DNA of 29,403 nucleotides, taken from contig CAZAYB010000007.1 of NCBI GenBank assembly GCA_964489215.1, forward strand, positions 1 to 29,403, written 5' to 3'. Below, piece by piece: positions 1 to 29,403 of this stretch. Numbering within the stretch: the first letter of the stretch is position 1; the number at the start of each line of letters is the position of its first letter. The notes below the pieces were generated by a model. That model ran no database searches and was not told the DNA's origin. It was given only the letters and a program-made list of their open reading frames with translations. The position numbers and the translations under genes were made by a program. Origin of the DNA: an uncultured Pirellulales bacterium (GTDB lineage Bacteria > Planctomycetota > Phycisphaerae > Sedimentisphaerales > Anaerohalosphaeraceae).

Positions 1-27
1 GTTATGCACTGAACTGAATTTTGATAG

Positions 28-59
28 CCGGTCTAATTTTCTGTTAGACCGGTTTTTTT
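28..59 (+). terminator. Intrinsic (rho-independent) terminator of a gene upstream of the window
   Basis: Perfect 9-bp stem CCGGTCTAA (28-36) / TTAGACCGG (44-52), 7-nt loop, followed by T7 (53-59). No U-tract on the opposite strand. Confidence 0.8.
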
Positions 60-186
60 ATTAGTAATGATAACTGTTATTGCAGAAGCAGTTATTTGTT
101 ATCTTTTTCAGTATGGCTAATAAGGTATCTGGAACCTGTTTTTTGGCCTTTAACAGGTTCTATCTTCGGATAAAATTTGAAGGATA

Positions 187-843
187 TCAAATACTGTTAT
201 CATCACCGGTTGTCGGCACTGCTGTTTCTGTTGTGTTGGGCACAAATGGGCTAAGGGCTTTGGAAAGGCCTGGACATACTGACCCAAGACGCTTAAGCTC
301 ATCTTTTTTGAAAAGATTTTCCGAATTACGATAGGCCAGGATGAATCCTGCTGAAGCTCCCATTTTGCCCACCGGCGCTGCTGCGAAAGTGGTGTTGTTT
401 AAGAAATCCTGATCAATCTTAAATCCCATTTCAATTAGAATGTCCTCAGAACAGATACTGTTAGACTCACATATTTTTTTGCATATTTCCGGAGTAAAAC
501 AATTTTCGATTTTATCCTTGTCCGGGTTAGGTGTATTGTTTTGATCCTGCAGGTGCACCTCAAACTTTTCATCTTTTTTAAGCCAGATGGCAATATTACT
601 GTTATTCAGTAAATTTGCAATCGTGCTTACTGTGTTTTCCAGTATTGAGTTTGCGTCATTGAGGCCTAAAAGCGATTCGAAAAAACTGTTTGTAAAATTA
701 AGGCTCTGCAATTGGTTTACAAAATCCGAATGTGCTGAAACCATGTCATTACACAGTATATCTATTTGTTTTGCCTGGGCATGACGAACTTTATTAAGTT
801 TGCTTATCGTGTCCCTTGCTCTTGAGTTCTTTTTCTGGGTCAA
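187..843 (-). CDS. Hypothetical protein, N-terminal helical segment plus probable GAF-like domain
   Basis: 218-aa ORF, TTG start with AAAGGT 7 nt upstream. C-terminal 'AAAPV..GASAGFILAYRNSENLFKKDELKRL' resembles the end of a GAF fold (inference). Confidence 0.6.
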   Translation of the reverse strand: MTQKKNSRARDTISKLNKVRHAQAKQIDILCNDMVSAHSDFVNQLQSLNFTNSFFESLLGLNDANSILENTVSTIANLLNNSNIAIWLKKDEKFEVHLQDQNNTPNPDKDKIENCFTPEICKKICESNSICSEDILIEMGFKIDQDFLNNTTFAAAPVGKMGASAGFILAYRNSENLFKKDELKRLGSVCPGLSKALSPFVPNTTETAVPTTGDDNSI

Positions 844-890
844 CTATATACCTTTCAAATAAAGAGAGTACGTATTTAACTCCACTCTTT

Positions 891-918
891 TAATCGGTTT
901 TGAACGGGTTCGGCTTTA
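891..918 (-). promoter_or_regulatory. Candidate sigma28(FliA/WhiG)-type promoter for the 218-aa gene
   Basis: Minus strand TAAA-N16-ACCGATTA, compared with the known consensus TAAA-N15/16-GCCGATAA; 48 nt upstream of the start codon. Confidence 0.4.
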
Positions 919-1076
919 ACATTAAACAAACGTATTTATAAATTTAAAAGTCCTGTAAATTTAAGATGCAGTTGTTCCGATAAATACCGGCAGGTCAGTA
1001 TTGCCAGAAGATATTGAGGTCAGAAATTTAGAAAAACTTATCGTCCTTAAGATGTATTTTAGATAATGTCAAAAAC

Positions 1077-3299
1077 TCAGACAGGCAGTTTTATGACGAC
1101 TTTAGTTCCTGCAGCCGGTGAGCTTTGCATCGATAATGATCCGCCATTAATTTCGATGAATCTTCTTGCTATGGCAAGGCCCATCCCTCTTTTTCTACCG
1201 GCCGATTTTGATGAGTAAAACGGCATTGTTGCGTTGACAAGGACTTTTTCGTCCATACCCTCAGCATCGTCGCTTATAGTTATCTGGGCCTGCCTTGAGT
1301 CGGCTAAGCTTGTTTCTGTTACACTTATAGCGGTTCCGTTCAATTCAACTGCCTCGACAGCATTTTTCAGTACGTTCGATATTGCGGTGATGATCTGGTT
1401 ACGGTCGACCATTACGTTTTCCATCGAATCATCCTTGACAGTGATTTTTTGCGTGTCAAGTCCTGTCTGTCTTAATTTGCCGAGCGCTTCATCTATCAGA
1501 ACTGCGGTTGATACCTGCTGTTTGTTGGGATTTTGAGGCCTTGCAAATTTCATGAGGTCTGTAATTATGTCAGAGATATCCTGAGCTTTTTGCCGAATTT
1601 GCTCCAGGTCGTTTATCCTGGCCTGGTCTTGGGCAGTTTCCTTAAGCAGCTGTACCCTTCCTGAAATGATTGAGAGCGGATTATTAAGTTCATGTGCGGC
1701 ACCTGCGGCGATTTCGGCAACAGCTTCGAAAGAAGCGGAGTTGGCAAGCTCTTTGCTGGTTATTTCAAGAGAGGAAACAGCCATGGCGAATTTTTCCGAG
1801 AGGTCGGCATTTGCCCGCGAGATGCCTGCGAAATTGAGTACCCTGGTCAATATTCGAAGTATAGCCTCAAGGTCGCAAACTAAGTATTGTTTTTCAATAT
1901 CGGGCGCCTGTAACACAAGAGCCCCTTTGATTGAGCCATTAATATCCAGCGGCAAAACACACGTATGTGAATGATTGAAAGATATCTGAATTTGTTCAAA
2001 AAACCATCCCATTTTATCGGTTCGGTGCCATTTTGAAACAGGTTCATCAAATAAGTCTGAAAAACCAGTTCCCTCCGGAATTTGTATTGTATCCGTATCT
2101 GACTTGCCGGTTTCATCTATTAATACGGTTTCAGTAATATTTTCGTCATGTTCATTAGTTATACACAAACAAAGCTTTTCGACAGAAAGGTGCTTCTTCA
2201 AGGCAATGCCGAATTTTTCCCCAAGTTCGCTTGCGGTCATGTTGGGATGTATTTTGCTCAAAAAATCCGAACTTATCCTTCCATTCAGTGCCTCTGCATT
2301 AAGCTTCTTATTGTCAATATTAAGTTTTGTATTGCTGTTGATCAGTTTGGTACAGCTGGTGTGAATAATATCCGGATATGCCTTTGGGCCTGCCGTTTCT
2401 GCAAGGCCTGCCAGTTCAGCTTTTTGTTGAACCATATCCTCAAGGTCTTCCATGATCTTTTCAATTTTTTGCCTCTCAACGCCGAGAGAATCAGCCAACG
2501 GTTCAATAGCTGGTAAAGGTTCATAGCTTCCGCAATCGCCAATGCCTGCCTTTCGTGCCATTAGAGAACCCAGGTGAACTATTTTTGCAATTCCCGCCTG
2601 TGGGTCCTGCTCAAAAAGTATCTCGGAATTGGTGCCGTTTAACCATACCGCCAGGACCATTTCCCGAGGCAGGTTCCATTTTTCGGCAAGTCTTTTACCG
2701 AGCAGACAATGATCTATGCCAAGCTCTTGTCTTTCTATCTCAAGCAGTGACTTTGCAGTGCTTTTAGACATTGCTGCCATTTTTTCAAAACTTTTGGGCA
2801 TTACCTGGTCAATCGCCAGCTTTCCTATGTCGTGCACAAGTCCTGCACAATATCCCTTTTCTCTATGTTGTGCACCAAGTATTTCAGCGGTCAGATGCTC
2901 GCAGGCACATGCAGCTGCAAGATTATAAAGGGCCAGCTGATGCCTTGGAACGAGTCTTTCACTGTCATGGTTGGGTAAAGGTTTGTAAGCTTTTATTATA
3001 CTTACTGAAAGCAGCTCAGATTTAAGGGTCTCCGGGCTTGCCTGTTCAATTATAGTTCTTATAACCGATTTTTTTGGATCTGTTTGAATGTTCAGTTCGC
3101 TGCCGATAGAAAGAATCTTAGCTGTCAGTGCAGCATCAGATTCAATGACAGCTGTCAGTAAATTATTATCTATCTGCTGACTGCTGAGAAGCTCAATCAG
3201 CTCTGCAGCAGTCTGGGGCAGTGTGGAAAGGCTGTTTAAACGCCTGATTATCTGTTCAATATGGCGCGCTGATTTTGTTTTATTTAAAGAATAGGCCAT
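1077..3299 (-). CDS. HDOD-domain sensor histidine kinase (HDOD - GAF-like - HisKA - HATPase_c), soluble
   Basis: N-terminal 'LSTLPQTA..SDAALTAKIL..GLVHDIGKLAI..IDHCLLG..LAEKWNLP' (HDOD), H-box AHELNNPL, N-box LKNAVEA, G1 DDAEGM, F-box PFYSSK, G2 GMGLAIA. No TM segment seen. ATG at 3299 preferred over TTG at 3302. Confidence 0.9.
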   Translation of the reverse strand: MAYSLNKTKSARHIEQIIRRLNSLSTLPQTAAELIELLSSQQIDNNLLTAVIESDAALTAKILSIGSELNIQTDPKKSVIRTIIEQASPETLKSELLSVSIIKAYKPLPNHDSERLVPRHQLALYNLAAACACEHLTAEILGAQHREKGYCAGLVHDIGKLAIDQVMPKSFEKMAAMSKSTAKSLLEIERQELGIDHCLLGKRLAEKWNLPREMVLAVWLNGTNSEILFEQDPQAGIAKIVHLGSLMARKAGIGDCGSYEPLPAIEPLADSLGVERQKIEKIMEDLEDMVQQKAELAGLAETAGPKAYPDIIHTSCTKLINSNTKLNIDNKKLNAEALNGRISSDFLSKIHPNMTASELGEKFGIALKKHLSVEKLCLCITNEHDENITETVLIDETGKSDTDTIQIPEGTGFSDLFDEPVSKWHRTDKMGWFFEQIQISFNHSHTCVLPLDINGSIKGALVLQAPDIEKQYLVCDLEAILRILTRVLNFAGISRANADLSEKFAMAVSSLEITSKELANSASFEAVAEIAAGAAHELNNPLSIISGRVQLLKETAQDQARINDLEQIRQKAQDISDIITDLMKFARPQNPNKQQVSTAVLIDEALGKLRQTGLDTQKITVKDDSMENVMVDRNQIITAISNVLKNAVEAVELNGTAISVTETSLADSRQAQITISDDAEGMDEKVLVNATMPFYSSKSAGRKRGMGLAIARRFIEINGGSLSMQSSPAAGTKVVIKLPV

Positions 3300-3333
3300 C
3301 AAAAATCCCGGGGTACAAAACTTAATTTACATA

Positions 3334-3900
3334 TTAATTCATTTCAAGTGCGTTTGAGATCTTGTCTACAAGTTCGGAGATATTAAAAGGTTTCTTAACG
3401 AAATCCTCAGCACCTGCTCCTCGAAGATCCTTTATCTCATCCTGATTGACTACGCCGCTTACTATGATAATCTTGGTATTGGCAAAATCAGGGTTTTTCT
3501 TGATAGTATGGCATACCACGTTTCCGTTTACGTCCGGCAGCATATAATCAAGGATAATAAGGTCTGGCCTGAACTGCTGAGTAAGTATGCCTGCGTCATA
3601 TCCGCTGGAGGCTGTTTTTACGTCGAACCTTCCGTCTCTGACAAGAACATCGACCATAAGCTCGAGGATTTCAGTGTCATCATCAACAATCAAAACCTTC
3701 TTTTTACCAGTTGAGATGTTATTGAGGGGAATACTGTTGTCCTTCATGAATTTTACAAGACTTTCCCTTGGTATTCGTCTGAAACGAGAGCCCGGGATCC
3801 TGAAACCATTAAGTCTTCCTGCGTCAAAACACCTGATAATTGTCTGCTGGCTTACATTACAAATGTCCGCCGCTTCTCCTGTAGTAAATAAATCCTTCAT
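3334..3900 (-). CDS. Response regulator with N-terminal excisionase/MerR-like HTH and C-terminal receiver domain
   Basis: 'FTTGEAADICNVSQQTIIRCFDAGRL.GFRIPGSRFRRIP' HTH, then REC with VDDD, phospho-Asp in ILDYMLP, VSG and KKPF. Confidence 0.92.
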   Translation of the reverse strand: MKDLFTTGEAADICNVSQQTIIRCFDAGRLNGFRIPGSRFRRIPRESLVKFMKDNSIPLNNISTGKKKVLIVDDDTEILELMVDVLVRDGRFDVKTASSGYDAGILTQQFRPDLIILDYMLPDVNGNVVCHTIKKNPDFANTKIIIVSGVVNQDEIKDLRGAGAEDFVKKPFNISELVDKISNALEMN

Positions 3901-3968
3901 TTTTACATCCTTGTCTTTTTTGAAGTAATTTTAGCTCGGCAACATTGCCCAGTTTTCCTTGACAACCT

Positions 3969-3998
3969 AATTTAACTATCGGCAAGTGGTCTTGTCAA
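3969..3998 (-). promoter_or_regulatory. Candidate sigma70 promoter of the HTH-REC/HDOD-kinase unit
   Basis: Minus strand TTGACA (3998-3993), 18-nt spacer, TAAATT (3974-3969). Confidence 0.4.
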
Positions 3999-4302
3999 GA
4001 ATGAATTTTTTATTTAAAAAAACTTAATATCAATGCCAAAAACAGAATATTTATCGAACGTCAGGAATAAAGACAAAACAAGTATAAAATGCTTTTTTTG
4101 GGTTTTTGCCAGTGTTTTTTGTGTCCGGTTTGCACATATTTTCCTAATCTAACAAAAATAAAAGACTGTTCTAATACAAAATTAATCCTGCGTAAACTTT
4201 ATCTTAACAATTTTTGCCGATAAATACAGTATTGGTAAGGTTTTATTTATTGGACTAAACATAAGGCAAAGGTTTGATGAAAAATTAATTCGGAGAATTA
4301 CT

Positions 4303-5145
4303 ATTAGCAGTCAAAGTATATATGTAATTAGTGATTTGCACATGGGTGACGGTTCCAGAGGGGATAATTTTAATGTTCGAAGCCGGGAAGATTGTCTCAA
4401 TTCTTTTCTTGACCATGTTGAGAAAAATAATGGTGAGCTGATAATCGCAGGCGATCTTTTCGAACTTTGGCAATATAAATTAGATAATGTCGTAGATCGA
4501 AGATATAAGCTTCTCGACCGTTTTGAGCAGATGGGAGCTGTTTATCTTCCGGGAAATCACGATATGCAGGTTTCCAGGGAAAACGTTCTTATGCACCCTT
4601 TTTTTGGTAATGTTCAAAAGCAGACAGTTCGGACGATAAACGGCAGTAAGGTAAAATTCATGCACGGCCACGAAGTCGACCCTTTTATACCCCGTCAGTT
4701 TAATAACTGGAGCAAATTACTTGGTACGATAAGCAGTTTCATTGACTTTCACGGGGAAATATGTGTTGTTCACAGGGATATCATCTGCGATATAATGTGT
4801 GAAATAGGTGAAAATGTCCTGAAATGCTGGAACAGTCTTTTCCGTAAAGTTGACCGTACAATGCGTGAATATTATGCAATGTCAAATGACAATCTTGCCC
4901 GTATTAAAAAGCCGCTGCGTACTCGTAAAATGCTTGAAAGATATTATAAAGACCTTACACAGGGCCTTTACGACATGGCAATAGTTGGTCATACCCATCA
5001 GCCAGGTTCACATGATATCTGGTACTTCAACAGTGGTTCGTGGACTGGGAAAACAAATAATTTTTTGAGGGTAAGCCCCGATTGCCAGATTGAAATTTGC
5101 AACTGGACAGATAAAGGCAGGGAAAAAATTACATACCTTATTTAG
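4303..5145 (+). CDS. Calcineurin-like metallophosphoesterase (LpxH/UDP-2,3-diacylglucosamine diphosphatase-like family); start uncertain
   Basis: Motifs DLH, GDLFE, GNHD, HGH, GHTH. The ORF-track start (TTG 4336) lies inside the first motif (IYVISD-LH), so the real start is upstream; ATT 4303 is proposed (see findings). Confidence 0.85.
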   Translation: MSSQSIYVISDLHMGDGSRGDNFNVRSREDCLNSFLDHVEKNNGELIIAGDLFELWQYKLDNVVDRRYKLLDRFEQMGAVYLPGNHDMQVSRENVLMHPFFGNVQKQTVRTINGSKVKFMHGHEVDPFIPRQFNNWSKLLGTISSFIDFHGEICVVHRDIICDIMCEIGENVLKCWNSLFRKVDRTMREYYAMSNDNLARIKKPLRTRKMLERYYKDLTQGLYDMAIVGHTHQPGSHDIWYFNSGSWTGKTNNFLRVSPDCQIEICNWTDKGREKITYLI

Positions 5146-5252
5146 CGCTTAACTGCTTGTTTGCTGCCTTTAGACTTGATTAATTTGCCGCTTGCCTTAT
5201 AACTCCTTACGATGTATCATGTCCACATCTATGATCTAATTGGAGTCTGTTT

Positions 5253-6314
5253 ATGGCAAAAATAGTTTACGCAGTTGCCGGTCAGGGTTTTGGCCACAGC
5301 AGCAGAAGTCATCTTTCAGGCCGGCACCTTCTCGATAATGGCCATGATGTTATATTCGCTGCCTCTATGAAGTCCTATAGTTATCTTAAGCAGTACTTCG
5401 GCGACAGGGTCAGTGAAATAACCGGTTTGTCCCTTTCATATTCGCATGGTAAGCTTTCTACGCTGGGAACGATTGTCGAAAATCTGAAGAAGTTTCCTGC
5501 AGGTACGTTTAGAAATCACAACCTATACAAAAATATTGTTAAGCCTTTTGCTCCGGAGCTTGTAATAAGCGACTATGAGCCTTTTTTAGCCTGGTGGTCA
5601 TTTCGGCACAGAGTTCCATGTATTACAATAGACCATCAAAACACGCTAACCAGTCTGTATCTTGACGATGTGGAAAAAAGTTTCTTTTCGAGGTTTTCAG
5701 CCAATCTTGTGACCAGAAGTTATTATCCAGGCAGGATGCACCACATAATTATCAATTTTTTTAATGCTCCGGTCAAATCCAGCAAGTCCGTGCTTGTTGG
5801 CCCGGTCATTCGAAATGAGGTTGCTCAAAGATCACCTCAAAAAGGTGATGCAATAGTGGTTTATACCACAGATCCGACTCTTAAACAGAAAATGATTGAG
5901 GTCTTTTCTAAATTTCCACAGGTTAATTTCAATATTTACGGACTTGACGAGAAGTTTGACGAGCAAAATTGCCATTTTCACAAAACCTCGACAGAGGGTT
6001 TTCTTGATGATCTGTCCTCGGCAAGAGCGGTTATTGGTACCGCGGGATTTTCCATGATAAGTGAATGTCTTTATTTTAGAAAGAAAATGCTTCTTTTGCC
6101 GCTTAAAGGACAGTATGAACAAGTGCTCAATGCCCATTATGTGAAAAAACTTGGGCTTGGAACTTATGATTATTCAATTAAAGAAGATTCGGTGGGCAAA
6201 CTTCTGGAAATGGCTGATACTGGCATATCCAATAATCCGGATATTCTATGGCCTGACAATCAAAGATATCTTGATGTCCTCGATGAAAAGATTAGTCAGG
6301 TAACCGGGGAGTAA
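5253..6314 (+). CDS. GT-B glycosyltransferase, MJ1255/VC2487-like family
   Basis: 'KIVYAVAGQGFGHSSRS', 'VISDYEP', 'IDHQ', 'VIGTAGFSMISECLY..K..L..PLKGQYEQ..NA'. GGAG RBS upstream. Confidence 0.88.
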   Translation: MAKIVYAVAGQGFGHSSRSHLSGRHLLDNGHDVIFAASMKSYSYLKQYFGDRVSEITGLSLSYSHGKLSTLGTIVENLKKFPAGTFRNHNLYKNIVKPFAPELVISDYEPFLAWWSFRHRVPCITIDHQNTLTSLYLDDVEKSFFSRFSANLVTRSYYPGRMHHIIINFFNAPVKSSKSVLVGPVIRNEVAQRSPQKGDAIVVYTTDPTLKQKMIEVFSKFPQVNFNIYGLDEKFDEQNCHFHKTSTEGFLDDLSSARAVIGTAGFSMISECLYFRKKMLLLPLKGQYEQVLNAHYVKKLGLGTYDYSIKEDSVGKLLEMADTGISNNPDILWPDNQRYLDVLDEKISQVTGE

Positions 6315-6331
6315 TTAAGAGCTTTGCAATT

Positions 6332-6742
6332 TCAACACAAAAGTGTGCTTTGATAATGCATCGGTTTTGCGTTTATTCCGTCTTTCAACTCTTCAGCTAT
6401 GTTCATTATTTTCAGACAGTTATCCGCTACAGAAGCATAATAGCTTCCAGGTTTGTCCATAGCCTCTCTTATCACAAGACATGTATCGTTTGTAACCGGC
6501 TTGTCGGAATAGTATGTAACCGGCAGTGTATCAATTGGTGCCGATTCGGGAAGGGCTGCACGATAATCTATTGAAGTCTGCCAGGGGACGACAACCGGCA
6601 GCGAGTTAAGTTCTGAACTGCCCAGAAAAGTTATTGTCAGCTGACCTTCATCGTTTGTCTCAATAAGGAATGTAGGAAGGCTTTGAGTGAAGCATTTGAG
6701 CCTGTTAATTGTATTCTGCTTTTCATGAACCAGGTTAAACAT
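6332..6742 (-). CDS. Hypothetical protein (136 aa)
   Basis: ATG with GAGG RBS 6 nt upstream; fills the gap between neighbouring genes; no motif recognised. Confidence 0.6.
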   Translation of the reverse strand: MFNLVHEKQNTINRLKCFTQSLPTFLIETNDEGQLTITFLGSSELNSLPVVVPWQTSIDYRAALPESAPIDTLPVTYYSDKPVTNDTCLVIREAMDKPGSYYASVADNCLKIMNIAEELKDGINAKPMHYQSTLLC

Positions 6743-7037
6743 TTTTACCTCGAAACTTAATATTCTTTCTAAAGCGCCAATTACAATCAGACGCCTGATA
6801 TATAAATGCGGTCGATAATGTGATCGCCATAGGTCTTAAGCAGAAGAAGACATTTAATGTCAACACCTCATTATCGACACAATTCGGGCAAAACTTAACA
6901 AAAAACACTGAAAACCAAACAATTGAAGTCTTTTTTAGCAATCGGCAAAATCGTCTATATTTTGAAATAAACTTGCTAAACGGTTTGTTTTATTGATAAT
7001 GTTTGACATCATGGGGTAATTATCAAAGGTTTATTAT

Positions 7038-7970
7038 ATGCTGAAAAAGAAATTAGTTTTGTTAGTTGTATTGTGCTTTAATTTGTCATTTTGTTATAGC
7101 TGCAAAGATGTATCAGGTTGTAAAAAAACGTGTACAAAAGACCAAAAAGCAGAGGCAGAAAAAAAAACCGGTCCTGTAATAAGTTTAAGTTACGGCACAG
7201 GAGGGTTTGAAAATAACCCTATCTCATCGTTTATGTATTTTGTGCCTCTCATTGCGCCGGTTAAGGTAAAAAGGGTTACATCCGTAAACAATAGCCAGTT
7301 GGCCTCTTTGCTTTCGTATAAGCGAATAGAAAAAGGCAGCAAAGTAATCGTTATCTGTGATTTTGCAATGCAAGGTGAGGGTTTTCATACAAATGTTTTC
7401 AACCCTGCAGGCATTATCAAGCTTCACAAGGAAGAAAGAGAAAAGAAACAGACTCTCGAGAATCTGCTTCATCATATTACTTTTGAAGGGACCGGCACCG
7501 GGACTTTTACCGCATACGCTTCCAAAGATAACAATGGCGGTATAACTGTTGAGAAAGTAGCAATTGATTTTGCGACCAAAGGTAATGATACTACGGTAAC
7601 AGCGGGTCTTTTCAGTGTAAAACCCGTGAACAGTGAGTATGAATATAAAAATCGTCATGAAGAAATTGTCATTAAAATTGACACTCTTACATTTTCCAAA
7701 ACCCCGCCTGGCCAAAAAGCGTTAATGGAAGTAAAGCTAAGGGCGGTGGAAGACCAGGGACAGGGTTTCAGTCTGTGGAGCAGTATAAAGGCCATGATAG
7801 CTAATGTTATTATAAAACCTTTGGGCATTACACAAAAGGGCAACAGCACAATGCTTGATTTTGGCAGGGCCCTGATAAACAAAAAAGACGAGTTTATGTT
7901 TCCTTTCGCTGAAAATATTATAGAATCTGTCGAGGTCGATCCGGAAAGTTACGATAATCCGCAATATTGA
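7038..7970 (+). CDS. Exported hypothetical protein (310 aa)
   Basis: Basic N-terminus plus hydrophobic stretch (MLKKKLVLLVVLCFNLSFC) consistent with a signal peptide; AAAGG upstream; no family recognised. Confidence 0.7.
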   Translation: MLKKKLVLLVVLCFNLSFCYSCKDVSGCKKTCTKDQKAEAEKKTGPVISLSYGTGGFENNPISSFMYFVPLIAPVKVKRVTSVNNSQLASLLSYKRIEKGSKVIVICDFAMQGEGFHTNVFNPAGIIKLHKEEREKKQTLENLLHHITFEGTGTGTFTAYASKDNNGGITVEKVAIDFATKGNDTTVTAGLFSVKPVNSEYEYKNRHEEIVIKIDTLTFSKTPPGQKALMEVKLRAVEDQGQGFSLWSSIKAMIANVIIKPLGITQKGNSTMLDFGRALINKKDEFMFPFAENIIESVEVDPESYDNPQY

Positions 7971-7981
7971 GAAATCTCCTT

Positions 7982-8467
7982 ATGCCCGAGGAAATCGAAA
8001 GAAAATTTTTGGTAAAAGATGACCAGTGGAAAAGCAAAGCTGCAGGTAAAAAGTATTTACAGGGGTATCTGGTCGCAAAACAGGGAATAACCGTAAGGGT
8101 AAGGACTGTCGAATCGACAGCTTATTTAACAATAAAAGGCCCAGCTAAAGGCATAACCAGAGCGGAGTTTGAATATCAGATTCCTGCAGATGATGCCAGA
8201 ATAATGCTTCAGACATTGTGTGTTAATCAAGTAATTGAAAAAACAAGATATATCGTAAATTATAAAGGTAACGATTGGCAGGTGGATGTCTTCTCTGGCA
8301 GTAACGAGGGCTTGGTCATGGCTGAGGTGGAACTGGCTTTTGAAGATCAGGAATTTGAGATTCCCTGCTGGGCCGGGCGGGAGGTTACCCATGATATACG
8401 TTATTACAATGCATATCTTTCACAAAACCCTTACAGCGGCTGGTCAGAAGATGAAAAAAGTATGTAA
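7982..8467 (+). CDS. CYTH-domain (triphosphate tunnel metalloenzyme/class IV adenylate cyclase-like) protein
   Basis: 'EIERKFLV' ExExK motif, 'VRVR', 'LTIKG', 'RAEFEY.IP', 'IEKTRY', 'WQVDVF', 'AEVEL'. ATG 7982 preferred over TTG 7967. Confidence 0.92.
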   Translation: MPEEIERKFLVKDDQWKSKAAGKKYLQGYLVAKQGITVRVRTVESTAYLTIKGPAKGITRAEFEYQIPADDARIMLQTLCVNQVIEKTRYIVNYKGNDWQVDVFSGSNEGLVMAEVELAFEDQEFEIPCWAGREVTHDIRYYNAYLSQNPYSGWSEDEKSM

Positions 8468-8519
8468 GTCGCTATAAAACAAGTGTTTGGTTTATTTTCA
8501 GATAAAAATATACTATTTC

Positions 8520-8547
8520 TTGACAACCCTTTTATTTTTGATATAAT
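8520..8547 (+). promoter_or_regulatory. Consensus sigma70 promoter with extended -10
   Basis: TTGACA (8520-8525), 16-nt spacer, TG-n-TATAAT (TG 8539-8540, TATAAT 8542-8547). Confidence 0.75.
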
Positions 8548-8747
8548 TATATATATAATACTTTTTATACTATACAATTCACAAGGCATATTCAGGCAAA
8601 TCAAAACAGCGCCTGTTCGAAAAAGGATTTGAGACGGTTGTTTTTTACGTTTTAATAATAATTTTGTGATGCTTATGCGCACTTTTTTTGCTTCTTTCTG
8701 GAGTTGCAGTGGATAAAGAGCATATACAAAACAAGGAAATCCATAAA

Positions 8748-8885
8748 ATGCCCGAAAGCTCTGTGGAGAAAGTTTCTCCCTACCGGGCAAAGGCCCAATT
8801 AGAGCAGAAAGTTCTTGATGAGGCTGTTCAGGAAGCTTTGGAATTGTTGAAACAGCTAAGAAGCGGCACGAAGAAACGCAGATAA
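8748..8885 (+). CDS. Small hypothetical protein (45 aa, MPESSVEKVSPYRAKAQLEQKVLDEAVQEALELLKQLRSGTKKRR)
   Basis: AAGGA (8733-8737) 10 nt before ATG 8748; only ORF downstream of the consensus promoter before the convergent lptF/G gene. Confidence 0.55.
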   Translation: MPESSVEKVSPYRAKAQLEQKVLDEAVQEALELLKQLRSGTKKRR

Positions 8886-8999
8886 AATTCCAATTCTCCG
8901 AATTATCCATATCATCTTAGCGGTAAACCTGCTCTGATATTAACAACGTCTCTGCAGCCATTTACAGTGGAAACTTATTTGCGGTTTGAAGTGAGAAAG

Positions 9000-10613
9000 C
9001 TAATTTCGCGTAAGGCTTCTGTAAAGCCAGATTGACAGACCGTATAAAGCGATGACAGTAAGCCACATCACACTTACCCCAAAGCCCTGGGGAATATTGG
9101 CGTCATGCTTGCTGATAAGGTTAGTACCCATTAGAATACTGACTATCAAAACCGCTGCTGGAATAGAGCTTACCCCGAAAGCTGAAAGCAAATGCCCGCC
9201 TTTGAATTTAATTCCAAGGCATATTGCGTTAAGGATAAGCGCGATACACCCGAATCCAAAGACCAGTCTGGAATGAATCTCTGCTGTTATTTCGTTCAGT
9301 GTGTTGCGGATTTTTCTGTTTAGCTCTCTACCAGCTGCTCTTAATTTTGCAGATGGCTTATTTTCCAGCAAAACATCAGCGGCACTGGCAATTTCAAGCA
9401 GATTACCCGAAGAGAGTTTTTTTTCAATCTTTTCAGGGATTTTAAGTTCCGGAAATGAACACATCGATATCGGAGCGACACTTTTTAATCCATCTCTCCT
9501 TTCCCAGTTTACATTACGCAGGACCATTATAAGCGAACTGTCTATCTGCTCTTTTTCCAGGCTGATATACCCTTCGTTGCTTTCATTTACGCGAATGAGC
9601 TGACCAAGGGCGTTATCAACTTCAAGCACTTTTACCGGACCAATAAGATTGATTTTATAAGCGTCTTTTTTGTCTATTTCTACTCCTGCCGACGTAAAAA
9701 GAAGCGTTTTTTCACTACCCACAAGCCGATAGAAATTATCTTCCTTGCTTTTAACGACTTCCTGAATCTTCTCAGCGAGTATTTCCGTAAGAAGCTGAGA
9801 GCGGAAAACCACCGCTCTTTGCCTGACAGGCCCGAAATTCAGAAGATTTGCACGTATGCGTTTTAACTGTTCTATTTTCTGGAATTTAATTTTATCAGAA
9901 AGAAGATCCTTTACCTCAGATGATACCGCAAGTTTACTTGAATAAAACTGGCTCCCATCGCTGTCTATCTGGTAAGTCTCTCTTGCCACAACCGTTACAC
10001 TGTTTTCACCGTTTTGTTTTTGAAACTGGACCCTGGCGTTTTCAGCTGTGATAAGCTCAGTAACTTTGCCCCTGTCCTTTTTTGTAAGAACCACTCCGGA
10101 AAGCACTTCTGTCTTTGGGTCTGCGTGATCTGCCCATATAACAATATTGCTGTCGGGTAAAGTGTACTTGCCGCGTCTCTGGATGTTACGGAAAAGTATC
10201 TGTTTGGCGTTGGCTTTGATGGACCTTTCCGCTCGGTGGACAAAAGCAGGGACAACATGAAAGCTAAGAACCAATGTAGCTATTGCGACGGTGACGGCAA
10301 GGCAAAGCCCCGGATAAAGCAGGGTAGTCATGCTTACTCCGCTGGCCCTGCAGGCGTTAAGCTCATTATCTGATGCGAATCGCCCATAAACCAAAGCTGT
10401 AGCCATCATCGCAGAGACAGGCAGCACGAAAGTAAGAGTAATCGGAATAAAATAACCAAGCAGATGACCTACCTGGCCCGGGCCTACGCCATACTCCTGA
10501 ATGGGTCTCAAAACCGAGCCAAGGCTCAGGATCAGTGTAAAAGCGATGGTTACAAGCAAAAAAACCCTCATCAGCTCTCGAAGGATATATCTTTGCAGGG
10601 TATATGATATCAT
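9000..10613 (-). CDS. LptF/LptG (YjgP/YjgQ) family LPS export permease
   Basis: 'TLQRYILREL', 'YFIP..L...LPVS.M.AT..VYGRFASDNELNACRASGVS', three N-terminal TMs, large periplasmic region, C-terminal TMs after 'EIHSR'. Confidence 0.88.
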   Translation of the reverse strand: MISYTLQRYILRELMRVFLLVTIAFTLILSLGSVLRPIQEYGVGPGQVGHLLGYFIPITLTFVLPVSAMMATALVYGRFASDNELNACRASGVSMTTLLYPGLCLAVTVAIATLVLSFHVVPAFVHRAERSIKANAKQILFRNIQRRGKYTLPDSNIVIWADHADPKTEVLSGVVLTKKDRGKVTELITAENARVQFQKQNGENSVTVVARETYQIDSDGSQFYSSKLAVSSEVKDLLSDKIKFQKIEQLKRIRANLLNFGPVRQRAVVFRSQLLTEILAEKIQEVVKSKEDNFYRLVGSEKTLLFTSAGVEIDKKDAYKINLIGPVKVLEVDNALGQLIRVNESNEGYISLEKEQIDSSLIMVLRNVNWERRDGLKSVAPISMCSFPELKIPEKIEKKLSSGNLLEIASAADVLLENKPSAKLRAAGRELNRKIRNTLNEITAEIHSRLVFGFGCIALILNAICLGIKFKGGHLLSAFGVSSIPAAVLIVSILMGTNLISKHDANIPQGFGVSVMWLTVIALYGLSIWLYRSLTRN

Positions 10614-10660
10614 TAAACAAATAATCCTTTATTAGCGTTTTTTCCGTAAATCTTTGAAAA

Positions 10661-10689
10661 AGCATATACTGACCAGTTCATAATGTCAA
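10661..10689 (-). promoter_or_regulatory. Candidate sigma70 promoter of the LptF/G gene
   Basis: Minus strand TTGACA (10689-10684), 17-nt spacer, TATGCT (10666-10661). Confidence 0.5.
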
Positions 10690-10827
10690 CTCATAACCGC
10701 CTTTATTTGAGTTTTTATGAGCAGTTATTAAAAAAAAAGACCCGTTAAGGCCTCAACAATGTATTGGACATCTGCTTTATTTTGTTTACTATGGCTGTTT
10801 TGACAAGGCCCTGAAAAGGAGGCATGA

Positions 10828-11562
10828 TTGTTTAAAGGCAGTACAATTAAAATCTCAGCTTTGGCATTAATAGCGGTTGTTATAATTGCAGCTTTTATTT
10901 TCGGGTCAAGATTTCTTTCCTTTGAGCAAGTCAAGGCTATGTCGCATGATTTCATTTATTACTATCAGCAGCATACGCTGGCTTTTACTATTGGATATTT
11001 TCTTTTCTACCTTGTTTTTGTTGCCATAGGCGCACCCGGTGCAACTCCATTTACCATCCTGGCAGGTGCTGTTTTCGGGTTATACAAGGGCACTGTACTT
11101 GTCTCTTTTGCGAGCAGTATCGGGGCGACAATTGCGTTTATAATCGGCAGATCCCTTTTAAGAGACTGGGTGGAGGCTAAATTTGGAAAAAAACTATCAA
11201 AATTGAATCGCGGTGTTAAAAGGGAAGGTGCATTTTATCTTTTCACCATAAGAATGATTCCTATATTCCCATTCTTTGTTATCAATACCGCTATGGCACT
11301 TACCAGGCTCAGGACATGGACTTTTTACTGGGTTTCGCAAGCTGGAATGCTCCCGGGTACCATAATATATGTAAATGCCGGCACGCAGCTTGCAAAGATA
11401 GAAACAACTTCCGACCTGCTTTCATGGAACATAATACTTTCCTTTGTTTTACTTGGACTTTTTCCGCTGATAAGTAAAAAACTGTTAGATTTATACAGAA
11501 AAAAACTCAGGGTTCCTGCTCTTGATGAAGAAAAAAATATCGATAATAATACCGGTACTTAA
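10828..11562 (+). CDS. TVP38/TMEM64 (DedA/SNARE-associated) membrane protein
   Basis: 'PGATPFTILAGAVFG..GT..VSFASSIGAT.AF..GR', 'LFTIRMIPIFPFFVIN', 'GMLPGT..YVNAG'. AAGGAGG 5 nt before TTG 10828. Confidence 0.92.
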   Translation: MFKGSTIKISALALIAVVIIAAFIFGSRFLSFEQVKAMSHDFIYYYQQHTLAFTIGYFLFYLVFVAIGAPGATPFTILAGAVFGLYKGTVLVSFASSIGATIAFIIGRSLLRDWVEAKFGKKLSKLNRGVKREGAFYLFTIRMIPIFPFFVINTAMALTRLRTWTFYWVSQAGMLPGTIIYVNAGTQLAKIETTSDLLSWNIILSFVLLGLFPLISKKLLDLYRKKLRVPALDEEKNIDNNTGT

Positions 11563-12211
11563 CGAGCCTCGGATGATAAACCGCGTCCTTGCAGACCTTT
11601 CCTGTTTGCCGGGCATTGAAAATTGTCAGGTAATTATCGCAGAGACCAATGACTTTTCTCATCGGATTACCCCTGTTGACAATATTAATCTGCTCATAAC
11701 CAGGTCCCGGCCCGGCAGGGCGGCTCAGATGAACAAGGCCGCGGAATATGCTGAATCTGATATACTTCTTTTTTTGCACTCTGATACAAAGCTGCCCTCG
11801 AACGCTGTCGATCTTGTGACAAATTCAGTTAAGAATAAAAAATACGCGGCCGGTGCTTTTTCATTGAAATTTGATACCGAAAGAAAATCGCTGAAGTTTA
11901 TAGCCGCTATGACAACGCTGAGAAGTAAACTGACCGGCGTTCCTTATGGCGACCAGGGAATATTCGTCCCCAAAGATGTTTTTGAAAAAGTAGATGGCTA
12001 TACTGACCTTAGTCTGCTTGAGGATGTGGACCTGATAGAAAAAATAAAAAAGAACGGCGGAAAAGTCAAAATTCTCCAGGAGTTTGTATGCACTTCCCCG
12101 AGAAAATATCTTGAACAGGGTGTTATAAAACGCGTATTAATTAACAGGGTTATAATGCTTTTATATTTTTTTGGGGTATCGCCGCATAAGATAGCCAGGA
12201 TGTACCGTTAA
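11525..12211 (+). CDS. GT-A family 2 glycosyltransferase, TIGR04283-like (rSAM/selenodomain- or arsenosugar-associated transferase 2)
   Basis: 'SIIIPVLNE', 'GRAAQMNKAA', 'LLFLHSDT', 'YGDQGIF', 'EDVDL', C-terminal 'LYFFGVSP..IARMYR'. Confidence 0.85.
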   Translation: MKKKISIIIPVLNEPRMINRVLADLSCLPGIENCQVIIAETNDFSHRITPVDNINLLITRSRPGRAAQMNKAAEYAESDILLFLHSDTKLPSNAVDLVTNSVKNKKYAAGAFSLKFDTERKSLKFIAAMTTLRSKLTGVPYGDQGIFVPKDVFEKVDGYTDLSLLEDVDLIEKIKKNGGKVKILQEFVCTSPRKYLEQGVIKRVLINRVIMLLYFFGVSPHKIARMYR

Positions 12212-12221
12212 GGAGTCAGGA

Positions 12222-12890
12222 ATGGCTGATTCTGCAAAAAGCTGTATAAATATTTTCGTAAAGTTTCCCCAGGCCGGTAAGGTCAAGACAAGGCTTGCCG
12301 CCGAAATCGGCCAAAGACAAGCCGCTCATGTCTATCGCTTTTGCGTGGAAGATTTACTGGAAAGGCTCCACAAAATTGATATTGATCAGGTAATTAATTT
12401 TTGTCCTCCGCAACAGGATAATCAGATAAAAAAATGGCTTACAACTGCTTATAATTTTACTCCTCAAAAAGGCTATGACCTTGGTTCCAGAATGAAAAAT
12501 GCTTTCGTTCATTCTTTCAGCTGCGGGTATGAAAATGTAATCATAATCGGAAGCGACAATCCTGATATTCCGCTGGATTTTTTCAGCAGAGCCTTTCATG
12601 CACTGAATGATAAAGGTGCCGTTATTGGTCCCGATAACGATGGCGGTTATTATCTTATCGGTTTTACTAAAGCCTCTTTTTGCCCAGCGGTCTTTGATAA
12701 CATTAACTGGAGTACCCCTGCTGTGTTTAATGAAACCTGTGAAAAACTAAAAATGAACAGTGTGCAATACCAGGTATTGCCGTTCTGGAAAGACATTGAC
12801 ACCGTTGATGATTTGGCGGCTTTTATGAATCGCCAGCGCGAAAATGCTGTAAATTGCAGACGAACTTATGATTTCGTCCTTAAATTATAA
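12222..12890 (+). CDS. TIGR04282/DUF2064-like transferase (CofC-like nucleotidyl/glycosyltransferase 1)
   Basis: 'IFVKFP.AGKVKTRLA', 'Q.G.DLG.RM', 'IIGSD.P', 'VIGP..DGGYYLIG', 'WST..V', 'DIDT..DL'. AAGGAG RBS. Confidence 0.88.
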   Translation: MADSAKSCINIFVKFPQAGKVKTRLAAEIGQRQAAHVYRFCVEDLLERLHKIDIDQVINFCPPQQDNQIKKWLTTAYNFTPQKGYDLGSRMKNAFVHSFSCGYENVIIIGSDNPDIPLDFFSRAFHALNDKGAVIGPDNDGGYYLIGFTKASFCPAVFDNINWSTPAVFNETCEKLKMNSVQYQVLPFWKDIDTVDDLAAFMNRQRENAVNCRRTYDFVLKL

Positions 12891-12903
12891 AGAACATCTC
12901 GAA

Positions 12904-12928
12904 AACATTTGCTAAATTTACAAATGTT
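12904..12928. terminator. Possible weak bidirectional terminator hairpin between convergent units
   Basis: 8-bp stem AACATTTG (12904-12911) / CAAATGTT (12921-12928); AT-rich and lacks a good U-tract. Confidence 0.25.
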
Positions 12929-13193
12929 AAGGATGGTCGAAAACGATTTTTTTAGCCTCGACACCTTCAATGGCGTTGAGCTTTTGCATCAAATCTTCGC
13001 TGGCCTTGTCGTCATCGAGCATTTCGAGAACGAGGAGTCCATTTGGTGAACAGAACTCTTTGTCAGCTTCATGAAGGCCAAGCCTTGTTTTAATGCTGCA
13101 TCCAAATTCCGTCAGAGCATGCTGAACCGAATCAACATGTTTGATCCGGTCTGTGATATGAATACCGAGCAGGATGTGTTTATCCAAAGGCAT
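12927..13193 (-). CDS. Small ACT/NikR-C-like protein, probably related to iron-only hydrogenase-associated regulators (TM1266-like)
   Basis: 88 aa with beta-alpha-beta-beta-alpha-beta pattern 'ILLGIHITDR..V..VQ..LTEFGCSIKTRLGLHE..C..NGLLVLE'; last gene of the hyd cluster; AAAGGGG RBS. Family call from memory. Confidence 0.6.
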   Translation of the reverse strand: MPLDKHILLGIHITDRIKHVDSVQHALTEFGCSIKTRLGLHEADKEFCSPNGLLVLEMLDDDKASEDLMQKLNAIEGVEAKKIVFDHP

Positions 13194-13210
13194 GAAATCC
13201 CCTTTCCAAA

Positions 13211-13576
13211 TTAATTGACATGTTTTTTTATTGTTGAAACAAGTTCCATATGGTTAACCGGTTTCTGCATAACACCTGTAAAACCATGTTCCATATGGTC
13301 ATCAGCAGAGCCTATACCGCTTAGAAGAAATACCGGAGTATTATCATCTTCGCTGCGATATTGTTTCATAAACTGTATCCCGGAATCTTCCTCTTCCATC
13401 ATCAGATCGACCATTATAAAGTCCGGCTTACTTTTCCTGCAAAGCTCAAGTCCCTCTTCACAAGAGCCTGCCTCCTTCATTAAAAAACCCGATGCGCTTA
13501 AGATTAGCTCAAGAGCCTCGCGAAAATCCGGGTCATCATCGATTACGATTACTACCTTTTTGCCGTTCTCCATCAC
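13211..13576 (-). CDS. Single-domain response regulator (receiver only)
   Basis: IDDD, phospho-Asp in VDLMM, LSG, QKP; start overlaps the hydF stop (GTGA). Confidence 0.9.
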   Translation of the reverse strand: MMENGKKVVIVIDDDPDFREALELILSASGFLMKEAGSCEEGLELCRKSKPDFIMVDLMMEEEDSGIQFMKQYRSEDDNTPVFLLSGIGSADDHMEHGFTGVMQKPVNHMELVSTIKKHVN

Positions 13577-14820
13577 ATTCTCCTGTTATTTGCAATTCTG
13601 TTTTCCTGGTATACCTGGTGAGCATATCCAAAGGGTTTAAGTGCCCTTTCAAATATCCCAAGTGTATACGCAATTGTCAAGCCATAATTTGTTATAGGTA
13701 CACCCGCCTCTTTTGCAAGCATTATTCTTGAAAGCATTTCACGCCTGTTCCACATGCACGCTCCGCAGTGGATAATAAGTTTATATTTCTGCAAATCCGG
13801 GCTCAAATCATGTCCTCTGCTGTGTTCGAATTCTATCTTCCCGCCTGCATATTGTTTAAGCCATCGCGGTATTTTAACCGTTCCGATGTCGTCTGTTATC
13901 GGATGATGAGTACAGGATTCAGCAATAAGAACCTTGTCACCGCTGGTAAGGTTCTCAATTGCCAAAGCCCCTTTAACCATTTCCGCAAGGTCGGCTTTGT
14001 ATCTTGCAAAAAGAATTGAAAAGCTGGTCATCATAACATCTTCAGGTGTATCAGCTGCAACTTTTAAAAAGGCCTGCGAATCTGTAACAACCAAACCGGG
14101 TTTTTCTTTGAGCAGATTAAATGTTGTGCTAAGTTCACGCTCCTTGCACACCACAGCAACAGAATCAGAATCCAGGATGTCCCGTATCGACTGAACCTGG
14201 GGCAAAATCAATCTGCCCTTCGGTGCCTCCTTGTCTATCGGTACAACCAACACAACCGTCCGGCCCGGCTGTATCAGGTCGCCGAGTATGGAAGGTGTAC
14301 TTGTAAACTCCTTCGGCGTGCTTATGATTATCTGCCTTTTGAGCTCTGCAAATCCTTCTTCTTTTAATGCACTGACGTAACAAAACGGAATGTCTTTGTT
14401 TTTAACCGGTGCAATATTACATTCCTGTTCATCATACAGATCTGTCTTGTTTAGGACCGTAATAACCGGAATACCAAGTTTGTCAAATTCTTCCAGAAGT
14501 TCAGACTCAAAATCACCCCAGTTATTTTTTTCAAAGACCAAAAGCGCCAAGTCGCTCCTTTGAATTACCCCTCTTGTTTTTGCGATCCTTTTCTCCCCCA
14601 ATGCCCCAATGTCATCGATTCCCGCCGTATCCACAAAAAGCACAGGACCAACAGGCAGCAGTTCCATTGGTTTTTCAACAGGGTCGGTCGTCGTGCCGGC
14701 TTGCTCAGAAACTATGGCACTTTGCTGACCTGTTAGTACATTCAAAACAGAACTTTTACCAACGTTTCGTCTGCCGAATATTCCAATATGAAGCCTTAGT
14801 CCCTTAGGTGTTTTTTGCAT
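13573..14820 (-). CDS. hydF: [FeFe]-hydrogenase H-cluster maturation GTPase HydF
   Basis: P-loop GRRNVGKSS, GTTTDPV, DTAG, NKTD; FeS motif CxH..HCGAC; 'TNYG'. Confidence 0.97.
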   Translation of the reverse strand: MQKTPKGLRLHIGIFGRRNVGKSSVLNVLTGQQSAIVSEQAGTTTDPVEKPMELLPVGPVLFVDTAGIDDIGALGEKRIAKTRGVIQRSDLALLVFEKNNWGDFESELLEEFDKLGIPVITVLNKTDLYDEQECNIAPVKNKDIPFCYVSALKEEGFAELKRQIIISTPKEFTSTPSILGDLIQPGRTVVLVVPIDKEAPKGRLILPQVQSIRDILDSDSVAVVCKERELSTTFNLLKEKPGLVVTDSQAFLKVAADTPEDVMMTSFSILFARYKADLAEMVKGALAIENLTSGDKVLIAESCTHHPITDDIGTVKIPRWLKQYAGGKIEFEHSRGHDLSPDLQKYKLIIHCGACMWNRREMLSRIMLAKEAGVPITNYGLTIAYTLGIFERALKPFGYAHQVYQENRIANNRRM

Positions 14821-16237
14821 CTGATTTCCCCCTGTTTACAAAGCCAAGTGAAAGAACCGCCTCACTGCTTGTAAGATGGTCGTATTCCTTTTCGCTGCAC
14901 AACCCCTCTGATGTCAGAATATCCTTTATGGTTCTGTTCTGGTTTGCTGCCTTTTTAGCTGTTTCGGCGCATTTATCATAGCCCAGCTTATTCACAAAAG
15001 CAGTTATAACCGCAGTGGCGTTGTCAACATTTTCTCTGCACCTGTTCTTGTCTGCGCAGATGCCCTCAACAAGACCGCTGCGAAATTTGCTGACTGCATA
15101 TATCAGCTCATCTATCATGCAAAGCAGATTATGAGCGATGCCAGGCAAAAAGGCATTAAGCTCAAGTTGTCCGCTGCACGCTGACAGGGTTATAGCGCTA
15201 TCCCTGCTTATAGCCTGGATAGCTGCCAGACCTGCCATCTCTGCTATCACAGGATTTACCTTGCCCGGCATTATTGACGACCCGGGCTGAACGGCCGGTA
15301 ATCGAATTTCTGCAAACCCTGCCTTTGGTCCGCTCGAAAGCAAACGGATATCGGAAGATATCTTGAAAAGATTAGATGCCAGTGTCTTGAGAAATCCGCT
15401 TACCTCAACTATTTCATCACAGTTTTGAGTTGCGGATATTAAATTTTCCGCCCGGGCCAAAGGAAGATTAGTTATCTGCCGGAGTTTTTCCGATGCGAGA
15501 AATATATATTTTCTGTCTGCGCCTGTCCCCGTACCTACTGCTGTTCCCCCGAGATTTATCACCCTCAATCTTTCCCTGCATTTGGAAAGACGCCACCTGT
15601 CCCTCGAAAACGCTTCTGCATAAGCACCCATCTCCCGCCCAAGGGTGACCAGAACCGCGTCATTGAGCTGAGATCTGCCCAGCTTTACAATGTCCGCAAA
15701 CTCTTTTTCTTTGTGCTGAAACGCATTGACAAGTTCGCTTACAGTCTCCTCAAGTTCGTCGCAGGCAAAGATCGCCGAAACTCTAAGAGCAGTCGGATAA
15801 GTGTCGTTAGTTGACTGATGAAGATTGACATGTCCAAGAGGACTTATTTTTTTATAATCCCCCTTGCTTTCTCCCAGCAGTTCCAGTGCCCGATTGGCGA
15901 TCAGCTCATTGACATACATATTCGTACTTGTACCCGCACCGCCCTGAAGAGCAGCTGGGGCAAATTCACAGGCAAGCTTTCCTGCTGAAAGCTCCCGGCA
16001 AGCCGATACAATAGCCCCGCTTAAATCTTTTGGTATGTAACCAAGTTCACTGTTGGCCTGGCAGCAAGCCTGTTTTACCAGGCCAAACCCCTGCAAAAGT
16101 CTTTGATGAACACGCCCTCCGACAGAACCGAAATTTTCATAAGCACGAAAGCCGCTTATTCCGCACAGAGAGTCTGACCTGATCGACATTTCTCCTAAAG
16201 AATCAACTTCAGTTCTTTCCGGACTTTCGCCGTGCAT
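14804..16237 (-). CDS. aspA: Aspartate ammonia-lyase (fumarase/aspartase superfamily)
   Basis: 'DSLGEM', 'QGGAGTSTNM', 'QSTND.YPT', 'GRSQL.DA', signature 'GSSIMPGKVNP'. ATG 16237 preferred (GGTG 6 nt upstream); GTG 16246 is the alternative. Confidence 0.88.
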   Translation of the reverse strand: MHGESPERTEVDSLGEMSIRSDSLCGISGFRAYENFGSVGGRVHQRLLQGFGLVKQACCQANSELGYIPKDLSGAIVSACRELSAGKLACEFAPAALQGGAGTSTNMYVNELIANRALELLGESKGDYKKISPLGHVNLHQSTNDTYPTALRVSAIFACDELEETVSELVNAFQHKEKEFADIVKLGRSQLNDAVLVTLGREMGAYAEAFSRDRWRLSKCRERLRVINLGGTAVGTGTGADRKYIFLASEKLRQITNLPLARAENLISATQNCDEIVEVSGFLKTLASNLFKISSDIRLLSSGPKAGFAEIRLPAVQPGSSIMPGKVNPVIAEMAGLAAIQAISRDSAITLSACSGQLELNAFLPGIAHNLLCMIDELIYAVSKFRSGLVEGICADKNRCRENVDNATAVITAFVNKLGYDKCAETAKKAANQNRTIKDILTSEGLCSEKEYDHLTSSEAVLSLGFVNRGKSDAKNT

Positions 16238-16331
16238 TAAAATCACCTGTTATTTTAATTTTACATTAACTGTACCCACTGCTTAAGCGCAGAATTATAC
16301 GCAATGGTAAACATGATAAACTATGCATAGC

Positions 16332-16712
16332 TTATATATACTTCTCTATCGCTTTTAACAGAACATTCGGGGTGACCGGCTTTTCGATGAACTCTTTTAC
16401 CGGCAGATTTTCATCATCAGGCTCGAAAGCAAAAGGCAAATTCATCTCCTTACGGATACCGCTTAACATAATAATTGGAATATTGCTTAACTTGCCGTCA
16501 GCTTTTATCCGCTTGGCTGCATCAAAGCCTTCCGTATTAGTCGTCATCATCACATCGAGCAGTATGATGTCAGGCTTATGTTCATGAGCCATTAAAATAC
16601 CTTTCTCTCCGTCAGATGCATTAACTACTTCATAGCCTTTTGCGTCAAGAAGATTGCTGATTGCCTCAACAAACTCCGCATCATCATCGATCATCAAAAC
16701 TTTTTTCGACAC
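16332..16712 (-). CDS. Single-domain response regulator (receiver only)
   Basis: IDDD, phospho-Asp in LDVMM, LSG, EKP; GTG start with GAGG RBS. Confidence 0.92.
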   Translation of the reverse strand: MSKKVLMIDDDAEFVEAISNLLDAKGYEVVNASDGEKGILMAHEHKPDIILLDVMMTTNTEGFDAAKRIKADGKLSNIPIIMLSGIRKEMNLPFAFEPDDENLPVKEFIEKPVTPNVLLKAIEKYI

Positions 16713-16741
16713 TTTCTAATCCTCACTAATTAATTATAAAT

Positions 16742-17806
16742 TTAACATTTTAGCGTATCTTTACATTTAAGCGAATCACCCCTGGAATAATCAACATACC
16801 TGCCTATCGTTCCAGCTGTTTCCTCCAGATTCTGTATCACTTTTTCAGCCTGAACATAACCGAATTTGCCCGGATACAGTTCATAGTTTTGCCTGTATTT
16901 ATCAGGTGTAAAATTGGGCATTATTACATTTGCCCCCGCTTTGAGTGCTTTTTGAGTGGCCTGTTTAGTTCCCAGAACATCAACTGCTGTAGTAGCGGGT
17001 AAATGACAGTTGCCGGTAACTATTCTTGTAACTGCCAGCATCTTTAACGCAAGCCCGATATTGCCGTCCGCAGACTTTGCCATTGCCGTAGCCTCATGCC
17101 GAATAAACACCCCTATGCCTATCATGTCGAACTGCTTGTGATGATAAAACATAGCATCATCTGCAAGCGGTTTTGTGTCATCACCTGCCAGCCCGACAAG
17201 ACTGCCGCAGCCAACCTGATAATTCAGTTCAGATAAAAATCCCAGGCATTCCATTCTTTTTTCATAACTCATGCCCGGATGAAGTTTCCCATAAAGATTC
17301 CTGTCAGTCGTTTCAATTTTGAGCAGATACCGATCAGCCCCTGCCTGTTTCCAGCATTTATAATCTTCCCAGCTTCTTTCACCGACACTTAAAGTAACCG
17401 CCATATCATACTTGCTTTTAATATCATTGATTACCTCTGCCGGAAATTCCGTCGGCATTTCCTTATCTTCACCGCCCTGCAAAACAATCGTCCTTAGTCC
17501 CGCGCTGTATATACGGTCCGCCGCTTCAAGTATCTCCGTTTTGCTCATCCTGTACCGCTTGAGTGATTTATTGTATCTCGATATCCCGCAGTAAGCACAA
17601 CTGTTATTGCAGATGTTCGTAAATTCAACCAGGCCCCGCAGCAGAATCCCGTCTCCGCAATTTGTGCGTCGAATTTTGTCCGCATATTCAAACAAAATAT
17701 CTCGCTCTGAGCCTTCTGTGTCCAGCAGATACCTGACATCATCATAGCCGGGCACTGATGAAGCTTCAAATTGCTCAAAAATAAGTTCTGCTCTGCTTAG
17801 GGCCAT
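16742..17806 (-). CDS. hydE: [FeFe]-hydrogenase maturation radical SAM protein HydE
   Basis: 'RGLVEFTNICNNSCAYCG' CxxxCxxC, 'LQGGED', 'GADRYLLKIET', 'GANVIMPN', 'YELYPGK'. Confidence 0.93.
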   Translation of the reverse strand: MALSRAELIFEQFEASSVPGYDDVRYLLDTEGSERDILFEYADKIRRTNCGDGILLRGLVEFTNICNNSCAYCGISRYNKSLKRYRMSKTEILEAADRIYSAGLRTIVLQGGEDKEMPTEFPAEVINDIKSKYDMAVTLSVGERSWEDYKCWKQAGADRYLLKIETTDRNLYGKLHPGMSYEKRMECLGFLSELNYQVGCGSLVGLAGDDTKPLADDAMFYHHKQFDMIGIGVFIRHEATAMAKSADGNIGLALKMLAVTRIVTGNCHLPATTAVDVLGTKQATQKALKAGANVIMPNFTPDKYRQNYELYPGKFGYVQAEKVIQNLEETAGTIGRYVDYSRGDSLKCKDTLKC

Positions 17807-18307
17807 TTACTTTCCTGCCAGTTCCTGTTTACGAATATCCCTGATAATTTTCACAATTTTTTCCGGGGTAAGATCACCGTAAATTTTCTCGTCTATCATT
17901 ACAACAGGCGCAAGTCCGCACGCACCGAGACATCGTGCCCCTTCAAGACCAAACATTCCGTCTTCTGTTACCTCGCCTACATCTATCTTAAGCTCATCCT
18001 TAAGAGCGTCCATAACCGCCCCTGCCCCTTTAACATAGCAGGCAGTACCCAAACAAACGCTTATCACATGCCTGCCGGGCTTTTCAAGATTGAAATAATG
18101 ATAGAATGTAGCAACTCCCCAGATATGAGCGGTAGGTATATTCATCTGCTCGGAAATAAGGTCCATTACATCACGGGAAAGAAAACCGAAAAGCTGCTGG
18201 GTCTTGTGCAAAACCGCTATCAGATAAGACTCGGTATGCTTTTTATCCTTGACTTGCTCGATATAATTTTTCAATTCTTCAATTTTACTTTGTTCTGTAG
18301 CCTGCAT
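17807..18307 (-). CDS. hydC: NuoE-like [2Fe-2S] subunit of the multimeric [FeFe]-hydrogenase (HydC/HndA)
   Basis: 'LIAVLH..Q...G.L', 'GVATFY..F', 'CLGTACYVKG', 'RCLGACGLAP'. Confidence 0.93.
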   Translation of the reverse strand: MQATEQSKIEELKNYIEQVKDKKHTESYLIAVLHKTQQLFGFLSRDVMDLISEQMNIPTAHIWGVATFYHYFNLEKPGRHVISVCLGTACYVKGAGAVMDALKDELKIDVGEVTEDGMFGLEGARCLGACGLAPVVMIDEKIYGDLTPEKIVKIIRDIRKQELAGK

Positions 18308-18373
18308 TATGTTTCCTTGTCAACTTACAAATTAGAATTTATTGTTTTTCTGAAACTTTTCTGATAAACTCCT

Positions 18374-19885
18374 TTAAAAGTAAAGGTCGCGTTCACCTTT
18401 TTCTGTTCGATTGTAATAATCCATGAAATTCTCAAAAACAGACGGCATCTGCTCCCGGATTTCCGATATCTCTTTTTCTACTACTTTTTCACCTGCCTGC
18501 CGTGTCTGCTCGCTTGCAAAATCATCAAGCCATTCCCGGAAGGTTATCACCGCGTTTAACTTGCAGAACTTTCCTTCTGTACCATCCTTAAGCAGTCCCA
18601 TTATACATTCACCGGTTCTTCCGCATCTGTAACCTGCGGTGCAAAACGACGTAATATACCCGTCATTAGCCAAATCGCCAATTAGCTCATCGAGACTTCT
18701 TGTATCCCCAAGCATAAACTGCTGTTTTTCTCCGTGCTGTCTGCTGTCGTGTTCGGCATAACCGCCTATCCCGATACAGCTGGAGGCATCGGTCTGGGTG
18801 CACCCAAGTTTGATAAATTTATCACGAATATCTTTACTTTCCCTTGCTGTTATAATCATACCGGTATGCGGTATCGCAAGACGAATTACAGTTACAAGCC
18901 TGCGAAAATCATCATCGCTGACATGATTGGTATTATCTGCCGTAAAAGGCGTGTTATGTGCAGGCTCAAGCCTGGGAAATGATACGGTATGCGGGCCGAT
19001 TGAAAATTTCTTCTCCAGATCTAAAGCATGGCTCACAAGTGCCATAACTTCATACCGCCAGTCACCAAGACCGAAAAGGGCTCCTATGCCGACATCGTCA
19101 ACACCTGCTTCCATCGCCCGGTGCATCGAGTAAAGCCGCCAAAGGTAATTGCTTTTGATAGTATTTGAGGGATGAACCATGCTGTAAAGTTCTCTGTCGT
19201 AAGTTTCCTGGAAAACCTGGAAAGTCCCTATGCCGACTTCATGCAGTTTTTTAAGCTCATCAATCTGAAGTGGTGCTGCATTAACATTAACCCTTCGTAT
19301 CGAGCCGTAACCTTTTCTGGTTTTGCACTTTACCTTATATATGGCACTAATTGTCTCTGCCATATAATCAACACCGCTCGATGGATGTTCACCGTAAACT
19401 ACGATCAGCCTTTTATGACCTATATCACCTGCCAGCACTTTAGTTTCTTCGATTACTTCATCAACTTCAAGCCGGCGCCTTCCTGCCTGGTTGTTATCAC
19501 ATCTGAATCCGCAGTAAAGGCAGTTGTTCACGCACAGATTGCTAAGATAAAGCGGAGCGAAAGTTACTATACGGTTATCATAAACCTTTTTCTTGATCTT
19601 TAATGCAGCTTCTTCCATCTCATGCAGCATTTGCGGATCGGTAACATTCAAAAGCGCCGCCGTTTCAAAAAGATCGAGCGTTTCTATACTCATCGCTTTT
19701 GCAATGATATCTCTTACTTGCCTGGGACCCGGCTCTTTTTGCAAAGCCAGCCCGGACCGTATAGCTTCATCATCAATAAAGCTTTTGCCGTCTTTGTCAA
19801 GATACCTGAGAATCTGGTCCTCGATTATCCGCTGTGCCGACCATTTATCGCTGCACCTGATATTATTTTCAGTTATTGTCCCCAT
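18374..19885 (-). CDS. hydG: [FeFe]-hydrogenase maturation radical SAM protein HydG
   Basis: 'FAPLYLSNLCVNNCLYCGF', 'GHKRL....GEHP', 'FQETY', 'GPHTVSFPRL', C-terminal auxiliary Cys motif CX5CX19C. ATG 19885 preferred over GTG 19894. Confidence 0.96.
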   Translation of the reverse strand: MGTITENNIRCSDKWSAQRIIEDQILRYLDKDGKSFIDDEAIRSGLALQKEPGPRQVRDIIAKAMSIETLDLFETAALLNVTDPQMLHEMEEAALKIKKKVYDNRIVTFAPLYLSNLCVNNCLYCGFRCDNNQAGRRRLEVDEVIEETKVLAGDIGHKRLIVVYGEHPSSGVDYMAETISAIYKVKCKTRKGYGSIRRVNVNAAPLQIDELKKLHEVGIGTFQVFQETYDRELYSMVHPSNTIKSNYLWRLYSMHRAMEAGVDDVGIGALFGLGDWRYEVMALVSHALDLEKKFSIGPHTVSFPRLEPAHNTPFTADNTNHVSDDDFRRLVTVIRLAIPHTGMIITARESKDIRDKFIKLGCTQTDASSCIGIGGYAEHDSRQHGEKQQFMLGDTRSLDELIGDLANDGYITSFCTAGYRCGRTGECIMGLLKDGTEGKFCKLNAVITFREWLDDFASEQTRQAGEKVVEKEISEIREQMPSVFENFMDYYNRTEKGERDLYF

Positions 19886-19901
19886 AATATACACTCACAA
19901 T

Positions 19902-21680
19902 TTAAACTGTGGTTTTATCAACCTTGGATATTATACCAGCAGGGGCCTTAGCCTTGTAATGCGTATGCAGAAGTTTATGACTTTTCTCGCTCAACGGCCT
20001 GCCAAGATATTCCTTGTAAAGACGCTGGATGTCAGGGTTCTCATGACTTCTGCGAATCGTCTTGCCCCTGTCGCTGCTGTAAAGAGCCTCTGCTCTTTTA
20101 CGCAGGCTGTCCTCATCAAGCGGAATGGTGTTAGCGGTAGCATAAGGCTGACCTCCGCCGCCTATACATCCGCCGGGACAACCCATTATCTCAACAAAAT
20201 GGTACCTTTCGGGGTCTTCACGCACTATGGTGAGCAGTTTATGGGCGTTACCAAGGCCATGGGCAACCGCCACCCGAATCTCCTGGCCGTCCATAACAAG
20301 ACTGCCCTCTTTTATTCCCTTAAGTCCGCGTATATTTTCAACCTCGATATCTATCAGGGTTTCTCCTGTGTAGAGTTCATAAGCGGTCCTTATAGCCGCT
20401 TCCATTACACCACCGGTAACCCCGAATATCGTTCCCGCTCCGGAGCTCATTCCAAGCGGTGTGTCAGGTTTCTCTGGTTCTATATTGACAAAGTCTATTC
20501 CCGCAGATTTAATCATCCATGCTATCTCACGGGTAGTAACAACAATATCTGTTGCAGCTGTGCCGTTTATCTGAAGCTCCGGCCTGGCTGCCTCGTACTT
20601 CTTTGCGGTACAGCACATGACCGCCGAGCTGATTATCTTTTCAGGATCAACGTTGATCTTTTCCGCAAAGTAAGTCTTAATCAAAGAGCTCGCCATAGAC
20701 ATCGGACTCTTACATGTAGAAATGTTAGGTATAAGGTCAGGATAAAACTGTTCCATGCACTTCATCCAGGCACTGGAACAGGATGTTATCATCGGAAGCG
20801 GTCCTTTGTTCTGGATTCTTTCAAGAAACTCGCTGCCTTCTTCCATTATCGTAAGATCAGCCGCGAACTGAGTATCGAACACATAATCGAAACCAAGTTT
20901 TCTAAGCGATGCGAAAAGCTCACCTTCAAGATTCTTACCCGCCTCGAGATTAAAAGCTTCCCCGATAGCTGCCCTTACAGAAGGCGCAATCTGGGCTACC
21001 GTGATATAATCCTTATCGTTAAGCCTTTCAAAAAGCTCCTGGGTATAACTTTTCTCTACAAAACTCGCCGTCGGACATACATTAATGCACTGACCGCAGG
21101 TAGTGCATACGCTTTCTGAAAACGGCATATTATAAGCGGGCATTACAACTGTCTTAAAGCCTCTGTGTGCCTGGCCAAGAGCAGTTACCTTCTGGACCTC
21201 AGAACACATACGAACGCATCGCCCGCAAAGAATACATTTATCAGGATTACGAACTACAGAAGGAGAAGAAAGATCCTCCTCGTAACTCTTACGCTCACCT
21301 TCAAAATGTCGCTTGCGAATACCCATCGCGTAAGCAAGCCTTTGAAGCTCACAGTTGCCGTCACGCTCACAAGTATGACAGTCCTGTGGATGGTTATCAA
21401 GCAAAAGCTCTACAATATCACGTCTTGCTCTGCGGATTCCAGCGGTATTGGTATGAATCTTCATACCGTCACTGACTGGAAACGCACAACTGGCGACATA
21501 ATTTTTTGAACCTTCAACTTCTACTATGCAAACCCTGCAGGCACCTTCTATGGAAAGCTTGGGATGATAGCAAAGCCGGGGTATATGAAAACCAAGTTTA
21601 TCAGCGGCCTGCATGATTGTCTGGCCGGAATCTACTTTATATTCCTTATTATTGATATGTATCGAAATCTGTTCACTCAT
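19902..21680 (-). CDS. hydA: [FeFe]-hydrogenase catalytic subunit HydA/HndD (group A3-type domain architecture), variant H-cluster motifs
   Basis: [2Fe-2S] 'LCYH..GACRVC..SC', His-ligated 'HPQDCHTC..C', two [4Fe-4S] 'CILCGRC..C' and 'CTTCGQCINVCP', H-domain P1 TSCSSAW, P2 MCCTAKKYE, P3 EIMGCPGGCIGGGGQP, fused small-subunit tail 'SHENP'. Confidence 0.96.
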   Translation of the reverse strand: MSEQISIHINNKEYKVDSGQTIMQAADKLGFHIPRLCYHPKLSIEGACRVCIVEVEGSKNYVASCAFPVSDGMKIHTNTAGIRRARRDIVELLLDNHPQDCHTCERDGNCELQRLAYAMGIRKRHFEGERKSYEEDLSSPSVVRNPDKCILCGRCVRMCSEVQKVTALGQAHRGFKTVVMPAYNMPFSESVCTTCGQCINVCPTASFVEKSYTQELFERLNDKDYITVAQIAPSVRAAIGEAFNLEAGKNLEGELFASLRKLGFDYVFDTQFAADLTIMEEGSEFLERIQNKGPLPMITSCSSAWMKCMEQFYPDLIPNISTCKSPMSMASSLIKTYFAEKINVDPEKIISSAVMCCTAKKYEAARPELQINGTAATDIVVTTREIAWMIKSAGIDFVNIEPEKPDTPLGMSSGAGTIFGVTGGVMEAAIRTAYELYTGETLIDIEVENIRGLKGIKEGSLVMDGQEIRVAVAHGLGNAHKLLTIVREDPERYHFVEIMGCPGGCIGGGGQPYATANTIPLDEDSLRKRAEALYSSDRGKTIRRSHENPDIQRLYKEYLGRPLSEKSHKLLHTHYKAKAPAGIISKVDKTTV

Positions 21681-21690
21681 TTCTCTTTCC

Positions 21691-23481
21691 TTACGATTTA
21701 GTTATGGCATCGAACTTACATGTGTTATAACACATTCCGCACTTAATACATTTATCCTGATCTATCACGTGCATTTCCTTACGCTGACCGCTTATGGCAT
21801 CAACCGGACATACACGCTTACAAGCTCCGCAACCGACACACTTATCTATAATAAGATAAGTAGCAAGCTGCTTACACACACCTGCCCTGCACTTCTTATC
21901 ACGAATATGTTCCTCATATTCCTGGCGGAAGTTCTTGATAGTGCTTAAAACAGGATTGGGAGCACTTTGACCAAGCCCGCAAAGAGAAGACTTGATGATC
22001 ATTTCTCCAAGCCTTTCAAGCTTTTCAATGTCACCTTCCTTGCCTTTACCCTCTGTCAGTCTGGTAAGTATCTCAAGCATACGTTTGGTACCCTCCCGGC
22101 ATGGAGTGCACTTTCCGCAGGATTCATTCTGGGTAAACTCAAGGAAAAACTTGGCAATATCAACCATACATGAATCCTCGTCTATGACTATCATACCGCC
22201 GGAACCCATTATTGAACCTGCCTGTGCTAAATTTTCATAATCGATAGGCGTATCGATATATTCCTCAGGCAGACAGCCTCCGGAAGGTCCGCCCGTCTGG
22301 ATAGCCTTTAATTTCTTGCCTTCCAGCAGACCGCCGCCTATATCATATACTATTTCTCGAAGGGTAGTGCCCATGGGAACCTCGATAAGACCGGTGTTAA
22401 CCACCTTGCCTGCCAGTGCGAAAACCTTAGTGCCCTTGCTCTTGGCGGTTCCGACAGTACTGAACCATTTGCCGCCGTCCAGAATAACCACAGGGATATT
22501 GGACCATGTCTCGACATTGTTTATCAAAGTAGGCTTGCCGAACAAACCCTTCACCGAAGGATAAGGAGGCCTGGGCCTTGGCATACCCCTTGCCCCCTCT
22601 ATCGAATGAATCAAAGCCGTTTCTTCTCCGCATACAAAAGCACCTGCACCAAGACGAATCTCGAGATCGAAATTAAAATCACTGCCGAGAATATTTTCTC
22701 CAAGGAAACCGTTGTCGCGGGCATCTTTAATCGCCTTTTCTATTCGGCGAATGGCAAGCGGATATTCCGCACGAATATAAACTATACCTTTGCTTGCACC
22801 GATAGCATATCCGCCTATTATCATCCCTTCCACTATCGTATGAGGATCACCCTCAATAGCACTTCTGTCCATAAAAGCACCCGGGTCACCTTCGTCTGCG
22901 TTGCATATTACATATTTTTCTTCGGATTCTTCCGCAGCGGTAAACTGCCATTTAAGACCGGTCGGAAAACCTGCTCCCCCTCGGCCCCTCAGACCAGATT
23001 CCTTTACCATATTGACTACATCATCACTGCTCATATCCGTCAAAACCTTTGCAAGGGCCTCATAACCCCTGACAGAAAGATAATCGTCTATGCTCTCAGG
23101 GTCGATTATCCCGCAGTTACGTAAAGCTATCCGCATCTGCTTCTTAAAGAAATCACTGTCACCGAAAATCCTGAAGAACCTGTTAAACAGATGATCCTCC
23201 TGGACTATCAGCCGTGATACTTCCCTGCCGTTGACAAGATGTTCAGAAACGATTTCCTTCATATCATCCACACCGACATTGCCGTATATCGTATAACCGG
23301 GATTGACCACGACTACTGGCCCCTTGTCACACATACCAAGACAGCCGCTGAGACTGATCTTTACCTTGTCGTCAAGCGAATGTTCCTTAACCTGCTCGTC
23401 AAGAACTTTCCTCAGGTCATGGGTACCTTTTTGTATACAGCCGGTACCATCACACATTGTTACTATCAATTCATCCGACAC
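21691..23481 (-). CDS. hydB: NuoF-like FMN/NADH-binding subunit HydB/HndC
   Basis: N-terminal [2Fe-2S] 'CDGTGC..GCLGMC', 'GLRGRGGAGFPTG', 'NADEGDPGAFMDR', 'GAGAFVCGEETAL', 'GGPSGGC', 'ESCGKCTPCREG', C-terminal 2x[4Fe-4S]; GTG start. Confidence 0.96.
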   Translation of the reverse strand: MSDELIVTMCDGTGCIQKGTHDLRKVLDEQVKEHSLDDKVKISLSGCLGMCDKGPVVVVNPGYTIYGNVGVDDMKEIVSEHLVNGREVSRLIVQEDHLFNRFFRIFGDSDFFKKQMRIALRNCGIIDPESIDDYLSVRGYEALAKVLTDMSSDDVVNMVKESGLRGRGGAGFPTGLKWQFTAAEESEEKYVICNADEGDPGAFMDRSAIEGDPHTIVEGMIIGGYAIGASKGIVYIRAEYPLAIRRIEKAIKDARDNGFLGENILGSDFNFDLEIRLGAGAFVCGEETALIHSIEGARGMPRPRPPYPSVKGLFGKPTLINNVETWSNIPVVILDGGKWFSTVGTAKSKGTKVFALAGKVVNTGLIEVPMGTTLREIVYDIGGGLLEGKKLKAIQTGGPSGGCLPEEYIDTPIDYENLAQAGSIMGSGGMIVIDEDSCMVDIAKFFLEFTQNESCGKCTPCREGTKRMLEILTRLTEGKGKEGDIEKLERLGEMIIKSSLCGLGQSAPNPVLSTIKNFRQEYEEHIRDKKCRAGVCKQLATYLIIDKCVGCGACKRVCPVDAISGQRKEMHVIDQDKCIKCGMCYNTCKFDAITKS

Positions 23482-23532
23482 TTTCTGTTTCCCTTCTGTA
23501 AAAACTGAGTAAAATTCAACTCCGCTGATTTT

Positions 23533-23889
23533 TTATATCACCCATTCTTTTATTACTTCACCTTTTTTAATGTGCCTTTCAATTATTTCCTGGGCACGCT
23601 CAACCGTAACCTTGCCGTACCTGACAGGATTTTTGCCCGTCTCGACAACTTCCACAGTAGGCTCAAGATTACATCTGCCCGCACAGCCTTTCTGACTTAA
23701 ATAAACATCCGTCAGGCCGCCTGTACCTACCGCGTTCTTGAAAACTTCCATTATCTCCTTAGACCCAGCCGCAATTTCGCAGGTGGCCATTCCAACAAAA
23801 ACCCTCTTCGTCGAAAGATAACCCTTGCCTATAATCCTGCTAACTGCCTCGGCTCGTTTCTTCTTGACTATTTCAAGCGGTGTCAGCAT
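23533..23889 (-). CDS. hydD: Thioredoxin-like [2Fe-2S] ferredoxin subunit HydD/HndB
   Basis: 'VFVGMATCEIAAG', 'GCAGRCNLEPTVEV', 'Y..V....A.EI...H'. Confidence 0.88.
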   Translation of the reverse strand: MLTPLEIVKKKRAEAVSRIIGKGYLSTKRVFVGMATCEIAAGSKEIMEVFKNAVGTGGLTDVYLSQKGCAGRCNLEPTVEVVETGKNPVRYGKVTVERAQEIIERHIKKGEVIKEWVI

Positions 23890-25723
23890 TTTTAATACCC
23901 CTTTCTATCTGAAATAAAAATGAATTACCTTTTTCCCTCGGACATGCCCATATCTCTCCGCCATGAGCCTGAACGAGATTCTTCGTTATATAAAGCCCAA
24001 GCCCGTTGCCTTTGACTTTCTTTGTGTCGCTTGTCTTTAATCTTGAAAATTTCTTGAAAAGCTTCTTGCTTTGCTCAGGGTCAATGGGAACACCGTCATT
24101 ATAAACCTCTATTTCTATCTTCCCGTCTAAAAATCGGCCGTTTATAATAACCCTGCCGTGTTCATTACCATATTTTATCGCATTGCTGATAAGATTGTTC
24201 GCAACTATCTGCATAAGATCAGAATCAGCAACCGCTTCCATATCATCCTCAAGATTGTTCTCGATTGTAATATCCTTCTTTACAGCAAGTGTCTCCAAAG
24301 AGCTGACGGTAATATCAAAAACATCCTTTTTAAGAGATATCTCACTTTTATGTACCTTAAGCTGACCCCTTTCAATTCTGCCCAGGTTCAAAAACTTCTT
24401 AACCGTTGCCGCAAGATAATCAAGGTTCCTTGCCACAGAATCGATAGCTTTTCGCTGCTTGAAGTTCACCATACCCAAAAAACCGTCGCGGACAGCATAA
24501 GCGTTCATAATCGCAGAGCCCAGTATGCCGTTAAGCTCATGGGCAACAAAACTTATCAGTTCAACATAACTTTGATTTGAGGTCTCAAGCTGCTCATTAG
24601 ATATCTTAAGGCTTTGCTCACGTTCCTTTATCCGCTCTGCCATGTGATTAAAAGAACTGGCAAGCCGTTTAAGTTCGTTTATCTTAAAATCATCACGGAC
24701 CTTGTGCTCAAGATCACCCTGTGAATACTTCCTGGTGCCGTTGAGCATCTCTATAATTGGCCTGGTAATCGTACCGGTAAGGACCATCGAAAGTACCGCT
24801 GCCAAAACTGTGGCACCTGCAACTAAAACCGAAAATATTAAAAAAATATTCCTGGCCATATCGTTAAAAGGCTTTTCCAGAATACCCACATAAAGGATCC
24901 CGATAACCTCTCCGTGTATGTCGCGTATGGGTTCATAAGCCGTTTTGTACCAGTCGTTTACCACAAAGGCTCTGTCCAGCCACATCTGGCCCTGCTCGGC
25001 GACTTTTTCATAAACTTCCGCTGAAATTCTCGTCCCCACTGCCCGTTTGTTCTTGTCGGTAAGGACATTTGTAGCTATTCTCACATCATCCTGAAATATC
25101 GTCACCGTACCGTAAGGCTTGCCGTAATACATTTCATTGCCAAAAACCAGCGTACGGATCCTGTCGACCAGAGAATGGTCCTTATTGATTATCCTGCCGC
25201 CGTATAACACCCTTACAACTTTACCGTTCTTAACTTCCGGTATAGCGTACTCCTTGCTCATAGCACTTCTGAGAACCGCTTTATTAGTGGGAATTGCCCT
25301 GGGCGTATATTTAATTTCTATCTGAACCCTTGAGCTGAGATCATTATTCATCGACTCAAGTTCCTGTGCTTCAATTATCCTCGTCCCGCCCACCGCTTCT
25401 TTGCTGACAACCGCCTTTTGGACAATATCACTTTTGCTGCTTTGGGCCTTATCGGGACCTATTACATATAAATAATCAAGCTGGGTTTTTTCCCGAAGAA
25501 CATCAATATCACCAGCGCCGGGCAATATTCTCATTATCTGACCAATTCGGTCTATCTCAGTCCGATATACTGTTCGCGCAGCCTTAAGATTGCGAGCGAC
25601 AGTCTCCTCAGCCCGTTCAATAATATCTTTTTTAATGATATAATACCCAAGGCCCGCGATTGACAGACTCATCACAAGGATTACCACTAAAAAATAAAGC
25701 GTTATTCGTTGTCTTATAGACAT
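23873..25723 (-). CDS. Membrane sensor histidine kinase (TM - Cache - TM - HAMP - HisKA - HATPase_c)
   Basis: Two TMs; Cache-type 'TIFQDDVRIATNV..RAVGT..YEPIRD..G.VIGILYVG'; HAMP 'ITRPI..NELKRLASSFNHM'; H-box AHELNGIL; N-box NLISNAIKY; G2 GNGLGL. Confidence 0.92.
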   Translation of the reverse strand: MSIRQRITLYFLVVILVMSLSIAGLGYYIIKKDIIERAEETVARNLKAARTVYRTEIDRIGQIMRILPGAGDIDVLREKTQLDYLYVIGPDKAQSSKSDIVQKAVVSKEAVGGTRIIEAQELESMNNDLSSRVQIEIKYTPRAIPTNKAVLRSAMSKEYAIPEVKNGKVVRVLYGGRIINKDHSLVDRIRTLVFGNEMYYGKPYGTVTIFQDDVRIATNVLTDKNKRAVGTRISAEVYEKVAEQGQMWLDRAFVVNDWYKTAYEPIRDIHGEVIGILYVGILEKPFNDMARNIFLIFSVLVAGATVLAAVLSMVLTGTITRPIIEMLNGTRKYSQGDLEHKVRDDFKINELKRLASSFNHMAERIKEREQSLKISNEQLETSNQSYVELISFVAHELNGILGSAIMNAYAVRDGFLGMVNFKQRKAIDSVARNLDYLAATVKKFLNLGRIERGQLKVHKSEISLKKDVFDITVSSLETLAVKKDITIENNLEDDMEAVADSDLMQIVANNLISNAIKYGNEHGRVIINGRFLDGKIEIEVYNDGVPIDPEQSKKLFKKFSRLKTSDTKKVKGNGLGLYITKNLVQAHGGEIWACPREKGNSFLFQIERGIKNADTA

Positions 25724-26353
25724 TTAGCTTTCCCTGGCCTTTTCAGTTGCATTCACAAAATATATCAGATTTTCAAGCTCTGCCTCGACGTTGATATTGT
25801 TTACTACAACATCCCAATCATTTCTAAGCCGAATCGGAGCAAAATTCATAAATCCTTTAACTCCGGAATTAACCATTATTTCAAAAACCTGCTGGGCTGC
25901 GTAATCCGGAACACTTATTATGCCCAGTGAAATTCCATTTTCCTTTATAAACTCACCAAGTTTTTCAAGTCCGTAAACTGGAATAGGCACTTCTTTGCTG
26001 AATTTACCAGGGTCAATGTCAAAACCTGCAACTATTCGCATACCGCTTTTCTCAAAACCATGATAATTCATCAAAGCCTTGCCTATATTTCCTACCCCAA
26101 CCAGCACAAAATCCTTAACCTCATCTTTGCCGAGAACTTTGTTGAGCTGTTCTATCAGTTCATCAATCTTGTAACCCCCGCGTCGATTGCCTGTTATTCC
26201 AAAAAGAGAAAAGTCTTTTCTAACCTGTGAAGCGGTAACCCCCGCTGCATCTGCAAGGTTATCGGAAAAAACACGAACAAAGTTAAGGCTTTTTAGCCGA
26301 TTTACTGCATTTTTGTACTTTGAAAGCCGATTTATCACACTTTTGTTAGGCAT
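25724..26353 (-). CDS. rex: Redox-sensing (NADH/NAD+) transcriptional repressor Rex
   Basis: 'RLSKY', 'S..LA...GVTASQVRKDFS..G..G..GGY' wHTH; Rossmann GVGNIG..L.NY; 'AGFD'; 'NFAP'. Confidence 0.95.
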   Translation of the reverse strand: MPNKSVINRLSKYKNAVNRLKSLNFVRVFSDNLADAAGVTASQVRKDFSLFGITGNRRGGYKIDELIEQLNKVLGKDEVKDFVLVGVGNIGKALMNYHGFEKSGMRIVAGFDIDPGKFSKEVPIPVYGLEKLGEFIKENGISLGIISVPDYAAQQVFEIMVNSGVKGFMNFAPIRLRNDWDVVVNNINVEAELENLIYFVNATEKARES

Positions 26354-26446
26354 ATTTTACACCAAAAAAAACATTTATTGTTACAAATTAGCATTTATTT
26401 CAGGTTTTTGTCACAAATAATCTGCAGTTGTTGTGATCTTTACCTT

Positions 26447-26475
26447 AATATACTAAGATGCAATGAGCTTGTCAA
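26447..26475 (-). promoter_or_regulatory. sigma70 promoter of the rex-hyd operon
   Basis: Minus strand TTGACA (26475-26470), 17-nt spacer, TATATT (26452-26447). Confidence 0.7.
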
Positions 26476-26482
26476 GGTTTAT

Positions 26483-26500
26483 TTGTGAATTTTTTCACAT
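26483..26500. promoter_or_regulatory. Rex operator
   Basis: TTGTGAA-TTTT-TTCACAT, 13/14 match to the known Rex consensus TTGTGAA-N4-TTCACAA, located upstream of rex. Confidence 0.8.
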
Positions 26501-26522
26501 ATTTTTAATGATTTAATTGTAG

Positions 26523-26528
26523 TATAAT
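26523..26528 (+). promoter_or_regulatory. Candidate -10 element for the divergent sensor kinase gene
   Basis: Perfect TATAAT; no good -35 at 16-18 nt spacing (that region abuts the Rex box). Confidence 0.35.
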
Positions 26529-26697
26529 AGGTAAAGTTATTCCTTGAATTTCCAGGCTGTTTTAGTCGACCCATAAACGCTTGGTTTATCATGCTTTGAC
26601 CCACTGTTTTTGCCCATAAAAATGACTTTTTTGCATAAGCTCTATAATAAAACATCCGATTTACAATTGTTAGGCGATACAGCATTAAGAGGATGCA

Positions 26698-29199
26698 ATG
26701 AGTTGTGATATTAACAAGATTGGAAAGTTTTTCATATTACCCGCCCTGGCCTGTTGGGTCTTGCTGGTTTACCCCTGTTTTGCCCATGGCAAAGAGGCAG
26801 ACCCGCATAATCAGAAAATAATAATCGGAGGAGACTATAATTACCCGCCCTATGAATTTCTTGATAAAAACGGCGAGCCGACTGGCTACAATGTTGAGCT
26901 TACAAAAGCTATCGGCGATGTCATGGGAATGAAAGTCGATATTCAGCTTGGACCATGGGGGCAGATCAGGGACAAACTCGAAAAAAAACAAATCAACGCT
27001 ATCCACGGTATGTTCCATTCTTCTGAAAGAGACAAGGTTGTCGATTTCACCCCTGCTCATACCATTATTTACCACGCCGTTTTCGTAAGAAAAAACTCCC
27101 TCAAGATAACTAAAGAAACCCAGCTGCGCAACAAGGATATAATCGTTATGGATGGCGATATAATGCACGACTACACTATTGAAAAAAATCTTTCGCAAAA
27201 TGTCATCACCGTACCGAACCAGGCCGATGCTCTCAGGCTCCTGTCCAGTGGAAAATATGATTGTGCGCTGATTGCAAAACTGCCGGGCCTGTACTGGATA
27301 AATCAGCTCAAACTTCAAAACCTCACAACCACAGGTCCTCTTATCAGACAGGCAAAGTATTGCTATGCCGTCCCGCAAGGCGAATTGGATTTGCAGAATA
27401 TGTTATCAACCGGACTGGCAATATTAAAAGAAAACGGAAGATATAATGAAATTTATGACAAATGGCTCGGTGTTTATGACGACAGAAAGCTTGAAGTAAA
27501 ATATGCCGGTATCATTGTATTAGCAATACTGGTTCCCGGGTTACTGATTATTGGTGCGGTTTGCCTGTGGTCTTTCACGCTGAAAAAACAGGTAAACCAG
27601 CAAACCGCAAAACTGCAGAAGGAGATACAGACAAGAGCAGCCGTGCAAACTGAGCTCGATGAACAGCAAAGGTATCTCCAGAAAATATTTAATAATGTCA
27701 ATGTCGGGATAATACTTATAGACCCGGTTACACATACCATTGAGGATATTAATTCAGCTGCAGTTAAAAAAATAGGACTCCCCAAAAAGGATATTGTCGG
27801 AAAGGTCTGTCACAATTTCATATGTCCCGCTCAGATGGAAAACTGCCCGATTACAGACCAGAAAAAGGACATAGATAATTCTGAAAAAACCCTTATTACC
27901 GCCAATAAATTAAAAGAAATGCCGATTCTCAAAACCGTGACAAAAGTAAATCTGAAAGGCAAATGCTACCTTCTCGAGTCTTTTGTTGATATCTCCCTCC
28001 AGAAGAGCGCGCAGAATAAAACCGCTAAAGAGACCGCTAAATTATGGGCCATGATATCAGGAATGGAAGATGCGGTTATCTTCGCCGATGACCATGATAA
28101 GCTGATAGAGGTAAACCCGGCCGCCGAGAAATTCCTGAGGGTACCAAGGGATGTACTGCTTAACAGGACTCTTTGGGATCTCAGTTCCATTAAAGGAATC
28201 AAGGAAATAAAGGAAATAGTTAAAAATTTCAAAAATCAACAAAAGCCTCACCCTGTCTTTGTCTCTGAATCAAACCAGGACAAAAGATATGAAATTAGAA
28301 TTCAACCCATAATGAACTTTGATCAGTATAACGGCGTACTGCTTAACATTGTAGATGTTACAAAACTGGTAACTGCCACCGAACAGGCAGAAAAAATAAA
28401 TCATCAGATCGAGGAGATGAATGTTGAATTGCAGACTTCGATGGAAAAGGCAAAGCTCATGGCAAAGGAAGCATATATGGCAAGTCAGGCAAAAAGCGAA
28501 TTCCTTGCCAATATGAGCCATGAAATAAGAACACCATTAAATTCCATAATCGGTTTTTCTGAGCTCCTTACAGAAGAAATTCAGGACCCCCAGCAAAAAC
28601 AGATGATAGATGCTGTACAAAACTCAGGTAACCATTTACTTCAGCTTATTAACGATATACTCGATTTCTCGAAAATAGAAGCGGGAAAACTTGAATTTGA
28701 CATTGCCGAATTCAATATAAAAAACTGTCTTGATGAAATTTCAGGAATTTGTAAGCATTCGGCAACTATAAAGGACATTGATTTTAAAATCGATGCCGCT
28801 GACAATCTGCCCCAACACCTGTTAAGCGACGTCGTAAGGCTAAAGCAATGCCTCTTAAACCTTGTCAATAATGCGATTAAATTTACAGACCACGGAAGTG
28901 TAACCTTAAAGGTAACAGCTGAAAAAATCGATTCTGACCAGATCATAAGGTTCGATGTAATTGATACCGGAATTGGAATTGAAAAGGAAAAGATTGATAC
29001 CATTTTTGAATCTTTCTCACAGGCAGACAACAGTACAACAAGAAAATATGGCGGTACAGGATTGGGGCTGGCTATTACAAAAAAACTGGTCGAATGTCTA
29101 AACGGCAAAATCACAGTGGACAGTCAGCCGAATAAAGGTTCCGTTTTCTCAATTTTTCTGCCCGTAAAACAGCAAGCTGTTTCAAATACATCTGCTTAA
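26698..29199 (+). CDS. Sensor histidine kinase: signal/TM - periplasmic amino-acid-binding-like (SBP family 3) domain - TM - PAS - PAS - HisKA - HATPase_c; no receiver
   Basis: 'GGDYNYPPYEF...G.PTG.NVEL', 'ENGRYNEIYDKW', TM, PAS 'NSAAVKKIG' and 'VNPAAEKFL', H-box 'KSEFLANMSHEIRTPLN', 'NLVNNAIKFT', 'DTGIGI', 'FSQAD.STTRKYGGTGLGLAI'. Confidence 0.93.
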   Translation: MSCDINKIGKFFILPALACWVLLVYPCFAHGKEADPHNQKIIIGGDYNYPPYEFLDKNGEPTGYNVELTKAIGDVMGMKVDIQLGPWGQIRDKLEKKQINAIHGMFHSSERDKVVDFTPAHTIIYHAVFVRKNSLKITKETQLRNKDIIVMDGDIMHDYTIEKNLSQNVITVPNQADALRLLSSGKYDCALIAKLPGLYWINQLKLQNLTTTGPLIRQAKYCYAVPQGELDLQNMLSTGLAILKENGRYNEIYDKWLGVYDDRKLEVKYAGIIVLAILVPGLLIIGAVCLWSFTLKKQVNQQTAKLQKEIQTRAAVQTELDEQQRYLQKIFNNVNVGIILIDPVTHTIEDINSAAVKKIGLPKKDIVGKVCHNFICPAQMENCPITDQKKDIDNSEKTLITANKLKEMPILKTVTKVNLKGKCYLLESFVDISLQKSAQNKTAKETAKLWAMISGMEDAVIFADDHDKLIEVNPAAEKFLRVPRDVLLNRTLWDLSSIKGIKEIKEIVKNFKNQQKPHPVFVSESNQDKRYEIRIQPIMNFDQYNGVLLNIVDVTKLVTATEQAEKINHQIEEMNVELQTSMEKAKLMAKEAYMASQAKSEFLANMSHEIRTPLNSIIGFSELLTEEIQDPQQKQMIDAVQNSGNHLLQLINDILDFSKIEAGKLEFDIAEFNIKNCLDEISGICKHSATIKDIDFKIDAADNLPQHLLSDVVRLKQCLLNLVNNAIKFTDHGSVTLKVTAEKIDSDQIIRFDVIDTGIGIEKEKIDTIFESFSQADNSTTRKYGGTGLGLAITKKLVECLNGKITVDSQPNKGSVFSIFLPVKQQAVSNTSA

Positions 29200-29365
29200 A
29201 GCGTTACCTCGCCTTAAACAGCATTTCCTTAGCTGATTCACCAATATTAAGCCTTTTTATACTCCAAATATAGGGTTTTCCTTATTGTCAACTTGAAATA
29301 TCTGTAATATCATATTATGTCATAAAAAGTAAAAGACTTTATCTTGAATTTAGAAAGGATTAAAA

Positions 29366-29403
29366 ATGGGATTTCTTTCGTGGGCACTGATTTTCCTTGT
29401 CGT
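29366..29403 (+). CDS. Probable DUF1328 (UPF0391/YtjA-like) small membrane protein, truncated by the window edge
   Basis: AAAGGA (29354-29359) before ATG 29366; reads MGFLSWALIFLV.., matching the typical family start 'ML.WALIFLVVA'. Only 12 codons visible. Confidence 0.6.
   Translation, partial: MGFLSWALIFLV

What the first reader, a model, noticed from the sequence alone, without database searches (positions are those of the whole stretch)
12927..26353. Self-contained 13-gene hydrogen module: redox repressor, kinase, tetrameric [FeFe]-hydrogenase, all maturases, ammonia-lyase and accessory regulators in one apparent operon
Seen: rex-HK-hydD-hydB-hydA-hydG-hydC-hydE-REC-aspA-hydF-REC-ACT, all on the minus strand, with spacings 0, -17, 51, 10, 16, 66, 0, 29, 94, -17, -4, 17 nt, one clear promoter upstream of rex, and no internal terminator that I could see. 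Established: each part is known separately (HydABC(D)/Hnd enzymes, HydEFG maturation, Rex control of hydrogenases in Firmicutes and Thermotogae). Inference: three control layers (NADH/NAD+ via Rex, an external ligand via the Cache kinase, a small-molecule or metal sensor via the ACT protein) are wired into one transcript with enzyme and assembly line. I do not recognise this architecture as described, especially for a putative Planctomycetota host. Best candidate for an undescribed system in this window.
Basis: partly seen in the sequence, partly recalled or inferred. Interest (0 to 1): 0.75.

Follow-up and report, generated by a model that had tools for sequence, protein, structure and literature searches.

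The report
Rex-gated hydrogenase operon with formate-type sensor kinase
A 13-gene cluster in a likely anaerobic Phycisphaerae bacterium puts an NADH-linked hydrogen-producing enzyme, its assembly proteins and a redox repressor together with a membrane sensor kinase that looks built to detect formate; the parts are known, but this wiring has not been described.

Summary
All 13 minus-strand genes are present at the stated coordinates and spacings. One strong promoter sits next to a near-perfect Rex operator, and there is no credible internal terminator.

The enzyme is an Acetobacterium woodii/Thermoanaerobacter kivui-type NADH/ferredoxin [FeFe] hydrogenase (HydA, HydB, HydC plus a small HydD). 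HydE, HydG and HydF are bona fide.

Much of the claimed novelty falls away:
- AspA next to HydF is a published, tested ammonia donor for H-cluster synthesis.
- Rex control of hyd genes, hydG and rex itself is known in Firmicutes.
- The "ACT" protein is a TM1266-fold CPF_0552-family protein. Its orthologues sit in unrelated contexts in two relatives checked.

The conserved unit is a 9-10-gene core, rex-HK-hydD-hydB-hydA-hydG-hydC-hydE-REC1(-hydF). It occurs in at least 19 Phycisphaerae species, with the Rex box placed identically.

What is new is the kinase. Its sensor belongs to the recently defined formate-binding Cache family and keeps all polar ligand-binding residues. This kinase subfamily travels with rex and hydrogenase genes in several phyla.

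Verdict: a new variant of a known kind, of moderate interest.

The parts
26483..26500 (-). Rex operator (ATGTGAAAAAATTCACAA), 7 nt upstream of the -35 hexamer
   Evidence: It has one mismatch to TTGTGAAnnnnTTCACAA. An equivalent box lies about -124 to -149 from the rex start, followed 5-7 nt later by TTGAC, in most related loci. Fourteen of the 18 hits with at most 2 mismatches in 1.24 Mb of loci lie upstream of rex.
26447..26475 (-). Sigma-70-type promoter TTGACA-17-TATATT. It gives a 5' leader of roughly 85-90 nt before rex.
   Evidence: It is the best promoter-like site in the scanned region 12400-27000, at 11 of 12. The sequence was read.
25724..26353 (-). rex, the NADH/NAD+-sensing repressor
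   Evidence: NF003996 scores 230 bits against a cutoff of 138. Pfam finds Put_DNA-bind_N and CoA_binding. The Rossmann motif GVGNIG is visible.
23873..25723 (-). Membrane sensor histidine kinase. It has an extracytoplasmic two-module Cache sensor of the formate-binding family, then HAMP, HisKA and HATPase.
   Evidence: Pfam sCache_3_3 scores 115 bits, with Cache_3-Cache_2, HAMP and HATPase_c. The only PDB sequence hits are the formate-bound domains 8PY1 and 8PY0. R215, T218, T231 and Y263 are invariant in 38 homologues. The AF2 model has pLDDT 94 and matches 8PY0 at 2.1-2.3 A. The H, N, G1 and G2 boxes are present.
23533..23889 (-). hydD-like small thioredoxin-fold subunit with three invariant Cys. 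It overlaps the kinase gene by 17 nt.
   Evidence: The 2Fe-2S_thioredx match is weak. The best PDB matches are N-terminal domains of NfnB/HydB-type subunits. It is 73-84% identical in relatives, and C37, C69 and C73 are invariant.
21691..23481 (-). hydB, the NADH/FMN subunit (NuoF-like), with an N-terminal 2Fe-2S domain and two C-terminal 4Fe-4S clusters
   Evidence: Pfam finds Complex1_51K, NADH_4Fe-4S, Fer4 and 2Fe-2S_thioredx. The best solved relative is A. woodii HydB 7q4v_B, 853 bits over the full length.
19902..21680 (-). hydA, the catalytic [FeFe] hydrogenase subunit. Its H-cluster motifs are variant: TSCSSAW, MCCTAKK, MGCPGGC.
   Evidence: NF040763 scores 843 bits against 765. The best solved relatives are T. 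kivui HydA1 8a6t (597 bits) and A. woodii HydA1 7q4v (551 bits).
18374..19894 (-). hydG, a radical-SAM maturase (likely ATG start at 19885)
   Evidence: TIGR03955 scores 447 bits against 312. Alternative starts were listed.
17807..18307 (-). hydC, a NuoE/HoxE-like 2Fe-2S subunit
   Evidence: 2Fe-2S_thioredx scores 167.6 bits. The cysteine pattern is CX4C...CX3C.
16742..17806 (-). hydE, a radical-SAM maturase
   Evidence: TIGR03956 scores 319 bits against 255.
16332..16712 (-). REC1, a single-domain CheY-like response regulator and the likely partner of the Cache kinase
   Evidence: Response_reg scores 69.8 bits. The D9-D11, D53, S84 and K111 positions are canonical. It co-occurs with the kinase in 19 complete and many partial loci, and is absent where the kinase is absent (L012). 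It directly follows the kinase in L110, L113 and L089.
14804..16246 (-). aspA, aspartate ammonia-lyase (likely ATG start at 16237)
   Evidence: NF008909 scores 560 bits against 510. The GSSIMPGKVNP loop is present. The aspA-hydF linkage recurs in many phyla and is published (PMC11736057).
13573..14820 (-). hydF, the GTPase scaffold maturase. It overlaps aspA by 17 nt.
   Evidence: TIGR03918 scores 562 bits against 326. Pfam finds HydF_dimer and HydF_tetramer.
13211..13576 (-). REC2, a second single-domain response regulator, specific to this lineage
   Evidence: Response_reg scores 68.9 bits. The acceptor residues are canonical. No specific orthologue turned up in 80 related loci.
12927..13193 (-). 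CPF_0552-family small protein (TM1266-like ferredoxin fold) with an invariant His/Cys set. Its membership of the module is doubtful.
   Evidence: NF052672 scores 98.8 bits against 85. TIGR03959 scores only 20.4 against 60.8. The AF2 model's best fold match is TM1266 2NZC. H6, H12, C32, H41, C48 and H87 are invariant. Orthologues sit in unrelated contexts.
12904..12928 (-). AT-rich hairpin followed by a U-run, between convergent genes. It is a probable weak terminator.
   Evidence: The RNA fold gives -9.9 kcal/mol and z = -3.6, and 0 of 200 shuffles fold as well.

Best explanation
This is a Rex-gated, probably autoregulated hydrogen-disposal operon of an anaerobic, fermentative Phycisphaerae (Sedimentisphaerales-like) bacterium.

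**Proposed mechanism**
1. When NADH/NAD+ is low, Rex sits on the operator next to the -35 and blocks the single promoter. When NADH rises, Rex leaves and the operon is transcribed.
2. The operon encodes HydA, HydB and HydC plus a small HydD. Together they form an A. woodii/T. kivui-type flavin-based electron-confurcating [FeFe] hydrogenase, which burns NADH and reduced ferredoxin to H2.
3. [quoted passage not shown] In this genome it adds AspA, which supplies ammonia locally for the dithiomethylamine bridge built on HydF.
4. Embedded in the same unit is a two-component pair. The kinase has an extracytoplasmic Cache sensor of the formate-binding family. REC1 is a CheY-like receiver with no output domain.
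5. I infer that the kinase reports external formate, the alternative interspecies electron carrier. REC1~P would then adjust hydrogenase expression or activity through protein-protein contact. Its partner and the sign of the effect are unknown.

REC2 and the CPF_0552-family protein are lineage-specific additions at the 3' end.

**Shown:** gene identities, the operator and promoter, conservation of the core, and conservation of the sensor residues.
**Inferred:** a single transcript, confurcating activity, formate as ligand, and the REC1 output.
For: - **Gene identities.** Curated HMMs score above their cutoffs.
- **Solved relatives.** HydB is closest to A. woodii HydB (853 bits). HydA is closest to T. 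kivui and A. woodii bifurcating HydA1.
- **Catalytic residues.** The proton-pathway residues C299, E279, E282, R286 and S319, plus K358, M353 and M497 (CpI numbering), were read as conserved from the alignment.
- **Rex box and promoter.** They are present in the window and at the same position in most related loci.
- **Rex precedent.** Rex regulates FeFe hyd genes, hydG and itself in C. bescii (PMC6391272).
- **Core order.** It is conserved in at least 19 genomes and in further metagenome contigs.
- **AspA.** The link to HydF and the ammonia-donor role were shown in vitro (PMC11736057), and the aspA-hydF adjacency is seen across phyla.
- **Kinase sensor.** It gives a full-length sCache_3_3 match. 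Its only PDB sequence hits are formate-bound sCache domains. The equivalents of PacF R142/T145/T158 and R3 Y167 are invariant in 38 homologues. The model superposes on 8PY0 at 2.1-2.3 A.
- **Kinase neighbourhoods.**
  - Kinase homologues above 40% identity have rex immediately upstream in 20 of 35 loci. A hyd gene lies directly downstream in 25 of 34 loci. For more distant homologues the counts are 0 of 33 and 1 of 31.
  - Other phyla place this kinase beside NiFe hydrogenases with rex, or beside a molybdopterin FDH-like gene with NuoE and NuoF.
- **Kinase-REC1 pairing.** The two appear and disappear together and are directly adjacent in some loci.
Against: - There are no transcript data. Gaps of 66 nt (hydG-hydC) and 85-94 nt (REC1-aspA, containing a TATAAT) could hold internal promoters.
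- The aspA-to-CPF tail is not conserved in relatives, so it may be a separate unit.
- The pocket-floor Phe of the crystallised formate sensors (F182/F175) is an invariant Tyr here. The sensor also carries an extra N-terminal module, so the ligand could differ.
- The published formate-sensor family was found almost only in chemoreceptors.
- Neither REC has an output domain and no DNA-binding regulator lies in the cluster, so the signalling output is unknown.
- HydA lacks the canonical second Cys of TSCCP. A. woodii HydA1, an active enzyme, lacks it too. HydA also has MCC in place of MPC, with unknown effect.
- Confurcation is inferred from homology only.
Confidence: 0.62

Rival explanations
1. 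The cluster is several transcription units that happen to be co-directional. One is a conserved rex-to-REC1 (or rex-to-hydF) unit. The other is a separately promoted aspA-hydF-REC2-CPF maturation and accessory unit, possibly with another start before hydC. In that case the regulators are not all co-expressed with the enzyme.
For: - The largest gaps are 66 nt and 85-94 nt. The second contains TATAAT.
- No related locus has the same tail.
- CPF orthologues lie elsewhere in two relatives.
- REC2 has no orthologue in the related loci.
Against: - There is no terminator-like structure in the gaps.
- The scan flagged no promoter there at 9 of 12 or better.
- The aspA/hydF and hydF/REC2 overlaps point to translational coupling.
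- In L025 the REC1-aspA gap is only about 20 nt.
Confidence: 0.3
2. The Cache kinase senses something other than formate: another small anion or metabolite tied to redox or H2 metabolism, such as bicarbonate/CO2, acetate or a C4-dicarboxylate. The resemblance to formate sensors would then reflect shared ancestry only.
For: - The pocket-floor residue is an invariant Tyr rather than the Phe said to set pocket size.
- An extra N-terminal module is present.
- Identity to the crystallised domains is only 22-24%.
- The published family is almost exclusively chemoreceptors.
Against: - All polar formate-contacting residues (Arg, two Thr, Tyr) are invariant across 38 homologues of 34-56% identity.
- One homologue sits beside an FDH-like molybdopterin enzyme.
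Confidence: 0.3
3. The kinase and REC genes are passengers: an unrelated two-component system that inserted into a hydrogenase operon. They would have no functional tie to H2 metabolism.
For: There is no output domain and no known mechanism. More distant homologues of the kinase are mostly not near hyd genes.
Against: - The linkage holds across at least 19 species at 50-57% kinase identity.
- It holds in rearranged orders (L101, L105, L110, L113, L118).
- It holds with a different hydrogenase type (L006, L025, L054).
- It holds in other phyla beside NiFe hydrogenases and rex.
- The kinase and hydD overlap by 17 nt.
Confidence: 0.08

Closest known systems
Electron-bifurcating/confurcating [FeFe] hydrogenases HydABC(D): A. 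woodii HydABCD, T. kivui HydABC, T. maritima HydABC, and the Caldanaerobacter tengcongensis tetrameric NADH-dependent enzyme (the last from my own knowledge)
   Same: - HydA has the same domain layout, with best PDB hits 8a6t and 7q4v.
- HydB matches A. woodii HydB over its full length.
- HydC is NuoE-like.
- A small fourth subunit gene is present.
- The TSCS form of motif L1 is shared with A. woodii HydA1.
   Different: - hydG sits between hydA and hydC.
- A full-length membrane kinase precedes hydD. The Aminicenantes locus L084 has only a small HATPase-only gene at the corresponding place. From memory, Thermoanaerobacter clusters are similar.
- HydA carries the co-varying set TSCSSAW / MCC / MGC.
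- HydD has three Cys.
Rex regulons of Firmicutes and Thermotogae (C. bescii shown experimentally, PMC6391272; comparative work by Ravcheev et al. 2012 cited from memory)
   Same: The operator has the same consensus. Rex controls FeFe hydrogenase structural genes, hydG and rex itself.
   Different: Here rex is the first gene of the hydrogenase operon itself, in Planctomycetota. It is consistently followed by a Cache kinase. The operator position relative to the -35 is fixed across the clade.
hydEFG maturation clusters with aspA and TM1266 (Pagnier et al. 2024, PMC11736057; TIGR03959)
   Same: All three maturases are present. aspA lies immediately upstream of hydF. A TM1266-fold small protein is nearby.
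   Different: In other phyla a true TM1266 (TIGR03959, 84-97 bits) sits directly upstream of aspA-hydF-hydG. Here the small protein is a CPF_0552-family paralogue at the far 3' end, and its orthologues are elsewhere in two relatives checked.
Formate-binding Cache sensors (PacF, Atu0526; PDB 8PY0 and 8PY1; Monteagudo-Cascales et al., bioRxiv 10.1101/2024.05.17.594639)
   Same: The Pfam signature is the same: full sCache_3_3 plus partial Cache_3-Cache_2. The Arg, the two Thr and the Tyr are conserved. The module fold is similar.
   Different: - The output is a histidine kinase, not a chemoreceptor.
- The pocket-floor Phe is Tyr.
- An additional N-terminal module is present.
- The genomic context is rex plus a hydrogenase.
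Formate control of hydrogenase expression in E. coli (FhlA and the formate regulon; from my own knowledge)
   Same: The logic is the same: formate level governs synthesis of an H2-evolving enzyme.
   Different: FhlA is a cytoplasmic sigma-54 activator that binds intracellular formate and controls a NiFe formate hydrogenlyase. Here the sensor is extracytoplasmic, the pathway is two-component, and the enzyme is an NADH/ferredoxin FeFe hydrogenase.
H2-sensing regulatory hydrogenase systems (group C HydS/Hfs with kinase or phosphatase partners; HoxBC-HoxJ-HoxA)
   Same: Signal-transduction genes are embedded in hydrogenase loci.
   Different: There is no sensory hydrogenase and no PAS-hydrogenase fusion in the cluster. 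The only hydrogenase keeps the full proton pathway.

Membership tests
Bifurcating/confurcating [FeFe] hydrogenase HydABC(D) (HydDB group A3; NCBIfam 'group A6') | HydA with an H-cluster domain plus N-terminal 2Fe-2S and 4Fe-4S domains and a small-subunit-like C-terminus | tested here: met
   Pfam finds Fer2_4, NADH-G_4Fe-4S_3, Fer4, Fe_hyd_lg_C and Fe_hyd_SSU. NF040763 scores 843 bits against 765.
Bifurcating/confurcating [FeFe] hydrogenase HydABC(D) (HydDB group A3; NCBIfam 'group A6') | Canonical H-cluster motifs L1 TSCCPxW, L2 MPCxxKxxE, L3 ExMACxxGC | tested here: inconclusive
   L1 is TSCSSAW, L2 is MCCTAKKYE and L3 is EIMGCPGGC. The TSCS form also occurs in the active A. woodii HydA1. 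The MCC and MGC forms co-vary with it in about 27 genomes. The proton-pathway residues are conserved.
Bifurcating/confurcating [FeFe] hydrogenase HydABC(D) (HydDB group A3; NCBIfam 'group A6') | Adjacent NuoF-like HydB (FMN/NADH site, extra Fe-S domains) and NuoE-like HydC | tested here: met
   HydB matches 7q4v_B with 853 bits over the full length.
Bifurcating/confurcating [FeFe] hydrogenase HydABC(D) (HydDB group A3; NCBIfam 'group A6') | Coupled NADH plus ferredoxin-dependent H2 turnover | not testable with these tools
   This needs purified enzyme.
Rex-repressed operon | A Rex protein with a winged-helix N-terminus and an NAD(H) Rossmann domain | tested here: met
   NF003996 scores 230 bits against 138. 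Pfam finds Put_DNA-bind_N and CoA_binding.
Rex-repressed operon | An operator TTGTGAAnnnnTTCACAA at the promoter | tested here: met
   The match at 26483-26500 has one mismatch and lies 7 nt from the -35. The box and its position are conserved in relatives.
Rex-repressed operon | NADH-sensitive DNA binding and derepression | not testable with these tools
   This needs EMSA and expression data.
HydE/HydF/HydG maturation system with AspA | All three maturases score above the equivalog cutoffs | tested here: met
   TIGR03955 scores 447 against 312, TIGR03956 scores 319 against 255, and TIGR03918 scores 562 against 326.
HydE/HydF/HydG maturation system with AspA | aspA adjacent to hydF | tested here: met
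   aspA overlaps hydF by 17 nt. NF008909 is above its cutoff. The linkage is described in PMC11736057.
Formate-binding Cache sensor family (PacF/Atu0526/8PY0/8PY1) | Full-length sCache_3_3 match, or a Cache_3-Cache_2 match | tested here: met
   sCache_3_3 scores 115 bits over profile positions 3-106 of 107. Cache_3-Cache_2 scores 90.7 bits as a partial match.
Formate-binding Cache sensor family (PacF/Atu0526/8PY0/8PY1) | Conserved Arg (PacF R142), Thr (T145), Thr (T158) and Tyr (R3 Y167) | tested here: met
   R215, T218, T231 and Y263 are invariant in 38 homologues.
Formate-binding Cache sensor family (PacF/Atu0526/8PY0/8PY1) | A Phe at the pocket floor that limits ligand size (R3 F182 / R6 F175) | tested here: not met
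   The residue is Tyr278, invariant in this kinase subfamily.
Formate-binding Cache sensor family (PacF/Atu0526/8PY0/8PY1) | Measured formate binding | not testable with these tools
   This needs ITC or thermal shift on the purified sensor.
TM1266 family putative iron-only hydrogenase regulator (TIGR03959) | Score above the equivalog cutoff | tested here: not met
   It scores 20.4 bits against 60.8. It belongs instead to NF052672, the CPF_0552 family (98.8 against 85).
TM1266 family putative iron-only hydrogenase regulator (TIGR03959) | TM1266 fold | tested here: met
   The AF2 model has pLDDT 80. Its best PDB match is 2NZC, with probability 1.0 and TM-score 0.63.
TM1266 family putative iron-only hydrogenase regulator (TIGR03959) | Conserved neighbourhood with hydE, hydF and hydG | tested here: not met
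   Orthologues of 70-77% identity in A. lusitana and another relative lie among unrelated genes.
Classical two-component system | A kinase with H, N and G boxes, and a receiver with the acidic pocket, Asp acceptor, Ser/Thr and Lys | tested here: met
   The kinase has AHELNG, NAIKY, NDGVPI and GNGLGL. REC1 has D9-11, D53, S84 and K111. REC2 has D13-15, D57, S86 and K105.
Classical two-component system | A response regulator with a DNA-binding or enzymatic output domain | tested here: not met
   Both receivers are single-domain proteins of 126 and 121 aa. Some relatives have an OmpR-type regulator after REC1.

The most novel reading that the evidence does not exclude
rex, the formate-type Cache kinase and the CheY-like REC1 form an undescribed regulatory module found in several phyla (Planctomycetota, Omnitrophota, Spirochaetota, Aminicenantes-like). 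It would merge two signals to set hydrogenase output: intracellular NADH/NAD+ through Rex, and extracellular formate through the kinase. REC1~P would act directly on Rex or on the hydrogenase or its maturation machinery, rather than on DNA.
Probability: 0.25. Interest if true: 0.65.

Novelty: new variant of a known kind. Interest (0 to 1): 0.5.

Why it matters
Fermentative Phycisphaerae are common in anoxic sediments and digesters. How much H2 or formate they release shapes syntrophy and methane formation.

If the kinase really senses formate, this locus gives a concrete, testable route by which a fermenter reads the external state of one electron carrier (formate). It could combine that signal with its internal NADH/NAD+ level to decide how much hydrogenase to make or use.

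It would also extend the newly defined formate-binding Cache family from chemotaxis into transcriptional or metabolic control. And it would extend Rex-hydrogenase coupling beyond Firmicutes and Thermotogae.

Separately, the co-varying substitutions next to three [4Fe-4S]H ligands in HydA are a natural experiment on H-cluster tuning in a bifurcating enzyme.

Tried and rejected
- **Source contig.** An exact-sequence look-up of the window's HydF found no record. The source contig and sample therefore remain unknown.
- **Flanking genes.** The SBP-PAS kinase, DUF2064, GT2, VTT and LptF/G genes have no counterparts in any related locus fetched at that point (L001-L089). They were dropped as parts of the system.
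- **Internal Rex boxes.** Only 3-mismatch hits lie inside hydA and hydB, at chance level. Rejected.
- **Internal terminators.** All candidates are intragenic and weak, and fewer than in shuffles. Rejected.
- **Structured RNA or riboswitch.** Rfam at gathering thresholds found nothing in the window. The REC1-aspA gap folds no better than shuffles.
- **CPF protein against PDB by sequence.** No hit even at E = 10. A model and fold search were needed.
- **Context of P0103.** This distant Cache-only homologue gave an uninformative neighbourhood.
- **Sensory (group C) hydrogenase.** Considered for HydA and rejected, because the proton-pathway residues are intact and the best relatives are catalytic bifurcating enzymes.
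- **DcuS/CitA-like C4-dicarboxylate sensing.** Considered because of aspA and fumarate. It is not favoured. sCache_3_2 scores only 38.7 bits against 115 for sCache_3_3, and the kinase is conserved in relatives that lack aspA in the cluster.
- **Prior description of the architecture.** Literature searches found none.

Full report

Yes. Thirteen minus-strand ORFs occupy 12927-26353. Pfam and NCBIfam assign them as follows.

| Gene | Assignment | Score vs cutoff (bits) |
|---|---|---|
| rex | Rex, NF003996 | 230 / 138 |
| HK | Cache-HAMP-HisKA-HATPase kinase | - |
| hydD | small thioredoxin-like 2Fe-2S protein | weak, below cutoff |
| hydB | NuoF-like, extra Fe-S domains | - |
| hydA | NF040763 | 843 / 765 |
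| hydG | TIGR03955 | 447 / 312 |
| hydC | NuoE/HoxE-like | - |
| hydE | TIGR03956 | 319 / 255 |
| REC1 | single receiver domain | - |
| aspA | NF008909 | 560 / 510 |
| hydF | TIGR03918 | 562 / 326 |
| REC2 | single receiver domain | - |
| last gene | 88 aa, CPF_0552 family, NF052672 | 98.8 / 85 |

- The last protein touches TM1266 only weakly (TIGR03959, 20 bits against 61).
- The best promoter-like site in the scanned region (12400-27000) is TTGACA-17-TATATT at 26475-26447.
- Terminator-like hits inside the cluster are all intragenic and weak. There are fewer than in shuffled sequence (9 against 12.4).
- After the last gene an AT-rich hairpin folds at -9.9 kcal/mol, z = -3.6.
- Rfam finds nothing in the window.

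**2.

ATGTGAAAAAATTCACAA lies at 26483-26500. It has one mismatch to the Rex consensus and sits 7 nt upstream of the -35.

In the related loci the same layout recurs: a Rex box, 5-7 nt, then TTGAC, about 125-150 nt before rex. Of the 18 matches with at most 2 mismatches in 1.24 Mb of fetched loci, 14 are at this position. This is good comparative evidence for a Rex-controlled, autoregulated promoter.

Rex repression of FeFe hydrogenase genes, hydG and rex itself has been shown by EMSA in Caldicellulosiruptor bescii (PMC6391272).

**3. What kind of hydrogenase?**

- HydB matches A. woodii HydB over its full length (7q4v_B, 853 bits).
- HydA's best solved relatives are the bifurcating HydA1 of T. 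kivui (8a6t, 597 bits) and A. woodii (7q4v, 551 bits).
- Read from the CpI alignment, the proton pathway (C299, E279, E282, R286, S319) is intact. So are K358, M353 and M497. This is therefore a catalytic enzyme, not a sensory one.
- HydD resembles the N-terminal thioredoxin-like domain of HydB/NfnB-type subunits. It has three invariant cysteines.

A four-subunit NADH/ferredoxin-confurcating enzyme is a reasonable inference. It is not shown.

**4. How conserved is the architecture?**

A HydG-seeded scan of one genome per species returned Phycisphaerae, Sedimentisphaerales and other Planctomycetota MAGs as the closest relatives, at about 65% identity. This supports the host guess.

Mapping all 13 proteins onto the 80 loci gave the following.
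- The order rex-HK-hydD-hydB-hydA-hydG-hydC-hydE-REC1 is complete in 19 genomes. It is consistent in many contig-truncated ones.
- The tail varies. hydF directly follows REC1 in about nine loci.
- In others an OmpR-type regulator and a second kinase follow REC1.
- aspA between REC1 and hydF appears only in L025.
- REC2 has no orthologue in these loci.

No locus among 160 reproduces the window's 13-gene order. The conserved unit is therefore a 9-10-gene core, and the 3' third is lineage-specific.

**5. The tail genes**

*AspA.* The aspA-hydF(-hydG) adjacency occurs in Lentisphaerae, Verrucomicrobiota, Fibrobacteria, Spirochaetes, Desulfosarcina and others. Pagnier et al. (PMC11736057) reported this association bioinformatically. 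They also showed that AspA plus aspartate supplies the bridgehead nitrogen of the dithiomethylamine ligand in vitro. This part is known.

*The small protein.* In those other phyla a true TM1266-family gene (TIGR03959, 84-97 bits) sits just upstream of aspA. The window's small protein is a paralogous family.
- Its AF2 model (pLDDT 80) matches TM1266 (2NZC) best.
- It has an invariant His/Cys set: H6, H12, C32, H41, C48, H87.
- It is 60-78% identical across Phycisphaerae.
- In Anaerohalosphaera lusitana and another relative the orthologue lies among unrelated genes.

Its role as a hydrogenase "control layer" rests only on position in this one genome.

**6. The kinase is the interesting part**

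Its periplasmic region gives a full-length sCache_3_3 match (115 bits) and a partial Cache_3-Cache_2 match. That is exactly the signature Monteagudo-Cascales et al. use for their formate-binding Cache family.

- Against all PDB sequences it hits only their two formate-bound structures, 8PY1 and 8PY0.
- From that alignment and the paper's residue list, the key Arg (PacF R142), the two Thr (T145, T158) and the Tyr (R3 Y167) correspond to R215, T218, T231 and Y263.
- All four are invariant in 38 homologues of 34-56% identity.
- The Phe at the pocket floor is an invariant Tyr (Y278).
- An AF2 model (pLDDT 94) shows two Cache modules. The C-terminal module superposes on 8PY0 at 2.1-2.3 A.
- The paper states that its family is almost exclusively in chemoreceptors. 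A kinase version beside hydrogenase genes is therefore not covered there.

**7. The kinase travels with rex, hydrogenases and REC1**

Look-ups of homologues gave these neighbourhoods.

| Source | Neighbourhood |
|---|---|
| Omnitrophica | NiFe hydrogenase and hyp genes, then rex, then the kinase |
| Aminicenantes | an FeFe HydABC-type cluster and a NiFe hydrogenase, then the kinase |
| "Deltaproteobacteria" bin | molybdopterin FDH-like, NuoE, NuoF, then the kinase |
| Spirochaetes | rex, then the kinase |
| another contig (P0088, GCA_001302865.1) | the kinase, then a single REC |

A metagenome scan with the sensor alignment split the homologues by identity to the kinase.

| Kinase identity | rex immediately upstream | hyd gene directly downstream | REC directly downstream |
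|---|---|---|---|
| above 40% | 20 of 35 | 25 of 34 | 6 of 34 |
| 40% or below | 0 of 33 | 1 of 31 | 9 of 31 |

The hydrogenase-linked kinases therefore form a distinct subfamily within a wider kinase-plus-single-REC family.

- REC1 is present where the kinase is present. It is absent in L012, which lacks the kinase.
- It directly follows the kinase in L110 and L113.
- Both receivers have canonical phospho-acceptor residues and no output domain.

**8. Most likely mechanism**

*Shown:* gene identities, the operator and promoter, and conservation.

*Inferred:* high NADH releases Rex and the operon is transcribed. That yields the confurcating hydrogenase, its maturases and, here, AspA as the local ammonia source. 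The kinase reads external formate and phosphorylates REC1, which acts by protein contact on an unknown partner.

Because the kinase and REC1 lie behind the Rex-gated promoter, their own levels would also be NADH-gated. The sign of the formate effect and the REC1 target are unknown.

Rivals are several transcription units, a different ligand, and a passenger two-component system.

**9. Novelty**

Each component and several pairings are known: Rex with hyd, AspA with HydF, TM1266 with the maturases. I found no description of the Phycisphaerae core architecture or of the rex/Cache-kinase/REC1 association with hydrogenases.

I rate it a new variant of a known kind. Interest is about 0.5, carried by the formate-type sensor link rather than by the 13-gene count.

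Noticed in passing
window 19902-21680 (-), HydA residues about 297-303, 353-359 and 495-503 in CpI numbering: The H-cluster motifs are TSCSSAW, MCCTAKKYE and EIMGCPGGC. In the fetched loci TSCSSAW always comes with MCC and MGC (about 27 Phycisphaerae genomes). TSCCP and TSCSP always come with MPC and MAC. All the changed positions flank [4Fe-4S]H cysteine ligands. The canonical second Cys of L1 is Ser, as in A. woodii HydA1, while a new Cys appears beside the L2 ligand.
   Followed up: partly
window 12927-13193 (-): The CPF_0552-family protein has an invariant His/Cys set (H6, H12, C32, H41, C48, H87; H19 nearly invariant) on a TM1266-like fold. This suggests a metal site. It is 60-78% identical across Phycisphaerae yet sits in unrelated neighbourhoods in two relatives.
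   Followed up: partly
L006, L025, L054 (also L119, L128, L131): The same rex-kinase scaffold precedes a different hydrogenase set: hydC, an unusually long hydB (about 3 kb) and a HydA only 46-48% identical with canonical TSCCP/MPC motifs. L054 carries both hydrogenase types side by side.
   Followed up: no
window 23533-23889 (-): HydD keeps only three invariant cysteines (C37, C69, C73). The N-terminal domain of NfnB (9n5u_B) shows the same pattern, unlike the four-Cys thioredoxin-like ferredoxins. Its cofactor status is unclear.
   Followed up: partly
L026 13741-16226 (similar in L007, L013, L016, L027, L029, L034): In a subset of relatives REC1 is followed by an OmpR-type DNA-binding response regulator and a HAMP-PAS histidine kinase. 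This could be the missing transcriptional output in those genomes.
   Followed up: partly
window 26698-29199 (+): A second sensor kinase (periplasmic SBP_bac_3 solute-binding domain, two PAS, HisKA, HATPase) is transcribed divergently from the rex promoter region. It is not conserved next to hyd clusters in relatives.
   Followed up: partly
window 1077-3900 (-): A separate two-component pair lies about 9 kb from the cluster: an HTH_17-REC response regulator (3334-3900) followed by an HDOD-domain histidine kinase (1077-3302).
   Followed up: no
window 16247-16331: The 85-94 nt gap between REC1 and aspA contains a TATAAT (...ccattgcgTATAATtctgcg...) but no good -35 and no significant RNA structure. 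It could be a weak internal promoter for the aspA-hydF-REC2-CPF tail.
   Followed up: partly
L084 (Aminicenantes contig WJMT01000021.1): A single locus combines a group-C-like FeFe hydrogenase, PHP, a small HATPase-only protein, hydC, hydD, hydB and hydA, an MvhD/NiFe group-3-like hydrogenase, and then the formate-type Cache kinase. It is a dense hydrogenase-plus-signalling island.
   Followed up: no

What the first reader, a model, noticed from the sequence alone, without database searches (positions are those of the whole stretch)
13211..25723. Two-component system inside the hyd operon has no DNA-binding output: two receiver-only proteins sit among the maturase genes
Seen: one Cache kinase (23873-25723) and two single-domain receivers (16332-16712, 13211-13576), both with intact DD/D/S/K residues and shared features (DxMM-x4-G, LSGI). 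The first has a ~10-aa insertion after beta4 (IRKEMNLPFAFEPDDENLP). One follows hydE; the other overlaps the hydF stop codon. Inference: phosphorylation may control H-cluster assembly or hydrogenase activity post-translationally (CheY-like binding to HydF/HydE/HydABCD), or the receivers act as phosphate sinks or relays. I know of no established phospho-control of [FeFe] maturation.
Basis: partly seen in the sequence, partly recalled or inferred. Interest (0 to 1): 0.65.

Follow-up and report, generated by a model that had tools for sequence, protein, structure and literature searches.

The report
Hydrogenase operon with receiver-only signalling proteins
A hydrogen-producing enzyme operon carries a sensor kinase and two small phosphate-receiver proteins with no DNA-binding part; both receivers belong to families found almost only inside hydrogenase operons, and one family is often fused to a hydrogenase-maturing protease, so phosphorylation may control the enzyme after transcription.

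Summary
Window 26353-12927 (minus strand) is one 13-gene operon: rex, an sCache_3_3 histidine kinase, hydD-like, hydB, hydA, hydG, hydC, hydE, REC-A, aspA, hydF, REC-B and a TM1266-like gene. A near-consensus Rex operator sits at its promoter. Both receivers are single-domain and keep every phospho-acceptor residue.

They belong to two different conserved families.
- REC-A (58-70% identity, Phycisphaerae/Sedimentisphaerales-type MAGs) has a hyd gene directly upstream in 71 of 71 informative metagenome loci. Rex and the same Cache kinase open the operon in 18 of 20 loci with enough upstream sequence.
- REC-B belongs to a family spread over more than 12 phyla. In 60 of 80 loci it follows the HoxW maturation protease at the end of [NiFe] Hox operons, in 4 it follows HydF, and in 4 it precedes an FHL-like cluster. 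At least 120 protein clusters are HoxW::receiver fusions.

No hydrogenase-linked DNA-binding response regulator was found in about 160 loci.

The main rivals are a phosphate sink or relay, control of enzyme activity, and action through Rex. I found no description of these receiver families in the searched literature.

The parts
26447..26500 (-). Promoter-like site (-35 TTGACA at 26475, -10 TATATT ending at 26447) with an adjacent Rex operator, TTGTGAATTTTTTCACAT, at 26483-26500
   Evidence: The operator has 1 mismatch to TTGTGAAnnnnTTCACAA. The promoter is the best sigma-70-like match in the region, 11 of 12. Boxes with 2 or fewer mismatches lie about 140 nt upstream of rex in most of the 8 orthologous loci that have one.
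25724..26353 (-). rex: redox-sensing transcriptional repressor, first gene of the operon
   Evidence: NF003996, 230 bits against a cutoff of 138. Its stop abuts the kinase start. It is conserved in front of the kinase in 18 of 20 loci.
23873..25723 (-). Membrane sensor histidine kinase: TM, periplasmic sCache_3_3, TM, HAMP, HisKA, HATPase_c
   Evidence: Pfam hits. The H-box histidine and the sensor domain are conserved in orthologues. Orthologues at 48-58% identity open REC-A-containing operons.
23533..23889 (-). 118-aa thioredoxin-like [2Fe-2S] ferredoxin (HydD-like); overlaps the kinase 3' end by 17 nt
   Evidence: Weak PF01257 hit, 20.6 bits. It is the most conserved protein of the operon, 76-84% identity.
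21691..23481 (-). hydB: NuoF-like flavoprotein subunit
   Evidence: Complex1_51K 165.6 bits, NADH_4Fe-4S 122.8 bits.
19902..21680 (-). hydA: NADH-dependent [FeFe] hydrogenase catalytic subunit
   Evidence: NF040763 'group A6', 843 bits against a cutoff of 765. Fe_hyd_lg_C 297 bits.
18374..19894 (-). hydG: radical SAM maturase
   Evidence: TIGR03955, 447 bits.
17807..18307 (-). hydC: NuoE-like [2Fe-2S] subunit
   Evidence: PF01257, 167.6 bits.
16742..17806 (-). hydE: radical SAM maturase
   Evidence: TIGR03956, 319 bits.
16332..16712 (-). REC-A: stand-alone receiver whose helix alpha4 is replaced by a near-invariant loop (RKEMNLPFGFEPDxxWLPV in the family)
   Evidence: PF00072, 69.8 bits. 568 homologues, the top 120 at 61-70% identity apart from the window's own entry and one 96% relative. 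The loop is nearly invariant. The AF2 model has pLDDT 88 with alpha4 reduced to residues 87-90. In 71 of 71 informative loci it lies inside a hyd operon. Exact metatranscriptome contigs cover 16115-16518.
14804..16246 (-). aspA-like aspartate ammonia-lyase; overlaps the hydF start by 17 nt
   Evidence: NF008909, 559.8 bits against a cutoff of 510. AspA next to hydF is a known accessory that supplies ammonium for the dithiomethylamine ligand (PMC11736057).
13573..14820 (-). hydF: H-cluster scaffold GTPase
   Evidence: TIGR03918, 562 bits.
13211..13576 (-). REC-B: stand-alone receiver whose start overlaps the hydF stop; member of the pan-phylum family of receivers at the end of hydrogenase operons
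   Evidence: PF00072, 68.9 bits. Overlap shown. Family alignment A1. Of the 80 nearest genome loci, 60 lie after HoxW, 4 after HydF and 4 before an FHL-like cluster. HoxW::REC fusions.
12927..13193 (-). 88-aa CPF_0552/TM1266-like protein, last gene of the operon
   Evidence: NF052672, 98.8 bits against a cutoff of 85; TIGR03959 and PF21699 are weak. The same gene lies a few hundred bases downstream of the REC-B-type receiver in Hox loci L015 and L033.

Best explanation
The region is a Rex-controlled operon for an NADH-linked HydABC(D)-type [FeFe] hydrogenase and its maturation set (HydE, HydG, HydF, AspA), probably from an anaerobic Phycisphaerae-like planctomycete of marine sediment. A hydrogenase-dedicated phospho-signalling module is built into it.

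Shown:
- Transcription has a DNA-binding input, Rex, which reports the NADH/NAD+ ratio.
- The module consists of a periplasmic sCache_3_3 sensor kinase and two phosphorylatable receivers without output domains.
- REC-A co-occurs with that kinase inside hyd operons.
- REC-B belongs to a receiver family that ends NAD-linked hydrogenase operons across many phyla and is often fused to the HoxW maturation protease.

Inferred:
- The Cache kinase senses an extracytoplasmic small molecule and phosphorylates REC-A, its lineage-specific partner. It probably also phosphorylates REC-B.
- The receivers are themselves the outputs and act by protein-protein contact, not on DNA.
- REC-B, translationally coupled to HydF here, most likely gates the last maturation step. 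That step is delivery of the 2Fe subcluster by HydF in this operon, and C-terminal processing by HoxW in [NiFe] operons. The logic resembles CheB, where a receiver controls an attached enzyme.
- REC-A uses its invariant alpha4 loop to bind a conserved operon product (HydABC(D), HydE or Rex).

Together, Rex would set transcription from the internal redox state, and the kinase and receivers would set how much active enzyme is made from an external cue.
For: - Operon anatomy: 13 genes with gaps of 85 nt or less, several overlaps, and no terminator-like site between genes.
- Rex operator and promoter.
- Intact, 100% conserved phospho-acceptor residues in both families.
- REC-A census: 71 of 71 informative loci inside hyd operons, and 18 of 20 with Rex plus the Cache kinase. 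Minimal loci contain only this kinase and REC-A, so REC-A must be the kinase's local partner there.
- The REC-A alpha4 loop is nearly invariant at 58-70% overall identity, and AF2 replaces the helix with a loop. By general knowledge of receivers, that face mediates output.
- REC-B census: 68 of 79 informative nearest relatives are directly adjacent to hydrogenase genes in more than 12 phyla.
- Fusions: TIGR00072 protease plus receiver in one ORF in 5 loci, and in at least 120 distinct 90%-identity clusters at 55-78% identity.
- The AspA-HydF-REC-B order recurs in L030 and L039.
- The same kinase types recur beside REC-B-type receivers elsewhere. sCache_3_3 kinases occur in L031, L053, L070 and L079. 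HydS-like hydrogenase::kinase fusions and REC-HisKA-HATPase hybrids occur beside both [FeFe] and [NiFe] operons.
- No hydrogenase-linked DNA-binding response regulator in any locus examined.
Against: - No biochemical evidence: phosphotransfer and binding partners are inferred only from gene order and fusion.
- HydF and HoxW are unrelated folds, so one receiver family contacting both is not the simplest assumption. HoxW and HydF are also simply the last genes of their operons.
- Two loci (L070, L079) place the receiver after a NuoE-NuoF protein with no hydrogenase or maturase nearby. Aminicenantes place it upstream of an FHL-like cluster.
- The AF2 model of the fusion gives pTM 0.58 with a disordered linker, so no fixed interface is predicted.
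- Most Hox loci carry no kinase next to the receiver.
- The window's REC-B lineage has lost 6 residues of the alpha4 region that its relatives keep.
Confidence: 0.4

Rival explanations
1. Phosphate sink or relay. The receivers have no target of their own. Because they are co-expressed with the hydrogenase, they drain or pass on phosphoryl groups from the Cache kinase (or from HydS-type kinases in other lineages). The real output would be a regulator encoded elsewhere, giving feedback on hydrogenase expression, as with FixT-type or Spo0F-type single-domain receivers.
For: - It needs no common binding partner. It therefore explains in one stroke why REC-B-type receivers end operons of three hydrogenase classes and follow unrelated genes: HoxW, HydF and NuoEF.
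- REC-HisKA-HATPase hybrids in related loci point to multi-step phosphotransfer.
- Most Hox loci have no adjacent kinase, so distant partners exist anyway.
- Feedback by a single-domain receiver is an established mechanism (PMC7078487).
Against: - No Hpt protein was noticed, and no hydrogenase-linked DNA-binding response regulator turned up, in about 160 loci. This contrasts with classical H2-sensing systems, whose regulator HoxA controls the hydrogenase promoters directly (PMC10073562).
- Minimal REC-A loci hold one kinase and one receiver, which leaves nothing to be a sink for.
- A long-lived, diversified fusion to an enzyme and an invariant surface loop in REC-A are not expected of a passive sink.
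Confidence: 0.25
2. Control of enzyme activity rather than maturation. The phosphorylated receivers bind the assembled hydrogenase, most plausibly its NuoE/NuoF-like NADH module (HydB/HydC here, HoxF in Hox enzymes), and tune electron flow.
For: - A NuoE/NuoF-type flavoprotein is the one component shared by the Hox loci, the [FeFe] loci and the hydrogenase-less loci L070 and L079, where the receiver directly follows a NuoE-NuoF fusion.
- REC-A stays with hydDBA-hydC even when hydG and hydF are elsewhere.
Against: - The Aminicenantes FHL-like clusters show no NuoF-type gene among their called genes.
- The conserved fusion partner is the protease HoxW, not HoxF.
- REC-B here is coupled to hydF, at the far end of the operon from hydB.
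Confidence: 0.17
3. Output through Rex. REC-A in its phosphorylated state binds Rex as an anti-repressor or co-repressor, so the two-component system does reach DNA, indirectly.
For: rex, the kinase and REC-A travel together in 18 of 20 loci. The rex stop abuts the kinase start. The Rex operator at the promoter makes the operon autoregulated. Rex also lies beside REC-HK genes in Hox loci L034 and L047.
Against: The evidence is co-occurrence only. Rex commonly controls fermentative hydrogenase operons without any kinase (Rex regulon work cited in PMC4676874). REC-B-type loci mostly lack rex.
Confidence: 0.1
4. Incidental neighbours: the receivers are ordinary orphan CheY-like genes that happen to lie in this operon.
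For: Single-domain receivers are very common. A profile of the REC-B family matches over a million proteins at E<=0.001.
Against: 71 of 71 and 68 of 79 context-blind relatives are hydrogenase-adjacent. Add the translational coupling and the fusions.
Confidence: 0.02

Closest known systems
HoxBC-HoxJ-HoxA (Cupriavidus) and HupUV-HupT-HupR H2-sensing two-component control of [NiFe] hydrogenases
   Same: [quoted passage not shown]
   Different: There the sensor is a regulatory [NiFe] hydrogenase and the receiver protein HoxA is a DNA-binding transcriptional activator. Here the sensor is a periplasmic Cache domain, the receivers have no output domain, and transcription is handled by Rex.
Putative sensory [FeFe] hydrogenases linked to kinases (HydDB group C1; HydS-type, group C/D)
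   Same: Signalling genes embedded in or next to operons for bifurcating-type [FeFe] hydrogenases, with the output unknown (PMC5037454, PMC8163306). Related loci L010, L030 and L039 combine a HydS-like::HisKA-HATPase fusion with a REC-B-type receiver after HydF.
   Different: The window has no sensory hydrogenase; a Cache kinase takes that place. The papers I searched do not describe the stand-alone receivers or their link to maturation genes.
CheB-type receiver-controlled enzymes
   Same: The HoxW::REC fusions pair a phosphorylatable receiver with a hydrolytic enzyme in one chain. REC-B after HydF looks like the split version.
   Different: The receiver is C-terminal, the enzyme is a hydrogenase maturation endopeptidase, and no inhibitory interface is predicted (pTM 0.58). 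In the window the receiver is a separate protein.
Single-domain response regulators acting by protein contact or as sinks and relays (CheY, DivK, CpdR, Spo0F, FixT)
   Same: Same fold and catalytic residues, and no output domain. The nearest solved structures are RR468, DivK, FrzS and the receiver domains of RpaA, MtrA, PhoP and PhoB.
   Different: No closer than about 30% identity to any of them. REC-A has alpha4 replaced by an invariant loop. Both families carry DxMM(E/T)-x4-G instead of the usual DxxMPxxxG loop. Their genomic context is exclusively hydrogenase-related.
Rex-regulated fermentative hydrogenase operons
   Same: A Rex gene and a near-consensus operator at the promoter of an NADH-linked hydrogenase operon.
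   Different: rex is here co-operonic with, and abuts, a sensor kinase, and the operon also encodes receivers.

Membership tests
Two-component receiver domain (CheY-like, PF00072) | Profile match over the full domain | tested here: met
   REC-A 69.8 bits and REC-B 68.9 bits against a cutoff of 30.2.
Two-component receiver domain (CheY-like, PF00072) | Acidic pair, phospho-acceptor Asp, Ser/Thr and Lys all present | tested here: met
   REC-A D9/D10, D53, S84, K111. REC-B D13/D14, D57, S86, K105. Conserved in the families.
Two-component receiver domain (CheY-like, PF00072) | (beta-alpha)5 fold | tested here: met
   REC-A AF2 model has pLDDT 88. Foldseek TM-scores are 0.73-0.85 to receiver structures, with alpha4 shortened. 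REC-B was not modelled.
Two-component receiver domain (CheY-like, PF00072) | Phosphorylated by a histidine kinase | not testable with these tools
   Only co-occurrence with the Cache kinase is available.
Stand-alone (single-domain) response regulators | No output domain on the same polypeptide | tested here: met
   121 and 126 aa with no further Pfam or NCBIfam domain. Stop codons shown.
Classical H2-sensing hydrogenase regulation (HoxJ/HoxA, HupT/HupR) | Regulatory hydrogenase as the sensor | tested here: not met
   No second hydrogenase gene in the window. The sensor is an sCache_3_3 domain.
Classical H2-sensing hydrogenase regulation (HoxJ/HoxA, HupT/HupR) | NtrC-type DNA-binding response regulator as the output | tested here: not met
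   Both receivers lack AAA+ and HTH domains.
Kinase-linked sensory [FeFe] hydrogenase systems (HydDB group C1) | H-domain protein fused or adjacent to a histidine kinase | tested here: not met
   Absent from the window. Present in related loci L010, L030 and L039 and near Hox loci L043, L067 and L072.
Rex regulon member | Rex protein plus a TTGTGAAnnnnTTCACAA-type operator at the promoter | tested here: met
   NF003996, 230 bits. Operator with 1 mismatch beside the best promoter match. Boxes also found upstream of rex in orthologous loci. Binding itself was not tested.
HydABC-type NADH-linked (bifurcating-type) [FeFe] hydrogenase with HydEFG maturation | HydA with NuoG-like N-terminus, NuoF-like HydB, NuoE-like HydC, plus HydE, HydF and HydG | tested here: met
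   NF040763 843 bits; Complex1_51K; PF01257; TIGR03956, TIGR03918 and TIGR03955 all above their cutoffs. Electron bifurcation itself is not testable here.
Hydrogenase-operon-terminal receiver family (defined here; REC-B type) | Sequence signature IDDDPD ... PDxxxVDLMMExxDxG ... LS ... FQKP, and a higher score on the family profile than on other receiver profiles | tested here: met
   The window REC-B scores 168 bits on a family HMM built without it, against 62 bits on the REC-A HMM. CheY, Spo0F and DivK score 38-57 bits.
Hydrogenase-operon-terminal receiver family (defined here; REC-B type) | Last or near-last gene of a hydrogenase operon, directly after a maturation factor | tested here: met
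   Overlaps the hydF stop, and only the 88-aa TM1266-like gene follows. Family census.
Phosphate-sink or feedback receivers (FixT-like) | Inhibits or drains its kinase; induced by the pathway it controls | not testable with these tools
   Co-expression with the operon is compatible with this.

The most novel reading that the evidence does not exclude
A phosphorylation checkpoint on hydrogenase maturation. One receiver family (REC-B type) would gate the final activation step of NAD-linked hydrogenases of both metal classes. It would act fused to or beside the HoxW endopeptidase in [NiFe] enzymes and coupled to HydF in [FeFe] enzymes, under kinases that sense H2 (HydS::kinase fusions) or an external ligand (sCache_3_3). 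This would be a regulatory layer not described for any hydrogenase in the literature I searched.
Probability: 0.25. Interest if true: 0.85.

Novelty: new variant of a known kind. Interest (0 to 1): 0.62.

Why it matters
Hydrogenase regulation is known at the level of transcription (Rex, HoxJ/HoxA, FNR-type regulators). Maturation is treated as an unregulated assembly line.

Two receiver families that occur almost only in hydrogenase operons, one of them repeatedly fused to a maturation protease, make a concrete proposal testable: cells may decide after translation how much active hydrogenase to make. The test can use existing in vitro HydE/F/G and HoxW assays.

The result also gives a downstream partner to the kinase-linked 'sensory' [FeFe] hydrogenases, whose signalling output has been an open question since they were classified (PMC5037454, PMC8163306).

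Practically, such switches matter for engineering H2 production. They also matter for reading the metabolism of uncultured anaerobes (Planctomycetota, Hydrogenedentota, Aminicenantes, Spirochaetota and others) in which these operons are common.

Tried and rejected
- A profile search of 1.84 billion representative proteins with the REC-B family alignment, to find fusion partners. It was useless: proteins with 3-5 receiver domains top the list because scores add up.
- A DNA-binding partner next to REC-A. In a subset of loci a 226-264-aa OmpR-type regulator, a 591-aa kinase and 571-aa Na/Pi-cotransporter-PhoU-like proteins lie 370-680 nt downstream. By sequence these look like a PhoB/PhoR phosphate module with its own spacing. 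They are absent from the window and from most loci, so I rejected them as the output.
- The divergent SBP_bac_3-PAS kinase (26698-29199) as a second input. It is absent upstream of rex in the orthologous loci that extend that far. It is not excluded, but nothing supports it.
- The HDOD kinase plus HTH_17-REC pair at 1077-3900. It lies 10 kb away, forms its own pair, and has no link to hyd genes.
- Sequence and fold searches of REC-A against solved structures. They returned only generic receivers, none with the alpha4 loop.
- An AF2 model of a HoxW::REC fusion, to look for a fixed interface. Both domains are confident but pTM is 0.58 and the linker is disordered, so it says nothing about mechanism.
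- Long 'receiver ORFs' in high-GC loci (L013, L041, L045, L056, L069, L081, L031, L011). These are wrong-frame artefacts, not fusions.
- Literature searches for a receiver after HoxW or HydF. Nothing specific came up. One 2025 neighbourhood survey of [NiFe] hydrogenases lists a 'Response_reg' cluster in a table; no passage outside that table was found (PMC12727194).

Full report
**What is in the window**

The minus strand from 26353 to 12927 carries 13 tightly packed genes:
- rex (26353-25724; NF003996, 230 bits)
- a 616-aa membrane kinase (25723-23873) with sCache_3_3 at 115 bits, HAMP, a weak HisKA and HATPase_c
- a 118-aa thioredoxin-like ferredoxin (23889-23533)
- hydB (23481-21691)
- hydA (21680-19902; NF040763 'NADH-dependent [FeFe] hydrogenase, group A6', 843 bits)
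- hydG (19894-18374)
- hydC (18307-17807)
- hydE (17806-16742)
- REC-A (16712-16332)
- an aspartate ammonia-lyase (16246-14804)
- hydF (14820-13573)
- REC-B (13576-13211)
- an 88-aa CPF_0552/TM1266-like protein (13193-12927)

Gaps between genes are 85 nt or less, and several genes overlap: rex/kinase abut, kinase/hydD overlap by 17 nt, hydC/hydE abut, aspA/hydF overlap by 17 nt, and the hydF stop overlaps the REC-B start. No terminator-like site lies between genes.

Upstream of rex there is a Rex operator with one mismatch to the consensus (TTGTGAATTTTTTCACAT, 26483-26500). It sits next to the best sigma-70-like promoter of the region. Boxes with two or fewer mismatches lie upstream of rex in 8 orthologous loci, mostly about 140 nt away.

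A marine metatranscriptome holds exact contigs for 16115-16331 and 16326-16518. Together they span the REC-A 3' end, the intergenic gap and the aspA 5' end. This is weak evidence of co-transcription, because DNA carry-over cannot be excluded.

Both receivers are single PF00072 domains at 69.8 and 68.9 bits, with no other domain and all catalytic residues present. The kinase keeps its H-box histidine.

There are two corrections. The shared loop is DxMM-x5-G, not x4. The 'insertion' in REC-A is about 5 residues relative to canonical receivers, and the rest of the difference is a 6-residue deletion peculiar to the window's REC-B lineage. The two receivers are 30% identical.

**REC-A is a lineage-specific, hyd-operon receiver paired with the Cache kinase**

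A protein search found 568 homologues. Apart from the window's own entry and one 96% relative, the top 120 are 126-134 aa and 61-70% identical. Where they carry a name, it is a Phycisphaerae or Sedimentisphaerales MAG.

I scanned the metagenome collection with patterns derived only from sequence and kept the 80 best loci. In 71 of 71 loci with at least 250 nt upstream, a hyd gene ends within 450 nt upstream of the receiver: hydE in 64, hydC in 4, hydA in 2 and hydG in 1. In 18 of 20 loci with at least 9 kb upstream, rex plus an orthologue of the same sCache kinase (at least 45% identity) open the operon. One exception has the kinase at the contig edge.

The receiver stays when hydG and hydF are encoded elsewhere (L003). 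It is therefore tied to the operon and the kinase, not to hydE or to the maturases as a group.

Its alpha4 region is almost invariant across the family (R87, E89, M90, L92, P93, F94, F96, E97, P98, D99, L103, P104). AlphaFold (pLDDT 88) turns helix alpha4 into a 4-residue turn plus a loop. Solved structures offer only generic neighbours such as RR468, DivK, FrzS and the RpaA and MtrA receiver domains.

In some loci a PhoB/PhoR/Na-Pi-PhoU-like set lies downstream. I regard this as an unrelated neighbour.

**REC-B belongs to a different and much wider family**

Its protein homologues are few (43). Beyond three close relatives they drop to about 46% identity in Omnitrophica, Aminicenantes and others. 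Three context look-ups all landed on hydrogenases, but not on [FeFe] ones. Two showed HoxF-HoxU-HoxY-HoxH-(164 aa)-receiver. One showed a receiver in front of an FdhH / group-4 [NiFe] cluster.

A genome scan with the family alignment, again using sequence patterns only, confirmed 510 relatives by tblastn. I kept the 80 best, which come from more than 12 phyla. Of these:
- 60 have HoxH or the 164-aa gene directly upstream
- 4 have HydF directly upstream (Planctomycetota; two with AspA-HydF-receiver as in the window)
- 4 precede the FHL-like cluster
- 1 is uninformative
- 11 have no adjacent hydrogenase gene

Among those 11, L070 and L079 place the receiver directly after a NuoE-NuoF fusion protein. 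There an sCache_3_3 kinase and a REC-HisKA-HATPase hybrid run convergently.

The 164-aa gene is the hydrogenase maturation protease (TIGR00072, 63-70 bits against a cutoff of 47). The receiver is usually the last gene of the operon.

**Fusions**

In five loci the protease and the receiver are one reading frame of 275-286 aa. A protein search with one such fusion returned 120 listed clusters. All have 87-100% coverage, 241-296 aa and 55-78% identity. Sources annotate them simply as 'hydrogenase maturation protease', in Nitrospiraceae, Hydrogenedentota and Brocadiia among others. The fusion is therefore old, diversified and maintained.

The receiver half keeps DDD, the phospho-Asp, Ser and Lys as invariant columns. 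AlphaFold folds both halves confidently, but pTM is 0.58 and the linker is disordered, so no fixed interface can be claimed.

**A recurring signalling toolkit**

Related [FeFe] loci (L010, L030, L039) carry, between hydA and hydE:
- a HydS-like H-domain fused to HisKA-HATPase (671-674 aa)
- a REC-HisKA-HATPase hybrid
- a third stand-alone receiver

A REC-B-type receiver then follows HydF. The same HydS-like H-domain gene also lies beside [NiFe] Hox operons that end in the receiver (L043, L067, L072). Orthologues of the REC-kinase hybrid lie beside Hox loci L034, L047, L053 and L067. sCache_3_3 kinases recur in L031, L053, L070 and L079.

On a REC-B family profile, REC-A-family members score about 100 bits and the third receiver type 95-98 bits. 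The three hydrogenase-linked receiver types are thus related to one another.

**How it most likely works**

Shown:
- the operon structure
- the Rex gene and a near-consensus operator
- intact receivers
- the two family-level associations
- the fusions
- the absence of a hydrogenase-linked DNA-binding response regulator

Inferred:
- The Cache kinase phosphorylates REC-A, its constant companion, and perhaps REC-B.
- The receivers act by protein contact.
- REC-B acts on the terminal maturation step: HydF here and HoxW elsewhere.

I put this at 0.4. The rivals are:
- a co-expressed phosphate sink or relay (0.25), which explains the variety of neighbours without needing a common partner
- control of the assembled enzyme through the NuoE/NuoF-like module, the component shared by nearly all contexts (0.17)
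- action through Rex (0.1)

Pure coincidence is excluded by the censuses.

**Comparison with what is known**

The classical hydrogenase two-component systems use a regulatory hydrogenase and a DNA-binding regulator (PMC10073562). Neither feature is present here.

HydDB lists kinase-linked [FeFe] group C1 enzymes as putative sensors of undetermined role (PMC5037454). A kinase-like ATPase beside a sensory hydrogenase and a bifurcating operon has been noted, with signal transduction left open (PMC8163306).

The aspA-hydF pairing is explained: AspA supplies ammonium for the dithiomethylamine ligand. That paper's hydF neighbourhood analysis does not mention regulators (PMC11736057).

A 2025 neighbourhood survey of [NiFe] hydrogenases tabulates a 'Response_reg' cluster. 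My term search found no passage about it outside that table (PMC12727194).

Within the library I could search, I found nothing on receivers that follow or fuse to HoxW, or that follow HydF.

**Verdict**

It is a two-component system of a known kind with an unusual arrangement that appears undescribed in the searched literature: hydrogenase-dedicated, output-less receivers, one family of which is linked by gene fusion to a maturation enzyme. The mechanism remains inference. I score interest at 0.62.

Noticed in passing
L036:3813-4646, L051:9527-10378, L052:1562-2422, L060:2056-2883, L071:1192-2031; proteins P0313-P0432: [NiFe] hydrogenase maturation protease (TIGR00072) fused in one ORF to a REC-B-type receiver. 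At least 120 distinct protein clusters, annotated by their sources only as 'hydrogenase maturation protease'.
   Followed up: yes
L039:1670-3694, L010:2655-4670, L030 (about 1297-3300); also L043, L067, L072: Fer4 / [FeFe]-hydrogenase H-domain / FeS / HisKA / HATPase fusion proteins (a putative H2-sensing kinase). They occur inside [FeFe] hyd operons and, divergently, beside [NiFe] Hox operons that end in the receiver. They are usually accompanied by a REC-HisKA-HATPase hybrid.
   Followed up: partly
window 14804-16246: An aspartate ammonia-lyase gene lies between REC-A and hydF and overlaps the hydF start. This matches the published AspA-HydF association, in which AspA supplies ammonium for the dithiomethylamine ligand (PMC11736057). 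The same order occurs in L030, L039 and L099.
   Followed up: yes
window 12927-13193; L015:10766-11017; L033:10548-10802; L099:5242-5502: An 88-aa CPF_0552/TM1266-like protein closes the operon. The same small gene lies a few hundred bases downstream of the REC-B-type receiver in two Phycisphaerae [NiFe] Hox loci, so receiver and TM1266-like gene travel together across hydrogenase classes. Its function is unknown.
   Followed up: partly
window 26483-26500 and 26447-26475: A near-consensus Rex operator sits next to a strong promoter-like site upstream of rex, so the operon is probably autoregulated by NADH/NAD+. Similar boxes occur upstream of rex in 8 orthologous loci.
   Followed up: yes
window 23533-23889: The 118-aa thioredoxin-like ferredoxin that overlaps the kinase 3' end is the most conserved protein of the operon (76-84% identity, against 73-81% for HydA). 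It has only three cysteines in the expected cluster-binding region.
   Followed up: no
window 26698-29199: A divergently transcribed SBP_bac_3-PAS-PAS-HisKA-HATPase kinase has no receiver of its own in the window. It is absent upstream of rex in the orthologous loci that extend that far.
   Followed up: partly
window 1077-3302 and 3334-3900: A separate two-component pair: an HDOD-HisKA-HATPase kinase and a 188-aa regulator with an N-terminal HTH_17 domain and a C-terminal receiver, which is the reverse of the usual domain order.
   Followed up: no
window 13211-13576 versus alignment A1: The window's REC-B and its two closest relatives (87% and 61% identity) lack 6 residues of the alpha4 region that all other family members keep.
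   Followed up: partly
L094:2025-2417 and 5135-5521: One hyd cluster carries two REC-A paralogues, one after hydA (55% identity to REC-A) and one after hydE (63%).
   Followed up: no
L070:8233-10354, and L079 likewise: In two Spirochaetota loci a REC-B-type receiver directly follows a NuoE-NuoF fusion flavoprotein with no hydrogenase gene nearby. An sCache_3_3 kinase and a REC-kinase hybrid run convergently.
   Followed up: partly
L103, L107, L126, L131, L138, L140, L144, L160, L162 (370-680 nt after REC-A): PhoB-like regulator, PhoR-like kinase and Na/Pi-cotransporter-PhoU-like genes lie downstream of REC-A in one sublineage. I judged them an unrelated neighbouring phosphate module.
   Followed up: yes
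window 16115-16518: A marine metatranscriptome run (X11) contains two exact contigs that together cover the REC-A 3' end, the 85-nt gap and the aspA 5' end. Marine sediment metagenomes also hold the locus.
   Followed up: partly
window 10828-12890: Convergent with the operon end lies a VTT-domain protein, a family-2 glycosyltransferase and a DUF2064 protein. No link to the hydrogenase is apparent.
   Followed up: no

Follow-up and report, generated by a model that had tools for sequence, protein, structure and literature searches.

Coupled substitutions in the H-cluster pocket of a large natural subfamily of HydABC-type [FeFe] hydrogenases

The hydA gene in the window (the whole 29,403-nucleotide stretch of DNA analysed here) encodes a predicted catalytic subunit of a Bfu/HydABC-type hydrogenase, which is group A3 of HydDB and 'A6' of NCBIfam. 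Its H-cluster pocket departs from the CpI consensus at six positions, namely Cys300 to Ser, Pro301 to Ser/Ala, Gly302 to Ala, Gln325 to Met, Pro354 to Cys and Ala498 to Gly, and this set is co-inherited in a subfamily. Judging by the alignments, this is a large natural subfamily with coupled pocket changes. The Cys300 to Ser exchange by itself is already known and is not new; the new part is the coupled set of Cys354, Gly498, Met325 and the loss of Pro301. The most likely reading, which we favour with somewhat better than even confidence, is a functional HydA with a cubane held by one Ser oxygen and three Cys residues, surrounded by a co-evolved second sphere.

As identified by Pfam, NCBIfam and HMMER, hydA (19902 to 21680, minus strand) encodes a 592-amino-acid-residue M3-type [FeFe] hydrogenase catalytic subunit. 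The protein contains one 2Fe-2S domain, one 4Fe-4S domain with a His ligand, two 4Fe-4S domains, an H-domain and a fused domain of the small-subunit type (Pfam matches PF02906, 1.3e-88, and PF02256, 4.6e-25; also PF13510 and PF10588). The combination of an Fe_hyd_lg_C H-domain with a small-subunit domain is that of group A [FeFe] hydrogenases. HydA scored 496 bits against TIGR02512 (cut-off 406) and 843 bits against NF040763, 'NADH-dependent [FeFe] hydrogenase, group A6' (cut-off 765). Among proteins of solved structure, T. kivui HydA1 (2.6e-178) is the best match, followed by A. woodii HydA1 (2.7e-164). The closest named homologues are from Phycisphaerae/Sedimentisphaerales planctomycetes, the group to which the source of the DNA, a bacterium of anaerobic life in marine sediment, probably belongs. 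An AF2 model gave a pLDDT of 80-95 for the H-domain with 8a6t_A as the top fold match; the F-domain was modelled poorly (pLDDT <50), which inflates the global rmsd. No PAS domain was found in HydA by Pfam, and Cys299 with its pathway is kept, so that HydA does not resemble the sensory [FeFe] hydrogenases of groups C/D. Public runs gave no RNA support for hydA expression, as they comprised only metagenome-like runs with flat coverage. Apart from the H-cluster pocket, the predicted HydA is an ordinary NADH/ferredoxin-linked [FeFe] hydrogenase.

The genes around hydA, all on the minus strand, are those of a HydABC system and its maturation machinery. Upstream lies hydB (21691 to 23481), encoding a BfuB/HndC-like protein of 596 amino acids. 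Pfam places a thioredoxin-like 2Fe-2S domain at its N-terminus, then an FMN/NAD(H) module, and a ferredoxin domain of the 2x[4Fe-4S] type at its C-terminus. The protein matches A. woodii HydB over its full length (1.1e-255), and the HydB of T. kivui and T. maritima likewise. The next gene (23533 to 23889) encodes a 118-amino-acid thioredoxin-like [2Fe-2S] protein, HndB/BfuD-like, with a weak PF01257 match; it resembles both the 2Fe-2S ferredoxin of the A. aeolicus type and the 2Fe-2S domains with which Bfu B subunits begin. On the other side of hydA are hydG (18374 to 19894; TIGR03955, 447 bits, cut-off 312), hydC (17807 to 18307), whose 166-amino-acid NuoE/BfuC-like 2Fe-2S product matches PF01257 (2e-49) and T. 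kivui HydC (1.2e-39), hydE (16742 to 17806; TIGR03956, 319 bits, cut-off 255) and hydF (13573 to 14820; TIGR03918, 562 bits, cut-off 326). HydE and HydG are the radical-SAM maturases of the H-cluster and HydF is the maturation GTPase. The order is thus D-like/B/A/(G)/C, with maturase genes set among the structural ones, and the adjacent NuoF-like HydB and NuoE-like HydC carry the domains expected of a Bfu-type HydABC.

A Cache/HAMP sensor histidine kinase gene (23873 to 25723, Pfam) heads the hyd cluster, and next to it, at higher coordinates of the same strand, is rex (25724 to 26353), encoding a redox-sensing (NADH/NAD+) repressor (NF003996, 230 bits, cut-off 138). Upstream of rex, a Rex-box-like palindrome, TTGTGAATTTTTTCACAT, occupies 26483 to 26500 of the plus strand with one mismatch to TTGTGAAN4TTCACAA. 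The other four Rex-box matches in the window have three mismatches each, which is the chance-level expectation. The cultured Anaerobaca lacustris has the same hyd gene arrangement as the window, including the 118-amino-acid gene in the same place and the histidine kinase at the cluster head.

The motifs TSCSSAW and MCCTAKKYE, on which the preliminary description of this DNA was based, were found in minus-strand codons inside the 592-amino-acid ORF. Its gap-free assignment of residues to CpI was also correct: HMMER aligned the segment from P1 through P2 without gaps to CpI, T. kivui HydA1 and A. woodii HydA1, and each HydA residue number is the CpI number plus 2. P1 (L1), TSCSSAW, is encoded at 20766 to 20786 (minus strand) by ACA TCC TGT TCC AGT GCC TGG. 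Here Cys301 corresponds to the proton-relay Cys299 of CpI, Ser302 stands at the ligand position Cys300, Ser303 replaces Pro301 and Ala304 is at Gly302. The P1 consensus TSCCPxW, whose second Cys is the cubane ligand, is therefore broken both by a Ser at the ligand position and by the lack of the Pro. P2 (L2), MCCTAKKYE, is encoded at 20592 to 20618 (minus strand) by ATG TGC TGT ACC GCA AAG AAG TAC GAG. Compared with the consensus MPCxxKxxE, the Met, the ligand Cys (Cys357, Cys355 of CpI), the Lys (Lys360, Lys358) and the Glu (Glu363, Glu361) are kept, and Cys356 takes the place of Pro354. As the preliminary description had stated, both prolines are lost and a new Cys appears beside Cys355.

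Two more segments carry substitutions. In NISTCKSPM (20700 to 20726, minus strand, aligned to CpI), Ser321 is the proton-relay Ser319 of CpI, Cys323 is at Ala321 and Met327 replaces Gln325; the adjoining Ser328 is a further diagnostic position. P3 (L3), EIMGCPGGCIGGGGQ (20148 to 20192, minus strand, aligned to CpI), has Gly500 in place of Ala498, and Cys501 and Cys505 are the ligands Cys499 and Cys503. The HydA string EIMGCPGGCIGGGGQP agrees with the P3 consensus ExMxCxxGCxxGGGQP, in which position 498 is a variable x. We also considered whether Cys323, shared with A. woodii, could serve as a ligand that compensates for Ser300. This was rejected, since Cys is also the commonest residue at CpI position 321 in canonical TSCCP enzymes and is not specific to the subfamily, whose members have Cys, Ala, Thr or Val there.

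The rest of the active site is conserved. In MEEGSEFLER (20817 to 20846, minus strand), Glu281, Glu284 and Arg288 correspond to Glu279, Glu282 and Arg286 of CpI, so that the proton-transfer pathway of Cys299, Ser319, Glu279, Glu282 and Arg286 is complete in the gap-free alignment. APS (20979 to 20987, minus strand) corresponds to Ala230-Pro231-Ser232 of CpI, which forms part of the pocket and makes a hydrogen bond to CN-; it is invariant in alignment A1. Three Cys ligands, the Lys, the Met and the APS pocket residues are thus retained. The kept proton pathway and other ligands, the Bfu-type HydB and HydC and the clustered hydE, hydF and hydG point to a presumably active HydABC-type enzyme. The stretch 20150-20820 is covered by contigs from four independent public metagenome runs, in which every motif codon is identical. 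With this agreement, and with the motifs recurring in hundreds of homologues, an error of assembly or sequencing at these codons is ruled out for practical purposes.

TSCSS[AS]W together with MCCTAKK[YF]E occurs in all 120 of the 120 closest database homologues (77-100% identity). In GTDB, genomes of at least 119 species carry MCCTAKK; they belong to more than 10 phyla, among them Planctomycetota, Omnitrophota, Armatimonadota, Elusimicrobiota and Spirochaetota. The MCC proteins are monophyletic in crude NJ trees, which have no support values and are read for coarse topology only and not for the order of substitutions. No PDB chain has MCC. The suggestion of a distinct subfamily made in the preliminary description is borne out by this spread and the trees. 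The literature searched contained no specific mention of the motif strings, of variants at Pro354 or Ala498, or of 'group A6'.

Across 115 GTDB loci, Ser300 is encoded by all four TCN codons, Cys354 by both TGC and TGT, and Gly498 by all four GGN codons. These residues are under purifying selection. Among 194 aligned subfamily proteins, position 300 is Ser in 192 and Cys in 2, and in these proteins and the 115 loci taken together it is only Ser or Cys. Position 301 may be Ser, Ala or Pro, and Met325 is present in 194/194. Gly498 was found in 194/194 aligned MCC proteins vs 6/137 other H-domains, with a single exception to the Cys354-Gly498 pairing, GTDB locus L111, which keeps Ala. Such tight coupling, as read from the alignments, indicates a packing or backbone relationship between 354 and 498. 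In other groups Ser, Thr or Ala at 354 stands alongside Ala498; since these small residues coexist with Ala498, the strict Cys354-Gly498 pairing looks more specific than simple packing. This pairing of Pro354Cys with Ala498Gly in P3 is the tightest coupling of all and had been missed in the preliminary description. Sequence comparison gave Gln269, Trp386, a Tyr511-Ala512 insertion and the C-terminus as further diagnostic positions.

The loss of Pro301 is seen almost only on an MCC background, and within the subfamily on MCC/MGC only. A strict co-loss of Pro301 and Pro354 as a general rule was rejected, because other groups lose either Pro alone. Intermediates also exist: MCC occurs with an intact TSCCPTW (P0294, P0295 and L020) and with TSCSPGW (P0323, L047 and L078), each type in three independent lineages. 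TSCSP with MPC, lacking the extra Cys, is common. Because CCPT+MCC, CSPG+MCC, CS[SA]A+MCC and CSPG+MPC all occur, positions 300 and 354 vary independently. Apparent reversions to MPC/MAC (P0305 and P0308) retain Ser300.

Like HydA of the window, A. woodii HydA1 has a Ser (Ser301) at the ligand position; that enzyme is active, and its H-cluster gives a normal FTIR signature (PMC10021017), so the consensus P1 motif is not strictly needed for activity. The Ser ligation in A. woodii is known from a medium-resolution cryo-EM model. About 20% of HydA sequences have Ser at the CpI-300 site (PMC5855289), and in BfuA a Ser is frequent as the fifth residue of P1 (PMC11406978). In the terms set by the preliminary description, that its variants should not be widespread in characterised enzymes with normal spectra, Ser300 counts in part against it, given the A. 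woodii FTIR and a share of about 20% of sequences. In C. reinhardtii HydA1 the equivalent variant C115S loses the cubane and is inactive (PMC5855289), which implies that Ser ligation needs a permissive scaffold. Given that loss, an extra adjacent thiolate would be an obvious alternative solution.

Among known systems, A. woodii HydA1 (of the electron-bifurcating HydABC(D), PDB 7Q4V/7Q4W/8A5E) is one of the closest to HydA of the window. Both are M3-type subunits of Bfu-type complexes, align without gaps from P1 to P2, and have Ser at Cys300 (TSCSPGW in A. woodii), with Cys at 321 and an aliphatic residue just ahead of TS; A. woodii HydB is also the best match to HydB of the window. However, Pro301, Gly302, Gln325, Pro354 (MPC) and Ala498 are kept in A. 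woodii, and HydA of the window shows Ser, Ala, Met, Cys and Gly there. Of the A. woodii-type signature (TSCSPGW, MPC, MAC) HydA shares only Ser300, with Pro301, Pro354 and Ala498 replaced, and the hyd gene orders differ. T. kivui HydA1 (PDB 8A6T/8BEW), the best match in sequence and fold, has the same domain architecture and HydB/HydC partners, but is fully canonical (TSCCPSW, MPC, KSPQ). CpI of C. pasteurianum has the same fold and F-domain, and its other proton-pathway and pocket residues are conserved in HydA; unlike HydA it is monomeric and ferredoxin-dependent, with canonical motifs and none of the six pocket substitutions. CbA5H (30jk/9rkm) is only a distant match. The four-subunit layout of the window also recalls D. 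fructosovorans Hnd (HndABCD), a tetramer comprising a NuoE-like subunit, a small 2Fe-2S protein, a NuoF-like subunit and HydA; Hnd differs in gene order, and the window has the interleaved maturase genes.

The 'Sub-type III' BfuABC of Zheng and Huang 2024 has the order B-A-C, with Anaerohalosphaera lusitana and Ca. Velamenicoccus archaeovorus as relatives (PMC11406978). We liken it to the D-like/B/A/(G)/C arrangement of the window by gene order and motif; V. archaeovorus LiM carries MCCTAKK (L061). The P2 consensus in that paper is xxMPCxAKK, and its text contains no discussion of Pro354Cys, Ala498Gly or the loss of Pro301 (PMC11406978).

In the reading that we favour, the [4Fe-4S]H cubane would be bound by Cys355, Cys499, Cys503 and the oxygen of Ser300, as modelled for the A. 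woodii enzyme. Cys354, Gly498, Ser301 and Met325 would form a co-evolved second sphere, in which two rigid prolines and an alanine beside three of the four ligands have given way to smaller, hydrogen-bond-capable residues. This sphere may stabilise or redox-tune the Ser-ligated cubane and would supply no new ligand. The natural intermediates (TSCCPTW+MCC, TSCSPGW+MCC and TSCSP+MPC) and the restriction of position 300 to Ser or Cys argue against an obligatory re-routing of ligation, and they weaken the earlier proposal that the new Cys re-routes it to compensate for the lost Cys300. The enzyme would couple NADH and reduced ferredoxin to H2 in fermentation, probably under Rex control.

A possible but unlikely alternative is that Cys356 supplies the fourth thiolate, so that the adjacent Cys356-Cys357 together with Cys501 and Cys505 bind [4Fe-4S]H, with Ser302 demoted to a hydrogen-bond donor and possibly a redox-dependent Ser-O/Cys-S exchange. 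Within the subfamily the new Cys never varies, purifying selection acts on it, the strict pairing with Gly498 could allow the backbone geometry needed, and the absence of both prolines flanking the ligands frees two loops. Ligation by two consecutive cysteines occurs in cluster N2 of respiratory complex I, and the failure of CrHydA1 C115S to hold its cubane also speaks for a replacement thiolate. However, the MCC proteins in which Cys300-Pro301 is intact would then have five candidate ligands, and Ser300 enzymes without Cys354 are common, one of them active. No non-ligand residue stands in place of Ser300 in more than 300 sequences, and P0305 and P0308 still have Ser300 after their apparent reversion. 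Furthermore, residues 353 and 355 face the cofactor, so that 354 is expected to point elsewhere. It is doubtful that the cubane sits on Cys354-Cys355 instead of Cys300, leaving Ser300 and a de-prolinated P1 loop free in a re-wired H-cluster site. If it did, the subfamily would represent a naturally re-wired binding site in hundreds of uncultured anaerobes, with a redox-linked Ser-O/Cys-S exchange or a more mobile Cys299 loop, e.g. self-protection like that of CbA5H. In O2-protected hydrogenases of the CbA5H kind, mobility of the TSCCP loop allows Cys299 to bind the distal Fe in the Hinact state. On speculation, the loss of Pro301 and the aliphatic residue at 296 would be compatible with a more mobile, CbA5H-like TSCCP loop.

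The substitutions might instead be a nearly neutral, epistatically locked set carried along in a successful operon that moves horizontally, with no meaningful change in the properties of the H-cluster, and this we consider rather improbable. The Ser ligand of A. woodii has no apparent effect on its FTIR, position 301 drifts between Ser, Ala and Pro, and the P1 state toggles inside the clade. The further diagnostic positions (Gln269, Trp386, the Tyr511-Ala512 insertion and the C-terminus) are known by sequence comparison, and the signature may mark ancestry only. Against this, Cys354, Gly498 and Met325 stay unchanged across about 50% sequence divergence and more than 10 phyla in spite of synonymous codon turnover, Pro354 is among the residues that line the H-cluster cavity of CpI (PMC10147833), and the bias of CrHydA1 shifts when the ligand sphere of its cubane is modified (PMC5855289). 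A non-catalytic or degenerate protein, either a sensory hydrogenase or one unable to bind a complete H-cluster, is very improbable: although one canonical ligand Cys is absent and CrHydA1 C115S is inactive, HydA retains the proton-relay Cys299 with the entire Glu/Ser/Arg pathway, has no PAS or other sensory domain and scores above the NCBIfam threshold for this catalytic family. The genes hydE/F/G moreover lie among the structural genes, an arrangement that an isolate shares, and A. woodii provides the precedent of an active Ser enzyme.

The MCC subfamily is a good natural test case for the flexibility of H-cluster cofactor binding, and it bears on the way in which hydrogenases tune their [4Fe-4S]H subcluster. 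An engineered Cys to Ser exchange kills the algal enzyme, whereas a fifth of natural sequences have Ser at this ligand, an active bifurcating enzyme among them. The subfamily represents a second natural solution, with the strictly co-varying neighbours Cys354, Gly498 and Met325 and without Pro301, and the natural intermediates CCPT+MCC, CSPG+MCC and CSPG+MPC are a ready-made mutational series. Screens that demand TSCCPxW and MPCxxKxxE, such as the motif-based hydrogenase filter described in PMC6085437, would drop the whole clade. Since a cultured carrier, Anaerobaca lacustris, exists, the question is directly testable. The subfamily is widespread in Planctomycetota, Omnitrophota, Armatimonadota and other little-studied anaerobes, and it is therefore likely to contribute a real share of the H2 that fermentation produces in the environment.

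The 592-amino-acid-residue HydA ORF at 19902-21680 on the minus strand holds both altered H-cluster motifs. P1 (consensus TSCCPxW) reads TSCSSAW, encoded by ACA TCC TGT TCC AGT GCC TGG at 20786-20766 on the minus strand, and P2 (consensus MPCxxKxxE) reads MCCTAKKYE, encoded by ATG TGC TGT ACC GCA AAG AAG TAC GAG at 20618-20592 on the minus strand of 20500-20900, exactly as in the preliminary description. HMMER matched HydA to T. kivui HydA1 (E = 2.6e-178), A. woodii HydA1 (2.7e-164) and the Clostridium pasteurianum hydrogenase CpI (about 1e-136), and P1 through P2 aligned without gaps to all three. Since the window number is CpI + 2 in this gap-free alignment, the residue assignments made earlier were all correct (CpI numbering is used below). 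Relative to CpI, Cys300 and Pro301 are replaced by Ser, Gln325 by Met and Pro354 by Cys. The proton pathway (Cys299, Ser319, Glu279, Glu282 and Arg286) is intact, and Lys358, Glu361, Met353, Met497, the Ala-Pro-Ser pocket and the ligands Cys355, Cys499 and Cys503 are retained. An assembly artefact at the motifs was ruled out: contigs of four independent public metagenome runs were identical at every motif codon. Coverage in the four runs was flat and DNA-like, and further runs with the HydA sequence are labelled marine sediment metagenome. The simplest reading of a 508-aa ORF antisense across hydA (19593-21119, plus strand), which lies wholly opposite this well-supported gene, is a shadow ORF.

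HydA has the complete M3 architecture: 2Fe-2S, His-ligated 4Fe-4S, two ferredoxin-type 4Fe-4S, H-domain and a fused small-subunit domain. Among 35 aligned relatives, none of the F-domain cluster ligands varied. With 843 bits the protein passes the cut-off of 765 set for NCBIfam NF040763 ('NADH-dependent [FeFe] hydrogenase, group A6'), and its AlphaFold2 model, confident in the H-domain (pLDDT 80-95), had T. kivui and A. woodii HydA as top fold matches. HydA is a Bfu-type group A3 hydrogenase in every testable respect save the strict P1/P2 consensus; its H-cluster binding site is a variant that is widespread and uncharacterised. The MCC motif (P2 with Pro354Cys) was found in no PDB chain.

The locus encodes an entire HydABC(D)-type system together with maturases of its own, which argues strongly that HydA binds an H-cluster. 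The minus-strand order is rex (25724-26353, at the cluster head), a full-length Cache/HAMP sensor histidine kinase (23873-25723), a 118-aa thioredoxin-like 2Fe-2S protein, hydB, hydA, hydG, hydC, hydE, a receiver-only response regulator (16332-16712), an aspartate ammonia-lyase/class II fumarase family gene (14804-16246; NF008909, 560 bits, cut-off 510), hydF and a second receiver-only response regulator (13211-13576). The kinase ORF and the beginning of the 118-aa gene share 17 nt. HydB aligns full-length with A. woodii HydB (1.1e-255) and has the Bfu-type modules (N-terminal 2Fe-2S, FMN/NAD, C-terminal 2x[4Fe-4S]); HydC is NuoE-like. The order at 16742-23889 (minus strand, from the small 2Fe-2S gene to hydE) is unusual, hydG lying between hydA/B and hydC because maturase and structural genes are interleaved. 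It matches the 'B-A-C' order termed previously unreported by Zheng and Huang (2024, PMC11406978), a sub-type whose relatives include V. archaeovorus; P2 is given in that paper as xxMPCxAKK. The order from rex to response regulator is the same in the cultured planctomycete Anaerobaca lacustris. Unlike the window, where the lyase-family gene lies inside the maturase cluster, A. lacustris has no such gene at the equivalent place.

About 130 bp upstream of rex, the divergent intergenic region contains a Rex-box-like palindrome, TTGTGAATTTTTTCACAT (26483-26500), that departs from the consensus at one position; together with rex at the cluster head, it makes NADH/NAD+-responsive control probable. 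The embedded kinase and receiver genes, which have equivalent places in A. lacustris, suggest two-component control dedicated to this hydrogenase. Two-component genes are dense for a single window: an HDOD-domain histidine kinase and an adjoining HTH-receiver regulator lie at 1077-3900 (minus strand), and a histidine kinase with solute-binding and PAS domains lies divergent from rex at 26698-29199 (plus strand).

All of the best 120 matches in a 5.8-billion-protein collection (77-100% identity, mostly Phycisphaerae/Sedimentisphaerales MAGs) carried TSCSS[AS]W and MCCTAKK[YF]E. In a wider sampling of 150 representatives of 50%-identity clusters, MCC occurred in just one other cluster (P0122; 57% identity, TSCSAAW), and about twenty representatives had TSCSP[GA]W with MPC. 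The P0122-seeded search added Armatimonadota, Margulisiibacteriota, Auribacterota and Bacillota members. A degenerate-DNA scan for MCCTAKKxE over one genome per GTDB species gave at least 119 loci; the matches listed include Planctomycetota, Omnitrophota (among them the complete Ca. Velamenicoccus archaeovorus genome), Armatimonadota, Elusimicrobiota, Spirochaetota, Fibrobacterota, Raymondbacteria, Vulcanimicrobiota, Synergistia and Desulfobulbus. TSCSSAW stood alongside MCC in 103 of the loci listed. Their synonymous codons (all four TCN for Ser300, TGC and TGT for Cys354, all four GGN for Gly498) show that these residues are under purifying selection.

In Armatimonadota and Margulisiibacteriota (P0122, P0271-P0304 and L121), MCC-type HydA proteins reach about 750-780 aa and carry a C-terminal fusion to a thioredoxin-like 2Fe-2S domain (HydC-like, PF01257); the L121 operon comprises a small protein, hydB and fused hydA, without a separate hydC. 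The highest-scoring cluster representative, P0121, is a 4122-aa predicted protein with seven tandem H-domains, each TSCCA[SG]W / MPCTVKK / EIMMC, and may be an artefact of assembly or gene calling, or else a giant multi-hydrogenase.

The substitutions are tightly coupled. In an alignment of 331 H-domains, Met325 and Gly498 (P3 = ExMGC) were present in all 194 MCC proteins, and Gly498 in 6 of the 137 others. The sole exception to Cys354-Gly498 coupling among the sequences compared was a Sediminispirochaetaceae MAG (L111), the only MCC sequence seen with Ala498 (TSCSAAW, MCC, EVMACRGGC). Four P1 states occur with MCC: CSSA (151 proteins), CSAA (40 proteins), CSPG (P0323, L047, L078) and canonical CCPT (L020, P0294 and P0295; the last two share 79% identity). 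Gln269, Ser326, Trp386 and a Tyr-Ala insertion that follows GGGGQP are diagnostic as well. Cys321, which A. woodii also has, was left outside the signature because it is also the commonest residue there in canonical enzymes. The subfamily sequences, more than 300 in number and drawn from more than ten phyla, had exclusively Ser or Cys at position 300, while position 301 drifted among Ser, Ala and Pro; the near outgroup had 15 Ser and 84 Cys at position 300.

The Cys300Ser part of the reported oddity was already established. In A. woodii HydABC, Ser301 stands in place of the Cys ligand, which in T. kivui is Cys299 (Katsyv et al. 2023, PMC10021017); TSCSPGW was seen in Melainabacteria (Di Rienzi et al. 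2013), and Ser is common in BfuA (Zheng and Huang 2024, PMC11406978). The strings TSCSSAW, TSCSAAW and MCCTAKK were not found in the literature searched, and the coupled Pro354Cys/Ala498Gly/Met325 signature with Pro301 loss appears undescribed. One study counts Pro354 among the residues lining the CpI H-cluster cavity (PMC10147833).

The motifs are real, and the interpretation in the preliminary description was borne out in part. Its central inference was that the new Cys could re-route cubane ligation; natural variation speaks against an obligatory compensation of that kind. Cys354 coexists with intact Cys300-Pro301, Ser300 without Cys354 is widespread and functional, and apparent reversions to MPC or MAC retain Ser300. 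This variation, with the restriction of position 300 to two ligand-competent residues while 301 drifts, leads us to favour a [4Fe-4S]H that would be held as a 3-Cys + Ser-O cubane, by analogy with A. woodii. Tandem-Cys ligation, with Cys354 as a ligand, is unlikely but has two points on its side. Cys354 and Gly498 are paired more strictly than packing by itself would demand: in other groups, Ser, Thr or Ala at 354 coexist with Ala498. Ser ligation also fails in the algal scaffold, the C115S, C115A and C115D variants of C. reinhardtii HydA1 (the equivalent ligand site) losing the cubane, which surprised Kertess et al. (2017, PMC5855289) because Ser is natural at this position in about 20% of sequences. 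That the signature is neutral, epistatically locked drift is likewise improbable. A non-functional or sensory HydA is very unlikely, because the proton pathway is intact, sensory domains are absent and maturases are embedded in the cluster. With the 3-Cys + Ser-O cubane, Cys354, Gly498, Met325 and Pro301 loss would form a co-evolved second sphere that may stabilise or retune it. The coupled signature is testable, with a cultured carrier and a natural series of intermediates available.
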